A DNA stretch of 62,847 bases, the filler included, from Reclinomonas americana ATCC 50394 (taxonomy: Eukaryota), in assembly GCA_048213135.1 (NCBI GenBank). It is 14 parts of 14 records of this genome, joined end to end, with 100 filler letters (N's around TTAATTAATTAA, not from the genome) between each part and the next. Parts side by side here need not be neighbours in the genome. Positions count along the whole stretch, not along the records: positions 1 to 4,725 come from AFZH01020658.1; positions 4,826 to 12,566 come from AFZH01020659.1; positions 12,667 to 16,211 come from AFZH01020660.1; positions 16,312 to 29,121 come from AFZH01020661.1; 10 more parts are not named here. One strand, written 5' to 3'. The position numbers and the translations under genes were made by a program. Below, one piece after another: positions 1-62,847 of the stretch (the stretch's first letter is position 1; each line of letters starts with the position of its first letter). The notes beneath the pieces are model-generated. The model was not told the origin of the DNA. It saw nothing but the letters and a program-made list of their open reading frames with translations, and made no database searches.

Positions 1-639
1 TCTGCTGCCACACTCCTGTGCGTGTGCATGTGCGTGCGCGTCTCTCTGTGAGGTGCACGTCTTGTGTAATTGTGTCGAGTGCAACTGCCTCGCGTGCATG
101 CACAGTTCAAACACATCATTCCTCTCTCCTATCCCCCTGTTCCTGCTTCGCCACTCTATCCACTGCCTCTGCGCCCTCCATCTCTCCACTGCGCAACGAC
201 GTTGGGCAGTGTCGCCGCGCAATGTGCACTCGGAAGGGGCGCACGAGTTCGCTTTGGGCAAATTCATCCGAGGCTAATTTCTCTCTCTGTGCTGCAGGCG
301 ACGTTTTCGAGCAAGACAACCATCGCTTTCAAGGATTCCACCGCCATCAACGAGAGCGAGCGCCACGTGACTGCGGACAGCATGGTTAGCGAGAAGGCCA
401 GGTGAGAGAAAGAGAGACCACAAACGTGGTTCCTGCTTGCACATCTCTCATAAGCATGCCTTCCGTCCTCACACTTCTCCCCTTTCCTCGCTTTCAGATT
501 AGACTCTCCCTCATACAGATACGCAGACTCCCGTCTTTCAACCTCGCCCACTCGCCGACACAACGCAACTCGCCTCTGCCTTCCAACCTCCTCATTCACT
601 CACTTCCCCATCGCAATATTCTCCGTGCCTCTTGACCTC

Positions 640-785
640 GACTGGAAGGCCACACTGATCGGGAGATTCAAGTGGCAGTGAAACCCGATGGCCAGCACAT
701 TATGAGTGACAGGTGGGTCAGAACTCGGCGGAGGAGATGTGCCGACTGGAAGGTCACTCGAAGGTGTTGCGTGCAGTGGGCGCGC
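640..785 (+). pseudogene. Degenerate WD40-like fragment
   Basis: RLEGHTDREIQVAVKPDGQHIMS, then EEMCRLEGHSKVLRAV in another frame. These resemble two WD40 repeat starts, but I could not build a clean gene model. Confidence 0.35.
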
Positions 786-943
786 ACTCTTTCTCTCTCT
801 CCCCCCCCTCCTCTCTCTCTCTCACACACACACACTCACTCTGTCATGTACCACTAAGTCCAGGCAGAGAGCGACACCAAACAGAGTGCGTGGTGCAGCA
901 ATTGCAAGCAGCAACACACACTGACACAGCGACATGCGTACGC

Positions 944-1045
944 AATGACAACCCAAGCACAGTCACCAGCAGCGAGAAATCCAACCATGGAATGACAACC
1001 CAAGCACAGTCACCAGCAGCGAGAAATCCAACCATGGAACGACAA
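944..1045. repeat. 47-bp tandem duplication
   Basis: aatgacaacccaagcacagtcaccagcagcgagaaatccaaccatgg at 944-990 and 991-1037, plus the start of a third copy. Confidence 0.9.
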
Positions 1046-1103
1046 ACGCACACGGCAGTGAGGAATGCTCCAAGTATGGTCGGCACTGATGCGTGGGACG
1101 ACT

Positions 1104-1150
<47 letters not shown>

Positions 1151-1463
1151 GGACTGCTGGGGAGCCTTCTAGTGTACAATAGATATAATAGCAGCTAGCG
1201 CTTGCTAATTATGATAACGATTAACTGAGTGAATCAGCCGGGTTTTTGTAAATAACATCCCTGTCAGAGCGTGCGTCATGGAAGCCTCATGTTGTTTCCT
1301 TATATAATCTTGCATCCATATCAGTTCATTGCTTGTCTTCATCTCACTTCTGTCGCCTCCGTTGTTCATCCTTATCGTCCTCGGCCGCTCCTCTCGCCCC
1401 TGCCATCTCCCTCATGATCAAGCTTTGCCGACGACAACCACATAGTCGCATATATACGCACTC

Positions 1464-4445
1464 CTATCCATAGTCATCTTCGAACTCTTCAAGTGACACG
1501 ATCGAGAAGGCTTGGCAGCAACGATCGATACATTCCTCAGTTCAGCTGGTCTCCTACACGACAACACTTGTGTGAAATCCATCAAGGGCCCGCTGCCGCC
1601 TCTGTAGCCTCTCCTGTTCCTGCCGCTGCTGCTGCTGTTCGGCAGCCACGACTTGATCCTTTTGTGGCTCATCTGCAGCTGACGGCTGCTCACGCCGCGT
1701 TGATTCGAGCGTTTTCTGCTGCTCCTGCTGTTGCTGACCCCTTTTCTGTCGCTGCCACGATCTCCACTTGCACAGCAACCACGTCGCCACTTGCACTGTT
1801 ATCAGCCACAGCGGCTCGAGCAGCAACACGTGAAGCACGTCGCCCAGTAGAGACGATGTAGTCTGCAAAGATGCGAGTCAGCAATGAACTACTCAGCTGA
1901 CCAATGGCTCTCTAGAACACTAACTCACCACCGCCATGTCTTCTTCCTGGCTGCGGAATTTCGTGACAGTCGCTACAGTGGCAACCGACATGGCCACAGC
2001 CAAAATCATGCACATGACTCGACCGGCGACCTTGAACGCGAACGGCAAGTTTCGCCGCAGCGCACGGCGCCACAGTTGACCAATGGACGACTGCGTTGAG
2101 TTGCTGGTGTCCACCAGTGCAGAAATCTCCTTGCCGTATGCTGCGCCGTGCGGCAACAACAGTGTGCTCTCGGTGGTGCCACCTCGTCTTTCCACTGACA
2201 CAGCTGCCGCTGCATTGGCGTCGGTCAGAGTCGGGTCAGTTTCGACTGGTTTGGCGCAGTTCACGAAGAGCACGCGATCGAGCACGACCAGCGATGGCGA
2301 CGTCTGCATGCTGAGTACCGGCTGTGGCACATGTAAATGCACAATCGACAACGAGTATTTACAGTTAGCGACCACAGGCACTGGCTTCGAAAGCGATACT
2401 GTGGCCACTGGACTCGCGCACGCAACTGCAGCATATGCCGAGACATCCTGCTCGGCGCGCACAACATGCATTCCGATGCCGAATCCCAGGACAGTGTCAT
2501 GGCCGAGCGCGACGCGTTGCAAATGTACTTCGTTGACAGGCTTGTACGCGTGAGCGGCGGGCTGCAGCATGACCCGGTCAGTCAAGGTCACGACACGGCC
2601 CGCGATACTCTTCCTCTATCATGCTTTCTCTCACTGACGATCAGTTCCCACAGCAACCCATATTGCCTTTGCTTGTCGCTAAATTCTTCCAACTCAACGC
2701 CTTCACATCCGACTCTCATGCCTAACTTCTTCTCCCTGGCGAAGCAAGTACCTCTCCACTTCTAATCTCTCACCAATCCTTGCTTAGCGCTCATTTCTTC
2801 CCGTATCGTTGTCTCCTGTTCTCACATACACTTGTCCCCCAGCTAGCATCTTCTCCTATCACACTACTTTTTACTCCTTGTATCCAATCTTCTCTTCATC
2901 ATGCCGCGCCGTCACTCAAAACTGCTCCTTCACATCTATCTATTGCGCTCTTCGCAATACTACGTTAAGTACATTCCTCTGCATAATGTCGCACATTGCA
3001 CACTCATTCATAAATCCAGCGCAGGCCCACTGATAATTCCTTCAACCCTCTTTCTGCTTCTAACAAGTCCTCTTCAGTGACTTCTCCCTCGCGTTCTTTG
3101 TGCCTCGAGCCCTCTGCACCTTACATACTGCGCCGCCATTTCGTGTGCATGATCTAATAATCTGCATTTGCTCCGCACACGTGTCTTCTTTTCCACTATC
3201 TCTCCCTTCCTCTCCCTCTCTTCCCTCACTTCTTGCCTTTGTCGACTTACCAGAACTTCAACGTCGACCTCTGCCTCACCCCAGGCATGGGCTTCTCGTG
3301 GTCCCGTCTCGGCCGCCATGCTGTTAAACTCAAAGGATTCTGCACTGGAGCCACGGTCGAGGGCCATAATGTCGCTCACACGCGCCGGCCGGCCGAGATC
3401 ATCCCCCGATTGCTGTGACTCGCGCCCGGCACCGGACATGGCCACGTCGTTCTCACTTCCGTAGCGGGCTAAGCCCACACCGTCGACTGACACAAGCAGT
3501 CGCACGGCAACGCGCTCATTCGGCAGTAACGTTGTCGAGCCACGTACTTGTAGCACAGCTTGCCACTCTTCGCACGAAACCAACAACAGCGCTCCGGACC
3601 GAGTGCGACAGCCGGCAGGAATCGACAAAGGTGGATACACGCCCGGCCGGAGGAATACCACACTTGGCATTTCGTGATGATGCTGATCGAATAGGCGCTG
3701 GAGCTCCGCCGGATTCACAAACTTGAAGTCGTCTGAGTGCTTCAGGTGCAGCAACTCCACATCGCTCAGTCGCCGAGCTGAGAACAGCTGCTGGATGCGG
3801 GCCAGCATGTCTGCAAACCAACAATCAGTTCCACTCCTCATGCCAGTGCGACGCTTGCAACTGCCGATGGTAACATTCAAGGCACTCACCGGGAGATTTT
3901 TGCACCGCATCGTTCCACCATTCCACATTTGCATGATGACGCATACGTCGAGAAGTGAATGTGCACACTAGCGCAAAGAAATTATCGCGAACGACGTCAA
4001 ACGATGCCAGCCTCTCCATCCGACCATGGCATTGGGTCTGAGCGAGCGACTGAGAGTAAGCTAACAAGCGCCAGAGTGCAACAGACGTGGCAGTGATACT
4101 GCGGACTCACAATCCAGGCTCGAGCGAACAGGAGGAAGCCGCCAAGTACTCGACCCCGCACAGCCTCGTGTAACGCCAGCTGGAGCCATGTACAAACATC
4201 AGCTCGGCAAGGTTGCGGAGGCACATCGTGCTGCGCAAACACGAAGTCAGACATAAAAGTGTAGTGCACACAATTACGTTCGTGTCAAACGCAACATAGC
4301 CATCATCAGCAAGTGGGTTGTACCACGAAAATACAGACACAAGAGGTTGCCGGGGTGCGGCTGCGCCTCCCTGCACATTCGAAACAACACTGAAACCTGT
4401 GGTCCGGTTTCGCACTGTGTAGAGCCATCCACGTCGCTCACGCAT

Positions 4446-4522
<77 letters not shown>

Positions 4523-4553
4523 TACATATATACATACATACATACATACATAT

Positions 4554-4608
<55 letters not shown>

Positions 4609-4871
4609 GAGGAGAGAGAGAGTAGTAGTGTAGTATAGTACGAGACGACGGTACGTACGTTAGTCGACGACGTCGGTACGGACGGTACGTACGTAACGTA
4701 CGTAACCTAACCCTACCCCGTACCCNNNNNNNNNNNNNNNNNNNNNNNNNNNNNNNNNNNNNNNNNNNNTTAATTAATTAANNNNNNNNNNNNNNNNNNN
4801 NNNNNNNNNNNNNNNNNNNNNNNNNACGACGACGACGACGACGAGTACGTAGTACGTACGGACGAACGACG

Positions 4872-4920
<49 letters not shown>

Positions 4921-7900
4921 AGAGAGATAGTGGTTGGTGATTTCACAGAAGCCGGATATTGCAGCTGCGAGGCTGAGAGTAATCACTCACCCCGCCGCCG
5001 TCACTTCCAGCAGGAGATGGCATTGGTTCATCAACGACTCGTGACGCAGGAGCTTGATTATCAATGGCCAAGGCCTTCGTTTGCGTCAGCAGCACCGATT
5101 CTACACAGGGGTGAGACCATGCGCTGTCATCACGGCTGATTCCACGTCGGGGAGAACGCAACCAAAGTGTTCTGCATCCAGCGCAGCCGAGCCCGATCGA
5201 CGCGGCGTCAGATGGAAGATGCCACCCATGATGATAATTAATGGGAAGGCAACAACAGCACCTGAACAGTGCCGGCGTTTGTCAGGTGATATGCTTGCAT
5301 TAGATTCGTGGCGACGAGCAACGTACCGATAATGGCCACATTGAGAACTTGAATAAGCGTCAACAGCATGCTGCTTGCTGAAGAAGTCGCCACAGCTGCG
5401 TTCACGCAGCACGCACAAACCACATATACCCAGAGCAACTGCGCACGACGCAAGGTGAATTTGCAAACAACACCCACTAGACACCATTACGCGCCCGAGT
5501 TCGGACTTACCAACACCTTGTCTATCCGACGCACGCGTGATGAACGTCCACGCTCAACGGCCGCAGAAACCCACAGATGATCCCGCCACATGGACAACAG
5601 CCATTCTACAACTCGCTCACGCAATGATCGTGTGCGACGAATAGCAATGATCAACCGAACCAACGCCTGGAAGCGGCGGAGAGCAGCTCCAGGGCGGTGC
5701 TGGTTCTCACTATCCGCAACAGGAATCTCTCCTGCTTTCCGTGTCGACGCTGAAGCAGGTGTTGTGGCTAGGGAAGCCAAGGGAATTACATCGTGCCAGC
5801 GCCCAGAGCCTCTGCTCCAACCAGAGTTTGACGCGGCGCCCGGACTCAAAGCACGTTCGGACAGCTGAACGGGCTGATTCCTCTGCAAAGAAAGTGTGAG
5901 AAACAATGAACAGCATGTCACCAACTAACTCTGCCGTACCGCTGACAGTATCTCGTGTCCAAGTGATAGAGAGCGACGGCGCCGACCAAATGCGAATCTC
6001 TCCCGTCGTCGATGCAGAGGCACAGAAGATGCATCTGGCACGGCTGGCACACTGGGCGGAGGCGGCGGGTCCACAGCGACGAGAGCATTCGGCACCGTGG
6101 ACGAATGTGCAGACGCTGCAACATCGACGGCGTCACGATCGACGACGTCGGCATTGGCTCCATTCCGAATATTGCCGCCGAGACTAGGAGGCGTTAGTGG
6201 ATATTCAGGCGGATGAACTACGTTTGGACGAGGTCGACGAGTCCTCCGCTGGCCATCAAAGCGGAGAACAGAATTATCGACGCTTTCCACCGTCTGGCCG
6301 GGGAGGAACAGCGGTCCCTCTTCGTACGTAGTATCACCGGTGGCTGAGACGGGCTCGTCATTCGCAGGCTATTCAATAAATAGAACATTAGAGTCACAAA
6401 TGCGATAGTTCACCGCATGGCAGGCAGAAATGCACTTACCTCCTCAATCGCGCGAGCAAGTGGCGGTAGGTACAAGCGCCGCGATGGCCGACCAGTGGGC
6501 TTGCTCGGCAACACCGACTCGTACGCCTCTTCTGCTTGTACAGTGGACGCAACACCAGGCTGACCGCGCAGAGCGCGCACTACCTCCAGTCCTCTCTTCA
6601 CATGCAGCCAACCTCGCTTGTGCCGAAGTGCTCGCTCTTCCAGTTTCGGACTACACGCATCTGGCGCTCCCACTTGCGGACCCTTCATGAGTTCCGCAGC
6701 AGCAACTTGCTGTGCCGTCACGTCGGCCAGGTGGAGAATGTTGGTCAGACGTGTCTGCTGCAACAATCGTTGCTGTGCATACAGAACAAGCATTCCAGTC
6801 AGCCTCTGAAAATCGGTTCTCGTTCTCAACATATCCTCTACACACCTCAGCGTCGGTGACGCGATCGAGCCTCCATACGACGATGCACGCGGCCATGGCA
6901 AGCACAAAGTACGTACTCAACAGCATGAACGTCGGACTGAGGAACAAGCTAAGCCGACTGCCTACGCCAATAAATGTAGAGCCACCGGCAAAAAAGGTGA
7001 AGCCCGGCACAATCGACAAGTCCAGTGTCTGTGCGCACAAGGAGACTGTGAGCCATGTGGTGTGCGTGAAGGGCCGTCTCACAACGGTGGAGACGAACAA
7101 AATCAGTGAGATGAGTGGTGGCACAGTACACGCCAGACACCTGTATCGACAAGCAGTACACATGGGTGAGTTGGGAATAGCACCGGACTTGCACACATGC
7201 AATCATCGACGAACATGCGGCTTCTCTCCACGAGCAATCGGATCCACCAGCAAGTACGTGCTCAACCCGCTGGCGCTCACTCGATTTCCAGTTTTGCACA
7301 CGTCGCGCGCAACGCACAGCGGAATCCAAGTATTCGGCACTTCCAGTACTGTCGGTGACTGGGTGGTTACATTGAAAACGTACTCGCTCGCAACTGTGTG
7401 CACGATGTACGTCAGAGATATGGTGCAACACCACGCATAACCGATTGTGTGCACCTGACTGCGAACAGTTCTGCATCATGCACATGGCGATGTTGGAGAG
7501 TGTCGAATTGTACTTGCGCACGGTGGTTTGCCACTCAGGAACAATCAGAACCATCGGTTCCGGTTCATCCTGTACTCCCACTGCCGCACGGTAACTCTAC
7601 ATCGAGGAAATATAGACGCTCAGAGCTGAGAACAAACAAGAACGACAGTGCACATGCTGAGGATACTACCTGGATGCTAAAAGAATACACCTTGACCGGC
7701 GCCGATTGCTTGCCGTAATCATTGGTGGCGTTGATAATGGGCGCGCCCTTGAAACCCACCTATTCGTCCAGGGACATACTCTGGTGTCAAAACACAGCAT
7801 CGTCAAGGTATGAGACAACCATTCGACGGCGTACCTCCACGAGCGCGTAAAACAGGTCCTCCGAACCTGCAAAGCAAATATGTTGAGAACACAAAAACCA

Positions 7901-10900
7901 TCGCTGTCGCGTTGTCGACATTCTTCTCAACACAACATACCAGCATAACGCTTGGTGATGCCGTGTGGCAACATAACAAGCGGCGTGCTCAGTTCACTCG
8001 TGCTGTTCAAGTACGCCAACGACTCCACGGTCACTGCAACATGTGCCATCATGAGGCTGACGCAAGAGTGCACCCATGAGGGACACAAAGTCAGCAAGAC
8101 CGGCTCTCACCAGAGTACACTCCGCTCGTCGTCGAGGTCACTGCCGGATCAAGCTTCTGAGCACGCAAGGTGAATGACGGTGTATCGACTTCGACCGCGC
8201 CTTGCTTGCCCGTCTGCGCTCAGCCAACCCAATCATGGAGAGTCAGTGGCAGAATGACTCCTTGGCACACTGCATTCGCAACACACACCATGCTTGCTAC
8301 GGTACGATGAGCAATAGCGTTGATCACCGGCTCCAGCGTACACTGAATGGCAGCCATGTCCTCCACATCTGCCGACGGAAGCGCAAGCATGCCGGATACG
8401 GCTTCGGCGAACGACTGCAGAGGACAACCGCAGGAATTCTCAGCTATTGAAGTAAGTGGGGGTCAATCGTGCTCAACAACAAATGACCACAGAACTGTCA
8501 AGGCGCTAGCCGAAGTGTAGGTGGCCAAATTCTGCGCTACATTCTGCGCAGCCGCCGCTAGCGCTTGTCGCGAAGATTTCGTCTCTTCCACAGGCAGTGC
8601 AGAAGTCGCCTGCATGTATCGACACAGCCATGTGAGCAGCTGAAGCACAATCACTGACTGAAGAGGCAGCGAGGCGGCTCACGTTTGTGATGGAACTCAT
8701 CACGTTGGCAAATAACTGCACCCCGAGGCCCGAGTCGCCAATCTTGGTGCTTGCCAACTGGACGACCTCAGTCATTCGTTCGAGCGTGGACAGAGTGACA
8801 GCTAGCCACGCGCAAGTAAGTCCGCGGAGTGAATACCACTCCTGATAATTCATCCACAGCTGACGCAACATGAGGTAGACGAGCTGCTACTCGTCGAGTT
8901 GGAGAACGACGAAGAGGACTGCTGCGTCAAGATCGACACCGATGTGCTGACCGTGCTCAGTGCCGCCAGTGCACCACCTGACGTCTGCACAGGCATCAAC
9001 CACGAACGCAGAAAGATTGTGAATTTCACAGCGGACTGTGCGCGAGACTCTTTCTGCCGTTGATACGCGGCAAACGTACCGTGACGTTAGCTGAGGTTAC
9101 TGATGACAAAAGTGACGTGACAGTGGCTTGCGCCTGCATGGCGTCGGCGAACGCCTTGTGCGATAATTGCACTACAGTTGCAACCGACGTCCTTTGCACA
9201 GTCACAGTCCCGTATTAGTTAGAACATTAACAACGCCCGTTCGCATGCAGGCGACAAACACACACCTTGCACCCTCCGAATCTGTGGCAGTCACACCGAC
9301 GACGACAGCCTCTTGACCCACTGATCCCAAGAACTGAAGCAGGACGTTACTAACCGACGACGACGTGCCCGACGACAAGGCCAGCTGCAACACAACGGGT
9401 TGAGATGCACAGCAAGTCCTTATATTCCAGCAAACACACTTGCAGCCGCAACTGTTTGATTCGACGCTGAGTCCGTCAGGTAGAACGTGTAGGTGAGTGG
9501 TGCCGTGGAATCGGGGTCAACAAAGCCAGAAGCGCGGATCTCGAACATGGTCTCCAACTCAACACCCGACGTCGGTGTGCACATGATGGTACCGGCCACT
9601 GGCGGTGAATTCACCTCGACAACACCACGCGCCAGACCTGACAGCGCGTGCGGTGTAAGGACGGGCAGGCAACATACAGCTGCCATAAATAAACAAACCG
9701 AAACCCCAAGTCGGGTGCGAGACCCACACTTCGATCTGGTATGCGAAGCCCGGCTGGAATGAGTTGCTCGGAATCGACATGAAGCCAGTGGCTCCTGAAG
9801 ACCACGCAATCGCTGGAACAGAAACCGTTGGAGATCCTTGCCTGGAGATTCTACGACTGTGAGGGTTGATGCGAAGCAGACACACCATGGACACAGACGC
9901 ACCTATGTGTGTATAGCCCCCAGGCATACGATAGCACAGCCACGTCCGACGGAAGCATGCCTCTGGCCACAACATCCACCGTGAGTGGCATGGAGAGATC
10001 GAATTTGCTGGTGAGACTCCCCTGCACACACGTTGTTGTGATTAGTGAGCATTCCTGTGCATACCAACGCAGTCGGTAACCAACAAACGACAGCTAATGA
10101 CGCACTCGTACAAAGGCAAGACCGGTGCCGATGGTGACCGTCTGATTGCCGAATTCTGCAGAAGACTTAATAAGTCCGCGACTAACAGCACGGATGATGA
10201 CAGCAACCACACCTTGGAAAACAAACAGCGTCTGTACAAACTCGCCACCGAGACTGTCTCTCGCACGGATCCTAACTTCGTGCCCGCTTCCGGCCAAGTC
10301 GTCGGCATTGACGACCAAGCTGCTCTCGGTGACGTTAAACATGGTACCGGAGGCTCCACCCACCACCGCAAGAGTGTGCGACTGGCAGCAGTTGGCGTCG
10401 GTCACCGTTAGCGTCCCAATGACAGTGCCTCGGCGAGCGACCGGCGTTGCGTTGTTGACAGGCGGCAGCACGGCAAACGTGTTCTTGGATAGCGCAATGG
10501 CGGATGGAACGACATTGGCTGTGTCGAAGCGACATGACAGCGGGTAAGGTCGCGTGCACAGTGCAAACAAGCAAGGGTAATATGTGCTTCTGACCTTCTG
10601 TGACAACAAAACTCTTCGAAAACGACAGCCCACGCGCATCCGTCACCGTCAAAGTTAAACGCAGATTCAGGCCCTGTGTGGCAGAGCGGACAACCAAATC
10701 GTTGCCAATCAGCGCGAACAAGCCGCCATCGGCACCGCTGCCAATCGCGAACGCTGCGCTTTCGTTGCTGTTTGGATCCGTGTACGATAACTGGCCGACC
10801 ACATTGTTGGCGATGCCTGAGAGAGGCACATACAACAGATTGGACAAGGCGATGTCCATTGGCGCAAAATTCGCTGCGCGCACACACACAAAAGCGCTCG

Positions 10901-12388
10901 TAAGATCAAAGCAGCCAGATAGCAGACGTCTCACAACTTCCGCCTCACCCTCCATGATCATAAAATTTGCAACGACAGACAGGCCTCCCGCATCGGTTGC
11001 TCTGACGTTCACACGCAAGTTCGAGCCGCGAGTGCCAACCCCGGCGATTCGCAGCATGTTGCCGAGCACATCAAACAGTGCAGCATCTGCGCCGCCAACA
11101 ATCGCATACGTGTGTGTGTCACCCACATTCGGATCGATGGCCCGCAGCATTCCCACCGGCTGGAAAGCAATAGCCGTCGGGAACACATACTCATCGCTCG
11201 AAACCGTGACACTTGTCGGTGCGACGTTGACTACACCAAATACAATTAGATGCATATCAACCAAAAATATGTAAAGCGGATGTCGCAACGTACCGTGCAC
11301 GACAACAAGCGTTGCGTCAAATGTCAGACCAGCAGAGTCCGTGACCCGAACAGTGATTGAAATATTCGTCCCTGTCTGCCCGCTGTTTGTGATCCGCAGT
11401 TGGTTGCCGCTAACGTTGAACACCAACACCGCTGCGGCGTTCACGATCGAATACGTGTGTGTGTCACCGACGTTGCCATCCACAGCTGACAGCGTGCCCA
11501 CAACTACATGCGCAGCCGCCGTCGGTGGTGCGTAGGTGTTGGAAGACAGCGATACGGCAGAGGGTGCTACCGGAACTGCCAAGGGCCAACAGATTCATGA
11601 GCGATATTGCAGCTGCACCCCGTGTCCGCACAATGGATACGTACCATGATTGATCGTCAGTTGCTTTGTGAACGACAGGCCAGCGGCATCGACTACGCGG
11701 ATTCGTACAAGAAGATTCGTACCCGTCTGTCCAGCTGCCGTCATTCTCAGCAATGCTCCACTGACATTGAACAGCGCCGCATTGGCACCACCGTTCACGG
11801 TAAACGTGAACGTGTCCGTCACGTTGGCATCCACCGCACTCAACGTCCCGATGACGACATTTGCCACCGCTGTCGGCGGCGAGTATGTCGTCGCAGATAT
11901 GCGGATGTCCGTCGGCGCCACATTCACTAACCAAAAACAACCTTAGCAATCATATAGCAGGGCAATCATAACAAAAGAACACACACCGTCAGTGATTGTG
12001 AACAATTTGTCGAACCAAAGTCCGCCAGAATCCGTGACACGAATCTGTACGGCCAGATTGGTGCCCGTCTGATTCACGTTGACGATACGCAGATTGGTCC
12101 CTGCCACCGAGAACAATGCAGCGTTGGCGCCGCCGTTGACACTATACACCGCCGTGTCGCCCACATTCGGGTCGGTGCAGCTCAGCACGCCGACCACCGT
12201 GTTCGCCATGGAGGTCGGCGGCACATACGTTGAAGCCGACAATGCAATGTCCGTTGGAGCCGCGTTCGCTGCGCAAGGCCGTGTTTCGTGATGAGACAAG
12301 CAGAGGTATGTGCATACAATCATCTTGGAATCGTCCCCTTCCAAGCTAATTCTGCTTTCCGATCCCCACGCGCAGAGTAATCTCTCGC

Positions 12389-12472
<84 letters not shown>

Positions 12473-12769
12473 CGACGTAACGTAACGTACGTACGTACCG
12501 GTTCGTTACGTTACGTACCGTTAACCCGTTACCCGTCCCCCGTACCCGTACCGTACCGTTAACCGTNNNNNNNNNNNNNNNNNNNNNNNNNNNNNNNNNN
12601 NNNNNNNNNNTTAATTAATTAANNNNNNNNNNNNNNNNNNNNNNNNNNNNNNNNNNNNNNNNNNNNTACTAACTAACTACTACTACGTACGTACCGTTCC
12701 CTTACCCTACCGTACTAACTTACTACGTTCCGTTACGTACCTACCCTACCGACCGCGACGAGTACTACT

Positions 12770-12853
<84 letters not shown>

Positions 12854-15800
12854 GCAGCAATAGTCAGCGTCTTGTCATACGTTCCACCCGCTCCATCGTC
12901 AACTCGCACAATCACCACCAGATCGCCACCAGTCGCCCCACCGGCTCCACTGAGTCGCAGCTGGTTTCCACTGATGTTAAACGCAGCAGCATCGGCGCCG
13001 CCCACAATGGTGTACGTGTACGTCTGACAGCAGTTGCTGTCCACGGCCGACAACACTCCAATAACGGCATTCATCGCCGCAGGAATCGCATACTTGGCCG
13101 AACTGATCGTCACATCACTCGGCGCGACATTTGCTACGGGAGACAAGAGCAGCAGTGTCAGTAGTATGTCATTCGTAAGCACCGCCGCGTTATCGTGTCA
13201 TTGACTCACCCTCTTGAATGGAAAACATCTTGGAGAATGTCAGTCCGGCTGCATCAGTCACTGTCACTGTGAAGCTCAGCGCTCCCGAAGTTCCTGCATT
13301 CGTCACTCGCAGCTGATTGCCGACAATGTCCACTGGCGACATCGGTGGCACAGAAAACACGTACGTGTCCGTCGAGTTGCCGTCTACTGCCACAAGCGAT
13401 CCAATCATCACGCTTCCGGTGGCTGTCGGCGGAAGGTACGTGAGTCCAGTGATCGTGATGTCCGTCGGGGCCGTTGGTGCTGCGAAATCAAACAGGGAGA
13501 GCCGTGAGCGCTCTAATATTGCAAAACACTGTACTGCTCACACACACGCCCAACGCAACTATCCACGACTGTGAATAGCTTGTCCACTGTCGCGCCACCG
13601 CTGTCTTGAGCACGTACAATCACTCGCAGACTCGACCCTCGCTGGCCAGCCGCAGTGATGCGCAGCGTGGTTCCAGCAATGTTGAAGGCATCCATATCCG
13701 CACCGCCCACCACGCTCAGCACGTGCGAGTCTCCGACGTTGGCGTCGACCACAGAAAGCGAGCCGACCACAACATTTACCGCGCCTGTCGCCGCCGTGTA
13801 CGTGTTGGCCGACAGCGAGATATCGGTGGGTGCCACGTTGGCTGCATCGAGTAGGAGAATTAGTTCACGACCCTCCACTCTGGTTCTCATTACCAACACA
13901 CACCTTCGTTGATAGTGAATGTCTTTGCAAACGTGCCGCCGTGCAGATCATCCGCCTGGATGCGCACTTGCAGATTGTTGCCCGTCAAGCCGACCACCGC
14001 CGATCGCAGTTCATTGCCGACGATTGCAAACTTCGCCTGATCGGCGCCGCCCACAATCGTGTACACGAACGACTGACAGCAATTGTCGTCCACTGTGCCC
14101 AGCAAGCCGACGGTCGCACCTGTGGCGAGTGGTGGTACGTAGCGGGTCGTCGACAGCGCAATGTCCGTCGGCGCTACGTTGGCTGCGTCGAGAGGAAAAC
14201 GGTTTGTGTGAGCCGGCCACTTGGAAAATTGCAAGCGATTCTGTGGTGGCATAAACCTTGATTGACAGTCAACGTCTTAAAGAACGCGTTACCGGAGCTG
14301 TCGGTGACTCGCACAGTCACTTGCAGACCGTCGCCCGCAACCTGCGGATTGCGCAGCACCAGGTTCACCCCAACAATATCGAACAGGGCGCCATCTGCGC
14401 CGCCGAAAATTTGAAACGTGAAAGTCTCCGAAGCATTGCTATCCGCAGCCGACAGCACGCCGACGACGACGTTGGTCAGTCCAGTCGCCGGTACATACTG
14501 TGCCGCCGTCAGAATGATGTCGGTTGGCGCGACGGACACTGTGAACGCATACACAGACTACGAATTAGCCCGTCTGCACAGCCAGTTGCACTCCTCCACC
14601 TGCACCACAAGCTCACCGCCGCTGATGGTAAACAGCTGTGCATAGGTCGCTCCGCCTGCATCTGCGGTCTGCACGGCAACCTTCAGATTGTTGCCGCGCT
14701 GGCCAGCCGCCACGAACCGGAGCTGGGAATTGGCAATCTCAAACAGCGCACTGTCTACACCGCCGACAATCTGGTACATGAACGAGTCGCCTGTATTCGC
14801 ATCTGTGGCCGACAGAGTGCCGATCACAGCATGTGCGGCACCGGTTGGAGGCGTGTATGTGGTTGACGACAGGCTCAGCGCGGTGGGTGCGACATTCCCT
14901 GTGGCGTTGAGTTGGAGGGAAACATTAGTATTGTGTGCTTCGACAAGAAATTCTTGTGTAGGAGTGCTTGAGCGAGTACGCAACTCTCCAGAATCGTAAA
15001 CGTCTTGTCAAAGGTGCCACCCATCGCATCAGTCGCGCGCACCGTAACGCTCAGGTTCGTTCCCGACTGACCGGCCGAGAGCAGCACGAGGTAGGAATCC
15101 GCAATGCCGAACAGTGCAGAATTCGCACCACCCACGACAGAATACGTAAAGGTCTTGGCCATGTTGCTGCACACAACACTCAGGCTGCCGACAACGACAT
15201 TTTGCGTGGCAGTCGGTGGCGTGTACTGATTGTTCGACAACAGTATGTCGGTCGCGTTCCCGTTGCCTGAATACTCACCAGAATGAACATCACTTGCACA
15301 GAGTGCGCTCTTGCAAGCACATTCACGCACACACACACACACACACACCTTCGGAGACAAGGAACGTCTGTCGGTACGTGCCTCCTTGGCCATCGTCCAC
15401 CTGCACCTCTACTTCGAGATTGTTGCCCGTCTGGCCGGCTGCAGTCAGCCGCAGTTGCGACCCAGAAATGTTGAACAGCGCCTGCTGTGCCCCTCCGGTA
15501 ATCGTGTACGTGTACGTCTGACAGCAGTTTTGGTCCACTGCACTCAATATTCCCACCACCACATTCGGCACGGCGGTTGGCGACGTGTAACTGGTACTCG
15601 TCATATTGATCCACGTAGGTGGCGCGTTCGCTGAGCAAGAAACACGAGGAAAGTGAGGACCGGGCACTCAACCATCATCTTCGCTTCATATGCGTACCTT
15701 GATTGATTACAAAGCTCTTCGTGTACTGCAGTCCACTCGAATCTGTCACTTGCACGCTCACCTGCATGCCAGTGCTCGACGTGCCTGCCGATCGCAGCAC

Positions 15801-16048
15801 GAGACTGCTTCCGACAATATCAAAGGCCGCAGCATCGGCGCCGCCCACAATTGCGTAGGTGAACGTTTCTTGCGTGTTGCTGTCTGCTGGTGTCAACACG
15901 CCTACCACAGTATTGCTGGACACTGTCGGCACCGTGTATGTTGTGCTCGATAGCGTGATGTCGGTCGGAGCAGTCGGAACTGTGACAACGATACGCCATA
16001 TATACACGGATGAGCATCTGGTCTACAGCAGCCGCGAGAGATAGGGAC

Positions 16049-16106
<58 letters not shown>

Positions 16107-19100
16107 GAGAACAACGACGACGTACGTACGTACGACGAATACGTACTTACTACTAACGTCTGTCGTCGTACGTACACGTCCGTCCGTTCGGTCCGTACAG
16201 CGAGTCGACAANNNNNNNNNNNNNNNNNNNNNNNNNNNNNNNNNNNNNNNNNNNNTTAATTAATTAANNNNNNNNNNNNNNNNNNNNNNNNNNNNNNNNN
16301 NNNNNNNNNNNGAGAGAGAGAGAGAGAGCAATGAACAACACACCGTCGTGTACGGCAAATGTCTTATCAAACGTGGCCCCGCTGCTGTCGGTAGCACGAA
16401 CTGTCACGCTGAGGTTCGATCCCGTCTGCCCACCAGACGACAAAACCAACTGGGATCCGACAATGCCGAATACTGCAGGCGAGTTGGGGTCCGGAACGAT
16501 CGAGTAGGTTACAGAGTCACCCGAGTTTGCATCCGTGGCACTAAGCGTTCCCACCACTGTATTTGCTGCGACTGTCGGCGACGTGTATGTTGTGGTAGAC
16601 AGCTGAATGTCCGTTGGTGGAACATTCCCTAGTATCCAGCACGCAGCGTGAGCACAGAGCATGCGAGGAAGAGCCGACACAGACAAGCAGGCGATGACGA
16701 AACTCTCGTTGAGTGTCAGAGTCTTCGACACCGACCCTCCATTCCCATCATTGGCAGTGATGGTTACCTGCAGACCGTTGCCCGACACGCCACCGACTGC
16801 AGCACCTGCCACCAGCTGATTTCCTACAATAGCAAACTTGGCGCTGTCGCTTCCGCCGGTGATGGAGTACGTAAACGACTGGCAGCAGTTGGCGTCCGTT
16901 GTCGACAGCGTACAGATCGCGGTGCCGGCAGCTACCGGTGGTGTAAATGTTGCTGCGCTACAGCTGACACTGCTCGGTGGCACATTGGCTGCGATCGCGT
17001 GTGAGGTGGCTTATTGGTCTGCAGCACGCAAACACAGCAAGACAACAACGGCGACGACGCGCACGCACGCACCTTCGTTGACTGTGAACGTCTTGTCGAA
17101 TGTGTTGCCGTTTCCGTCTGTGACGCGCACAGTCACGGAGAGTGCGTTGCCGGCTTGACTGGCATCGTGCAGCAACAGTTGATTTCCGTTGACGATGGAG
17201 AATTGCGCTGCGTTGCCACCGGGCACGATCGAAAAGGTGAGCGAGTCAGTTTGGTTGGCGTCCGCGCCACTCAACACGCCGACAACAGTATCCGTGGTCG
17301 ATGTCGGAGGCACATACGTGAGCGAAGTCAGCGTAATGTCCGTCGGAGGCTGTGGCACTGCAGCGATCATAGACACTCTTCAGTCAGAGACCTAATGATC
17401 GCCAAGTAGCGTGCAGAGAAACGCAACAATCGGCGATGCTGAAGGTCTTCTCATAGTACAGTCCGCCAGCTCCGTTGTCCGTCGTGCGAACAGTGACCGA
17501 CAGAGGACCGCGGGTGCCCACGGCAGAGATTCGCAGCTGATTACCCATGATGGAAAAGAGACCGGCATCCACACCGCCAACAATGCTGTATGTGTGTGCC
17601 TGGCAGCAGTTCCCGTCGGTTGTCGACAATACGCCGATCACAGTATGTGCCACTGCCGTGGGCGGAACGTATGTCCGATTCGACAGCACCAAATCAGTGG
17701 GTGCCACATTCACTGCGTGCATCAAAAGTCGAAGGCTTGTGAGCACAGAGATTTTCTTGAGGTACGCGGCAGCAGGATGCGAGTGGAAGCACATACCTTC
17801 GTTCAACACAAAGGTCTTGCTCACGGTACCCCCCTGCTGGTCGCTGGCTTGTATGATCACTTGAAGTCCGTTGCCTGTGAGGTCGCTCACTGCACTGCGA
17901 AGCTTATTGCCCACAATCTCAAACTTGCCGGCATCGGTGCCGCCCACGATCGACAACACCGCCGTCTGACAGCAGTTGGCGTCCACCATGGTGAGTGTCG
18001 ACAGCACATCGTGCAACCCCACATGTGGCAGGTACACGAGTGACGATGCAACAATGTTCGTCGGTTGCACATTTGCTGTGTAGAGCACGAGTCGCATCAC
18101 GTGTTGAGAACTCGGAAGGCCAGCAAAAGAGCAGGGAAAGTGATCCACACGAACCTTCGTTGATCACAAACAGTTCGTCAACATACAGATTGCCGCTGTC
18201 ACGTGCACGAATCATGACCTGAAGGTTGTTGCCGGTTTGTCCAGCATTGGTGAGCTGCAGAATTGCGCCAGAGATGTTGAAGAGTGCCTGGTGGGCGCCG
18301 CCCACAATAGAGAAGGTTGCCGTCTCATTGCTATTGACGTCTATCATAGCCAGTGTGCCGACAGCCACGTTGGCACCGCCCGTCGGTGGCGAGTACGTCG
18401 TGTTGGAGAGCGCGATGTCAGTCGGAGCGACATTGCCTGCATCAAACGTGTTGTGTCAGTAAGACACGATAAGAACAACCAACACTGGGGACGGATGCGC
18501 GCACTTTCGCTGATGGTCAGCAGTTGGCTAAATACTCCTCCATGACCGTCGTCCACCTGGACCTGGACTTGCAAGTTGTTGCCGCTCAGACCCGGTGCAC
18601 CGTTCGCTACAACGAGCTGGTTCCCCACAATCGAAAACCGTGCGGGTGTGGCATCCTGCACAATGGTGTACGTGTACGACTGGCAGCAATTGGTATCGGT
18701 CGTGCTGAGTATCCCCACAACTGTGCCAGCAGGCGCGGGAACAGGCCGCAGCTGCAAAGACGACAGCGAGATCGCCGTGGGTGGTGTGTTGGCTGCATGC
18801 GACACCAAGCATCAGTACCGCTCGAACGATCTGCACAACAATCTCTGATCCAACAACGCACCTTCGTTCAGAACCACAGTCTGGTCAAACGTGTTTCCCG
18901 CGCCATCGTCAGCACGAATCGTCACAGTCTGGTTGTCGCCAGTCAGGGACGTCACATTCGATCGCAATTCGTTGCCAACAATCACAAAATTGCCAGCTGC
19001 AGGCCCGCCCACAATTGTGTACGAGTACGATTGACAGCAGTTGACACCAACTGGCGAGAGCGTTGCGACCACGCTGTTCAGCGAAGTGCCAGGAGAGAAT

Positions 19101-22100
19101 GTGCTGGCCGATAGCGCGATACTCGACACCGGCAGTACTTCTGCCTCGAATATGGTGAGTGCGAAGAGAGAATGGAAAACCTGACCAGCCGGGCGCCGAA
19201 CCTTCGTTGATGTAGAATGTTTTCTGAAACACGCTAAAGCCGTCGTTCACCCGCACCGTCACCTCAAGGTTCGATCCAGTCAGTCCGCCAGCAGCACGAG
19301 CCACCAACATATTGCCGGCAACTGTAAATTTGTCAAAGTCCGCTCCACCAACCACGCTGAATGTCGGCGTCTGGCAACAGTTGGCGTCCACCATACTCAA
19401 CGTGCCAATTACTGCATTCATCGCCGCTGGTGGAACATACGTGTTACTTGACAGCACGATGTCTGTCGGCACAGCGTTGACTGACAACGCCAGTAAAAGC
19501 CAGTGAGCATGGCGGATATGCAGACAAACACGCACTGCGCGACTGCGTGAAAACCAGACTCACCCTCATTGACGATGAACGACTTGTCGTAATACACCGA
19601 TGCCATTCCATTGACGGCCGCACGGACAATTACCTGCAATCCGTTGCCGTTGACGCCAGCGTTGGTGATGCGCAGCTGTGTCCCAGATACGTTGAACAGG
19701 ATGCTATTGATGCCGCCCGCAACCGAAAATGTGTATGTCCGTCCATTGACACCGCCCAGCACGGCGAGAGTGCCGACCACCAGGTTCGCGGTCGATGGCG
19801 GCATATAAGTCACGCCCGTCAAAGTGACGTCAACCGCAGTCGTGACTGGCAAGATGATTACATCGACCAAACATCAGCAACTCATACAACAAATAAACAG
19901 GAGAGCGCGGCTATAAACCATCATTAATCGAGAACGTCTTGTCAAACGTCAACATCCCGGCGCCACTGTCCGTCACCCGGACAATAACCGACAGTGCACT
20001 GCCAGTGACACCCGCGTTTGTCACGCGAAGCTGCGTGCCGGAAATGTTGAACAGATTTCCGACCGCGCCACCAACGATAGTGAAAATAAACATTTGACCG
20101 CTGTTTGCGTCAACTGCACCAAGAATGCCGACGACAACATTGGCTGTCGATGGCGCCGCGAACATGTTATTCGACAGTGTAATGTCCGCCGGCGCCACAT
20201 TTGCTGCGCGAGACATAGCAAATCGTCAGCGTTCGTCACATGTGAGATGAACAAGATAGTTCCATCGACAAACCCTCATTGATGGTGAACGCCTTCTCGA
20301 AAAATAACAACCCACGATCAGTTGACCGTACAGTCACAGCCAAGCCGGTGCCGTTCTGTCCACCCAATGTGATGCGCAGCTGGTTGCCTACGACGTTGAA
20401 CATGGCAGCACTTGCGCCGCCAACGATGGTGTACGAAAATGCTTCGTTCGAGTTCGCGTCGGTGGTCGACAGCGTGCCGATGACCATGTTGCTGCTGCTC
20501 GGCGGTACGTACGTCGAAGCTGACAGCACAATGTCGGTCGGCGCAACATTCGCTGCATGAAACAGAAAGCGCGCAAGTCAGAAATCATCATGGTGCTTTT
20601 CGACCGACTCTCACGTCCATTGCGTACCTTCGCTGATCACGAATGTCTTGTCAAACGTCAGCGACCCAGCACCACTGTCTGTTGCGCGTACCACGACTTG
20701 CAGTCGATCTCCACTCTGGCCAGCGACACCGAACCGCAACTGATTGCCAGCAACGTTGAACATACTACTGTCCGCGCCGCCAACAATCGCAAAAGTGAAT
20801 GTCTGGCCACTGTTCCTGTCGAACGCCGACAGCGTGCCCACTGCCATGTTGACTGCGGTGGGCGGCGAATACGAAGACGCAGAGAGAACAATGTCTGTCG
20901 GCGGCACATTCACTGGCACGAAGATACGAAGTTGGAAAAAGAGAGACTCCAAGCATTGCGCTTTCTCAGGCGTACCTTCGCTGATGGTAAACGTCTTGTC
21001 AAAGGACAGCAGGCCGAGCCCATTGTCCGTCGTCCGCACCGTCACTTGCAGTCCAGTACCATTCTGACCAGCAGCGATGAAACGAAGCTGCGTGCCAGCA
21101 ATGTTGAACTTGACTGCGTCCGCACCACCCACAATGGTGTACGTGAATGACTGCCCCGAGTTTGCATCCGTGGTCGACAGCACGCCCACGGTCATGTCCA
21201 CGGCTGTCGGCGGAGAGTACATTGTTGATGACAGAAAGATATTGGTCGGAGCGACGTTAACTGCGTCGATGACGAGGAAATAATGAGGAGTTTCATCAAA
21301 CGCATAGAGGAAATGACGATCGCGGACTGCGCATGCGACGCAACTCTCGTTGATAATGAATGTCCTGTCAAAGAATAGCGATCCGCTACCATTGTCGGTG
21401 GTGCGAACAGTAACCACCAAGCCATCGCCTGTCTGCCCGGCAGCACTGATGCGTAGTTGGTTGCCAAGAATGTTGAATAGTGCCGCATTCGCACCGCCCA
21501 CAATTGTGTAGGTAAAAGTCTGGCAAGAGTTGACATCAGTCGTCGACAGGCTGCCAACAATCATGTTGGCCGTGCTCGGGGGCGCGTAGGCTGCAACCGA
21601 GAGAGCGATATCCGAGGGTGCGACATTGACTGCAAAGCCGCAAGCCAATTAGTGAACAACTCGAAGTAGACATACGCATGTGCACAATACAACGCACCCT
21701 CGTCGACTGTGAACATTTTGTCGAAGAACAGCGATCCGCTGCCGCTGTCCGTTGCCCGTACAATCACCTGGTACCCGTTGCCGGTGACGCCGGCTGCCGA
21801 GATGCGCAGCTGAGCGCCAGAGATGTTAAACATGGCTGCATCCGTTCCGCCGACAATAGTGTACGAGAAGGACTGCGCCGAGTTGGCGTCCGTGGTCGAC
21901 AGAGTACCGACAACAAGGTTTGCAGAGGCAGATGGTGGCGTATACGTTGTCGATGACACCACAATGTCCGTCGGGGCCACATTCACTGCACAACAGAAAT
22001 CAGCGTGCGAATCGCGAACAGCAGCAAGCGGCGGCAGCGAGAAAAGAAACAGACCCTCGTTGATGGTAAATGTCTTGTCAAAAGACAGTGGCCCGCTGCC

Positions 22101-25100
22101 ATTGTCCGTCGATCGCACAATCACCACAAGTCCCGTTCCATTCGTTCCGGCTGATGTGATGCGTAGCTGCGCACCGGAGATGTTGAACATGGCTGCGTTT
22201 GTTCCACCGACGATTGTGTACGTGAATGACTGGCCCGAATTCGCGTCCGTTGTCGACAGCGTGCCCACCACAAGGTTGGCAGTAGTCGGCGGTGTGTATG
22301 TCGTGGCCGAGAGCACTATGTCGGTCGGTGCCACATTCACTGTACAGCAGTAGAGTGGTGGGGAGATGAGAGCACATGTGACCTCACAAAGAGAAAATGC
22401 ACAGAAAGCACACCTTCGTTGATGGTAAAAGACTTGTCGAAGAACAAGGCCGGAGCACCATCGTCAGCGGTGCGCACGGTCACCACCAACCCGGATCCAT
22501 TCTGTCCTGCTACTGTCATCCGTAGCTGCGCGCCAGAAATGTTGAACGCGGCCGCGTTCGATCCACCCACAATCGTATACGTGAATGACTGGTCCGTGTT
22601 CTTGTCTATGGTCGACAAGTTGCCAACTACCATGTTGACCGTGGTCGGTGGCACGTACGCTGCTGAGGATAGCAGCAGGTCACTTGGCGCGACATTCGCT
22701 GCCAGAGAGAGCAAAGAAAGAAACAGACGACGTTGAGCGACTGGCAGAACGCGATTAAGCAGTCGACAACCGCATCCATGCACCTTCGTTGATAGTGAAC
22801 GACTTCTCAAAAAACTGGGATCCGACGCCACTGTCGGTTGACCGTACTGTCACGGACAGGTTGCTACCGCTCTGATTGGCGCCGGTGATGCGCAGTTGCG
22901 AGCCAGAGATGTTGAATAGGGACGCACTCGCTCCACCAACAATGGCGTAGGTGAACGACTGTCCCACATTGGCGTCTGTTGTTGACAGAGTGCCAACCAC
23001 AAGGTTGGCCGTTGTCGGCGGTGTGTATGTCGTCGACGACAACGCAATGTCCGTCGGCGCTACGTTGACTGCGCATGAGTGAAGAGAGTCAGTGAATGTG
23101 AGTAATGAGATACACCTGACAGGATGAAGACAAACCCTCATCGATCGTGAGTGCTCGATCAACATACAGCGCAGGCGCCCCACTGTCCGTGACGCGCACA
23201 ATCACTTGCAGATTGCTGCCGGTTCCGCCGGCGGCAGTCAGGCGCAACTGATTTCCAGAAACGTGAAAGAGTGCCGCGCTGACACCGCCGACAATAGAGA
23301 AGGTGTGCGACTGGCAACAGTTCACATCCACTACCGACATGGTGCCGACAACCATGTTGGCAGTTGATGGAGAAAAATATGTCGTTGCGGTGATGGAAAT
23401 GCTTGACGGGGAAACATTGACTGAACAGCAAAACGAACGTGAGACTCTCCATACCCACCCATCATGAATGAACGAATACGCACCTTCGTTGACAGTGAAC
23501 GTCTTGTCGAAGAATAGTGACCCGCTACCATTGTCCGTCGATCGCACTATCACCACCAGCCCTGTTCCGTTCTGCCCGGCTGTCGTGATGCGCAGCTGCG
23601 CGCCAGAGACATTGAACATGGCCGCACTTGCTCCACCCACAATCGAGTATGTGAACGACTGCCCCGAGTTCGCATCTGCTGTCGAAAAAGTTCCGACGAC
23701 AAGATTTGCAGTAGTAGGTGGCGTATACGTCGTCGATGACAGCACAATGTCGGTTGGGGACACATTGACTGCGCATTGACGCAGATGATTTAGGCTGCGA
23801 AGGTACAACGAAGAACGATGCCAGTTGCCGTACCTTCGTTAATGACTAGGGTCTTGTCGAAGAAAAGCGATCCGATGCCACTATCGGTGGTGCGGACGAT
23901 AATCATCAGTCCATTGCCCGTCTGTCCAGCCGCGGTGATGCGCAGCTGGTCGCCGGAGATGTTGAACAAGGCAGCATTCGCTCCGCCCACAATCGTGTAC
24001 GTGTACGTCTGGCACGAATTCGCGTCCGTCGTTGACAGCGAACCAACAACCATATTAGGTATGGTCGGCGGCGTATACGCTGCCATTGATATCGTGATGT
24101 CCGTGGGCGTGACATTGGCTGCAATCGCGTGTCCTCATGATGAGTGGCCATGCACAAACATAGCAAAAAGCCTACAAACACGCACCTTCGTTGATCGTAA
24201 ATGTCTTCTCGAAAAAAAGCGACCCATTGCCATCGTCCGTCGATCGTACCGTCACCAGCAGCCCCGTTCCATTCTGCCCGGCTGTCGTGATGCGCAGTTG
24301 TGCACCAGAGATATTGAACATGGCTGCATTCGCGCCGCTCACAATCGTGTACGTGTATGTCTGGCACGAGTTGGCGTCCACGGTCGACAGCGAACCGACA
24401 ATCACATTGGCCGCGGTCGGCGGCAAGTACGTCACAGACGAAATCGCAATGTCCGTCGGCGCAACATTCACTACAGAAGAATGTGTTATCAACAGAGAAG
24501 CATACACGCACAAAGCAAGCAACTGACCTTCGTTGATCGTGAATGTCTTGTCAAAGTACAGTGATCCACTGCCACTGTCCGTCGTCCGCACAGTCACAAC
24601 AAGACCTGTTCCATTTTGCCCGGCTGTTGTAATGCGCAGCTGTGCGCCAGAGATGTTGAACATGGCCGCATTCGCTCCGCCCACAATCGTGTACGTGAAC
24701 GTCTGCGCCGAGTTGGCATCCGTCGTTGACAGGCTACCAATCACAAGATTGGCGGTGGTCGGTGGTGTATATGTCACCGACGAAAGCACAACGTCCGTCG
24801 GCGCAAGGTTCACTGCACACGACACGTACGTGAGACATATGATGAGTAAAGTCACTTGCAGATTGCTTGTGGCAACACACCTTCGTTGACTGTGAATGTC
24901 TTGTCGAAGAACAGCGATCCACTGCCGCTGTCAGTCGATCGCACGGTCACTTGATACCCATCACCGATGACACCCGCTGTTGCGATGCGCAGTTGCGCGC
25001 CAGAGATGTTGAACATGGCCGCATTCGCTCCACCAACAATTGTGTACGTGAATGTCTGCGCCGAGTTGGCGTCTGTCGTCGATAGGCTACCAATCACGAG

Positions 25101-28100
25101 ATTGGCAGTGGTTGGTGGTGTGTACGTCGTCGCCGACAGTGCAATGTCTGTCGGTGCGACATTCACTGAACAAAAGAAAACGAGCGAATGAGAACTCACA
25201 GATTGAAAACACGCATCTCCAAGACAGTACGAACCTTCGTTAATCGTAAATGTTTTGTCGAAGAACAGAGGTGATGCACTGGTGTCTGTCGACCGCACAA
25301 TCACCACCAAGCCAGTTCCATTCTGTCCCGCGGCGGTGATTCGCAGCTGCACGCCGGAAATGTTGAACATGGCGGCATTCGCTCCGCCCACGATTGTGTA
25401 CGTGAATGACTGGCCGGTGTTGGCGTCCGTTGTCGACAGCGTACCCACAACATGGTTGGCTGTGGTTGGCGGCACGTACATTGTTGTCGAAAGCGCGATG
25501 TCCGCCGGCGGGACGTTGACTGCAAAGAAGGGAAGCTATCAATGCTTGGAAAACAGAAGAAAAGCTAAGCGATTCCGTATCCGTCTCACTTTCGTTGATG
25601 ACAAGAGTCTTGTCAAAGAACAGCGATCCAGTGCCGCTATCGGTGGTGCGAACAACAACAACAAGTCCATCGCCTGTCTGTCCTGCTGCCGTGATGCGAA
25701 GCTGGTCGCCAAGAATGTTGAACAGAGCCGCATTCGCGCCACCCACAATCGTGTACGTGTATGTCTGGCACGAGTTGGCGTCTGTTGTCGACAGGTTACC
25801 CACAATCATGTTGGCTGTGGCGGGTGGTGTGTACGCTGCCACCGAGATGATGACATCCGTTGGCGCAATATTCGCTGTAGCAGCTCCAGTGAATACACCA
25901 CAGATGCTTACAACAGACTCCCACACGAATGGACACAGAGGAAAGAGAGCTCACTCGCACGCACCTTCGTTGATCGTGAATGTTTTGTCAAAGAACAGCG
26001 ATCCACTGCCACTATCCGTTGATCGAACAATCACCACCAGTCCGGTTCCATTTTGCCCAGCACCCGTGATGCGTAGCTGAGCACCTGAGATGTTGAACAT
26101 GGCTGCATTCGCGCCGCTCACAATCGTGTACGTGTATGTCTGACACGAGTTGACGTCCACGGTGGACAGCATACCAACAACGACATTAGCAGTCGTTGGT
26201 GGTGCATACGTCACCGACGAGAGAACAATGTCGGTTGGAGCAACGTTAACTGCAAACGAGATGAGCACACACACGAGCGAGCATGTCCACAGGCAAGAAA
26301 CAGACCCTCGTCGATCGTGAACGTCTTGTCGAAGAACAGCGATCCAGCGCCATTGTCTGTCGAACGCACAATCACCACCAGTCCTGTGCCGATCTGCCCT
26401 GCTGTTGTGATCCGCAGTTGTGCGCCAGAGATGTTGAACATGACTGCATCGGTTCCGCCAACAATTGTGTACGTGAACGACTGGGCCGAGTTGGCATCTA
26501 TTGTAGACAGCGTGCCGATAACGAGGTTGGCCGTGGTCGGTGGCGTGTACGTAGTTGACGACAGCGCAATATCTGCCGGCGCCAAGTTGACTGAAAGAGA
26601 AGCAAAAGCTGCTGAGACTCGACGAAATGCAGGACATTGCATTGGACAACTACGGAAAAACACACACCTTCGTTGATCGTAAACGTCTTGTCGAAGAACA
26701 AGGGCGACGTGGCACTATCAGTTGACCGAACAATCACAACAAGCCCGGTTCCATTCTGCCCAGCTGTCGTGATGCGCAGCTGCGCACCAGAGATGTTGAA
26801 CATGGCGGCATTCGCTCCGCCCACGATCGTGTACGTGAATGACTGCGCCGAGTTGCCGTCTGTTGTGGACAGAGTGCCGACAACAAGGTTGGCAGTGCTT
26901 GGCGGTGTATACATGGTCGTCGACAGAGTTACGTCCGTTGGTGGAAGATTGGCTGAAGAGAAAGAACACGACAACAACAGTGACCAAAATATCAAGGCGC
27001 GTGAGGACAGCAATGCGTGGCACAAGTGACACACCTTCGTTAATGACAAGCGTCTTGTCAAAGAACAGCGAGCTGCTACCGCTATCGGTGGTACGCACGA
27101 CGACCACCAGTCCGTTGCCGATTTGCCCTGCGGCCGTGATTCGCAACTTGTCGTCGAGAATGTTGAACAGGGCCGCATTCGCACCGCCCACAATCGTGTA
27201 CGTGTATGTCTGGCATGAGTTGGCATCTGTAGTCGAAAGAGTACCGACAACCATGTTGGCCGTAGTCGGCAACGCGTACTGTGTCGAGGACAGAACGATA
27301 TCCGTTGGCCCGACATTGGCTGCGAAAATTGACAGTGAGTAACTCCGTTCAGCTGATCGCAGACAAGCACACAGAAAATACATCGGTACAGCAACACGAT
27401 AAGTAGATATGCAAAAACGCACCCTCGTCGATGGTGAACGTCTTCTCGAAAAACAGCGATCCACTGCCGCTGTCCGTCGATCGTACAATGACCACCAAGC
27501 CAGTACCATTCTGTCCGGCTGTCGTGATGCACAGCTGCGCTCCAGAGATGTTGAACATGGTCGCATTCGCTCCACCAACAATCGTGTATGTGAATGTCTG
27601 CGCCGAGTTGGCGTCCGTGGTCGACAAAGTGCCAACAACAAGGTTGGCAGTTGTCGGCGGCATGTATGTCGCAGACGACAGCGAAATGTCAGTCGGGGTG
27701 ACATTCACTAGATGGCGCAACGAGAAAAGCGAATGACAGAGAATTAGTGAAAGGATCACGCAGAATCACCGTTGATCATGCACGTACCTTCATCAATCGT
27801 GAACGTCTTGTCAAAGAACAACGGCGATGCCCCGTTGTCCGTGGATCGCACTGTGACCACCAGCCCTGTTCCGTTCTGCCCGGCAACCATGATTCGCAGC
27901 TGCGCTCCAGAGATGTTGAACATGGCCGCATTCGCTCCGCCCACAATCGCGTATGTGAACGACTGGGTCGAGTTGGCGTCTGTCGTCGACAACGTGCCCA
28001 CAACGAGGTTGGCAGTGGTCGGCGGTGTGTACGTGGTCGCCGACAACGCAATATCGGTAGGCGCCACATTGACTATCGAGCGAAGGCCATAATTCTGTCA

Positions 28101-29121
28101 ACATGCAGCGAAGTATCAACTAAAATGCTGCTGAATACACACCTTCGTCGATGGTAAATGTCTTGTCGAAGAAGAGTGCACCCGTGCCATTATCTGTCGA
28201 TCGCACTGATACTACCAGCCCTGTTCCGTTCTGCCCTGCAGACGTGATCCGCAGCTGCGCGCCAGAGATGTTGAACATGGCCGCATTTGCTCCGCCCACA
28301 ATTGTGTACGTGAACGTCTGCGCCGAGTTGGCATCGGTCGTGGAGAGACTGCCAATCACGAGGTTGGCGGTCGTCGGCGGTGTGTATGCCGTCGACGACA
28401 TGGAGATATCTGACGGAGGAACATTGGCTGTACAGGCGGCAGAGCGGTTGGCCACATACCGACGCGAACACACACCACACCCACCACCATCATCCAACCT
28501 TCGTCAATGACAAAAATCTTGTCAAAGTATAGCGATCCACTCCCGTTGTCAGTGGTACGCACGATAACAACCAGTCCGTTACCGGTCTGTCCGGCCGTCG
28601 AAATACGAAGCTGGTCGCCAGAAATGTTGAACAGGGCAGCATTGGCACCGCCCACAATCGTATACGTGTACGTCTGACACGAATTGGCATCTGTAGTCAA
28701 CAAGCTTCCCAAAACCATGTTGGCTGTGGCTGGCGGTGCGTATGTCATCGCCGACAAGGAAATGTCCGTTGGCGCAACATTCACTAGGACACTGAATGTA
28801 AGGCTAACAACCGCTAAGAGCAACAGAGCACCAATAAAGCAGCAGACCTTCGGTGACCGTGATCGTCTTGTCGACGAACAGCGATCCGCTGCCATTGTCC
28901 GTCGACCGCACGACAACGACCAATCCAGTTCCATTCTGTCCAGCAGCTGTAATGCGTAGCTGCGTGCCAAGGATGTTGAACATGGCCGCATCGGCACCAC
29001 CCACGATCGAGTACGTGAACGATTGGCCCGAGTTGGCATCCGTCGTCGACAGAGTGCCGATCACCAGGTTTGCTGTTGACGGTGGCGTGTACGTCGTGGC
29101 CGACAGCGCAATGTCGGTCGG
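1464..29121 (-). CDS. Giant multi-exon cadherin-like-repeat / REJ / GPS / polycystin-1-like 5-TM membrane protein (5' end lost in gap; spans 3 internal gaps; over 6,000 aa estimated)
   Basis: GT-AG exons read continuously on the minus strand: >=51 cadherin-like repeats, REJ motif (VNSPPVAGTIMCTPTSGVELETMFEIRASGFVDPD), GPS (VYCATTHLTDF), TM1, PKD1-type HLWVS...SRVRR, TM2/3 (VAFPLIII) and TM4/5 (VLLLEPLWL). The stop is at 1554 or, after one more exon, at 1464. Continuity across the gap at 4726-4825 is inferred from motif order. Confidence 0.8.
7099..7140 (-). other. 42-nt exon carrying the GPS autoproteolysis site (C-A-T-T-H-L|T-D-F)
   Basis: cag|GTG TCT GGC GTG TAC TGT GCC ACC ACT CAT CTC ACT GAT TTT|gt. 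Upstream WREAAC and a downstream hydrophobic helix (FMLLSTYFVLAMAACIVVW) fit the GPS-then-TM1 layout. Confidence 0.8.
9265..9640 (-). other. REJ (PKD/REJ-like) domain core of the giant gene
   Basis: Exons encode GVVEVNSPPVAGTIMCTPTSGVELETMFEIRASGFVDPDSTAPLTYTFY and LSSG...VVVGVTATDSEGA, matching the REJ pattern NxPPxxGxxxxxPxxG..T.F.I...G.xD.D..PL.Y.F. Confidence 0.8.
10213..29121 (-). repeat. Tandem array of >=51 cadherin-like domains (~95 aa), one per exon, separated mostly by ~55-105 nt phase-1 introns
   Basis: Consensus NVAPTDIxLSxTTYxPPTTANxVVGTLSTTDANxxQxFTYTIVGGAxAAxFNISGxQLRITxAGQxGxGLxVxVRxTDxGxGxLFFDKTFTINE. Example: exon 28783-28499 is 285 nt and intron 28847-28784 is GT..AG. I counted 36 repeats in 16344-29121, 9 in 12852-15979 and 6 in 10213-12268. 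Confidence 0.92.
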
Positions 29122-29821
29122 NNNNNNNNNNNNNNNNNNNNNNNNNNNNNNNNNNNNNNNNNNNNTTAATTAATTAANNNNNNNNNNNNNNNNNNNNNNN
29201 NNNNNNNNNNNNNNNNNNNNNCTTCTGCTGGAGGACTGTGCAATTCGCACATTGTGTTTCGGACTTGGCAGTTTGCTCGATCTTCTTAGTCTGAGCGCAG
29301 TCAGAGTTGTCAAGTGAAACTTGCGTGTTGAAACGTGTGGGAGGAGAGGTAGGTGGTGGGGTAGTAGGGGTAGGAAGAGCGGAGAGTGGTGGGCACCGCG
29401 TGCAGGCGGGCCGGTAGGGCGCGCGGCCCAAAACTGGCCTGCCACGGCTTTATGCCCGTGCCGCATCTCACCGATTCTCGCGGCCCGTGGTGGGCCGTCA
29501 TTTTCTTTGCCTCTCTGGCAACCACCGTGGCGGTGTTGAAACACCTCGTGAACAGGTGAAACCTTGAACTACCGGTTGACAGCGGGTGACTCCGACAAAG
29601 ATACGTACTGCCATACAATTGTTGTGGGTTCGCAGCGGTACGTTTCGCTGCTTGCCTTTCGTCGAGCTGCGCTGTATATTGATTCTTTTATCTTTGATTC
29701 GGCAACGCATTGGCGGACAAAAACACCCAGCTCTCACCTGTCACTCACGTTCACGCCTGCTCTCACACGCATTTCTCCACGTCTTTGCACGCAGAGGCCA
29801 TCCACTATCATCATCAACATC

Positions 29822-32453
29822 ATGTCTGGTCAGATACATCCTGCAGCTGGCTCCGATTCCGACGTTCCTCGAACTCGAAACTCGATTACTGGTGGTACCG
29901 GTTCTGGTACTTCTGTCGAATTTGCGCGGGCTGGACATGGACTCCAAGTGATGGAATTCGATGGCGAGTCGCTGAGTTCTGACTGGGACGGAGTCGGCAC
30001 CGACTCTATGATTATGACTCCTGCGGCCGATCATGAGCGCGAGTCTGCGTTCAAGCGACGCATGTCGATGCCGGGGTGTGGCGATCTTGCCTCAAGCGCA
30101 GCCTCGCTCGACCTCACCACCTGTGGTTCAATCTTGCATCACGAGGATCCAATGGCCAAGCCTGGCGAAGAGTCGAGCGCTGAAGAGCGCAAGTTCACGA
30201 TGATGCAGCAGGCTGAGCTGGAGCGTTTCCGCAGCCGGCCGGCGCCCGACTCTGGTGGTACATTTATTCGCTCACTCATTTATGTATTCGATGATGTTTT
30301 CCCTTGTTGACAAGTCAGTTTTGTGTTATAATCAGAGACGGTTGCAAGCACCGCCAGCGCAGCACCAGGACCGTCCGAGACAATCAATCTGCGCCTTGCT
30401 TCCAATGAGCGCTCGGTGCGCGTTGACGTGGATGCGCCGGAGGTGGCCGAGTTCGGTGTACGAAGTCACCTCGATCGTGGCGCCTTGGTCGGGCTGCAGC
30501 TGCCAACCGAGTCGAAAACGCCGTTCTGGACTAGGCGCCGCATCGTAATCGCGGCCATTGTCGGCGCGTTCCTGCTGGCCGCAGCTGTGACGCTGTCGAT
30601 CGCTCTTCCACTTCTTCTGCGGTCGTCGTCTCCAGCTGTCACCGGCGAGCTGATCGAGGTTATTGAACGTCAGCCCGTGCCCACAGACGTCCCGGATTCT
30701 GGATTTACTGGAACCACGGACTGGGACTTGGACGCTGCGCCGGTTTTTGTGGATGGCGGCGTCCTGGATCCCGCTGAGTTCGTCGCTATGAATCAACCCA
30801 GCGTTCGTGAGGCCGAGCAGCATCGCCGAGAGGTGGCGGATCGCGCGGTCGATCGCGATGGCGGCTCCTCTTCTTCTTCCTCCGACGCAGACCGCCTCGC
30901 AATCGCGGCTCCGTTGCTCACCTATCGTGGAGGATCGAACCCGAATTGCGTGCGCAGCGACATCACCGTCTATCCGATTTACTGGGGGACGAGCTTCCAG
31001 TCGACCACAAAATCTGTTATCAACACTTTCCTCCAGCTTCTGAACAGCTCGCCTTGGTACTGGATTAACGATCAGTTACGATATCTTGAGTTGTGGGGTT
31101 TACATGTTGGTCCGGCGGTGGCTCACACACACACGTGTCTTTGTGAATTGGCGTGCCATCACAGATACATCAGGGGAGCTGGCGCTGGAACCTACGCATT
31201 TATGCGCATGTCCACGTATTATTACCTCACCGCCGCAACCTCGGGTGCGAAGTATAACGGCAAGTTGCTCGTTACTGATGCCGATGTGCAAGTGAGTAAT
31301 AATCGCCGAGCCAGTGCATGTGCAGTAAGAAAGTGTGTACTTGCTGACAATGCATTTTCTACTCTTTTTCTCTCTCTCCCTCTCTCCCTCCCTCTCTCAC
31401 ACACACACTCTCTTTTTCTTTTCTCCACCACTCTCTCTTGTCGATTTTTGCGCATACAGAACAGAATCAAGCAGATGATCAGTGACGGTACTGCTCCGCT
31501 TGACACAAGTGGAGTCTACTTGGTGATGGTGGATTCGACCATGATCGTGAGGGCTAACGATAACACTTACTCGTGCTTGTAAGTATTTCGTCTGGGTCTC
31601 GTGCATACCCCTTGTCGCATCGACTTGTGTTTTCTCATTTGGCGGTGGTACTGCAAGAACATGGTGTGGATACCACGGCACCTTTACGTACAATTCGAGG
31701 AAGATTATTTACGCCGTGGTTGCGAGCCCGTTGGCTTGCCTGTCGGGTTGCACCCGGTTGCTGACCACCAGCAACTCCCCGAACAATAACATCGAGGCCG
31801 ACGGGATGCTCTCCGTAAGTGCAGCGCCTTTCTACTTTCCTATCGGCAACACATATACTTACATTTCGCTGCACTTTGCTGTACATGTGGCAGGTTATCG
31901 CACACGAGATTGTCGAAGCACAGACCGATCCCTACCTCACAACAGGTTGGAGGGATGTCTATACCGACGAGGAGAACGCTGACCTGGTGCGTGCGCCTGC
32001 ACTGACAATCTTACCATGATGGGTGATCGTGCCTACTTATTGCCTGACCCTCGAGTGCATACACGTGCGCAGTGCAACCTGAATTTTGGAGCCACCTACA
32101 AGTCGTTGAATGGAAAGATATATAACACGGTCATCAACGGGTGAGCGCTTCGTGTTGTCATGCCAGTGACAGGCAGCCCTTATTAACTGCCGCTATTATA
32201 TGTGCAGCTACATGTACTTGATCCAAATGAATTTCTCGAACTCGTACCGCAGCTGCCGAAGCCAATGTTCGTCGTGCGCAGCGCTGCGTTCCCTGTCTGC
32301 ACCAGTGTATCTTTCTGTGACCTCACACTCGCGAGCTCTGTTCTCGCTGCTCAGTGTAAAAGCAGCACCGCACGTATTGTGGCGACCCACGTCTCCTGCG
32401 CGCGCGCCTCCTCGCTGGCGTCCCCCTTCCAATGTCATGCTTGTTGTTGTTGA
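29822..32453 (+). CDS. Membrane-anchored Phi-1/EXORDIUM-like (phosphate-induced protein 1 family) protein, multi-exon; 3' end uncertain
   Basis: Spliced product has one TM (RRIVIAAIVGAFLLAAAVTLSIALPLLL), then LTYRGG, VYPIYWG, PWYWINDQY, GVYLVM, CLTWCGYH, SPNNNIEADGMLSVIAHEIVEAQTDP, GW and ENADLC, the ordered Phi-1 family motifs. Confidence 0.8.
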
Positions 32454-32607
32454 AGCGCGCGTGTTATTAGTAAAAGTATTACGTATCCGCATTTGCTGAT
32501 GATCGCCNNNNNNNNNNNNNNNNNNNNNNNNNNNNNNNNNNNNNNNNNNNNTTAATTAATTAANNNNNNNNNNNNNNNNNNNNNNNNNNNNNNNNNNNNN
32601 NNNNNNN

Positions 32608-35042
32608 GGAAAAAACACTCGCCATTGTCTCTGTCTCTCCACTGTACCTTGCTGCGCCACACTCAACGCCGGCCGCTCCAGCGACAACATGTGCCGCAGC
32701 GCCAGCTCGGCCGTCCGGGCCTCATTGAACAGATCCACTGCCACACCATTCCCTGGATCAGCACTTCAAATCACACACACACACACACATCAACCCTCCT
32801 GCACGCAACATGCATCATCTCGAAACACCAGCAACTCGTGTCCGAGATGGCGCGTCAGGTGAACACCGTCGGGACTCCACGCCCACGTCGTGTGCATCAA
32901 CACATTCCCCACCACTCTCCGCGTCGGTGCCACCAGGCGGCACACGGGCACACCCTGCGTCACGTCCCACACCAACGGTTCCTCCCTCTGCAACAATGTC
33001 AGCACTAGAAATCCTTTCTAACTCCCTTCCCCGCCGCTCTCACGCAACAAATGTGGTCACGAGCAAGTACGCTCCGTCACTCGGTCGAAGGAGGACCGAC
33101 GCCACCGAGGTGGCGTCGTACTGGAAACTCTGCAGCACCTCGCCAGTGATCGCATGCACCACCAGCACCGAGCCCGTGCGCGCGACCGAGGCAAAGATGG
33201 GCTCGGTCGGGTGCCAGCTGAAGCGATGCTTGTACATGTCCTCGTTTGACACTCTCATGTCGGTCAGTCGCATGCCCGTCGGCACCCACCGGTACGCACT
33301 CCCATCGTCGGCAGTCTCACAGTGGTACGTGACAATCACGTCGTTGCGCTCCACCATGGCCAACAAACGGTTGTTGGGGTGCACGTAGCACATGAGGCAG
33401 GCGGCTCGGTGGGCCTGCGTCGTCTCCGGCACACTCTCCCCACTGCTCAGCGACATCTCCACCGTCTTGTCCGTGCCGATCACCAGCAACCGCGTGGGAT
33501 CCCCGCTCGGCGACGGAGCGCACACCACAAACACTTTCGACTGCAACGCCTGCATCATGCGCATGCCGCTCGGATGCAACGTCCCCACCAGCCCTGCGTG
33601 CTCGGGAGTAAGGCGCGACAGGCTGAAGAAAAGGAGGAAAGTGAGGAGCACGCAACGTCGTTCTTTCGGTACCCCCTGGCTCGTGATGTTGACCAGGGCC
33701 AGAGCGCAGCTCTGATTCTCCGCGCCCGTGGTGAAAAACGGGTGCGCCCGTCCAGCGAGGATCCCCAGAAGACGGTGAGTGGGTGCGTGCCATTGGAAGT
33801 AGTCGGCCTGAGGGGAGGGAGAGGAGGGACGGGGGAGGGAGAGGGAGGACAGGGGGAAGGAGGAGATGTGAGATCGGTGATGGCACAGGAGACAGAATGG
33901 CATGATTATGTCGGCCAAGGGACGGGGAAGAAGAGACATAGAAGAACGAGATGCATGATGAAGGAGAGTACGAGACGACAGCCAGCACCGATACGACAGC
34001 TCCAACAAGGCAGGGCCCTCCAAGAGTCCGAAGAAATCCCCTTCTCCTCCCCATCTCCCACGGCACCACAGCCACCCTCCGCATCTCCGCCTCCCCTCTC
34101 GCATTCACCGCCATCATATCCCACACCAGAACCTCCGACTCGCCCAAATCCCTCTCAGAAAAGAAAAAGAAGAAGAAGACGAAGAAGAAGAAGATCAAAA
34201 AGAAGATCAAGAAGAAGAAGAAGAAGAAGAGAAGAAGAAGAAAGGAGAAGAAGAGAAGGAGAAGTATGGAAAACGAGAGCACGAGACAACTCCAAGGAAC
34301 AAAGGCCCTCTGAAACAAGAATCCAAAGAAGTCCACTTTTCCTCCCGTTCTCATCCCCTTTCTATCCCCCTTTCCACCCCTTCTCCTCCTACTCACCGCC
34401 ATCGGCACCACCGCCACCCTCTTCATCTCCGCCGCATCTCCTCGCCCATTCACCGCCACCATATCCCACACCAACACCTCCGACTCGCCCATATCCCTCT
34501 CAGATAAAGAAGAAGAACAAGATCAACGAGGTGAAGAAGGAGAAGAAGAAGGAGGAGGAGGAGGAGGAGGAGGAAGAAAAAGAAGAAGAACAAAAACAAG
34601 GAGCAAGAGAAGGAGAAGTATGCACAACGAGAGCACGAGACAACTCCAAGGGAAAAAGGCCCTCTGTAACAATCCAAAGAAGTTCCCTTTTCCTTCCCTT
34701 TCTATCCCCCTTTCCACCCCTTCTCCTCCTACTCACCACCATCGGCACCACCGCCACCCTCTTCATCTCCGCCGCATCCCCTCGCCCATTCACCGCCACC
34801 ATATCCCACACCAGAACCTCCGACTCGCCCATATCCTTCTCACTAAAGTGCCGCGGTCGCCCTCGCGTCGCCCGCACCGTGCACAACAGCCATCCTCGGT
34901 GCACCGACAAGAGAGATCGCGCGTTGCTGGCAAATTCGCGCGAGTGCAGGAAGAATGGCGTGGAGGCGTCGCTGGGGAAGGAGTGGAGGTGGTGTAGGAG
35001 AGAGAAGGCGGGAGGAGGAGCGTCGTCATCGTCACCGCTCAT
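32608..35042 (-). CDS. WD40-like beta-propeller protein, multi-exon; 3' end near or in gap
   Basis: Repeated propeller-like motifs: EVLVWD, FQWHAPTHRLL, YVHPNNRLLA, FSWHPTEPIFASVARTGSVLV, LRPSDGAYLLVTTF|REEPLVWD, WSPDG. GT-AG introns at 33656-33594 and 33048-32988. Confidence 0.65.
34030..34840 (-). repeat. Triplicated ~340-bp unit (exon 3' end + start of intron)
   Basis: GESEVLVWDM.AVN.RG.A.EM.RVAVVP coding segment plus the following intron sequence occurs three times (~34735-34840, ~34395-34500, ~34050-34160). Confidence 0.85.
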
Positions 35043-35113
35043 TGTGAAGAATGGAGAAGTTGTCACACAGGACGTTTGATTGATTGTGTTCGTTGGTGTG
35101 AGTGTGAGAGAGG

Positions 35114-35401
35114 ATGCAAGACGAGCAGGTGGAGTATAGTGATGGTGAGTGTGGCGGTGTGTGTGTGAGAGAGAGGGGGGAGAGGGAGAGTGTCTGTTTC
35201 TGTCTCTCTTATCTGCGTGATCTTTCTTGTTCTTCTTCTCTCTGTCGTGTGTGTGTGTGTGTGTGCGTGTGTTTCACGTGTGTATGTGTGTGTGCATGCA
35301 AGGAGACATCGACGTTGACATCGTCCAATGTGATTGCGACTGGGCAATCACTCAGTCTCTCTCTCACTCATCACTCACTCACTAACTAACTCACTCGCTC
35401 A

Positions 35402-35443
<42 letters not shown>

Positions 35444-36041
35444 GCACTCACTGCACTCACTGCACTCTCTTCCCTCGTTCATTCACTCACTCACTCACTG
35501 CACTCTCTCCTTTCTCACTCACTCACTCACTCACTCTCTCTCACTCACTCACTCACTGCACTCACTCACTCACTGCACTCACTCACTCACCCTTCCTTCT
35601 CCCTTTGCTCTTCCCCCTTCTCCTTCCCCTTCTCCTCCCTTCCCTTTGCCTCCCTCCCTCTCACTCTCTTGTGTCTCCCGCAGAGATCACTCGGCTTTCG
35701 ATTGCCGAGGCCCACAACGTGCTCGTTCACGTTCGCGACTCACGTCGTGCCGACGAGAAGGAACTGTCGCAACAGCAATCGTTGCGTTCCTCCTCTTCTT
35801 CTTCTTCCCCTTGCCTTCTTTTCTCTATTCTATGTTTCACTCACCCGCCTCTTCGTCAGTGTCAACTTTGAAAAGTGCCTGACCTACTGCGAGCGATTCG
35901 ATCGGTACCACAGCAAGGAGGCACTGGCCAAGATCCGATCGTTGCGCCCCTGATTTGCATCTCTTTCCTCGCGAGCTGTGGCTTGGTCTCCATTCTTTCT
36001 TTCCATCGGTGTCAATCGGACTCCTCTCTCTACACCCTCTG

Positions 36042-36072
<31 letters not shown>

Positions 36073-36578
36073 TCTTCACCCTCTATTCTCTCTCTCTGTT
36101 CACTCTCTCTTCACCCTCTTTCTCTCTCTCTTCACCCTCTTTTCTCTCTCTCTCTCTCTCTCCACCCTGTATCTCCTCTCACTTCTCTCCGTGGGCGTCA
36201 ATTGCGTTATCCTCGATTTCATTCCCTTTGCAAGACTCAGTCGTTTCTCTCTTTTCTCTATCTCTCTGCTCCCTTTCTTCCCTCTCTCTCTCTCTCACTC
36301 CCTTTCCCTTCTCCCTTCTCCCTTTCCCTTCCCCTTCCCCCCTGCCCCCTCTTCTGTTGTCCCTCACTCTCCCTTCTCTCCTATCGTGCAGCGAGCTCAT
36401 GCGCGACGACTTCATCATGAGCGAGGCCGGCCCGCTCACCGACCTCGAAATCACCCTGCTCATCAATCTCTCACCCGACAACCCTGAGGAGGCCACGGCG
36501 CTCATCAAGTCTCTCGCACGGTACCACCCCGACGAGGTGGAGAAGATGCTGATGGAGCTGGCCAAGTATCACGAATGA
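35114..36578 (+). CDS. RPB4: RNA polymerase II subunit RPB4-like (HRDC-like fold); exons 35114-35144, 35684-35780, 35860-35940, 36392-36578
   Basis: Spliced product ...LSIAEAHNVL...NFEKCLTYCERFDRY...LEITLLINLSPDNPEEATALIKSL...VEKMLMELAKY matches RPB4 motifs. Its paralog RPC17 is not fully excluded. Confidence 0.8.
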
Positions 36579-36636
36579 AATGAAAGTGTGGCAATTCCAC
36601 GCTTATGCACAATTCCATTTTCGTCATTCACCGTCT

Positions 36637-37395
36637 CTACTGCTGCGCGTCTAACACCATGGAGAACCACACGCCCGGGACGGCACCTCGCTGCAACATG
36701 TGCCAGCCGGCACTGGAGAAGCGCCCAATCATCGACACTGGTCTCGCGAGCACGACCGGCACACTCTGCATGTGCGCCGGACCGGGAACGCAAATCACCA
36801 GCGAGCTGTCGACCATGCTGTACCCGAATTCGCCCGGCATCATGGTTGTGCGCTGCTGCTCATCGTAAGCATTGCTCACGAGCTGACTGGGCCAGTCGAT
36901 TTCAGCGCACTCGACCCGCAAAATGGTGACAGCGCCCTGCATGTAGGCGCCGAGTCTGGCGGAAAACACTCCACCTGGAAATACACTCACAGTGAGGAAG
37001 CATGTCAGCCTTCTCCCCCCTTCTCCCCTCACTCTCTCACCCGTTGTCTTCACAGCCGACACAAATGCATCCGACGCCAGCGTGTCCCACAACTGGAAGA
37101 AGCCCGAGTACGTCTCCTCTTGACCAATGCGCCACATGCCTTGCATGTGACCCTTGCCGCGCACTGGCGCCAGCAACATGGGAACGTCGCGCGCCATGCG
37201 ACCAAGGTCCGCATTCTGCGCATCCTCCTCTGACGCCATACGCAGGCTGATGCGCGACAAGTTCTCCAAGTCGGCACGCGTCTCCTCGGAGGGGTGGAAA
37301 CGACCGACCACCGGGCACTCCTCGGCCAGTGCCAGTTGCGAACCCTTGCCAAAGTTGGTGGCGGAGAAGACAATCACCAGAGCGTTGCCCGTCAT
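36637..37395 (-). CDS. Hypothetical protein, one 66-nt intron (37040-36975)
   Basis: Long open frame with globular-looking composition and an in-frame GT-AG intron. Tail-to-tail with the RPB4-like gene (stop codons 58 bp apart). Confidence 0.6.
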   Translation of the reverse strand: MTGNALVIVFSATNFGKGSQLALAEECPVVGRFHPSEETRADLENLSRISLRMASEEDAQNADLGRMARDVPMLLAPVRGKGHMQGMWRIGQEETYSGFFQLWDTLASDAFVSAVKTTGERVRGEGGRRLTCFLTVSVFPGGVFSARLGAYMQGAVTILRVECAEIDWPSQLVSNAYDEQQRTTMMPGEFGYSMVDSSLVICVPGPAHMQSVPVVLARPVSMIGRFSSAGWHMLQRGAVPGVWFSMVLDAQQ

Positions 37396-38316
37396 GGCAC
37401 CACTGGCGTTGCGGCCTGCGGGTCGGGTGGGAAATAAAAAGGTGTGAGAGATGAGGAGGGCAAAGGATAACAGAAAGGGCAAAAGGTGCTTCCTCTCTCA
37501 AGCAATTAAAAAACCGTGCTATTACACACATGGAAGAGCGGAAAAACTATCTCTCACGCACTCCCAACTCAGCTCTGTGCTCTCCTTTCGCAAGATGACT
37601 CATAGTTGCACAGCGCAATGTCGCTCTCTCCTTTTTTCACTTCCCTCTCGATCTCCCTCGCCCGTCCGTTCACCGCCATTCTCCTTCACCCACCCTATAG
37701 ACACTCTTTCACCACTGTCGCCTTCTTCATCCATGTCGGTCTCCTCTTCTCTTTCCCTAGTCTAAACTTGCAACAACTTCATGGAGGCACTGTCCCTCCG
37801 CATTCCAACCACTCATACGTTAAGTCAATCGACACGACGATCAGCTCGCAGGCAGCGCTCAATCGCTCACATCTACCCCTTCATCTCCCTCAGACTCACC
37901 GAAGCTCAGCAGTGCAGATATTGCCTCTCTTCGCTCATTCACCTCCTTTTCTCACTCCCCTTTCAACAGCCACATCAATGCTCTGTCTATCTCTCATCTT
38001 CTCCTCTCTGCATCTCTTGACTTGCAACACGACCTCAGCCGAGCACAGCTTGTACAGATTCCGCTCTCGCACACCTCAACAGTCATGGAACAGAATCCCT
38101 CTCTTCCATCTCCCATCTCTCCACCTCCACTTATCCTTCTCCCCCTCCTTCACTCTTCGCCCTCATTTCTCCTTCACCGCCCGTCTCCTTCATCCGCCAT
38201 ATCGACACGACACTCAGCTTGTACGTGCCACTCATTCTGCCCCTCTCTTCCCCATTCCCTTCCCCTTCGCCATCCCTTCCCCCTCACCGCCCTTCCCCTT
38301 CGCCATCCCTTCCCCC

Positions 38317-41300
38317 TCACCACCCTTCCCCTTCGGTTCCCCTCCCTACGCAACTCGTGGGCCAGTACGCCACATCACCATACTCCACCACCTTCTTCTT
38401 CGTTAGCGATCCATACACGCGACCGTGATACAATTCACCGACGGCGGGATCGGCGAGCGGAATCACCAACATGCCGTTCAGCATGTACCACGTCGACACC
38501 TCCAACGACTGCTCCCACAAGCGATCACCCACCACCTGGCGCACATTTTTTCCTGAGCCGTCACACCTATCACATCGAGCACGATGCACGGCGGCGTACC
38601 GACTCAAACAGGTGCACGGCAAACGGCTGCAGCAGCTCTTCGGGATCCAACATCGAGTCCACGTCAGCCGACGCATCACTGGGGCGCATCAGCTGCAACT
38701 CGACGCGACGCGACGGCGTGATGCGGAAGGGCGCGTTGTGCGGCACCTGACTGATCGTCAGCTCTCTGCGCACAGCACGAGTGTGTGAGGACAGGAGCAC
38801 CAAAAGTATCGACATGGAGCCAAGGCGCGCAACTTGGGTGCAATGGTCTTGGCGAATCCGAGACACTCGGCGCCGAAACCGCCATGTTCGTAATGTGTGG
38901 TTCCGTCATGAGTGCACAGGTACGCGGCACCGCCTGGCGACTCTTGCCACAGAGCGAGCGCGCCCTTTCCGTGCCGCGCAGAAAGTTTCGCTGTCCGATA
39001 CACCTGCTCCGACAAGAAAGACAGGGTCAGCGAACAGAGACACTCCACCGTCTAACACACAAGCGGTGCGCTCGCAACTTCTGTGGTTCGATCTGTGGAG
39101 GGGAACTTCATGGTGTAGACGCCACTCAGCACGCCGAATGTGCCAAACACAGGCAACCTGCAATACGTGTGAGAATCGACGACGGCCGCGCTCACCGAGG
39201 CGACAGACACGCAACTCGCTCAGCACAAGCGCGGCCGCATCGGCAGCCTTCCGATCACACGCGTACACAAACGACGCCACATTGGTGGTGATATGGAGGT
39301 ATTCGACCGGCTCGATTGTCTGCGCAACTCCAAACGACTGCGGCGAAACGGGTGAGGACCGAAAGACGTCTGCCAAGCAGCAACAACTACACAGGGCGCA
39401 ATAAACCTGTCTGGGGTATGCGGCGGCAGAGAACAGGCTGCCAGAGCTTGACGCACGCGGCAGCGGCGTCTCATCGTCCGACAAGGAACCCGAAGGCGAG
39501 TCCCTCGGCCTCTTTTTCGGCGCCTTTCGTGCCTTGTGTTGGCGCGAAGGACCGCCTCCACCGCGGCCGTCCACGCTCTCACCATCCGAGTCCTCCAGCA
39601 ACATCTGCGCAAGGAATATAAGAGGATGATTACTTGATTTCTTTTTACGTTGGCGAGTATCGCAACTGGCGCGACTTCCGACTGCTCTTCCGGCTGGCTC
39701 GACTTTGCCCATGACAGGCTGGCCGGTACATCCGGCACAGCGGGTGTGGCCGGAGCGGCCGCAGTGGAGACTGAGGATCCTGCGGCATCGGTGCGCTGCC
39801 TCTTCACTGCAGGTTCGCCCGACTGAGAGCGACTGTGGCGCGATGCAGAAGCTGTAAGGACCACGACCCACAGATATCTCCTTCTCCATAGCCAAACGCA
39901 ACGTCGTGACAGTGGCGGCAACGACACAGGGAAGCCAACGCTGTCGCTCCACCGGCTGTCGAGGTACCGGCTTGTCCAAGTCGAAGGCAACGTGATAGAA
40001 GCGGAGTGCGCGCCACCGCGAGTAGTGATCGCAGGAAGCAGGTGCCCTGCGATATGTTTGTCGGTGCATGATACACACAGGAGAAGAAAGATGCACCACA
40101 AAAAACACACCTCAACCACGTCCACATGCGCTTCACCGAAGATGTCGGCAAATTGTGCAACACGCCGAGAGCAGCCGCCACGTGCTCCAGCTTTAGCGGT
40201 GCAATGGACGCAGCGAGGTGATTCCGCCATGATAGCCTGCCGAAAAAGTACGACTCTTCGACGCCGTGACCACGAGAGTAATCCGCATCCTCCTTGATGT
40301 GTTGCTGTGGTCACTCGGTGTGAGACAGACACCACACCGCACAAAAACTCTTACGCCACGTCGCGCACCGTCTGCAACACATCGGAGAGCGGCGCCAGTA
40401 ACCGATTGCGAAAGTGCGGAGACTCGCGCACACCAATGTCGTCCAGCGTCACCAACACACGGCCCATGAGTTCCTCCGCAGCAGCCGATTGTCCAGACAA
40501 CTGTGCATCTGCGCCGGCCACCGCCAGCACACACAGCATGCAGACGTGCACCACGTCAAACGCCGCCGCCGATCTGCATCCCTTGATGGATGAGCACCGG
40601 AGGACACACAGCGACTGGGAATGGTGCGCAACGAAAAGCCCTGCCACATGGACTCGATCAACTCGGTTCGGCCGGGAAACTCGGCGCACGCATTGCACAT
40701 GGCCGCCCAGCACTGCGCAGGGTGTCAGCGCTCCCATAGCTCCATCTCTTTCTACCCAAAAAACACAGACCTTGTAAATGGCACACGCCACGACAAAGTT
40801 GTGCGACGGATGCAACTGCTCGCCCTCCATGAAGCGTCGACATCTGGCCATCACACCTTCGGTTTCGGCGGCCTCCAGAGGCGCCAGACGACCAATGGCC
40901 AAGAAGATCTCCGCCACGTAGTGACTGTCCGAGTACTGTGGCACGAGAAATGAGAGTGAAAGTCGGCTGCAGATCGCGCAGCACGTGCACACGATACCTC
41001 GTTCGACTCGTTGTTATTCATGTCGAGCAGATCGAGGAAAAAGTTGCGGACGACGGTGCGCGTCTCGACCGTCACCTTGGGCATGCTGCCGATTGCCGAC
41101 ATGCCCTCGATCAGTCCCTGCAGTATACAGAGGTGAGCGCGACCTGGATCTGTCAGAGAGAGTGAGGCGTGCCAAGTGCCACACCTTTTCGAAAAAGTAG
41201 GTCGGCACATTGGTGAAGCGATTCGGAGCCACCATGGCGTGCTCCGCGGAGAAGAATAGGCGCTTGAACAGGTCAATGAGGAAGCCGACGCCGTTGCGCG

Positions 41301-41799
41301 TGCCCTTGCCGGTGAACTGCACGAGGGTGTCGGCGGCGCCGGAACGGCAGCGGTGGAAGAAGCGTGGGTTGAGCATAAAGTCCTCCAGGTAGGTGCCGAC
41401 GGTGCCGCGGTAGGTGAATGAGTGGAGGGCTTCGATGGCCTGCGGGGAGGGGGGAGAAGGGGTATGAGGGAAAAGAGGGGAAGGGGGAAGAAAAGGGGGG
41501 AGAGAAGGGGGAGAGAAGAGGAAGAGAGGGGAAGGGAGGGAAGGAGATGGGAAGAGAGAGGCGAGGGAGATAGGAGAAGGGAAGTGGGCAGGAATGGTGA
41601 AGGGTGAGAGGAGGGAAAGCGAGGGGAGGAAGGGAGGGCAAGAGAGGAAGGAGGAAGGAGGAGAGGAGAAGGGTGGGGAGGGGGAGGGGGAATGGAGGTC
41701 AGCATGCGTTCACTCCAGCATGATCACTGCTGTTTCATCCGTTCCCCATCGTTCGATTCACGTTTCTTAATGTCTCCTCGCTCTCCCTGTCTCTGGTTG

Positions 41800-41846
<47 letters not shown>

Positions 41847-42016
41847 CGTCTCNNNNNNNNNNNNNNNNNNNNNNNNNNNNNNNNNNNNNNNNNNNNTTAA
41901 TTAATTAANNNNNNNNNNNNNNNNNNNNNNNNNNNNNNNNNNNNNNNNNNNNAAAGAAACTGGGGGCGCAAAGAGATAAAAGGACAGGATTCAAGAGATG
42001 GCATATACGTACACTA

Positions 42017-42049
<33 letters not shown>

Positions 42050-44157
42050 GATTGAAACAGAGAGTGAGAGACAAAGCGAGTGAGACGTATGCAGAGAGAA
42101 AGGAGGCAACGAGACATGGGGACAGAGAGACTGAAACACTGCGACAGTGAGAAAAGAAGATGAAGCACAAGAAGAATGCAAGTGAGAGCGACAGACACAC
42201 AACAGAGAGGCTGCGAGACGTGAAGACAATCATAGAGTGAGACGATGCAGAAGAGGGAATGCGAGTGAGAGCGACAGACGTGCAAAGGCAAGCCAGAGAA
42301 CATGAGGCACGCCTCCACCACGTACTCTAACCCGCACGTTCCCTTTTCCCCAATCCTTTCCCCACACCACTCACCATTCGTTGCATGTACTTGAGTTCGT
42401 TGCGTCCAAACATACTGTCGTAAAAGTAGTCGCACATGTACCCCGCAATGCCGACCTCCAGCCACATGTCACCCCTGCAGCAGGCCGACAAATGAGCCCC
42501 TAAACGACCAAAAAAAGACAAAGAGATTCCCCCTCGCTGCTCACCACTCCTCGGCCAGCACGAGCGCCTTGACGTACGAGAGGGCCACGGCGAACGCGAG
42601 CTGTTTTCGCGCGTGCATCACTGGATCAATCACGTCCAACGGATGGAGCAGTGAACGGCTGGGCGAGAAAACCATGAGAACTCGGGTGAGACACAGGAAA
42701 GAGCGCAAACTGCAGACCTGCACAGCGCAAAGTTAAAGGTGCTCATTGTCTCCTCGGGGATGTCGTCGACAAAGATTAGCGTGTACTGGCCACCAAAGAT
42801 GATGCCGAATGTGAGGCCGAACTCGCGATCATATGTCTCAAACACCTGCACACACACACAGCACAGCAATAAGAAGAGGAAGATAACAGGGGGAATCAGA
42901 GAAGAGACAGAGACGAGAACCAGTGAAGGGGGAAGGGTTCGACAAATCCCGAGTGAAGAATGCAAACGAGTGACATGATTTGTGTCAAAAAAGGGACAGG
43001 CGTCAACATGAATCCTAGCAAGGACAGAGATGCAGCAACACAATTCAACGCCCTTCCCCACAGCCTCCTCACCCGATGCATGTATGAACACGTGGCAATC
43101 AATCTCTGTGCGCGCGCAATGGCCTCCTCGGTAATCGCCTCCGCTTCGGCCGGGTCACCGGAATCCACCGGACGCACGACCAAGCACGCCAACTCCTGCT
43201 GCGGGAACGACTCGGGAACATACATCTCAAAGTCGCCAATCGCCAGCGACAAGTGACGCGCGGGAATCGGCGTCTCCACCACAAACACATCGGTGCGCAG
43301 ATCGGTCTCCGGGTTCTCCATCTGCGTCTTTATGAGAGAAGGAAATGTGCATCCTGACGAAATGGCACTCGTGACGCAACTCGCTCCTTGACGATTCCCG
43401 AACACACAGTCGTCAGGTGCAAATGCGTAATGATCTCCACGCGATATCGGCAGCATTCGCTGGCGCCCTCCACGCACGGCACCCAGCCGCACGTTTGCAG
43501 CGGCCCAATGATAGTGTACATGTAGTTGTGACGGAACACCACACACGACGGCGACTTGACCTCGTACGCGATGCGCAGCTTGCGTTGCGGCAGTCCACCG
43601 TCGAGCGCCACCTGCGGCAGTGGAGGCAGTGGAGGCACGCGCACAATCAAGTTGCCCTTGCGCAGTGATTGCACCGAGGCGGCGTAGGCGGGGAAGTAGT
43701 CGCGCAGGGCAGCGGGGCCTTCGGAGACTGGGGGAGGGGGAAGGGAGGGAGGGAGGGAGAAGGAGAGAGAGGGGAAGGGAGGGAGAAGGGGAAGGGAGGG
43801 AGAAGGGGAAGAGAGGGAGAAGGGGAAGAGAGGGAGAAGGNNNNNNNNNNNNNNNNNNNNNNNNNNNNNNNNNNNNNNNNNNNNTTAATTAATTAANNNN
43901 NNNNNNNNNNNNNNNNNNNNNNNNNNNNNNNNNNNNNNNNGAGGACAAGTGACTCCTGTGCGGAAATGCATGTCATGAAGCGATGGATGCCTGACGTTCT
44001 CTCTCTCTCTCTCAAGGTGTGTGTAAGAGAGAGTGAGAATGTGTGTAAGAGAGAGTGAGAGAGAGAGAGTGTGTGTGAGAGAGAGAGAGAGTGAGCGAGT
44101 GAGTGGACAAGTGACTACCGCGCGGAATGCATGTCGGAAATCGATGGACGCTTGACG

Positions 44158-44194
<37 letters not shown>

Positions 44195-44214
44195 TGTGTG
44201 TTTGTGTGTGTTTG

Positions 44215-44245
<31 letters not shown>

Positions 44246-44669
44246 CACTCTCTCTCTCTTTCTCTCCATCGCACTCACCAATATCTTGCGCTGAGAGTCG
44301 GATCTCTGAGCCTGTCGACATTGCAGCCGAGCCCGCAGCACTCAGCGTGTACTCCACAAGACCCTTTCGCACCAAAGTCCGTCAGTCTGCTTTGCATGTC
44401 GGTCACTCACGATCAGTCACTCACCTTGAACAGCTGCGTGGCCAAGTCAACTTGGACACACACCGCTGCATGCTCTGCAGTCCCATAACACAGTCCCCGC
44501 ACAGGAGAGAGAGAGCGTGTGAGTGAGTGAGACAACACGGAGTGCGCCATTTCACACAGACTGCCTTTTGCTCAGCTCAGAGAGAGAGGCACGCACCTGC
44601 AAAAGGCGCATTGGCGGATGATGCACCGCCACTGCCAGCTGCAGAGCCCGACGAGGAGCCAGCGCTCAT
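38317..44669 (-). CDS. TAF2: TFIID subunit TAF2 (aminopeptidase-N-like fold), multi-exon, spans two gaps; C-terminal extension and exact stop unresolved
   Basis: Ordered TAF2 motifs: PFAEHAAVCVQVD, WVPCVE, LSLAIGDFE, LLHPLDVID, DMWLEVGIAGY, FGRNELKY, RFFHRCRSGAA, NRFTNVPTYF, LDLLDMNNNESNEYSDSHYVA, LHPSHN. Confidence 0.88.
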
Positions 44670-45176
44670 GGGGTGGAGGAATGTGTGTGGGACACGGAAG
44701 GACACGTATGCATGCACGTGTGTGGATGCCGCTGCCACTGTGCATCGAAGGAGCCAGAAAGGAGACGAGCATGACTATCACCATCAGCGTCGTTTGTTGC
44801 TCGTGAGAGAAAAGAAAGAGAGAGAAAAACAAGCATGAAGTTGTCATGTTTTCCTCTCCCTGTCGCTCTCTCTTTCTCTCTGCGTCCTTCGTGTGCCGTC
44901 TGATTTCCTTCATGGCATGCTCCGAAGAGCGGAAGCGGGCGCGCGCGTCGTCACGCGACTTCGACGTTGGGTTCGAAGTGGAGCATTGGTGCGACGCATT
45001 GCATGAGTCCCCGCGCCTTGTGAAGCAAGATTGGAGCGTTGAGAGCGAGCGAGAGAGCAAGCAAGAGAGAGTGCGCAGAGAGAGGTGAGAGATGAGAGAT
45101 GATTGGCAGAAAGCCAGTGGGGGAATCACAGACACACACACGCGCGCCCTTCATCTCCTGATCCTTTCTCCTGTTT

Positions 45177-45692
45177 TCATTTCCACAGCGGTTTCCCCAA
45201 GATCAACATCTTCGTCAACCGCTGTATGCTGCCGACCATGGCCGCCAGGAACACCGGGCCCACATACCACCCCGGCACAAAGTGATCAAACACAAATCCA
45301 CTCGCCAGCGCCACCCCTTGCAGCCCAAATCGCCACGCCGGCGGCAAGAGACGCGAGGCGGCCTTCATCGCTGTGCCGCCCACTGCAGAAATCGGCACCT
45401 GAATCAGCATGTTCACCTGAAAGTGCGCCGCGCAAATGCCCGCGGCCGACGTCAGCAGCGGCGCGATGCTCGCGGCGATCTTTTGCCGCCGCGTCACTGG
45501 CCGTATGTCGTCCGCCTCCTCGTCGTCATCGTCGGCATCGACGTCCTCTGGTCTCTTCTGGCTCTTGGCATCTGCGCATGTGGGCGCTGTGTATGTGATT
45601 GATGTGCGCTTCCGTGATGTGCGCAGCTCGGTGTCGCTCAGCGGCACGGTGTCGGAGTTGAGGGTTTGGTAGGCGTCGGAGGCCGAGGCCAT
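45177..45692 (-). CDS. Small intronless hypothetical membrane protein (171 aa)
   Basis: ATG at 45692; acidic disordered N-terminus followed by several hydrophobic, Gly/Ala-rich helices. Confidence 0.6.
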   Translation of the reverse strand: MASASDAYQTLNSDTVPLSDTELRTSRKRTSITYTAPTCADAKSQKRPEDVDADDDDEEADDIRPVTRRQKIAASIAPLLTSAAGICAAHFQVNMLIQVPISAVGGTAMKAASRLLPPAWRFGLQGVALASGFVFDHFVPGWYVGPVFLAAMVGSIQRLTKMLILGKPLWK

Positions 45693-46214
45693 GCGGGCGG
45701 ACGGGGAGAGGAGAGCGTGCGTGTGCGTGGGTAGAGGACAGTCGGTGCTCGCGTAGACGTCTGTGGGTGCAAGTGTGTGCAAGTGTGAGAGAGAGTGTGT
45801 GTGTGTTTGAGATAGAGAGAGTGAGTGAGTGAGAGTGTGTGTGTGAATTAGTTAGGTGGAGGATAAGGCGACGGAACCGGCAAATATAACAATATTAATG
45901 TGAAGATCGCAGTTCTCGACTTGTTGGTCATCAAGACAGCTGTTGCTTGTTTGTTGGTGAATATAATGAATTATTATTGGAATGTGGTGAATGTTATGTA
46001 CACGTGAACTGACAAAGGTTTTAGAGAAAGCCAGTGATTACGCCCACACGGGTAAAGGGTTTACGGGAAAAAGAAACGCTGATCACACACAACGCGCATC
46101 GGTTCAAGGGTAAAGACGGGTAGAGGAAGACACTGATTTCTGCGCGCACATCTGATACGAAATGAGAGTGTGCATTCAAGGACGTGCGATGAGTGCTGAC
46201 GCTGTTGAATTCTG

Positions 46215-49146
46215 TCACATGTCACTCACTCTTCTCCTGCACACTCTGCGCATTTTCCGCAGCGCATCCGACGTAAATATGCCCAGCTTGTCCACGTTGC
46301 TGCCATCCACGTTGACGACGAGTTCGGGCACAGTGCCCTCCACTGTGTCCTCCTCGACCCATCGCACTGGCCATGCACCAGGAGCCACGTTGACCTTTTC
46401 CTGCGCAACGGAAGTGGAGTGAATAAAAGAAGCACTAACTCCTCCTTCTCCCGGCTGCCTCACCACTGCCTTCTCTCCCACGGCCACCTCCTGTCCCTCG
46501 CCTGGTAACGCAAAATGCACCCGCACCAGCGCCGCAAGTGCACCCTCCGACTTCAAAGCCTTGACGAGTTCCCTTGCTACGCTGTTGAGTCGCGGATCCG
46601 TGGTCTGCACACTCGCGACAGCCTTCTCCTTGCTCACTGCTTCACCGCCGCCCTTGGTCTTGAAGGCCACGAGTAGCAACACGAACTTGGTGGGATCGGC
46701 GGCCAGCGGCACACAGGCGACAATGTCGGGGCCACTCTTACGCCCCCCAGTCGGAAGGAGAGCAGCAAACGGCTTGCGCTGCCATACGCGCTCCGATGTC
46801 TCACCTCCTTCCTTCTCCTGCGCTCGCGCAAATTCCAAGCACCGCTGCACAAAGGCAGCGGGGGTGGCGCCAGTGGCCGGCGGCAAGGCATCCCGGTCGC
46901 CACGGCCCACACCGTACACGTCGTCCAGCACTGCATGCGCCACCGCCACTCCACGGGCGAGCGGTGCCGACTCGCGCATATCCCAGATGACAGGTCGACG
47001 CGGCTGTGACATGGGACTCGACAGGATGCTGTACATCATCTTCGTCGGCGACGATGACTCCTCGTTGTCGCAAGTGGCATCATCAGCAGACCTAACGGCG
47101 TAGGGAGGAAAGACAAATGAGGCTCTCTGCTTCTCCGAGAGAGAGAGAGAGAGAGAGAGAAATACGAATGTGAAACACGGCACGCAACGGCTGCAAGAAG
47201 TTGCGCGCGAGGGCGCCAGTGATGCCCACCATGTCTGGGTGCAGGTCACTCTCGCACAGACAAACGGCTACAAACGCCTCCAGCTCGAGACCAATTTGCG
47301 ATTGTGTGCGCTGCTGGAGGAGGCTGGCCACCACCGTGGCGGCGGCCTTTCGCAGCGCACGACGAACAACGTCCAACACAAACGGCTGGGAAGTATGGCA
47401 GAAAGAAGCGTCAGACAAACAAATCGAAAACGACCGACGCAAACCTACCATTTCTGCCGCACCTCGCAAGAGTACAACACGCTGCCATCCCACCGACTCG
47501 CCGGATACGCCGACGGCGAGTTTGCCAACGATACCAGCCTAGTACCCTCCTCCGACAGCACAAAGCAGAGACCACGCTCCACGGCATCAATGAACTCCGA
47601 CGGCATAGGGTCGTCGTCGAGAAAGGCACCAAAAGCAAAGTACTCGGCCTCGTAGAGTTTGCGAGCGAGCTGTGCATGCGAGGGGATAAAGGGTATGAGA
47701 CAAAAAGTTGACCAACAGCGCGGAACCGGTCGTGGATGTAGGGAAGAGAAGAACGCATTACCTCGACCAGTGATGTATACTCCGGCAAGCGTGACGCTGA
47801 CACGAGCTGGTGCGCCAGTCTGTCCGAGATCCCGGTCTTGGAATCCTCCGTGAGGACCTCCTGAACTGCACCCGCGGACGACTTGCCATCCCACCGGAGT
47901 TGCAGGTAGCGCATCGTGAGGCGCGCGCGGCCTGCGAGAATGTAAGAGGGGGGGAAAGAGCACAACAATGAGAGAAAATTGCACAATCCCTTGCTAACCT
48001 TGCAGCGACGCGGCATCGGCACCGGTGCAGTCGGTGATGCCGCACCGCTGGAGCACCGCCTTGATGTCATCGGTGAGCCACGGGCGCAGCAGATGGCCGA
48101 GTTGATGCAGGCGATCCGGTTTGCCCGCCGTGGCCGATTCGAACGGAGCGGCATCACGCAGCGACAGGGATGTGCCGGCCACAACGCTGCCAGCGTAGTT
48201 GAGGCCGAGCAGGTAGCGCGTCACGACGCTAAGCGCACTGCGATTACTTACGCGCTGTGCGTTGAGGGAGAATGGTGAGCGAGTGAAGGAAGCAAGCGAA
48301 GAATGAAGAGGTGCTATAATAGAAACACAACATACTTGTCCTGGAAGCGATTCTCCAGCACACGGAGAAGGGCGCCAGCCTCATCGACAGCAATAATGGG
48401 ATACTCGTTGGTAGTCAAGGTTGCACGTGTCAGTCGGCACAGTGCCGTGCACAGATCAGACGGCACACGTGCATCCAGCGAGCGCAGTGCACGCACCAAC
48501 CCGCCAGTGAAATCGCCCTTGATAACATTGCCTTGCAACTGTAACAGGAGCCAGTGTTCGGGCGACTTCAACAGGCCGGCACTGTGCAGCACCAGCATCG
48601 TGGCCAGGCGAGCCGAGAGGAGGAGCGCGAACACGTCCATGCATGCATATTCTAGGCGTTGCACACTGTCGGTAATTCTACCGCCCAGTTCCTCCATCGC
48701 CAAGAGCGTCAGCTGCACGCCGCCGTCTGGCTTGCCCATCCGCCCACCGCTCATGTCCAGAAAGACACCGTAGCGGCGGCGCAGCACGTCAAACATACAC
48801 TTGGTCTTTCCGGCGCCGCTCACAGTGATGAGCGAGGCCATTCGCCCATCGCGTGCGTTCTCAAGCACAGCTGCCGCGGCAGCCGATGAAGCAAGCGGGT
48901 CGCCGCGATCGCCAGCGAACAGACGCCAGTCGAGCAGCGTCGGGTACGACACGACAGTGGGCAGTGTGAGAGTGACAGCACTGCCCTGAGCCATCTCGAT
49001 ACTCTTGCTGGCCATTGGCGCTCCGACGGCCAGCTCGGCGATGGGCACACTTCCTCCTCTGCCCGCCCACACAAGCACATCGGCAGCGACGGCGTCAAGC
49101 GCGAGTGCGGCAGTCTTGTGCTCCGTGCGATACTGCGTCAGCCATT
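46215..49146 (-). CDS. Crinkler/RHS-type (CR) protein: P-loop NTPase + restriction-endonuclease-like domain; 5' end not resolved
   Basis: Walker A-like ITVSGAGKT followed by YGVFLD, Walker B IIAVDEA, then a C-terminal LLPTGGRKSGPDIV...LLLVAFK (PD-(D/E)xK-like). GT-AG introns join the frames. Confidence 0.7.
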
Positions 49147-49350
49147 CTGTGTGCGCACACAGAGATTGGAGGAGAAGGAGGAAGAGGATGACCACAAAGA
49201 CAAGCAGAATGAGCAGGAGGAGCAGAGAGAGAGAGAGAGAGGTCAGCGTGTGAACAACAGTCACTCCTTATGAAAGCTGCATGCGTCACCACTCTCTTCA
49301 TGCAATCACTGCCTAACCTAACGTGGCAATCACCTCTCTCTCTCTCTCTC

Positions 49351-49450
<100 letters not shown>

Positions 49451-49776
49451 GTCGTACGTACGTACGTACGACCGTACGTACGTACGTACGTACGTACGTA
49501 CGTACGTACGTACGTACGTACGTACGTAGTAGTACGTACGTACGTACGTACGTNNNNNNNNNNNNNNNNNNNNNNNNNNNNNNNNNNNNNNNNNNNNTTA
49601 ATTAATTAANNNNNNNNNNNNNNNNNNNNNNNNNNNNNNNNNNNNNNNNNNNNCGTACGTACGTACGTACGTACCGTACCGTACCGTACCTTACCGTTAC
49701 CTACGTACGTACGTACGTACTACGTACGTACCTACCGTACGTACGTACGTACGTACTACTCTCTCTCTCTCTCTCT

Positions 49777-49878
<102 letters not shown>

Positions 49879-50372
49879 CTCCAGTGTCACCACATCCGCG
49901 ATCTCATACACACTCACCAGAGAATTTACGGTGCAACTGTTGCTCCGGAGGCGCTATTATATGAAGGGAGCGAGAGAAAGAATGAGTTAAGTGGTATGGA
50001 AAAAAAGCCAAGCGGGACATGACTTTCGTCACACCTGCTGATGTGGAGAAACGGCTCTTCACAAGAGAAAGAGAGAGGTGGCGGTGACGCACAAGAGCAC
50101 ACCAACCACCGCCCATCATTGGCGCAGGCACGGTTCGTTGTGTAAAACAGAAGAGGACTCGACGTCGACGTCGGCGATCCGGCGGGGGTTATTTGGACAT
50201 TCGTGCACAACCAGCAGGTTGCGCCGCATATGCATGTAAGGTACTGCTTATCTCCGCGTGCGTTGGGACATCTCGCCGCCCCTGTCTGTCGGAATGCCGA
50301 TGGCCGCTAAATATCATCAGTGATGAATTTTCCGAGCAGACGGCGGCGGGGGGAGGTGTGTGTGTGTGTGTG

Positions 50373-50409
<37 letters not shown>

Positions 50410-50553
50410 GTGAGTGAGTGAGTGAGTGAGTGAGTGAGTGTGTGAGTGTGTGTGTGTGTGTGTGGGTGAGAGAGAGTGTGTGTGTGATTTAGGTGAAGGA
50501 TGATAAGGTCACCTGTCGCTGTCTTCTCAGTGTGAGTGACGGCAGCGTTTTAA

Positions 50554-50949
50554 TCACAACACGTTGCACTTATTTCCTCCTCCTCCTCCTCGTCCTCTGA
50601 GCATCATTTCCGGCGGTCCATAGCACACAGCCACCTCACGATCAGCTGCAGCTGCTTGCCGCCTGGCCTCGCTCTTCGCCAGCATCTCTCTCTCAAACAG
50701 CTCCGCTGCATACTTTCGCGCCTCTGTGATCGCCTCGTTGTCTGGCAAGTTGGCGGCGACTACAGCGGGACCGGCGCCAAAGGGAGTGGCGTCGCGCTGC
50801 GTGGCGTAGTATCGCTCGCGCTCGGCGTTGTCTCCTTGCGCGCGGCGTTCGCGCTCGTGCGCCAAGGCGCTGAGGATCGCTTGCACGCCGTTGATGCCGT
50901 GAGCGGCGAAGAAGCGGTCGACGAGCTGTGTGCCGCTCTCTGCGGACAT
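50554..50949 (-). CDS. Small intronless protein ending in CaaX prenylation motif (CNVL)
   Basis: 131-aa ORF ending GGGGGNKCNVL*. A diverged paralog lies next to it. Confidence 0.7.
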   Translation of the reverse strand: MSAESGTQLVDRFFAAHGINGVQAILSALAHERERRAQGDNAERERYYATQRDATPFGAGPAVVAANLPDNEAITEARKYAAELFEREMLAKSEARRQAAAADREVAVCYGPPEMMLRGRGGGGGNKCNVL

Positions 50950-51105
50950 TGGGGGAAGAAGAGATGGGTTCGAATTTTCCGAGCGGACGGCTGCGCGGGG
51001 GGGTGNNNNNNNNNNNNNNNNNNNNNNNNNNNNNNNNNNNNNNNNNNNNTTAATTAATTAANNNNNNNNNNNNNNNNNNNNNNNNNNNNNNNNNNNNNNN
51101 NNNNN

Positions 51106-51394
51106 GCGTCGCCTCGATCTTCACCAGCATCTCTCTCTCGAACAGCTCTGCTGCATACTTTCGCGCCTCTGTGATCGCCTCGTTGTCTGGCAGGTTGGCG
51201 GCGACGACAGCGGGACCGGAGTCAAAGGGAGTGGTGTCGCGCTGCGTGGCGTAGTATCGCTCGCGTTCGGCGTTGTCTCCTTGCGCGCGACGTTCGCGCT
51301 CGTGCGCCAAGGCGTTGAGGAGGGCTTGGAGGCCGCGGGTGCCGTGTGCGGCGTAGAAGCGGTTGACGAGCTGCTTGCCGCTCTCAACGGACAT
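51106..51394 (-). CDS. Tandem paralog of the 50554-50949 protein, truncated by gap
   Basis: MSVESGKQLVNRFYAAHG...LAHERERRAQGDNAERERYYATQRD...EARKYAAELFEREML is near-identical to the neighbour, with scattered substitutions. Confidence 0.7.
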
Positions 51395-51900
51395 GAGATG
51401 GGGGAAGAGAGGTGATGAATTTTCCGAGCGGACAGCAATGGCGAGGTTTTGGAGGTTGCGAGGCTTGCAGGGCGAGGACAGAATACCACGGTGACCGAAG
51501 CTGCACGCCAGAGCTCACTGGAAATCACTTGCACATTTACTCATGCATGCAGTTTTCGCTTCGAATTCGATCGCGAACTCGCCAAGCATCGCTGCGTGGA
51601 CAGCTCGTTGGCGTGAGGCGCTGAATGTGTTCGAGTCGTCCGGTTTCACGCGCTCCTCCACCAGAGGAGATGAGGATCGTGCAGGTGGCTCACTGTGCTA
51701 ACTTTTTCCAGACGTGCAAACGCTTCCGATCGATGATATCGCTCCACATGCACATGTACACGGCCTCTGTCGACCTCGTCCCTCTAGATCTCGCATGCCA
51801 ATGATCGCTGTGCAGCTGCGCAGGCAGCTTGGCGCGCCATGCCGATTGCTTGATCTTGAATTCGAAATTGCAATTGCTGCCTGAAAATCTTTCCCCACAC

Positions 51901-52455
51901 GGGTCTTGGACAACCTTGACCTGCTGACTGTGATGGTAGTGTTGAGCTGCGGAACACGAAGTCGAGGACAATCCATAACTGTAGTGTCCTCTCCTTCAGT
52001 TCCTTGCTTCTGTAGGCTTCCTCTCTTACGAGAGCAAGCCACCTGGTTGGCACTTCCGTGGTGGTCGGTTGTGGTTGGGGTGCATCGCTGTCGGTGTTGA
52101 GTCGAGTAGAGGGTGCCACGTTAGTGACGGTGCTGTCCAGTGGTGGATTGGTGGTGGCAGTAGAGGACACTACAATTGGTTGTCGAGACTGATAAGTGTG
52201 GAGCAAGCTCAAATACGGAACTCTCTCCAAACGTAGTCAGGAGAGCAATTTCGCACCAAATTTGACCCAAATTTGGGTAAATCAGTACCTTCCTCTATCC
52301 TTTACCCTTGAACCGATGCGTGGGCGTGATCAGCGTCGTTTTCTACCCCTATTCCCTTGAGCGTGGAATCAGTAGTTTTCTGCATCCTTTACCCTTGCTT
52401 TACCCTTTTCCGGTGTCCGAAATTGCAGTCAGCAGGTCAAGGTTGTCCAGGACCC
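51901..52455. mobile_element. Candidate non-autonomous DNA transposon (MITE), 555 bp
   Basis: 30-bp terminal inverted repeats with one mismatch (gggtcttggacaaccttgacctgctgactg at 51901-51930; cagtcagcaggtcaaggttgtccaggaccc at 52426-52455). Flanked by an imperfect 8-bp direct repeat (ccccacac / ccgcacac). Confidence 0.6.
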
Positions 52456-52585
52456 CCGCACACTGCGCCCCTCCACACTTGAAGTTTAACTATCTCTGGC
52501 TCTCATGCGATGGCGACTCAGCCTGAGACTTTGTCCCGAGCAAAATTCGAACAAAACGGATTCCGTTTGTGCTGCGAGACAAGAA

Positions 52586-52764
52586 ATGGCCGATGGAGTC
52601 GAGTTGCAGCGGCGGATGAGCTTGCTCACGCCTGCACAGCGCGAGTGCGTGTGCGCGCCCATGGGTCCAATGCTCATCGCAGCCGGTATGTTGTGTGTGT
52701 TGAATGAGAGCTGCGCGAGAAGAAGAGTGTGAGAGAGAGAGAGAGAGGGAGGGAGGGGGCGAGG

Positions 52765-52803
<39 letters not shown>

Positions 52804-53142
52804 GCGTGCCAAAGGGAGAGAGAGAGAGCGCGCGCGCGGCATGTGTCTAGATCTGTCTTTGTGTGACGAAGAGTGATTGCGTCAGTGCGCAGCAGTATCT
52901 CACACGCATGGATTCAGTCTCTCTCTCTCTCACACACACACTTCCTCTCCTCCTCCTCCTTCTCTCTCTCTTTGCGCGTATGAGAGCGTGTGAGCATGTG
53001 AGCGTGTGTGCGTGCGTGTGTGCGTGGGGGAGAATCTANNNNNNNNNNNNNNNNNNNNNNNNNNNNNNNNNNNNNNNNNNNNTTAATTAATTAANNNNNN
53101 NNNNNNNNNNNNNNNNNNNNNNNNNNNNNNNNNNNNNNGCAC

Positions 53143-53185
<43 letters not shown>

Positions 53186-55885
53186 GTGTGTGCCTGTTTG
53201 TCAGAGAACGCAGTTTGTATGCCTCTTCGAACACCCTTTGTCCAGAGAGAGGCAGAGAAAGGCTACTACTCGATTTGTCATATGTGTCGGCTTTGCCTCC
53301 GATGCGTGCCAAGAGTTCACAAGCCTGCAGCCATTAATTTGGCGGGGTAGTGATTCAGCTCTTTTCTACTCCTCATCCTTGGGTTCGTGGTGCCACTGGG
53401 AAGAGGAAACATAACCGAGAGTGGGCAAGAGAGAGGCTACTTATCACTTGCATGCGTAAATTAGAGGCGAGGTTGCGCACGTCTCTCTTTTCCTCTCTCA
53501 CTTTCCCTTTTCGTGCAGCCATGGAGATGCGAAACCGCCTTTCCATTCTTGTCGGCAAGGCCATGCTGAACCGCATGCAGATCTCCACATTCCATGCCAT
53601 GTGCGTGCAGCTCCTGCATCGCTACGGCGAAGCCATTGGTCGTTGCGTGTGGCATGCGCAGCTGGTTCTCACGTTGATGTGCTCTGCTTACCGCCTCTCG
53701 ACGTGCAGTGGCTAGCCATTTTATGGTTATCGACTCAAAAGCGCAAATCAAGGCGATGGGTGAAGTGCTGCAGCAAGAGAAGCGTGCTCTGCGCCAAGAT
53801 TGCCCGAACGCGGCCGCCCACTATGTGAGCCTTATCAGCTGGACGCGCAACTGCCCGGGCGTTCCGTATGCGATGAACTCCAAGTTCAGAAATCAGAACA
53901 TGGCGGACTTTCACCGCGTCGAGAAAGCCTACGAGGCCTACAAGCGCGAGCATAACATGGTCGACTTTGACGACATGCTGTGTCTGGCGCTGGAGTGCTT
54001 CAAGGCTCGACCGTCGATGTTGCGTACCGAGACTGTTATAGTGTTGTAGGAGAGGACACAATCGTCAGTGTGTCCTCGACTTGGTGTTCGCCACTCTCCT
54101 CTCTCTCTCCCCCAAGAATTGCGCTGATTTCTTCACCGTACAGTTCGGACGCTGTCGGGCGACGCTGGCGCATGGTCTTGGTGGACGAATGGCAGGATGT
54201 GAGTTTCTGTGGTCGCGTGTCCTGCGCGCAGATGTTTGCTGATGTACAATGAGTGCAGACCAATCGTGTGCAATACGACCTGACCACCAAACTCGTGGAG
54301 AAGCACGGCAATCTCGTGGTGGTCGGAGATGAGCAGGTCTGCTGTATGTCTCCTACGTTTTTTTTGGTCCGAGCAGTAGTGCTTGAGAAACTCACTTTCA
54401 TGGTCACCAGCAATGCATCTATTCGTTCCGCGGGAGCGTGTTCACCAACATGCGCGACTTCCTTTCGCATCCTATTTTCGAGGGCCGTCTCCAGTACCAC
54501 AAGCTGGAGGAGAACTTCCGCTCATCGGCCGACTGTGTGGCTTTTAGCTCACGGGTGATTTTGCAGGCCCAGAACCGCCTGGTTGGTTATTCTGCTGCTG
54601 CTGCTGCTCCGTGAGGATGAATGGATTTGTGTTATTTGTTGTTTACGCTTGCTGCTGAACAGGACAAGGCTTTGTTCACGCGGAACGAGCGTTGTGCGCC
54701 AGTGTCGATTGTCGAAGCGCCCGATTCTGGTGCGCATTTTTCGGATTGCATCTTTTTGTGTGTGTGTGTGCGCGAGATACTGTTCTGTGTGCTTTCTGTC
54801 TCTCTGAATCGCAGGTTGTTCCTGAATCCTCTGTATGCACGATTTAGTCGTCTTTTTAGCTTTCTTCCTGTCACACTCAGCTCCTCCAGCTCTCCTTCGA
54901 TGTTCTTCTGAGTCAGGCCATGTGGTGTCTCTCTTCGTGTACGACTTCAGAGAGACCCGATGATCAACAAGGTGGCTTGCTCTCCGAACAGAGGAAGCCA
55001 ACAGAAGCGAGCCGATAAGGAGAGCCTCAACTTAGTGTTCGCTACTCTCCTCTTTCCCAGTCGTTGCAGCTTTGTTGCGACAGTCTCTTCCTCTTCTGTT
55101 CTGTGCAAATACTTACGAGCACGCCGCAAGTCGCTCCTGCCTTACTGCCTGTTCCTGTTTCCTACGATTTCTTCAATCCATATCTCTCGTTCGCTGATAG
55201 CCCTTGATGTATGAATGCGCGATCTCTTGTCGCTTGCTTTTTTCGCACCATTCCCTCTCATTTTCACCCTTTGATCTCTTCACCCCTTTCATTCTTTTCT
55301 AGGTACCCTGGCTGCGTGTTTCNNNNNNNNNNNNNNNNNNNNNNNNNNNNNNNNNNNNNNNNNNNNTTAATTAATTAANNNNNNNNNNNNNNNNNNNNNN
55401 NNNNNNNNNNNNNNNNNNNNNNGTGTGTGTGTGTGTGTAGCGCAGTGTCGGAGAGATTTTTGTGGTTTGCGTCTCAACTCGGTCACAACAATAGGCTGCG
55501 AGTGGCCGGTGTGCTTTGCGACTGGCGTGTCGGAGAACATGCTGCCCATGTTTTATGGCGATGTTGAGGAGGAGCGACGCGTGTTGTACGTCGGGTTCGT
55601 GCGTCGATTGCGCATGTGTGCGTGATTCACTGGTGTTAACTCTCATCATCGCTTTGCTGCAGATTGACGCGCGCGCAAATCCTACTGCAGGTCTCGTATC
55701 TGGAGCAGCAGCAAGGCTTCCGCCAGCTGACGCGTTCGCGCTACCTTAACACGGTGGTCGGATCATTCGACCTCAACTGGCGCAGTGAATCGCTCTCGGA
55801 CTTGGCGACAAATGGATCCATTGACTGGGATGCTGCGTCTCGTGTGCTGCATCGCCGCAGTGGTCTGTTTGTCGGAAGCGATTCT

Positions 55886-55925
<40 letters not shown>

Positions 55926-56636
55926 AAACAGCTGCTATTTCCATGACTGCTGCTGCTGCTTCGCAGAGAGGTGTCAAGGCCGAGTCGATGCACATTTCGA
56001 TGGATGTGAGTGGAGTGTTTTTTCGAGGGCTTGCTGTCTCCGACACGAGGTCTTGACCTCCTCATCGCTCATGCTTGTCATTAGGCTCCGCCTCCGGCAG
56101 GCCGCCCGTTGAAAGAAGAGCCCGCCGCCATCGCCTCGGCGACTGCCGCTATTTCCATGACGATCGACTCTGTCGGTGCCGGTGCTGCTGCTGCTGCTGC
56201 TTCGCAGAGTGGTGTCAGGGCCGAATCGATGCACATTTCGATTGCTGTGAGTGGAGTGTTTTGAAATGTCGTGCTGTCTCCGAAGCGAGGTCTTGACCCC
56301 CTCGTTGCGTAGGCTCCGCCTCTGGCAGGCCGCCCGTTGAAGGAAGAGCCAGCGGCCTTGGCGGCCGGATTCTTCGTGATGAACGGTGGTCACCTGGATG
56401 GCAGGACGTGGTCTGACAGCGGCTCCGGCTCTGGCTCCAGTCCGGAGATGGTGCAGGATTCGCAGGAGATCGGAACTCCTGTCTTCACCGGCAAGCGTGA
56501 CCGTTTTCCTGTCACGGGCACATTGAAGGCGGAGGAAGCGGAGAAGGAGGAGATTGACGCGGAACAGCCGCCGCTGAAGAGGCGCTTGAGGAGCTCGAGT
56601 CGCTCGCCTGCGCAGGTACCGGCGGCGCACACGTGA
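52586..56636 (+). CDS. UvrD/PcrA/Srs2-family SF1A DNA helicase, multi-exon, spans two gaps
   Basis: LTPAQRECV..GPMLIAAG, ISTFHAMC, VDFDDML, VLVDEWQDTN, VVGDEQQCIYSFRG, LEENFRS, GCEWPVCF, EEERRVLYVGLTRA in the expected order. The Walker A exon presumably falls in the gap at 53039-53138. Confidence 0.92.
55932..56352 (+). repeat. Tandem duplication of an exon-intron-exon unit in the helicase C-terminal tail
   Basis: Introns 56006-56084 and 56247-56312 are homologous, and both are flanked by AESMHIS..|APP.AGRPLKEEPAA. Confidence 0.85.
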
Positions 56637-56724
56637 AGACGGTTGACGCGCTTACGCATACAGATTGACATTGTTGTGTTGTGCAAAGCAGAATGAATGC
56701 TGACAGTTGATGTTGTGGCCATTG

Positions 56725-57230
56725 CTGCCTGAATTCTTCACAGCCAACTGTGTTTCTTCGTACTTGTTCCATGCGTTTCTCTCTCGCCTGCAATGACGAT
56801 CGTGGCGCAGCGCGTTCGATACCGATTTTGATCTTGAGTTGCAGTTGCTGCTTGAATTCTTCACAGCCAACTGTGCTTCTTCGTACCATGCCAGTCTCTG
56901 TCTCTCCTGCACCGGTGATCAATGCATATGCCCACGCAGCGAGTTCGGAATCGATATCAATACCGATGTATCTTGAAGTTGCGGCCGTTGCTGCCTCCAG
57001 CCTCCACAGCCTACTGCGCTCCTAGTCTCTATCTCTCCTGATCACTACACAGCTGCACCGGTGATCACTGCCCGCAGCAAGCGCGTTCGAATTCGATCGC
57101 GAATTCGATATCAATACCGACGTATCTTGAAGTTGTGGCCGTTGCTGCCTCCATTCTTCACAGCTCATTGTGCCCCTCATACAACACAATACTTCTATCT
57201 GTCTCTCCTGATCACGGTACAGCTGCTAAG
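56725..57230. repeat. Imperfect intergenic direct repeats (~125-155 bp spacing)
   Basis: gaattcttcacagccaactgtg(t/c)ttcttcgtac at ~56731 and ~56854; atatcaataccga(t/c)gtatcttgaagttg(c/t)ggccgttgctgcctcca at ~56954 and ~57108. Confidence 0.75.
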
Positions 57231-57341
57231 CGAAGTCCCTATCTTGAGAATTTTCAAGTTGTCAGTCTCACACGTGGATCGATCGCGCGCGAAACACTCC
57301 CTCCACCTGTGAGAAGGAGGGGCACACACACAAACACAGCA

Positions 57342-59120
57342 ATGGACATCCGCGTGCTCACTGAGCTCCCACTTCGCGCTCTCCAGCGCAAGCTCTTCAC
57401 CGCGCCTCAGTCACCCTCCAAGTCTTCCTCCTCTTCTTCCTCCTCCTCTTCCTCGTCCAGTGATGCGTGGTTGAGTGAGTGCAGTNNNNNNNNNNNNNNN
57501 NNNNNNNNNNNNNNNNNNNNNNNNNNNNNTTAATTAATTAANNNNNNNNNNNNNNNNNNNNNNNNNNNNNNNNNNNNNNNNNNNNTTGATCTCACAAAGG
57601 CTCTTACCTGTCACACTCTCTTGACAAGCTCATTAATCATTCTCGCTCTTCTCCTTCACTCGTACTCTCGTTGATCTTCTCTGTCTCTCACTCTCTATCA
57701 AGCTCATAGATCGCTCTCGCTGTTCTCCTTCACCACCCGCTTACTCTCAGTGCCTTCCCTCACTCGCACTCTCTCACTCACTCAGTGATCTCACAAAGGC
57801 TTCTCTGTCTCTCACTCTGTCTCTCACTCTCTGACAAGCTCATTGATCGCTCTCGCTCTTCTCCTTCACCGCCCGCTCACCGTCAGTGCCTTCCCTCACT
57901 CGCACTCTCCCTCACCGTGCTGGAACGATCTCATTGATCACTCTTGCTCTTCTTGTTCACCGCCCTCACCAGCTCGCGATATTACCCAGTCTTCACTTGA
58001 TCACCTCTCGCTTTCCCTTCCCTTCGCCCTCCTCGTCCGTCGCGGTTCCTCAGTCCCCGTCGCCCGCTCTTCGAACTCCTTCTCCAAATCACGTACTCCT
58101 TCTCACATCTCGCTCTCCTCTCCTCATTCGCAGCACCGCAAGGATCCCTCTCAACAACAACAACAGCAACAACAGCAGCGAGTGCGCATCGACGAGTTGT
58201 CCTTTATCGAGCTGGAGGGCATGCGGTTCGTACCCCACTCCTCTGTTCCCATCTTCTTTCACTTCGCTCACTTTGCGGATACAAAGTGGTGCGTCGCCTT
58301 CCGGTGGTAGCGGTGGCGGCGGCGGCTCCCCATCCAGCCGCGAAGAGGACGAAGAGGAGATCACCGACGTGCTGTGGATGTGCACGCGAGGGGCGTCGTC
58401 GCAGTGGAAGTCGGTGCCCGAGTACATTCTCTTGCTGGCGTTTGATTCGGGTCGCATCAAGGCGTTCTCCGAGGTGCGTAAGGTGTCGAAGTAAGGGGTA
58501 GACAGCGGCAGTCCTTGACGGCAACCCCGCCTCCTTCTCTCTGTTGTCTGCTTCTCTCGCACTCCCTATTATGACACTTCTCTGCCCGTTGCTTGCCTTC
58601 TCTCCATCCCTTGCCATCCTTTGTCTGTCTCTTCCTCCTGCTTTCCTTCGCATCCTCTGGCTACTTTCTCCATGCCATTCCCTTCATTGCGTCTTCATCG
58701 TCATCCCTCTCTCCTTTTCCTCTCTTCGTCATCCCTCTTCCCTCTCTCCCTCTCTCCTCCATGCACATGCTTCCCGATCCCGCAGGTCGACTGCGAGATC
58801 ATCATGAACGCGCGATTCCACCACGCTCCCATCACCCGCCTCAAACTGCGCGTCGGCCACGACCAGTCGTTGCGTGCCCTTCCTCACTTCTTCCCCTCTT
58901 CCTCCTCCTCCAACGCGAGAGCGCACGCGCAGTCGACCTGGAGAGGAGGAGATCATCATGCTGCATCGCGACAACACCGTAGTTTCCGTCACTCTGGGCG
59001 GCCTGCTGGCTCGCTTTCAGTTGGGTGGTTACTTCGACCAGGAGGACGACTTGCTGGATCCGTCGTTTGTGCGTATTGCGCATCTGGAGGACCAGACGGT
59101 GTTTGACATTTCGCGTTGCG
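57342..59120 (+). CDS. RAB3GAP2: Rab3 GTPase-activating protein non-catalytic subunit (Rab3GAP2)-like N-terminal region, partial
   Basis: EEEITDVLWM...YILLLAFDSGRIKAFSE...IIMNARFHHAPITRLKLR...EEEIIMLHRDNTVVSV follows the Rab3GAP2 N-terminal pattern. Recognised from memory only. Confidence 0.6.
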
Positions 59121-59677
59121 GTGAGTCTCGGTTGAGAGGGGGGGGGGGAGAGAAAGGGAGGGCAGCAGGCATTCTACTTCATCGAAATTCCGTGTGTGCC
59201 TGTTTTCTTGCAACCTTAAGTCACCGTTGTTCGCTCGTCGTCTCTCTGCATGCACAGACTCTTCCCTTTTTCATCTTCTCCTCTTTCCATCCCTCGATAT
59301 TCTGAAGACGTCTTCCCCCTGACCCATGTTTTCATCTTCTCCTCTCCCTTTCCCTTTCTTTCTCTCTCTCCCTCTCCTTTTCTCCTCTCAGTCGCCAATC
59401 CCTCGTTCCGTTCCTCTTTTGACTTTCTCCCTTTACTTCTCCCTTACCCTCGCCCTCTGTCGCTCACTTCCTCTTCTCTACTCTCGCTCGCCACTCCCTC
59501 GTTNNNNNNNNNNNNNNNNNNNNNNNNNNNNNNNNNNNNNNNNNNNNTTAATTAATTAANNNNNNNNNNNNNNNNNNNNNNNNNNNNNNNNNNNNNNNNN
59601 NNNTTTTGCGTGACAGCGTGTCCCGAGCCCAAGTGCGTCACCAAGCAACCACGCACCTCGCTTGTTTGTCTCTCTGA

Positions 59678-61687
59678 GTGCTGTGTGTCCAGGAACGAAA
59701 AAAGGTGCAAACTCAGATCGATGTGTACACGGAGATGGTCGAGGGCACTGGATTCAGTGGCGACGTTTGCAACTTGACGAGCCCGACTCTCATCACTGAA
59801 ATGTTGGTGGCCTTGGATTTGACTGCGAGAGATGCAAGTGCCTCAACTGATTGTGCTGTCGCCAACGTTCTCGCCATTGCCACGACATTCGTTGCCGACG
59901 ACAAGGTGGAAGAAGAGCATGCTCTGGCACCGCCTGCGACAGTGCAAGCAACAGCACAACCCAGGACTGGCAGTCGATCACCCTCGATCGCGAGCTCGTC
60001 TGCGTCGGTCAAGGGGAAGACGACATCGAGCTCTCGTTCACCAACCAAGACCGCAGCCGCTACGAAAACGCCGCCGAGTGTGCCGCCGCGCAGAGTTCCC
60101 ACGATCACGAGACCGATCACCGCTCCGTCGACGCGTCCAACTGCAAGGACGACAGCTGCCGGTGTTGGACGCAGTGCCGCCTCCAGTGCTGCGCATGCGC
60201 CAGTTCGCTCTGCGGAAAGGCGCCCGCGGCCGAGCAGTGCTGGTGGCGCAACTGCGTCGATGAGTGCCGCGAGCTCGAGGAAGCGAATCGAGCATGCGGT
60301 GAGCACGAAGCAGGAGACAACTCGTACTCACCATCGAGTTGCGCGACAGTGCCCGGGTGCTGCATCGCGATCGTGTCAATATTAATGGCTGAGTTTGCAC
60401 CTTTGCAGCCGTGGCACAAACCCGGAGACGACTTTGATGAAGCGCCGTGTACCCCGCTTACTCCAAACACTGTCATGGTCAGTGTGTACGTCTACGACGA
60501 AGGTCGCTGGATGAAGTTCTCAACATGTGCTTGTGCGCCGCAGTTTGAACTCGAGCCACATCGTGCGGCCACCGAGATCGTACCGCAGTTACCACTCGCA
60601 GCCTTGGAAGAAGAGAACCTGGAGGCGCAGTACTCTGAAGCCCTGCGAATGCGCATGCGTCTTTTGTTGGCGGCGGAAACAGGCAGCATGTCAGTTGAGC
60701 AGTGCGTAGCTTGTGTGGGCAGCATTTCGTCGTCTCATCTGCGGTCGCGCGTGTGTGTGTTCATGCATATATGCGAGTGTGGCAATAGGACTGGTACCTG
60801 CGGAAGCTGAAAGAGTCTCCGTTTTACGCAACTGTAAGCACCATGACGATCGACGATGTTCGCCGCGTGCTTGATGACCGCCAGCAGGCGAAGCGAACTC
60901 ACTCTCAAGCGACGTCTGCCGTGCAGTTGCGAGTTCGCCATCACATGCTGCGATTGTGCGCTTTGTCGATCGCGATCGCCAACCTGTTTCACACAGAGCC
61001 GGTCGTGACAGTGCTCAAGAGCAGACAGCTGCACGCGCAGTGGCGGTCTTAGGCGCTACGGGTGCTGATGTGGAGCTTGACTGTCACACGCCTCCTCGCG
61101 AGAGTGTGCACGATGCAGTAGCTGTTGCAAGAATCGCGATCGTTCGTGTTGACGAAGATCGCAAGACTGGCGACGCGGTTGACGAGCGCAAGGGAGAGGC
61201 GCCGACAATAATGGCACCTGCAGCTGAAACGGTAGGGGGCATCGTCGATACCGTCGAGGAGGATGCAGCAACAGACGGCCACGACTGTTCAGTGGACGAA
61301 TTGCAAGAGTTGAGTCTGACTTCGCTGAAATGCGTGTTGCGAGGCTCATTTTTTTCATGCAGGCAATATGAATCCTGCGGTGAGGCGGAGGAGGAGCAGG
61401 AACATGTAGCTTCGGAAGAGGACGACCACGTGTACGATGACGACGGGGAAGAGGATCAAGAAGATCCAGTCGCTCGCACTCAGCTTCTCGAGTCTCTTGT
61501 GGATGAGCTGCAGGCCTGCCTCGCTGAAGAGCGCGCCAAGGTTGCCGATTACGAAACCGCACTTAGCGAGCTCTACGAGAGGCTCCTCACGCAGGAGACC
61601 GAGTATCGCGCGCGCTTTGAGCAGCAAGAGGTGGAGCTCCTTAGGCTTCGCGCAGCAATGAGTGAGAGACTGTGCGAAGAAAACTAG
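59678..61687 (+). CDS. Hypothetical protein with Ser/Thr/Pro-rich region and C-terminal coiled coil, 5' partial
   Basis: Frames are joined by GT-AG introns (e.g. 60338-60408, 60926-60996). The C-terminus LVDELQACLAEERAKVADYETALSELYERLLTQETEYRARFEQQEVELLRLR has heptad character. Confidence 0.6.
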
Positions 61688-62014
61688 CGTGCGCAGCGAC
61701 TCAACAACAACAAAACACTTCATTCACCGCATTGCAATAACGCGACAAATCCCTTGCCGACAATGACCTTGTATGTTAGTTTTGTCGCGAAGTGGTTTGT
61801 TTTGTTTTTGTGTTCGCTAAAATATAAGATGTGGATTGCGACATCGATATCGATGCAGTGCAGTGTATCGGATCGTATGTTGCATTCAACTAGCGGCAGG
61901 CAACCTGGGTCGCTCGACCCCCCCTCTCCTCCCTCCACAGCACAGAACGACGCTCGTTGTCTCGCATGAACTTCGTTCGTCCCATGGCGTGTCCTCTTGC
62001 AAACACACCCCAAA

Positions 62015-62728
62015 ATGGCAGCAGAGCAAGAGTTGACGTTTGCCAGTTGCGTCTCTCTCTTCCTCTCTCTCTCCACCTACAGCACTCCACACTCCACACC
62101 CGCCACCGCACTCACCACCACTCACAAACGTGGAGGTTGTCTCGCACATGGCCTGCACATTTCCACACTTGTCTCTCTCTCTCTCTGCCTCTCTCATTGT
62201 GCGTGAGTCTCACACACACACTCACTGTGCATTACACATACACACAGCGCGTAGCAAGAGCGGCTTCCAGCTCTTTCATGGCGTGCCCGAGTTCAAGTCC
62301 AACCCAGACAGCGAGTTGCGCTCACACTCACTCACATGACACACTCTTCTCTACTCACTCACCCACTCTCACTCACACACTACAGAGCCCGCGAATGCAC
62401 TCAATTTGTGTGCTCGGATGCCGGACAGCGCACCGCAATTTCGGCGCGCGGTGCCGCCGGTGTCACCGTGCTGAATGCGCTCACTGAGGAGGTGGTGCAG
62501 CTGTTGCCGGAGCCCGATGTGCAAGGTCGAATTTCCCATGAATGCGCAGTGACCGATTGATGCTGACTTTTTCTCTCCGTGGTCAGCCATGTGCTTCTCA
62601 CCAAAGGGCAACTACTTGACGACATGGCGACGTGTGCCACGACAGGGCGACGAGGAGAATGTGGCGCTGTGGGACTTGTCGACGGGCGAGGCGATTAAGC
62701 GATTGCGGTTGTTGGATTTGGCGCCGTG
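62015..62728 (+). CDS. EIF2A: Eukaryotic translation initiation factor eIF2A, first four exons (62015-62045, 62248-62314, 62386-62525, 62587-62728); runs off window
   Basis: Spliced MAAEQELTFATRSKSGFQLFHGVPEF...ECTQFVCSDAG...AMCFSPKGNYLTTW...ENVALWDLSTGEAIK...W matches the eIF2A N-terminal propeller pattern. Confidence 0.75.
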
Positions 62729-62847
62729 GTGAGTCGACTGGAGAAGGGCAAGGAGAAGGGGAAGGGTGGATGCTGCGATTGGTTCCTTCTGTTCGTCACG
62801 AGCTGTTCGGTGTGCTTCGTTCCCCGATCGCTTGTACGCTGTTGCCG

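Follow-up and report, generated by a model that had tools for sequence, protein, structure and literature searches.

At least 51 cadherin-fold repeats joined to a REJ module, a GPS-like motif and polycystin-1-type membrane helices in a predicted giant gene of Reclinomonas americana

Polycystin-1, a major human disease protein in which the role of the receptor half is still debated, consists of Ig-like PKD repeats, a REJ module, a GAIN/GPS region, a first membrane helix (TM1), a PLAT domain, TM2-5 and a channel domain, in this order. The GPS is a Cys-rich stretch of about 45 residues ending in C-x-C-x-HL|T-x-F, and the GAIN fold comprises about 320 residues with a helical subdomain A and a beta subdomain B. 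In animals, CELSR/Flamingo combines cadherins with a GPS and a 7TM region. Multi-repeat cadherin-fold ectodomains are also present in non-animal eukaryotes, namely in the 'true' cadherins of choanoflagellates and Pythium/Phytophthora, an arrangement which the locus described here resembles; for oomycetes, one study reports 2-17 Pfam-significant EC domains with LDRE and DxND kept (PMC2926784).

The window, i.e. the whole stretch of 62,847 nucleotides analysed from R. americana ATCC 50394 (GCA_048213135.1), is made up of 14 separate contigs, joined by 13 spacers of the form N44-TTAATTAATTAA-N44. The gaps of the original prediction are joins between these contigs, not runs of unknown bases in one sequence. 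Gene features are spread across four of them, all on the minus strand, and are best explained as one very large gene of an intron-rich eukaryote with a predicted product of at least about 6000 aa. In gene order, the features are:

16342..29121, minus strand: 36 cadherin-fold repeats (own profile, E 1e-29 to 3e-47; alignment; AF2; EC-domain matches)
16212-16311 and 12567-12666: contig joins in the array, inside introns, with an identical microsatellite on either side
12850..15974, minus strand: nine more diverged cadherin-fold repeats (own profile)
10211..12266, minus strand: final six cadherin-fold repeats (own profile), on the contig shared with REJ, GPS and TM1-3
9080..10155, minus strand: REJ module of about six exons (10155-10106, 10054-9930, 9841-9699, 9637-9438, 9384-9266, 9191-9080)
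8111..8984, minus strand: helical Ser/Ala-rich stretch of four exons, candidate GAIN subdomain A, conserved with REJ relatives
7215..8033, minus strand: beta-rich stretch of five modelled exons, candidate GAIN subdomain B (own dynamic-programming gene model only)
7099..7140, minus strand: GPS-motif exon SGVYCATTHLTDF (read from the sequence)
6846..7028, minus strand: stalk TDFTLDLSIVPGF... and TM1 LSLFLSPTFMLLSTYFVLAMAACIVVW (about 6953-6873; sequence, splice sites, hydropathy 2.23)
5511..6757, minus strand: low-complexity TM1-TM2 loop of three exons (6757-6440, 6368-6024, 5882-5511)
5163..5438, minus strand: TM2 exon (5438-5327) and TM3 exon (5261-5163) AVVAFPLIIIMGGIF (manual splice model)
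2616..5162, minus strand: TM3-TM4 loop, crossing the contig join 4726-4825 (exon model unreliable)
1929..2615, minus strand: open frame ending in TM4 LPFAFKVAGRVMCMILAVAMSVATVATV (about 2039-1983), with donor GTGAGT at 1928
1554..1862, minus strand: last exon with TM5 LLGDVLHVLLLEPLWLITV (1850-1794), Gln/Glu-rich tail and TAG at 1556-1554 (sequence)

Starting from a single repeat, an iterated profile search of all six-frame ORFs of at least 30 aa in the window recovered 51 repeats of about 95 aa each between about 29121 and 10211, on the minus strand only, with domain E-values of 9e-26 to 3e-47 and zero matches elsewhere in the window. The contig 16312-29121 holds 36 of them, 12667-16211 nine and 4826-12566 six. 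The end of the contig at 29121 cuts into the first repeat at profile position 3, so that the true number is at least 51; an N-terminus or signal peptide of the gene was not found in the window. Mostly one repeat occupies one exon, 285 nt being the commonest exon length, and the introns measure 56-103 nt.

The original prediction's cadherin-like repeats did model as such. With the AF2 model of the repeat (pLDDT 94.3, pTM 0.84), a structural search independent of Foldseek gave cadherin EC domains in all 50 of the top 50 rows (Z 9.5-11.3, rmsd 2.1-2.9 A, 88-95 of 95 repeat residues aligned), every match listed by Foldseek was a cadherin, and a profile search of the PDB with the repeats returned protocadherin-15 in nine of nine hits. 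Judged by predicted structure, the repeats belong to the cadherin superfamily by fold, as a seven-strand Greek-key beta sandwich of EC type. On Pfam PF00028, seven of the 51 reached E <= 1 (best 0.0039), and none attained the gathering cut-off of 28.8 bits when scored singly, not as a summed multi-repeat protein. LDRE-like, DxND and DxNDN calcium motifs were found in none of 45 repeat exons and DxD in only three, while the sequon FN[IVL][ST] occurs in 25 of the 51 repeats; the best explanation is that the repeats carry many putative N-glycosylation sites and have lost most canonical calcium ligands. A 'true' calcium-dependent cadherin, as defined in PMC2926784, is ruled out by the absence of LDRE and DxND (0/45), in which the repeats also differ from the oomycete cadherins described there.

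By sequence comparison, the nearest relatives of the repeats are bacterial cadherin-domain proteins, not animal cadherins. At E <= 1e-3, 614 relatives were retrieved; the 120 listed share 33-52% identity with the repeat over about 97% of its length, and most entries whose source is named are labelled as bacterial cadherin-domain proteins, Planctomycetes and Bacteroidota among them. Their consensus (Rhodopirellula, other Planctomycetes, Bacteroidota) is near-identical to that of our repeat, and the bacterial proteins are strong on PF00028 (E 1e-57 to 1e-115 for three of them), where single repeats of the window stay below the cut-off. The bacterial repeats keep DxD in 505 of 547 cases and an LDRE-like motif or DxND in about a fifth, which those of the window have lost, the FN[IVL][ST] sequon having been gained in comparison. 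Among the matches listed, REJ, GPS or TM2-5 occurred in none of the 120. The most likely origin of the array would be capture of a bacterial cadherin-like unit, followed by exon-by-exon amplification.

As had been proposed, these repeats, at least 51 in number, are spliced into REJ by a predicted in-frame GT-AG intron of 57 nt, which leads from repeat 51 (ending at 10213) to the first REJ-homologous exon at 10155. Pfam REJ (PF02010) matched ORF 9423-9902 at E 3.9e-12 and 46 bits (gathering cut-off 25) over profile positions 298-362 of 452 in a single exon, and ten exons are colinear with a profile built only from relatives (153 rows), so the predicted REJ module is borne out together with its neighbouring exons. 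The helical region expected downstream is present as well, positions 277-476 of the relatives' profile matching 8987-8115 in order; this stretch is a candidate for GAIN subdomain A.

The letters GVYCATTHLTDF were read directly, with HLTDF at 7113-7099 and the presumed scissile bond between L (7110-7108) and T (7107-7105). HLT stands 38 residues before TM1 (+22 to +45 in relatives), and a GPS-like HL|T motif with a spacing like that of the relatives is thereby supported at the sequence level. Beyond this the GPS of the original prediction fared less well: a core of 13 residues reaches 9.3 bits on a profile made from the GPS regions of 11 relatives, but homology outside it is not significant, the GAIN-region profile (eight relatives) yielding 9.7 bits and E 0.062 in the window (best shuffle 7.8). 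C-A-T-T precedes HLT where C-x-C is usual, and ORF 7106-7261, an unspliced piece spanning the GPS exon in an unchecked frame, gave no Pfam family at E <= 0.1, Pfam GPS being silent. GAIN/GPS homology is putative, and cleavage is a prediction.

TM1 and the predicted signatures HLWVS...SRVRR (5882-5511), VAFPLIII (5261-5163) and VLLLEPLWL (1862-1557) could all be read directly. The TM1-TM2 loop closes with the pre-TM2 motif DHLWVSAAVERGRSSRVRRIDKVL, splice sites for TM2-3 and for TM4-5 were modelled by eye, and hydropathy gives a helix pattern of 1+2+2. Against a profile of seven REJ-GPS relatives, TM2-3 scored 21.1 bits (E 3.3e-5), a value reached by 0/2000 full and 0/2000 block shuffles, and TM4-5, whose TM5 carries an E-P motif, scored 16.1 bits (E 0.0021), reached by two of 2000 block shuffles. 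In the PDB, the three best matches of the relatives' TM2-3 alignment were polycystin-1 (E 9e-5 to 1.1e-4; next match E 0.36), in the region HIWLSIW..RSRFTRIQR..VVVYPVYLAILFLFR. Unspliced ORFs of the window had no polycystin-1 match in the PDB, and hhalign placed the pre-TM2 exon on the relatives' alignment in the expected register, though not significantly (E 0.048, probability 1.1%, 16 columns). TM2-3 can be assigned to the polycystin-1 family transitively, via the profile of the relatives.

With the polycystin-1 family (PKD1, PKD1L1-3, PKDREJ, sea-urchin REJ proteins) the locus shares REJ, HL|T before TM1, the TM2-3 region and TM4-5. In contrast to that family, it has an ectodomain built of a cadherin-fold array and not of LRR, lectin and PKD-Ig repeats, about 340 low-complexity residues stand in place of PLAT between TM1 and TM2, TM6-11/PKD_channel are missing as far as the contig end and a stop (TAG) follows about 80 residues past TM5. 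Pfam was run on unspliced ORF pieces (59 pieces, 847-11594), with GAIN, GPS and PLAT otherwise sought by small profiles of our own. No family, PLAT included, was found in the TM1-TM2 loop at E <= 0.1 (ORFs 6413-6916, 5928-6368, 5490-5924), pieces of the TM3-TM4 loop (2616..5162) had no hits, PKD_channel matched no ORF piece to the contig end, and the eleven-helix layout is absent up to position 1. Of the 'polycystin chassis' claimed earlier, the TM1-5 half therefore stands, but not the PLAT and channel half, which matched no ORF piece, the frame stopping after TM5.

Like CELSR/Flamingo, the locus has cadherin-fold repeats N-terminal to a GPS-type motif, and CELSR1 EC domains were among the structural matches; unlike it, it combines REJ and a polycystin-like membrane part with repeats of a non-animal type. 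No 7TM family appeared in the Pfam scan of the 59 ORF pieces (847-11594). A CELSR-type adhesion GPCR was rejected, there being no secretin-like 7TM on these pieces and a helix pattern of 1+2+2, and the claimed independence from CELSR/Flamingo agrees with this and with the bacterial affinity of the repeats.

Similar in layout are REJ-GPS-multi-TM proteins (e.g., P0172, P0235, P0248, P0203, P0236, P0247, P0156), which like the window have REJ, GPS and TM1 at +22 to +45, and which also share the pre-TM2 H-x-W/L-x-S...R..R, a conserved Pro in TM3, a long loop, later helices and a tail. Outside the REJ exon this similarity is detectable by profiles only, and Jackhmmer started from six relatives' tails recruited nothing from the window. 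The N-terminal modules of these relatives are EGF/teneurin, FG-GAP, filamin, TSP1, laminin-G or PF12733 'cadherin-like', as opposed to the array found here, whose repeat type occurred in 0/140 REJ-GPS relatives; by hydropathy, some four to six hydrophobic stretches (more in P0203) follow their GPS, and the proteins end soon after the last of these. The combination of 51 or more bacterial-type cadherin-fold domains with a polycystin-1-like sensor half is absent from the relatives examined, and we read the protein as one version of a type known in protists but so far little described (variable array, REJ, GPS, five TM), not as a full polycystin.

Tentatively, and with more doubt than conviction, a wider reading may be offered: 'half-polycystins' of REJ, GAIN/GPS and five helices may be widespread but undescribed in protists, maybe as the module from which animal polycystin-1 arose, and here one may have been capped by a bacteria-derived cadherin-like unit that gained introns and glycosylation, lost its calcium sites and multiplied exon by exon into at least 51 copies, a CELSR-independent origin of a cadherin+GPS combination. 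A natural REJ, GPS and TM1-5 protein without the PLAT/channel half would allow the receptor half to be studied alone and would help to date the joining of the two halves of polycystin-1. Furthermore, a eukaryotic secretory protein here apparently uses a cadherin domain of bacterial type that is devoid of the usual calcium ligands, which is relevant to the question of whether eukaryotes acquired adhesion domains by gene transfer; the array is relevant to how long adhesive or tension-bearing rods can be built.

We consider it reasonably probable that the locus is a single gene for a self-cleaving, force-sensing cell-surface receptor or adhesin, composed of the cadherin-fold array, REJ, a GAIN-like/GPS region, polycystin-1-type TM1-5 and a cytoplasmic tail. 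The repeats, their fold, REJ, the HL|T motif, the helices and their family relation come from the analysis itself; the membrane part would consist of TM1, TM2-3, a long cytoplasmic loop, TM4-5 and the Gln/Glu-rich cytoplasmic tail. If polycystin-1 and adhesion GPCRs are a guide, self-cleavage would occur at HL|T and the long ectodomain would stay bound non-covalently; pulling on it, as when it adheres to a surface, a prey, a mate or a matrix, would expose the stalk TDFTLDL... and alter the five-TM bundle and its cytoplasmic loops. The ectodomain could exceed 200 nm, which is arithmetic only (~4.5 nm per domain).

A protein that serves passively as surface adhesin or cell coat is rather unlikely; in this reading array and REJ bind, a degenerate GPS stays uncleaved and the helices just anchor, with no signalling of force. 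The missing second Cys of the GPS C-x-C, profile support ending at 13 residues, the bacterial surface proteins as closest repeat relatives and the lack of PLAT, channel half or 7TM for coupling to known effectors fit such a protein; yet HL|T and its distance to TM1 are conserved among distant relatives, and the TM2-3 motifs common to polycystin-1 are conserved more than an anchor requires. Improbable, too, is a full 11-TM polycystin-1-like protein whose TM6-11 lie past position 1, where the contig ends, or are reached by a splice skipping the stop at 1556-1554. The end of contig 1 lies only 1.5 kb beyond that stop, hydrophobic stretches occur in several frames at ~1086-860, and in P0203 some nine hydrophobic segments follow the GPS. 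However, those stretches adjoin microsatellites, ORFs 847-1411 are without a PKD_channel match, PKD_channel or PLAT was found in 0/16 long REJ relatives (E <= 1e-4), and among the seven relatives the majority have no further hydrophobic stretch and terminate shortly after the last one.

The single-gene reading was also weighed against an assembly artefact or two adjacent genes, i.e. a cadherin-repeat gene or bacterial contaminant beside an unrelated REJ/GPS membrane gene. The repeats look bacterial, the window consists of contigs in a row, whose breaks seem to fall at repeats and microsatellites, and TM4-5 lie on a different contig from TM1-3, the two contigs being taken as adjacent from their order, their strand and the microsatellites that match at their flanks. 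Nevertheless, this explanation is very improbable: the fusion of repeats, REJ, GPS and TM is independent of scaffolding because six repeats, REJ, the GPS motif and TM1-3 lie on the same contig (4826-12566), just 57 nt of in-frame intron separate array and REJ part, and the spliceosomal introns of the repeats have the same donor/acceptor consensus as the REJ exons. A single reading frame, with predicted GT-AG introns of 49-141 nt, connects repeat 51 with REJ, GPS, TM1 and the exon at 5882, and continues from there through TM2 and TM3 with manually chosen sites. A decaying or silent repeat-rich pseudogene, for which the missing N-terminus might speak, is hardly credible at a median dN/dS of 0.14 with dS saturated (1.5), with 51 of 51 repeats matching the profile near full-length in open frames and with canonical splice sites throughout. 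From codon comparisons, the array appears to be under purifying selection across its 51 copies; intron divergence between repeats is near the shuffled level (0.58 vs 0.53), and the one stop codon seen in 45 automatically bounded repeat exons falls in an exon that is among several with out-of-frame automatic bounds.

The original prediction, that at least 51 cadherin-like repeats are joined to a REJ module, a GPS motif and a first transmembrane helix (TM1), was confirmed by 51 repeat copies, a Pfam REJ match and a one-frame gene model on one contig. REJ was recognised in the open reading frame (ORF) 9423-9902 (E 3.9e-12, 46 bits against a cut-off of 25), and a full HMMER pass of the REJ exon 9438-9638 over 1.84 billion representatives, one for each 50% cluster, retrieved 140 proteins at E <= 1e-3 (best 1.4e-19). 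A REJ profile made of relatives only (153 rows, the gene's own model excluded) matched ten minus-strand ORF pieces whose genome order is the profile order, from 10048-9920 (profile positions 48-90) to 8198-8115 (449-476), with E values between 1e-29 for the seed exon and 0.15; the profile also matched weakly and out of order at a few places within the array of cadherin repeats and once at 7687-7580. The ordered pieces coincide with exons of a dynamic-programming gene model, which leads from repeat 51 (end 10213) through REJ, GPS and TM1 to an exon at 5882 in one frame with GT-AG introns of 49-141 nt, the gap from the last repeat to the first REJ-side exon being 57 nt. As all of these parts lie on one contig, the fusion of cadherin repeats, REJ, GPS and TM1 is independent of scaffolding. 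For 4826-10300 no RNA run was listed as a match, and two DNA runs from a single study contained 6-8% of its words. When the REJ exon was used for a word-based search, a single match came up (E 1.1); by tblastn the 140 REJ relatives aligned to 1-10600 at the REJ exon and nowhere else, and Jackhmmer started from the tails of six relatives recruited no window sequence.

The window of 62,847 bases is not continuous sequence: its 14 contigs are joined by 13 spacers of the form N44-TTAATTAATTAA-N44, and the gene occupies four of them:

1-4725, contig 1 of the window
4826-12566, second contig
12667-16211, third contig
16312-29121, fourth contig

With an iterated profile seeded by one repeat and run against all six-frame ORFs of the window, the 51 copies were found on the minus strand from 29124 to 10211 (E 9e-26 to 3e-47), and none on the plus strand or the other ten contigs; 51 is a minimum, since the contig end cuts the first copy. 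Almost throughout, one exon corresponds to one repeat, the commonest exon measuring 285 nt (24 units) with phase-1 boundaries, and the introns between repeats measure 56-103 nt (n=48 measured) with donor G|GTGCGT and acceptor CAG. Both joins within the array fall inside such introns and carry an identical microsatellite on either side, (GA)n at 16212-16311 and (GT)n at 12567-12666, so that they fit true adjacency, with the loss of a repeat possible. Contig ends flanked by microsatellites degrade into ACGTACGT-like noise (4660-4725, 4826-4880, 12500-12566, 12667-12760, 16130-16211, 49480-49553 and 49654-49760). To judge from the flow order of pyrosequencing, this noise is apparently an artefact that flow-based methods leave at read ends, and the last 60-100 bases of those contigs are therefore untrustworthy.

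The repeat copies are old, and purifying selection acts on the protein sequence that they encode. A comparison of 23 units (253 pairs) gave an exon identity of 0.69 and an intron identity of 0.58, against 0.53 for shuffled introns, and the repeats showed a dN of 0.22 and a dS of 1.5 (222 pairs computable) with a median dN/dS of 0.14. Owing to this divergence at the DNA level, TRF detects just 7.6 copies in the array (period 353, 67% matches). A stop-free frame of 419 aa (10338-11594, minus strand) spans repeat exons together with the intervening introns.

By fold, the repeats are cadherins, as had been proposed for them. AlphaFold2 with the alignment of the 51 copies (A1) gave a pLDDT of 94.3 and a pTM of 0.84; all Foldseek matches shown were cadherin or protocadherin EC domains (TM 0.55-0.78), and in a structure search independent of Foldseek 50 of the 50 listed matches belonged to the cadherin superfamily (Z 9.5-11.3, with 88-95 of 95 residues superposed at an rmsd of 2.1-2.9 A). 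Searched against PDB sequences, the A1 profile matched protocadherin-15 in nine of nine cases (best E 0.003) and no other protein. Single repeats of the window stay below the Pfam Cadherin cut-off, seven of 51 reaching E <= 1 (best 0.0039). By sequence they are of the bacterial kind: 614 library proteins, among proteins of 180-2000 aa, match them at E <= 1e-3, the 120 relatives listed share 33-52% identity with them, and those of the 120 with a named source are mostly cadherin-domain proteins of bacteria, among them Rhodopirellula and other Planctomycetes as well as Bacteroidota, three of the listed relatives matching Pfam Cadherin at 1e-57 to 1e-115. The consensus of the window repeats is nearly superimposable on that of 547 bacterial repeats save for the acidic calcium positions. 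Of the 547 bacterial repeats, 505 have DxD, 110 have DxND and 106 have an LDRE-like motif; in the window repeats LDRE-like, DxND or DxNDN motifs occur in none of 45 and DxD in three of 45. The Pythium genome paper (PMC2926784) gives LDRE and DxND as the criterion for 'true' cadherins, and by that criterion, as worded there, the window repeats count as cadherin-like and not as 'true' cadherins, since none of the 45 has either motif. N-x-S/T sequons number 76 in the window repeats; in 25 of 51 a conserved FN[IVL][ST] stands at a position that reads FTIS in the bacterial consensus. A vicinal Cys-Cys (D-x-N-C-C-Q) is present in 11 of 51 repeats at the DxD calcium site of the bacterial relatives.

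Downstream of REJ lies the GPS-like motif:

7140-7099, minus strand, GPS-motif exon, reading SGVYCATTHLTDF

The following exon encodes the stalk TLDLSIVPGF..., and TM1 lies 38 residues past HLT. Eleven REJ relatives of at least 900 aa have a Cys followed by H-L/M-T/S-x-F, with the first helix at +22 to +45, and several of them share the C-x-S/T-T-HLT-x-F variant of the window. Pfam GPS is reached by three of 16 long REJ relatives and gave no match on the unspliced pieces of the window. A profile of the 11 GPS regions matched the window in a 13-residue core only (9.3 bits), and a wider GAIN profile scored 9.7 bits (E 0.062, not significant; best shuffle 7.8). By analogy we infer a GAIN fold in this protein. 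Such a fold would be ordinary here, since GAIN domains are known, according to PMC3321182, from the protists Dictyostelium and Tetrahymena (more than eight in the latter) and from all PKD1-related proteins.

Downstream of 6024 and on contig 1, hand-checked splice sites replaced the exons of gene models which relied on codon usage trained on the repeats and were wrong in places. For TM2 and TM3 the donors are GTAAGT, GTACGT and GTTGCGT, the acceptors CAG, and the product reads ...MWRDHLWVSAAVERGRSSRVRRIDKV-LLLWVYVVCACCVNAAV...VLNVAIIGAVVAFPLIIIMGGIF. Seven relatives show the same layout as the window after the GPS, namely H-x-W/L-x-S...R..R, TM2, a TM3 in which a Pro is conserved, and a long loop before additional helices, and most of them terminate shortly past the final hydrophobic stretch. 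Their TM2-3 profile scored 21.1 bits on the spliced window (E 3.3e-5 among 2000 shuffles and all window ORFs; best shuffle 11.9), a value reached by none of 2000 block shuffles keeping the hydrophobic pattern (maximum 16.2). When the alignment of the seven TM2-3 stretches (A2) was searched against all PDB sequences, the top three matches were polycystin-1 (PC1; 6a70_B, 8z6f_A and 8z6b_A, E 9.3e-5 to 1.1e-4) and the next stood at E 0.36; the alignment falls on HIWLSIWDRPPRSRFTRIQRAT...VVVYPVYLAILFLFR, which we take to be TM2-TM3 of PC1 just after PLAT. The link suggested between the window and PC1 is hence transitive, via the profile of the seven relatives. Direct polycystin tests on unspliced window pieces were negative or weak: phmmer of the ORFs 5490-5924 and 1557-1877 against PDB gave no polycystin match, and the ESM Atlas no usable match for the exon 5511-5882. 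Two REJ relatives (P0203 and P0235) likewise gave no polycystin match by phmmer against PDB.

The last two helices are encoded on contig 1:

end of frame 2615-1929, minus strand, TM4, reading LPFAFKVAGRVMCMILAVAMSVATV
after a 66-nt intron, minus strand, TM5, reading TTSSLLGDVLHVLLLEPLWLITVQ, followed by a tail rich in Gln/Glu and the stop TAG (1556-1554)

Built from the seven relatives, a TM4-5 profile matched with 16.1 bits (E 0.0021; reached by two of 2000 block shuffles), in support of the gene running on into contig 1. Between TM3 and TM4 no additional credible helix was found. About 190 residues before TM4 (1929-2615, minus strand) look beta-rich and have no Pfam match; they may fold into a small domain on the cytoplasmic side, within the loop from TM3 to TM4. 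Pfam detected no PLAT in the unspliced pieces of the three low-complexity exons after TM1 and, as far as the contig end, neither PKD_channel nor PLAT in any of the pieces; none of 16 long relatives has either at E <= 1e-4.

The analyses show a cadherin-fold array, REJ, HL|T before TM1, a polycystin-1-type TM2-3 block and TM4-5. Of the polycystin chassis envisaged beforehand, only the TM1-5 half is borne out; none of the ORF pieces scanned matched PLAT or PKD_channel. By analogy with polycystin-1 and adhesion GPCRs, autoproteolysis would occur at HL|T within a GAIN fold, the N-terminal fragment would remain non-covalently held, and the stalk would act as a tethered ligand once force removes or shifts the ectodomain. 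With a pitch of about 4.5 nm per EC domain, a straight chain of 51 would measure about 230 nm. A stiff rod is less certain given the lost calcium ligands; glycans or short I-N/D-E-x-N-V-A-P-T linkers may stiffen the array instead. A protein lacking PLAT and the channel half cannot work exactly like the PC1-PC2 complex, and its output would need to run via the large loops in the cytoplasm and the tail rich in Gln/Glu. The gene is real, under selection and very large, and is best placed with the REJ-GPS polycystin-1-like receptors, among which it stands out for a cadherin array of bacterial type free of calcium sites and for having the TM1-5 half only.

As to whether the architecture is already common, its general plan is not new, since the library includes large proteins in which a variable N-terminal array is combined with REJ and several helices, frequently together with a GPS motif. 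Their arrays include EGF/teneurin, FG-GAP, filamin, TSP1 and laminin-G, and two of them, P0138 (4591 aa; 15 PF12733 'cadherin-like beta sandwich' domains plus REJ) and P0131 (6053 aa; three separate REJ-like stretches), show free swapping of ectodomain modules in the REJ family. The pairing of a cadherin array with REJ-GPS was not seen among the relatives examined: the repeat type of the window is absent from all 140 REJ relatives, each of which represents a 50% cluster, and REJ, GPS, TM2-3 or TM4-5 profiles match none of the 120 listed repeat relatives (proteins of up to 2000 aa). The literature listings searched gave no description of a cadherin, REJ and GPS protein outside animals, nor of the general plan.

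The DNA is eukaryotic, with short GT-AG introns and, on other contigs, pieces of the sole other recognisable genes in the window:

35883-36578, plus strand, piece of the RNA polymerase subunit Rpb4 (E 6.8e-6)
41014-41709, minus strand, TAF2-like TPR region (E 2.1e-6)
53338-54046, plus strand, UvrD-type helicase (E 8.4e-10 and 2.5e-7)

Rfam families and tRNAs were not found in the window. On the contig adjoining the cut end of the array, a 416-aa open frame (30332-31582, plus strand) has no Pfam family; as it lies on the opposite strand, that contig does not obviously carry the 5' end of the receptor gene. Another open frame, 609 aa long (33250-35079, plus strand), probably represents a lineage-specific gene: it matched no Pfam family, and a search of proteins of 334-1066 aa gave no relative at E <= 1e-3.
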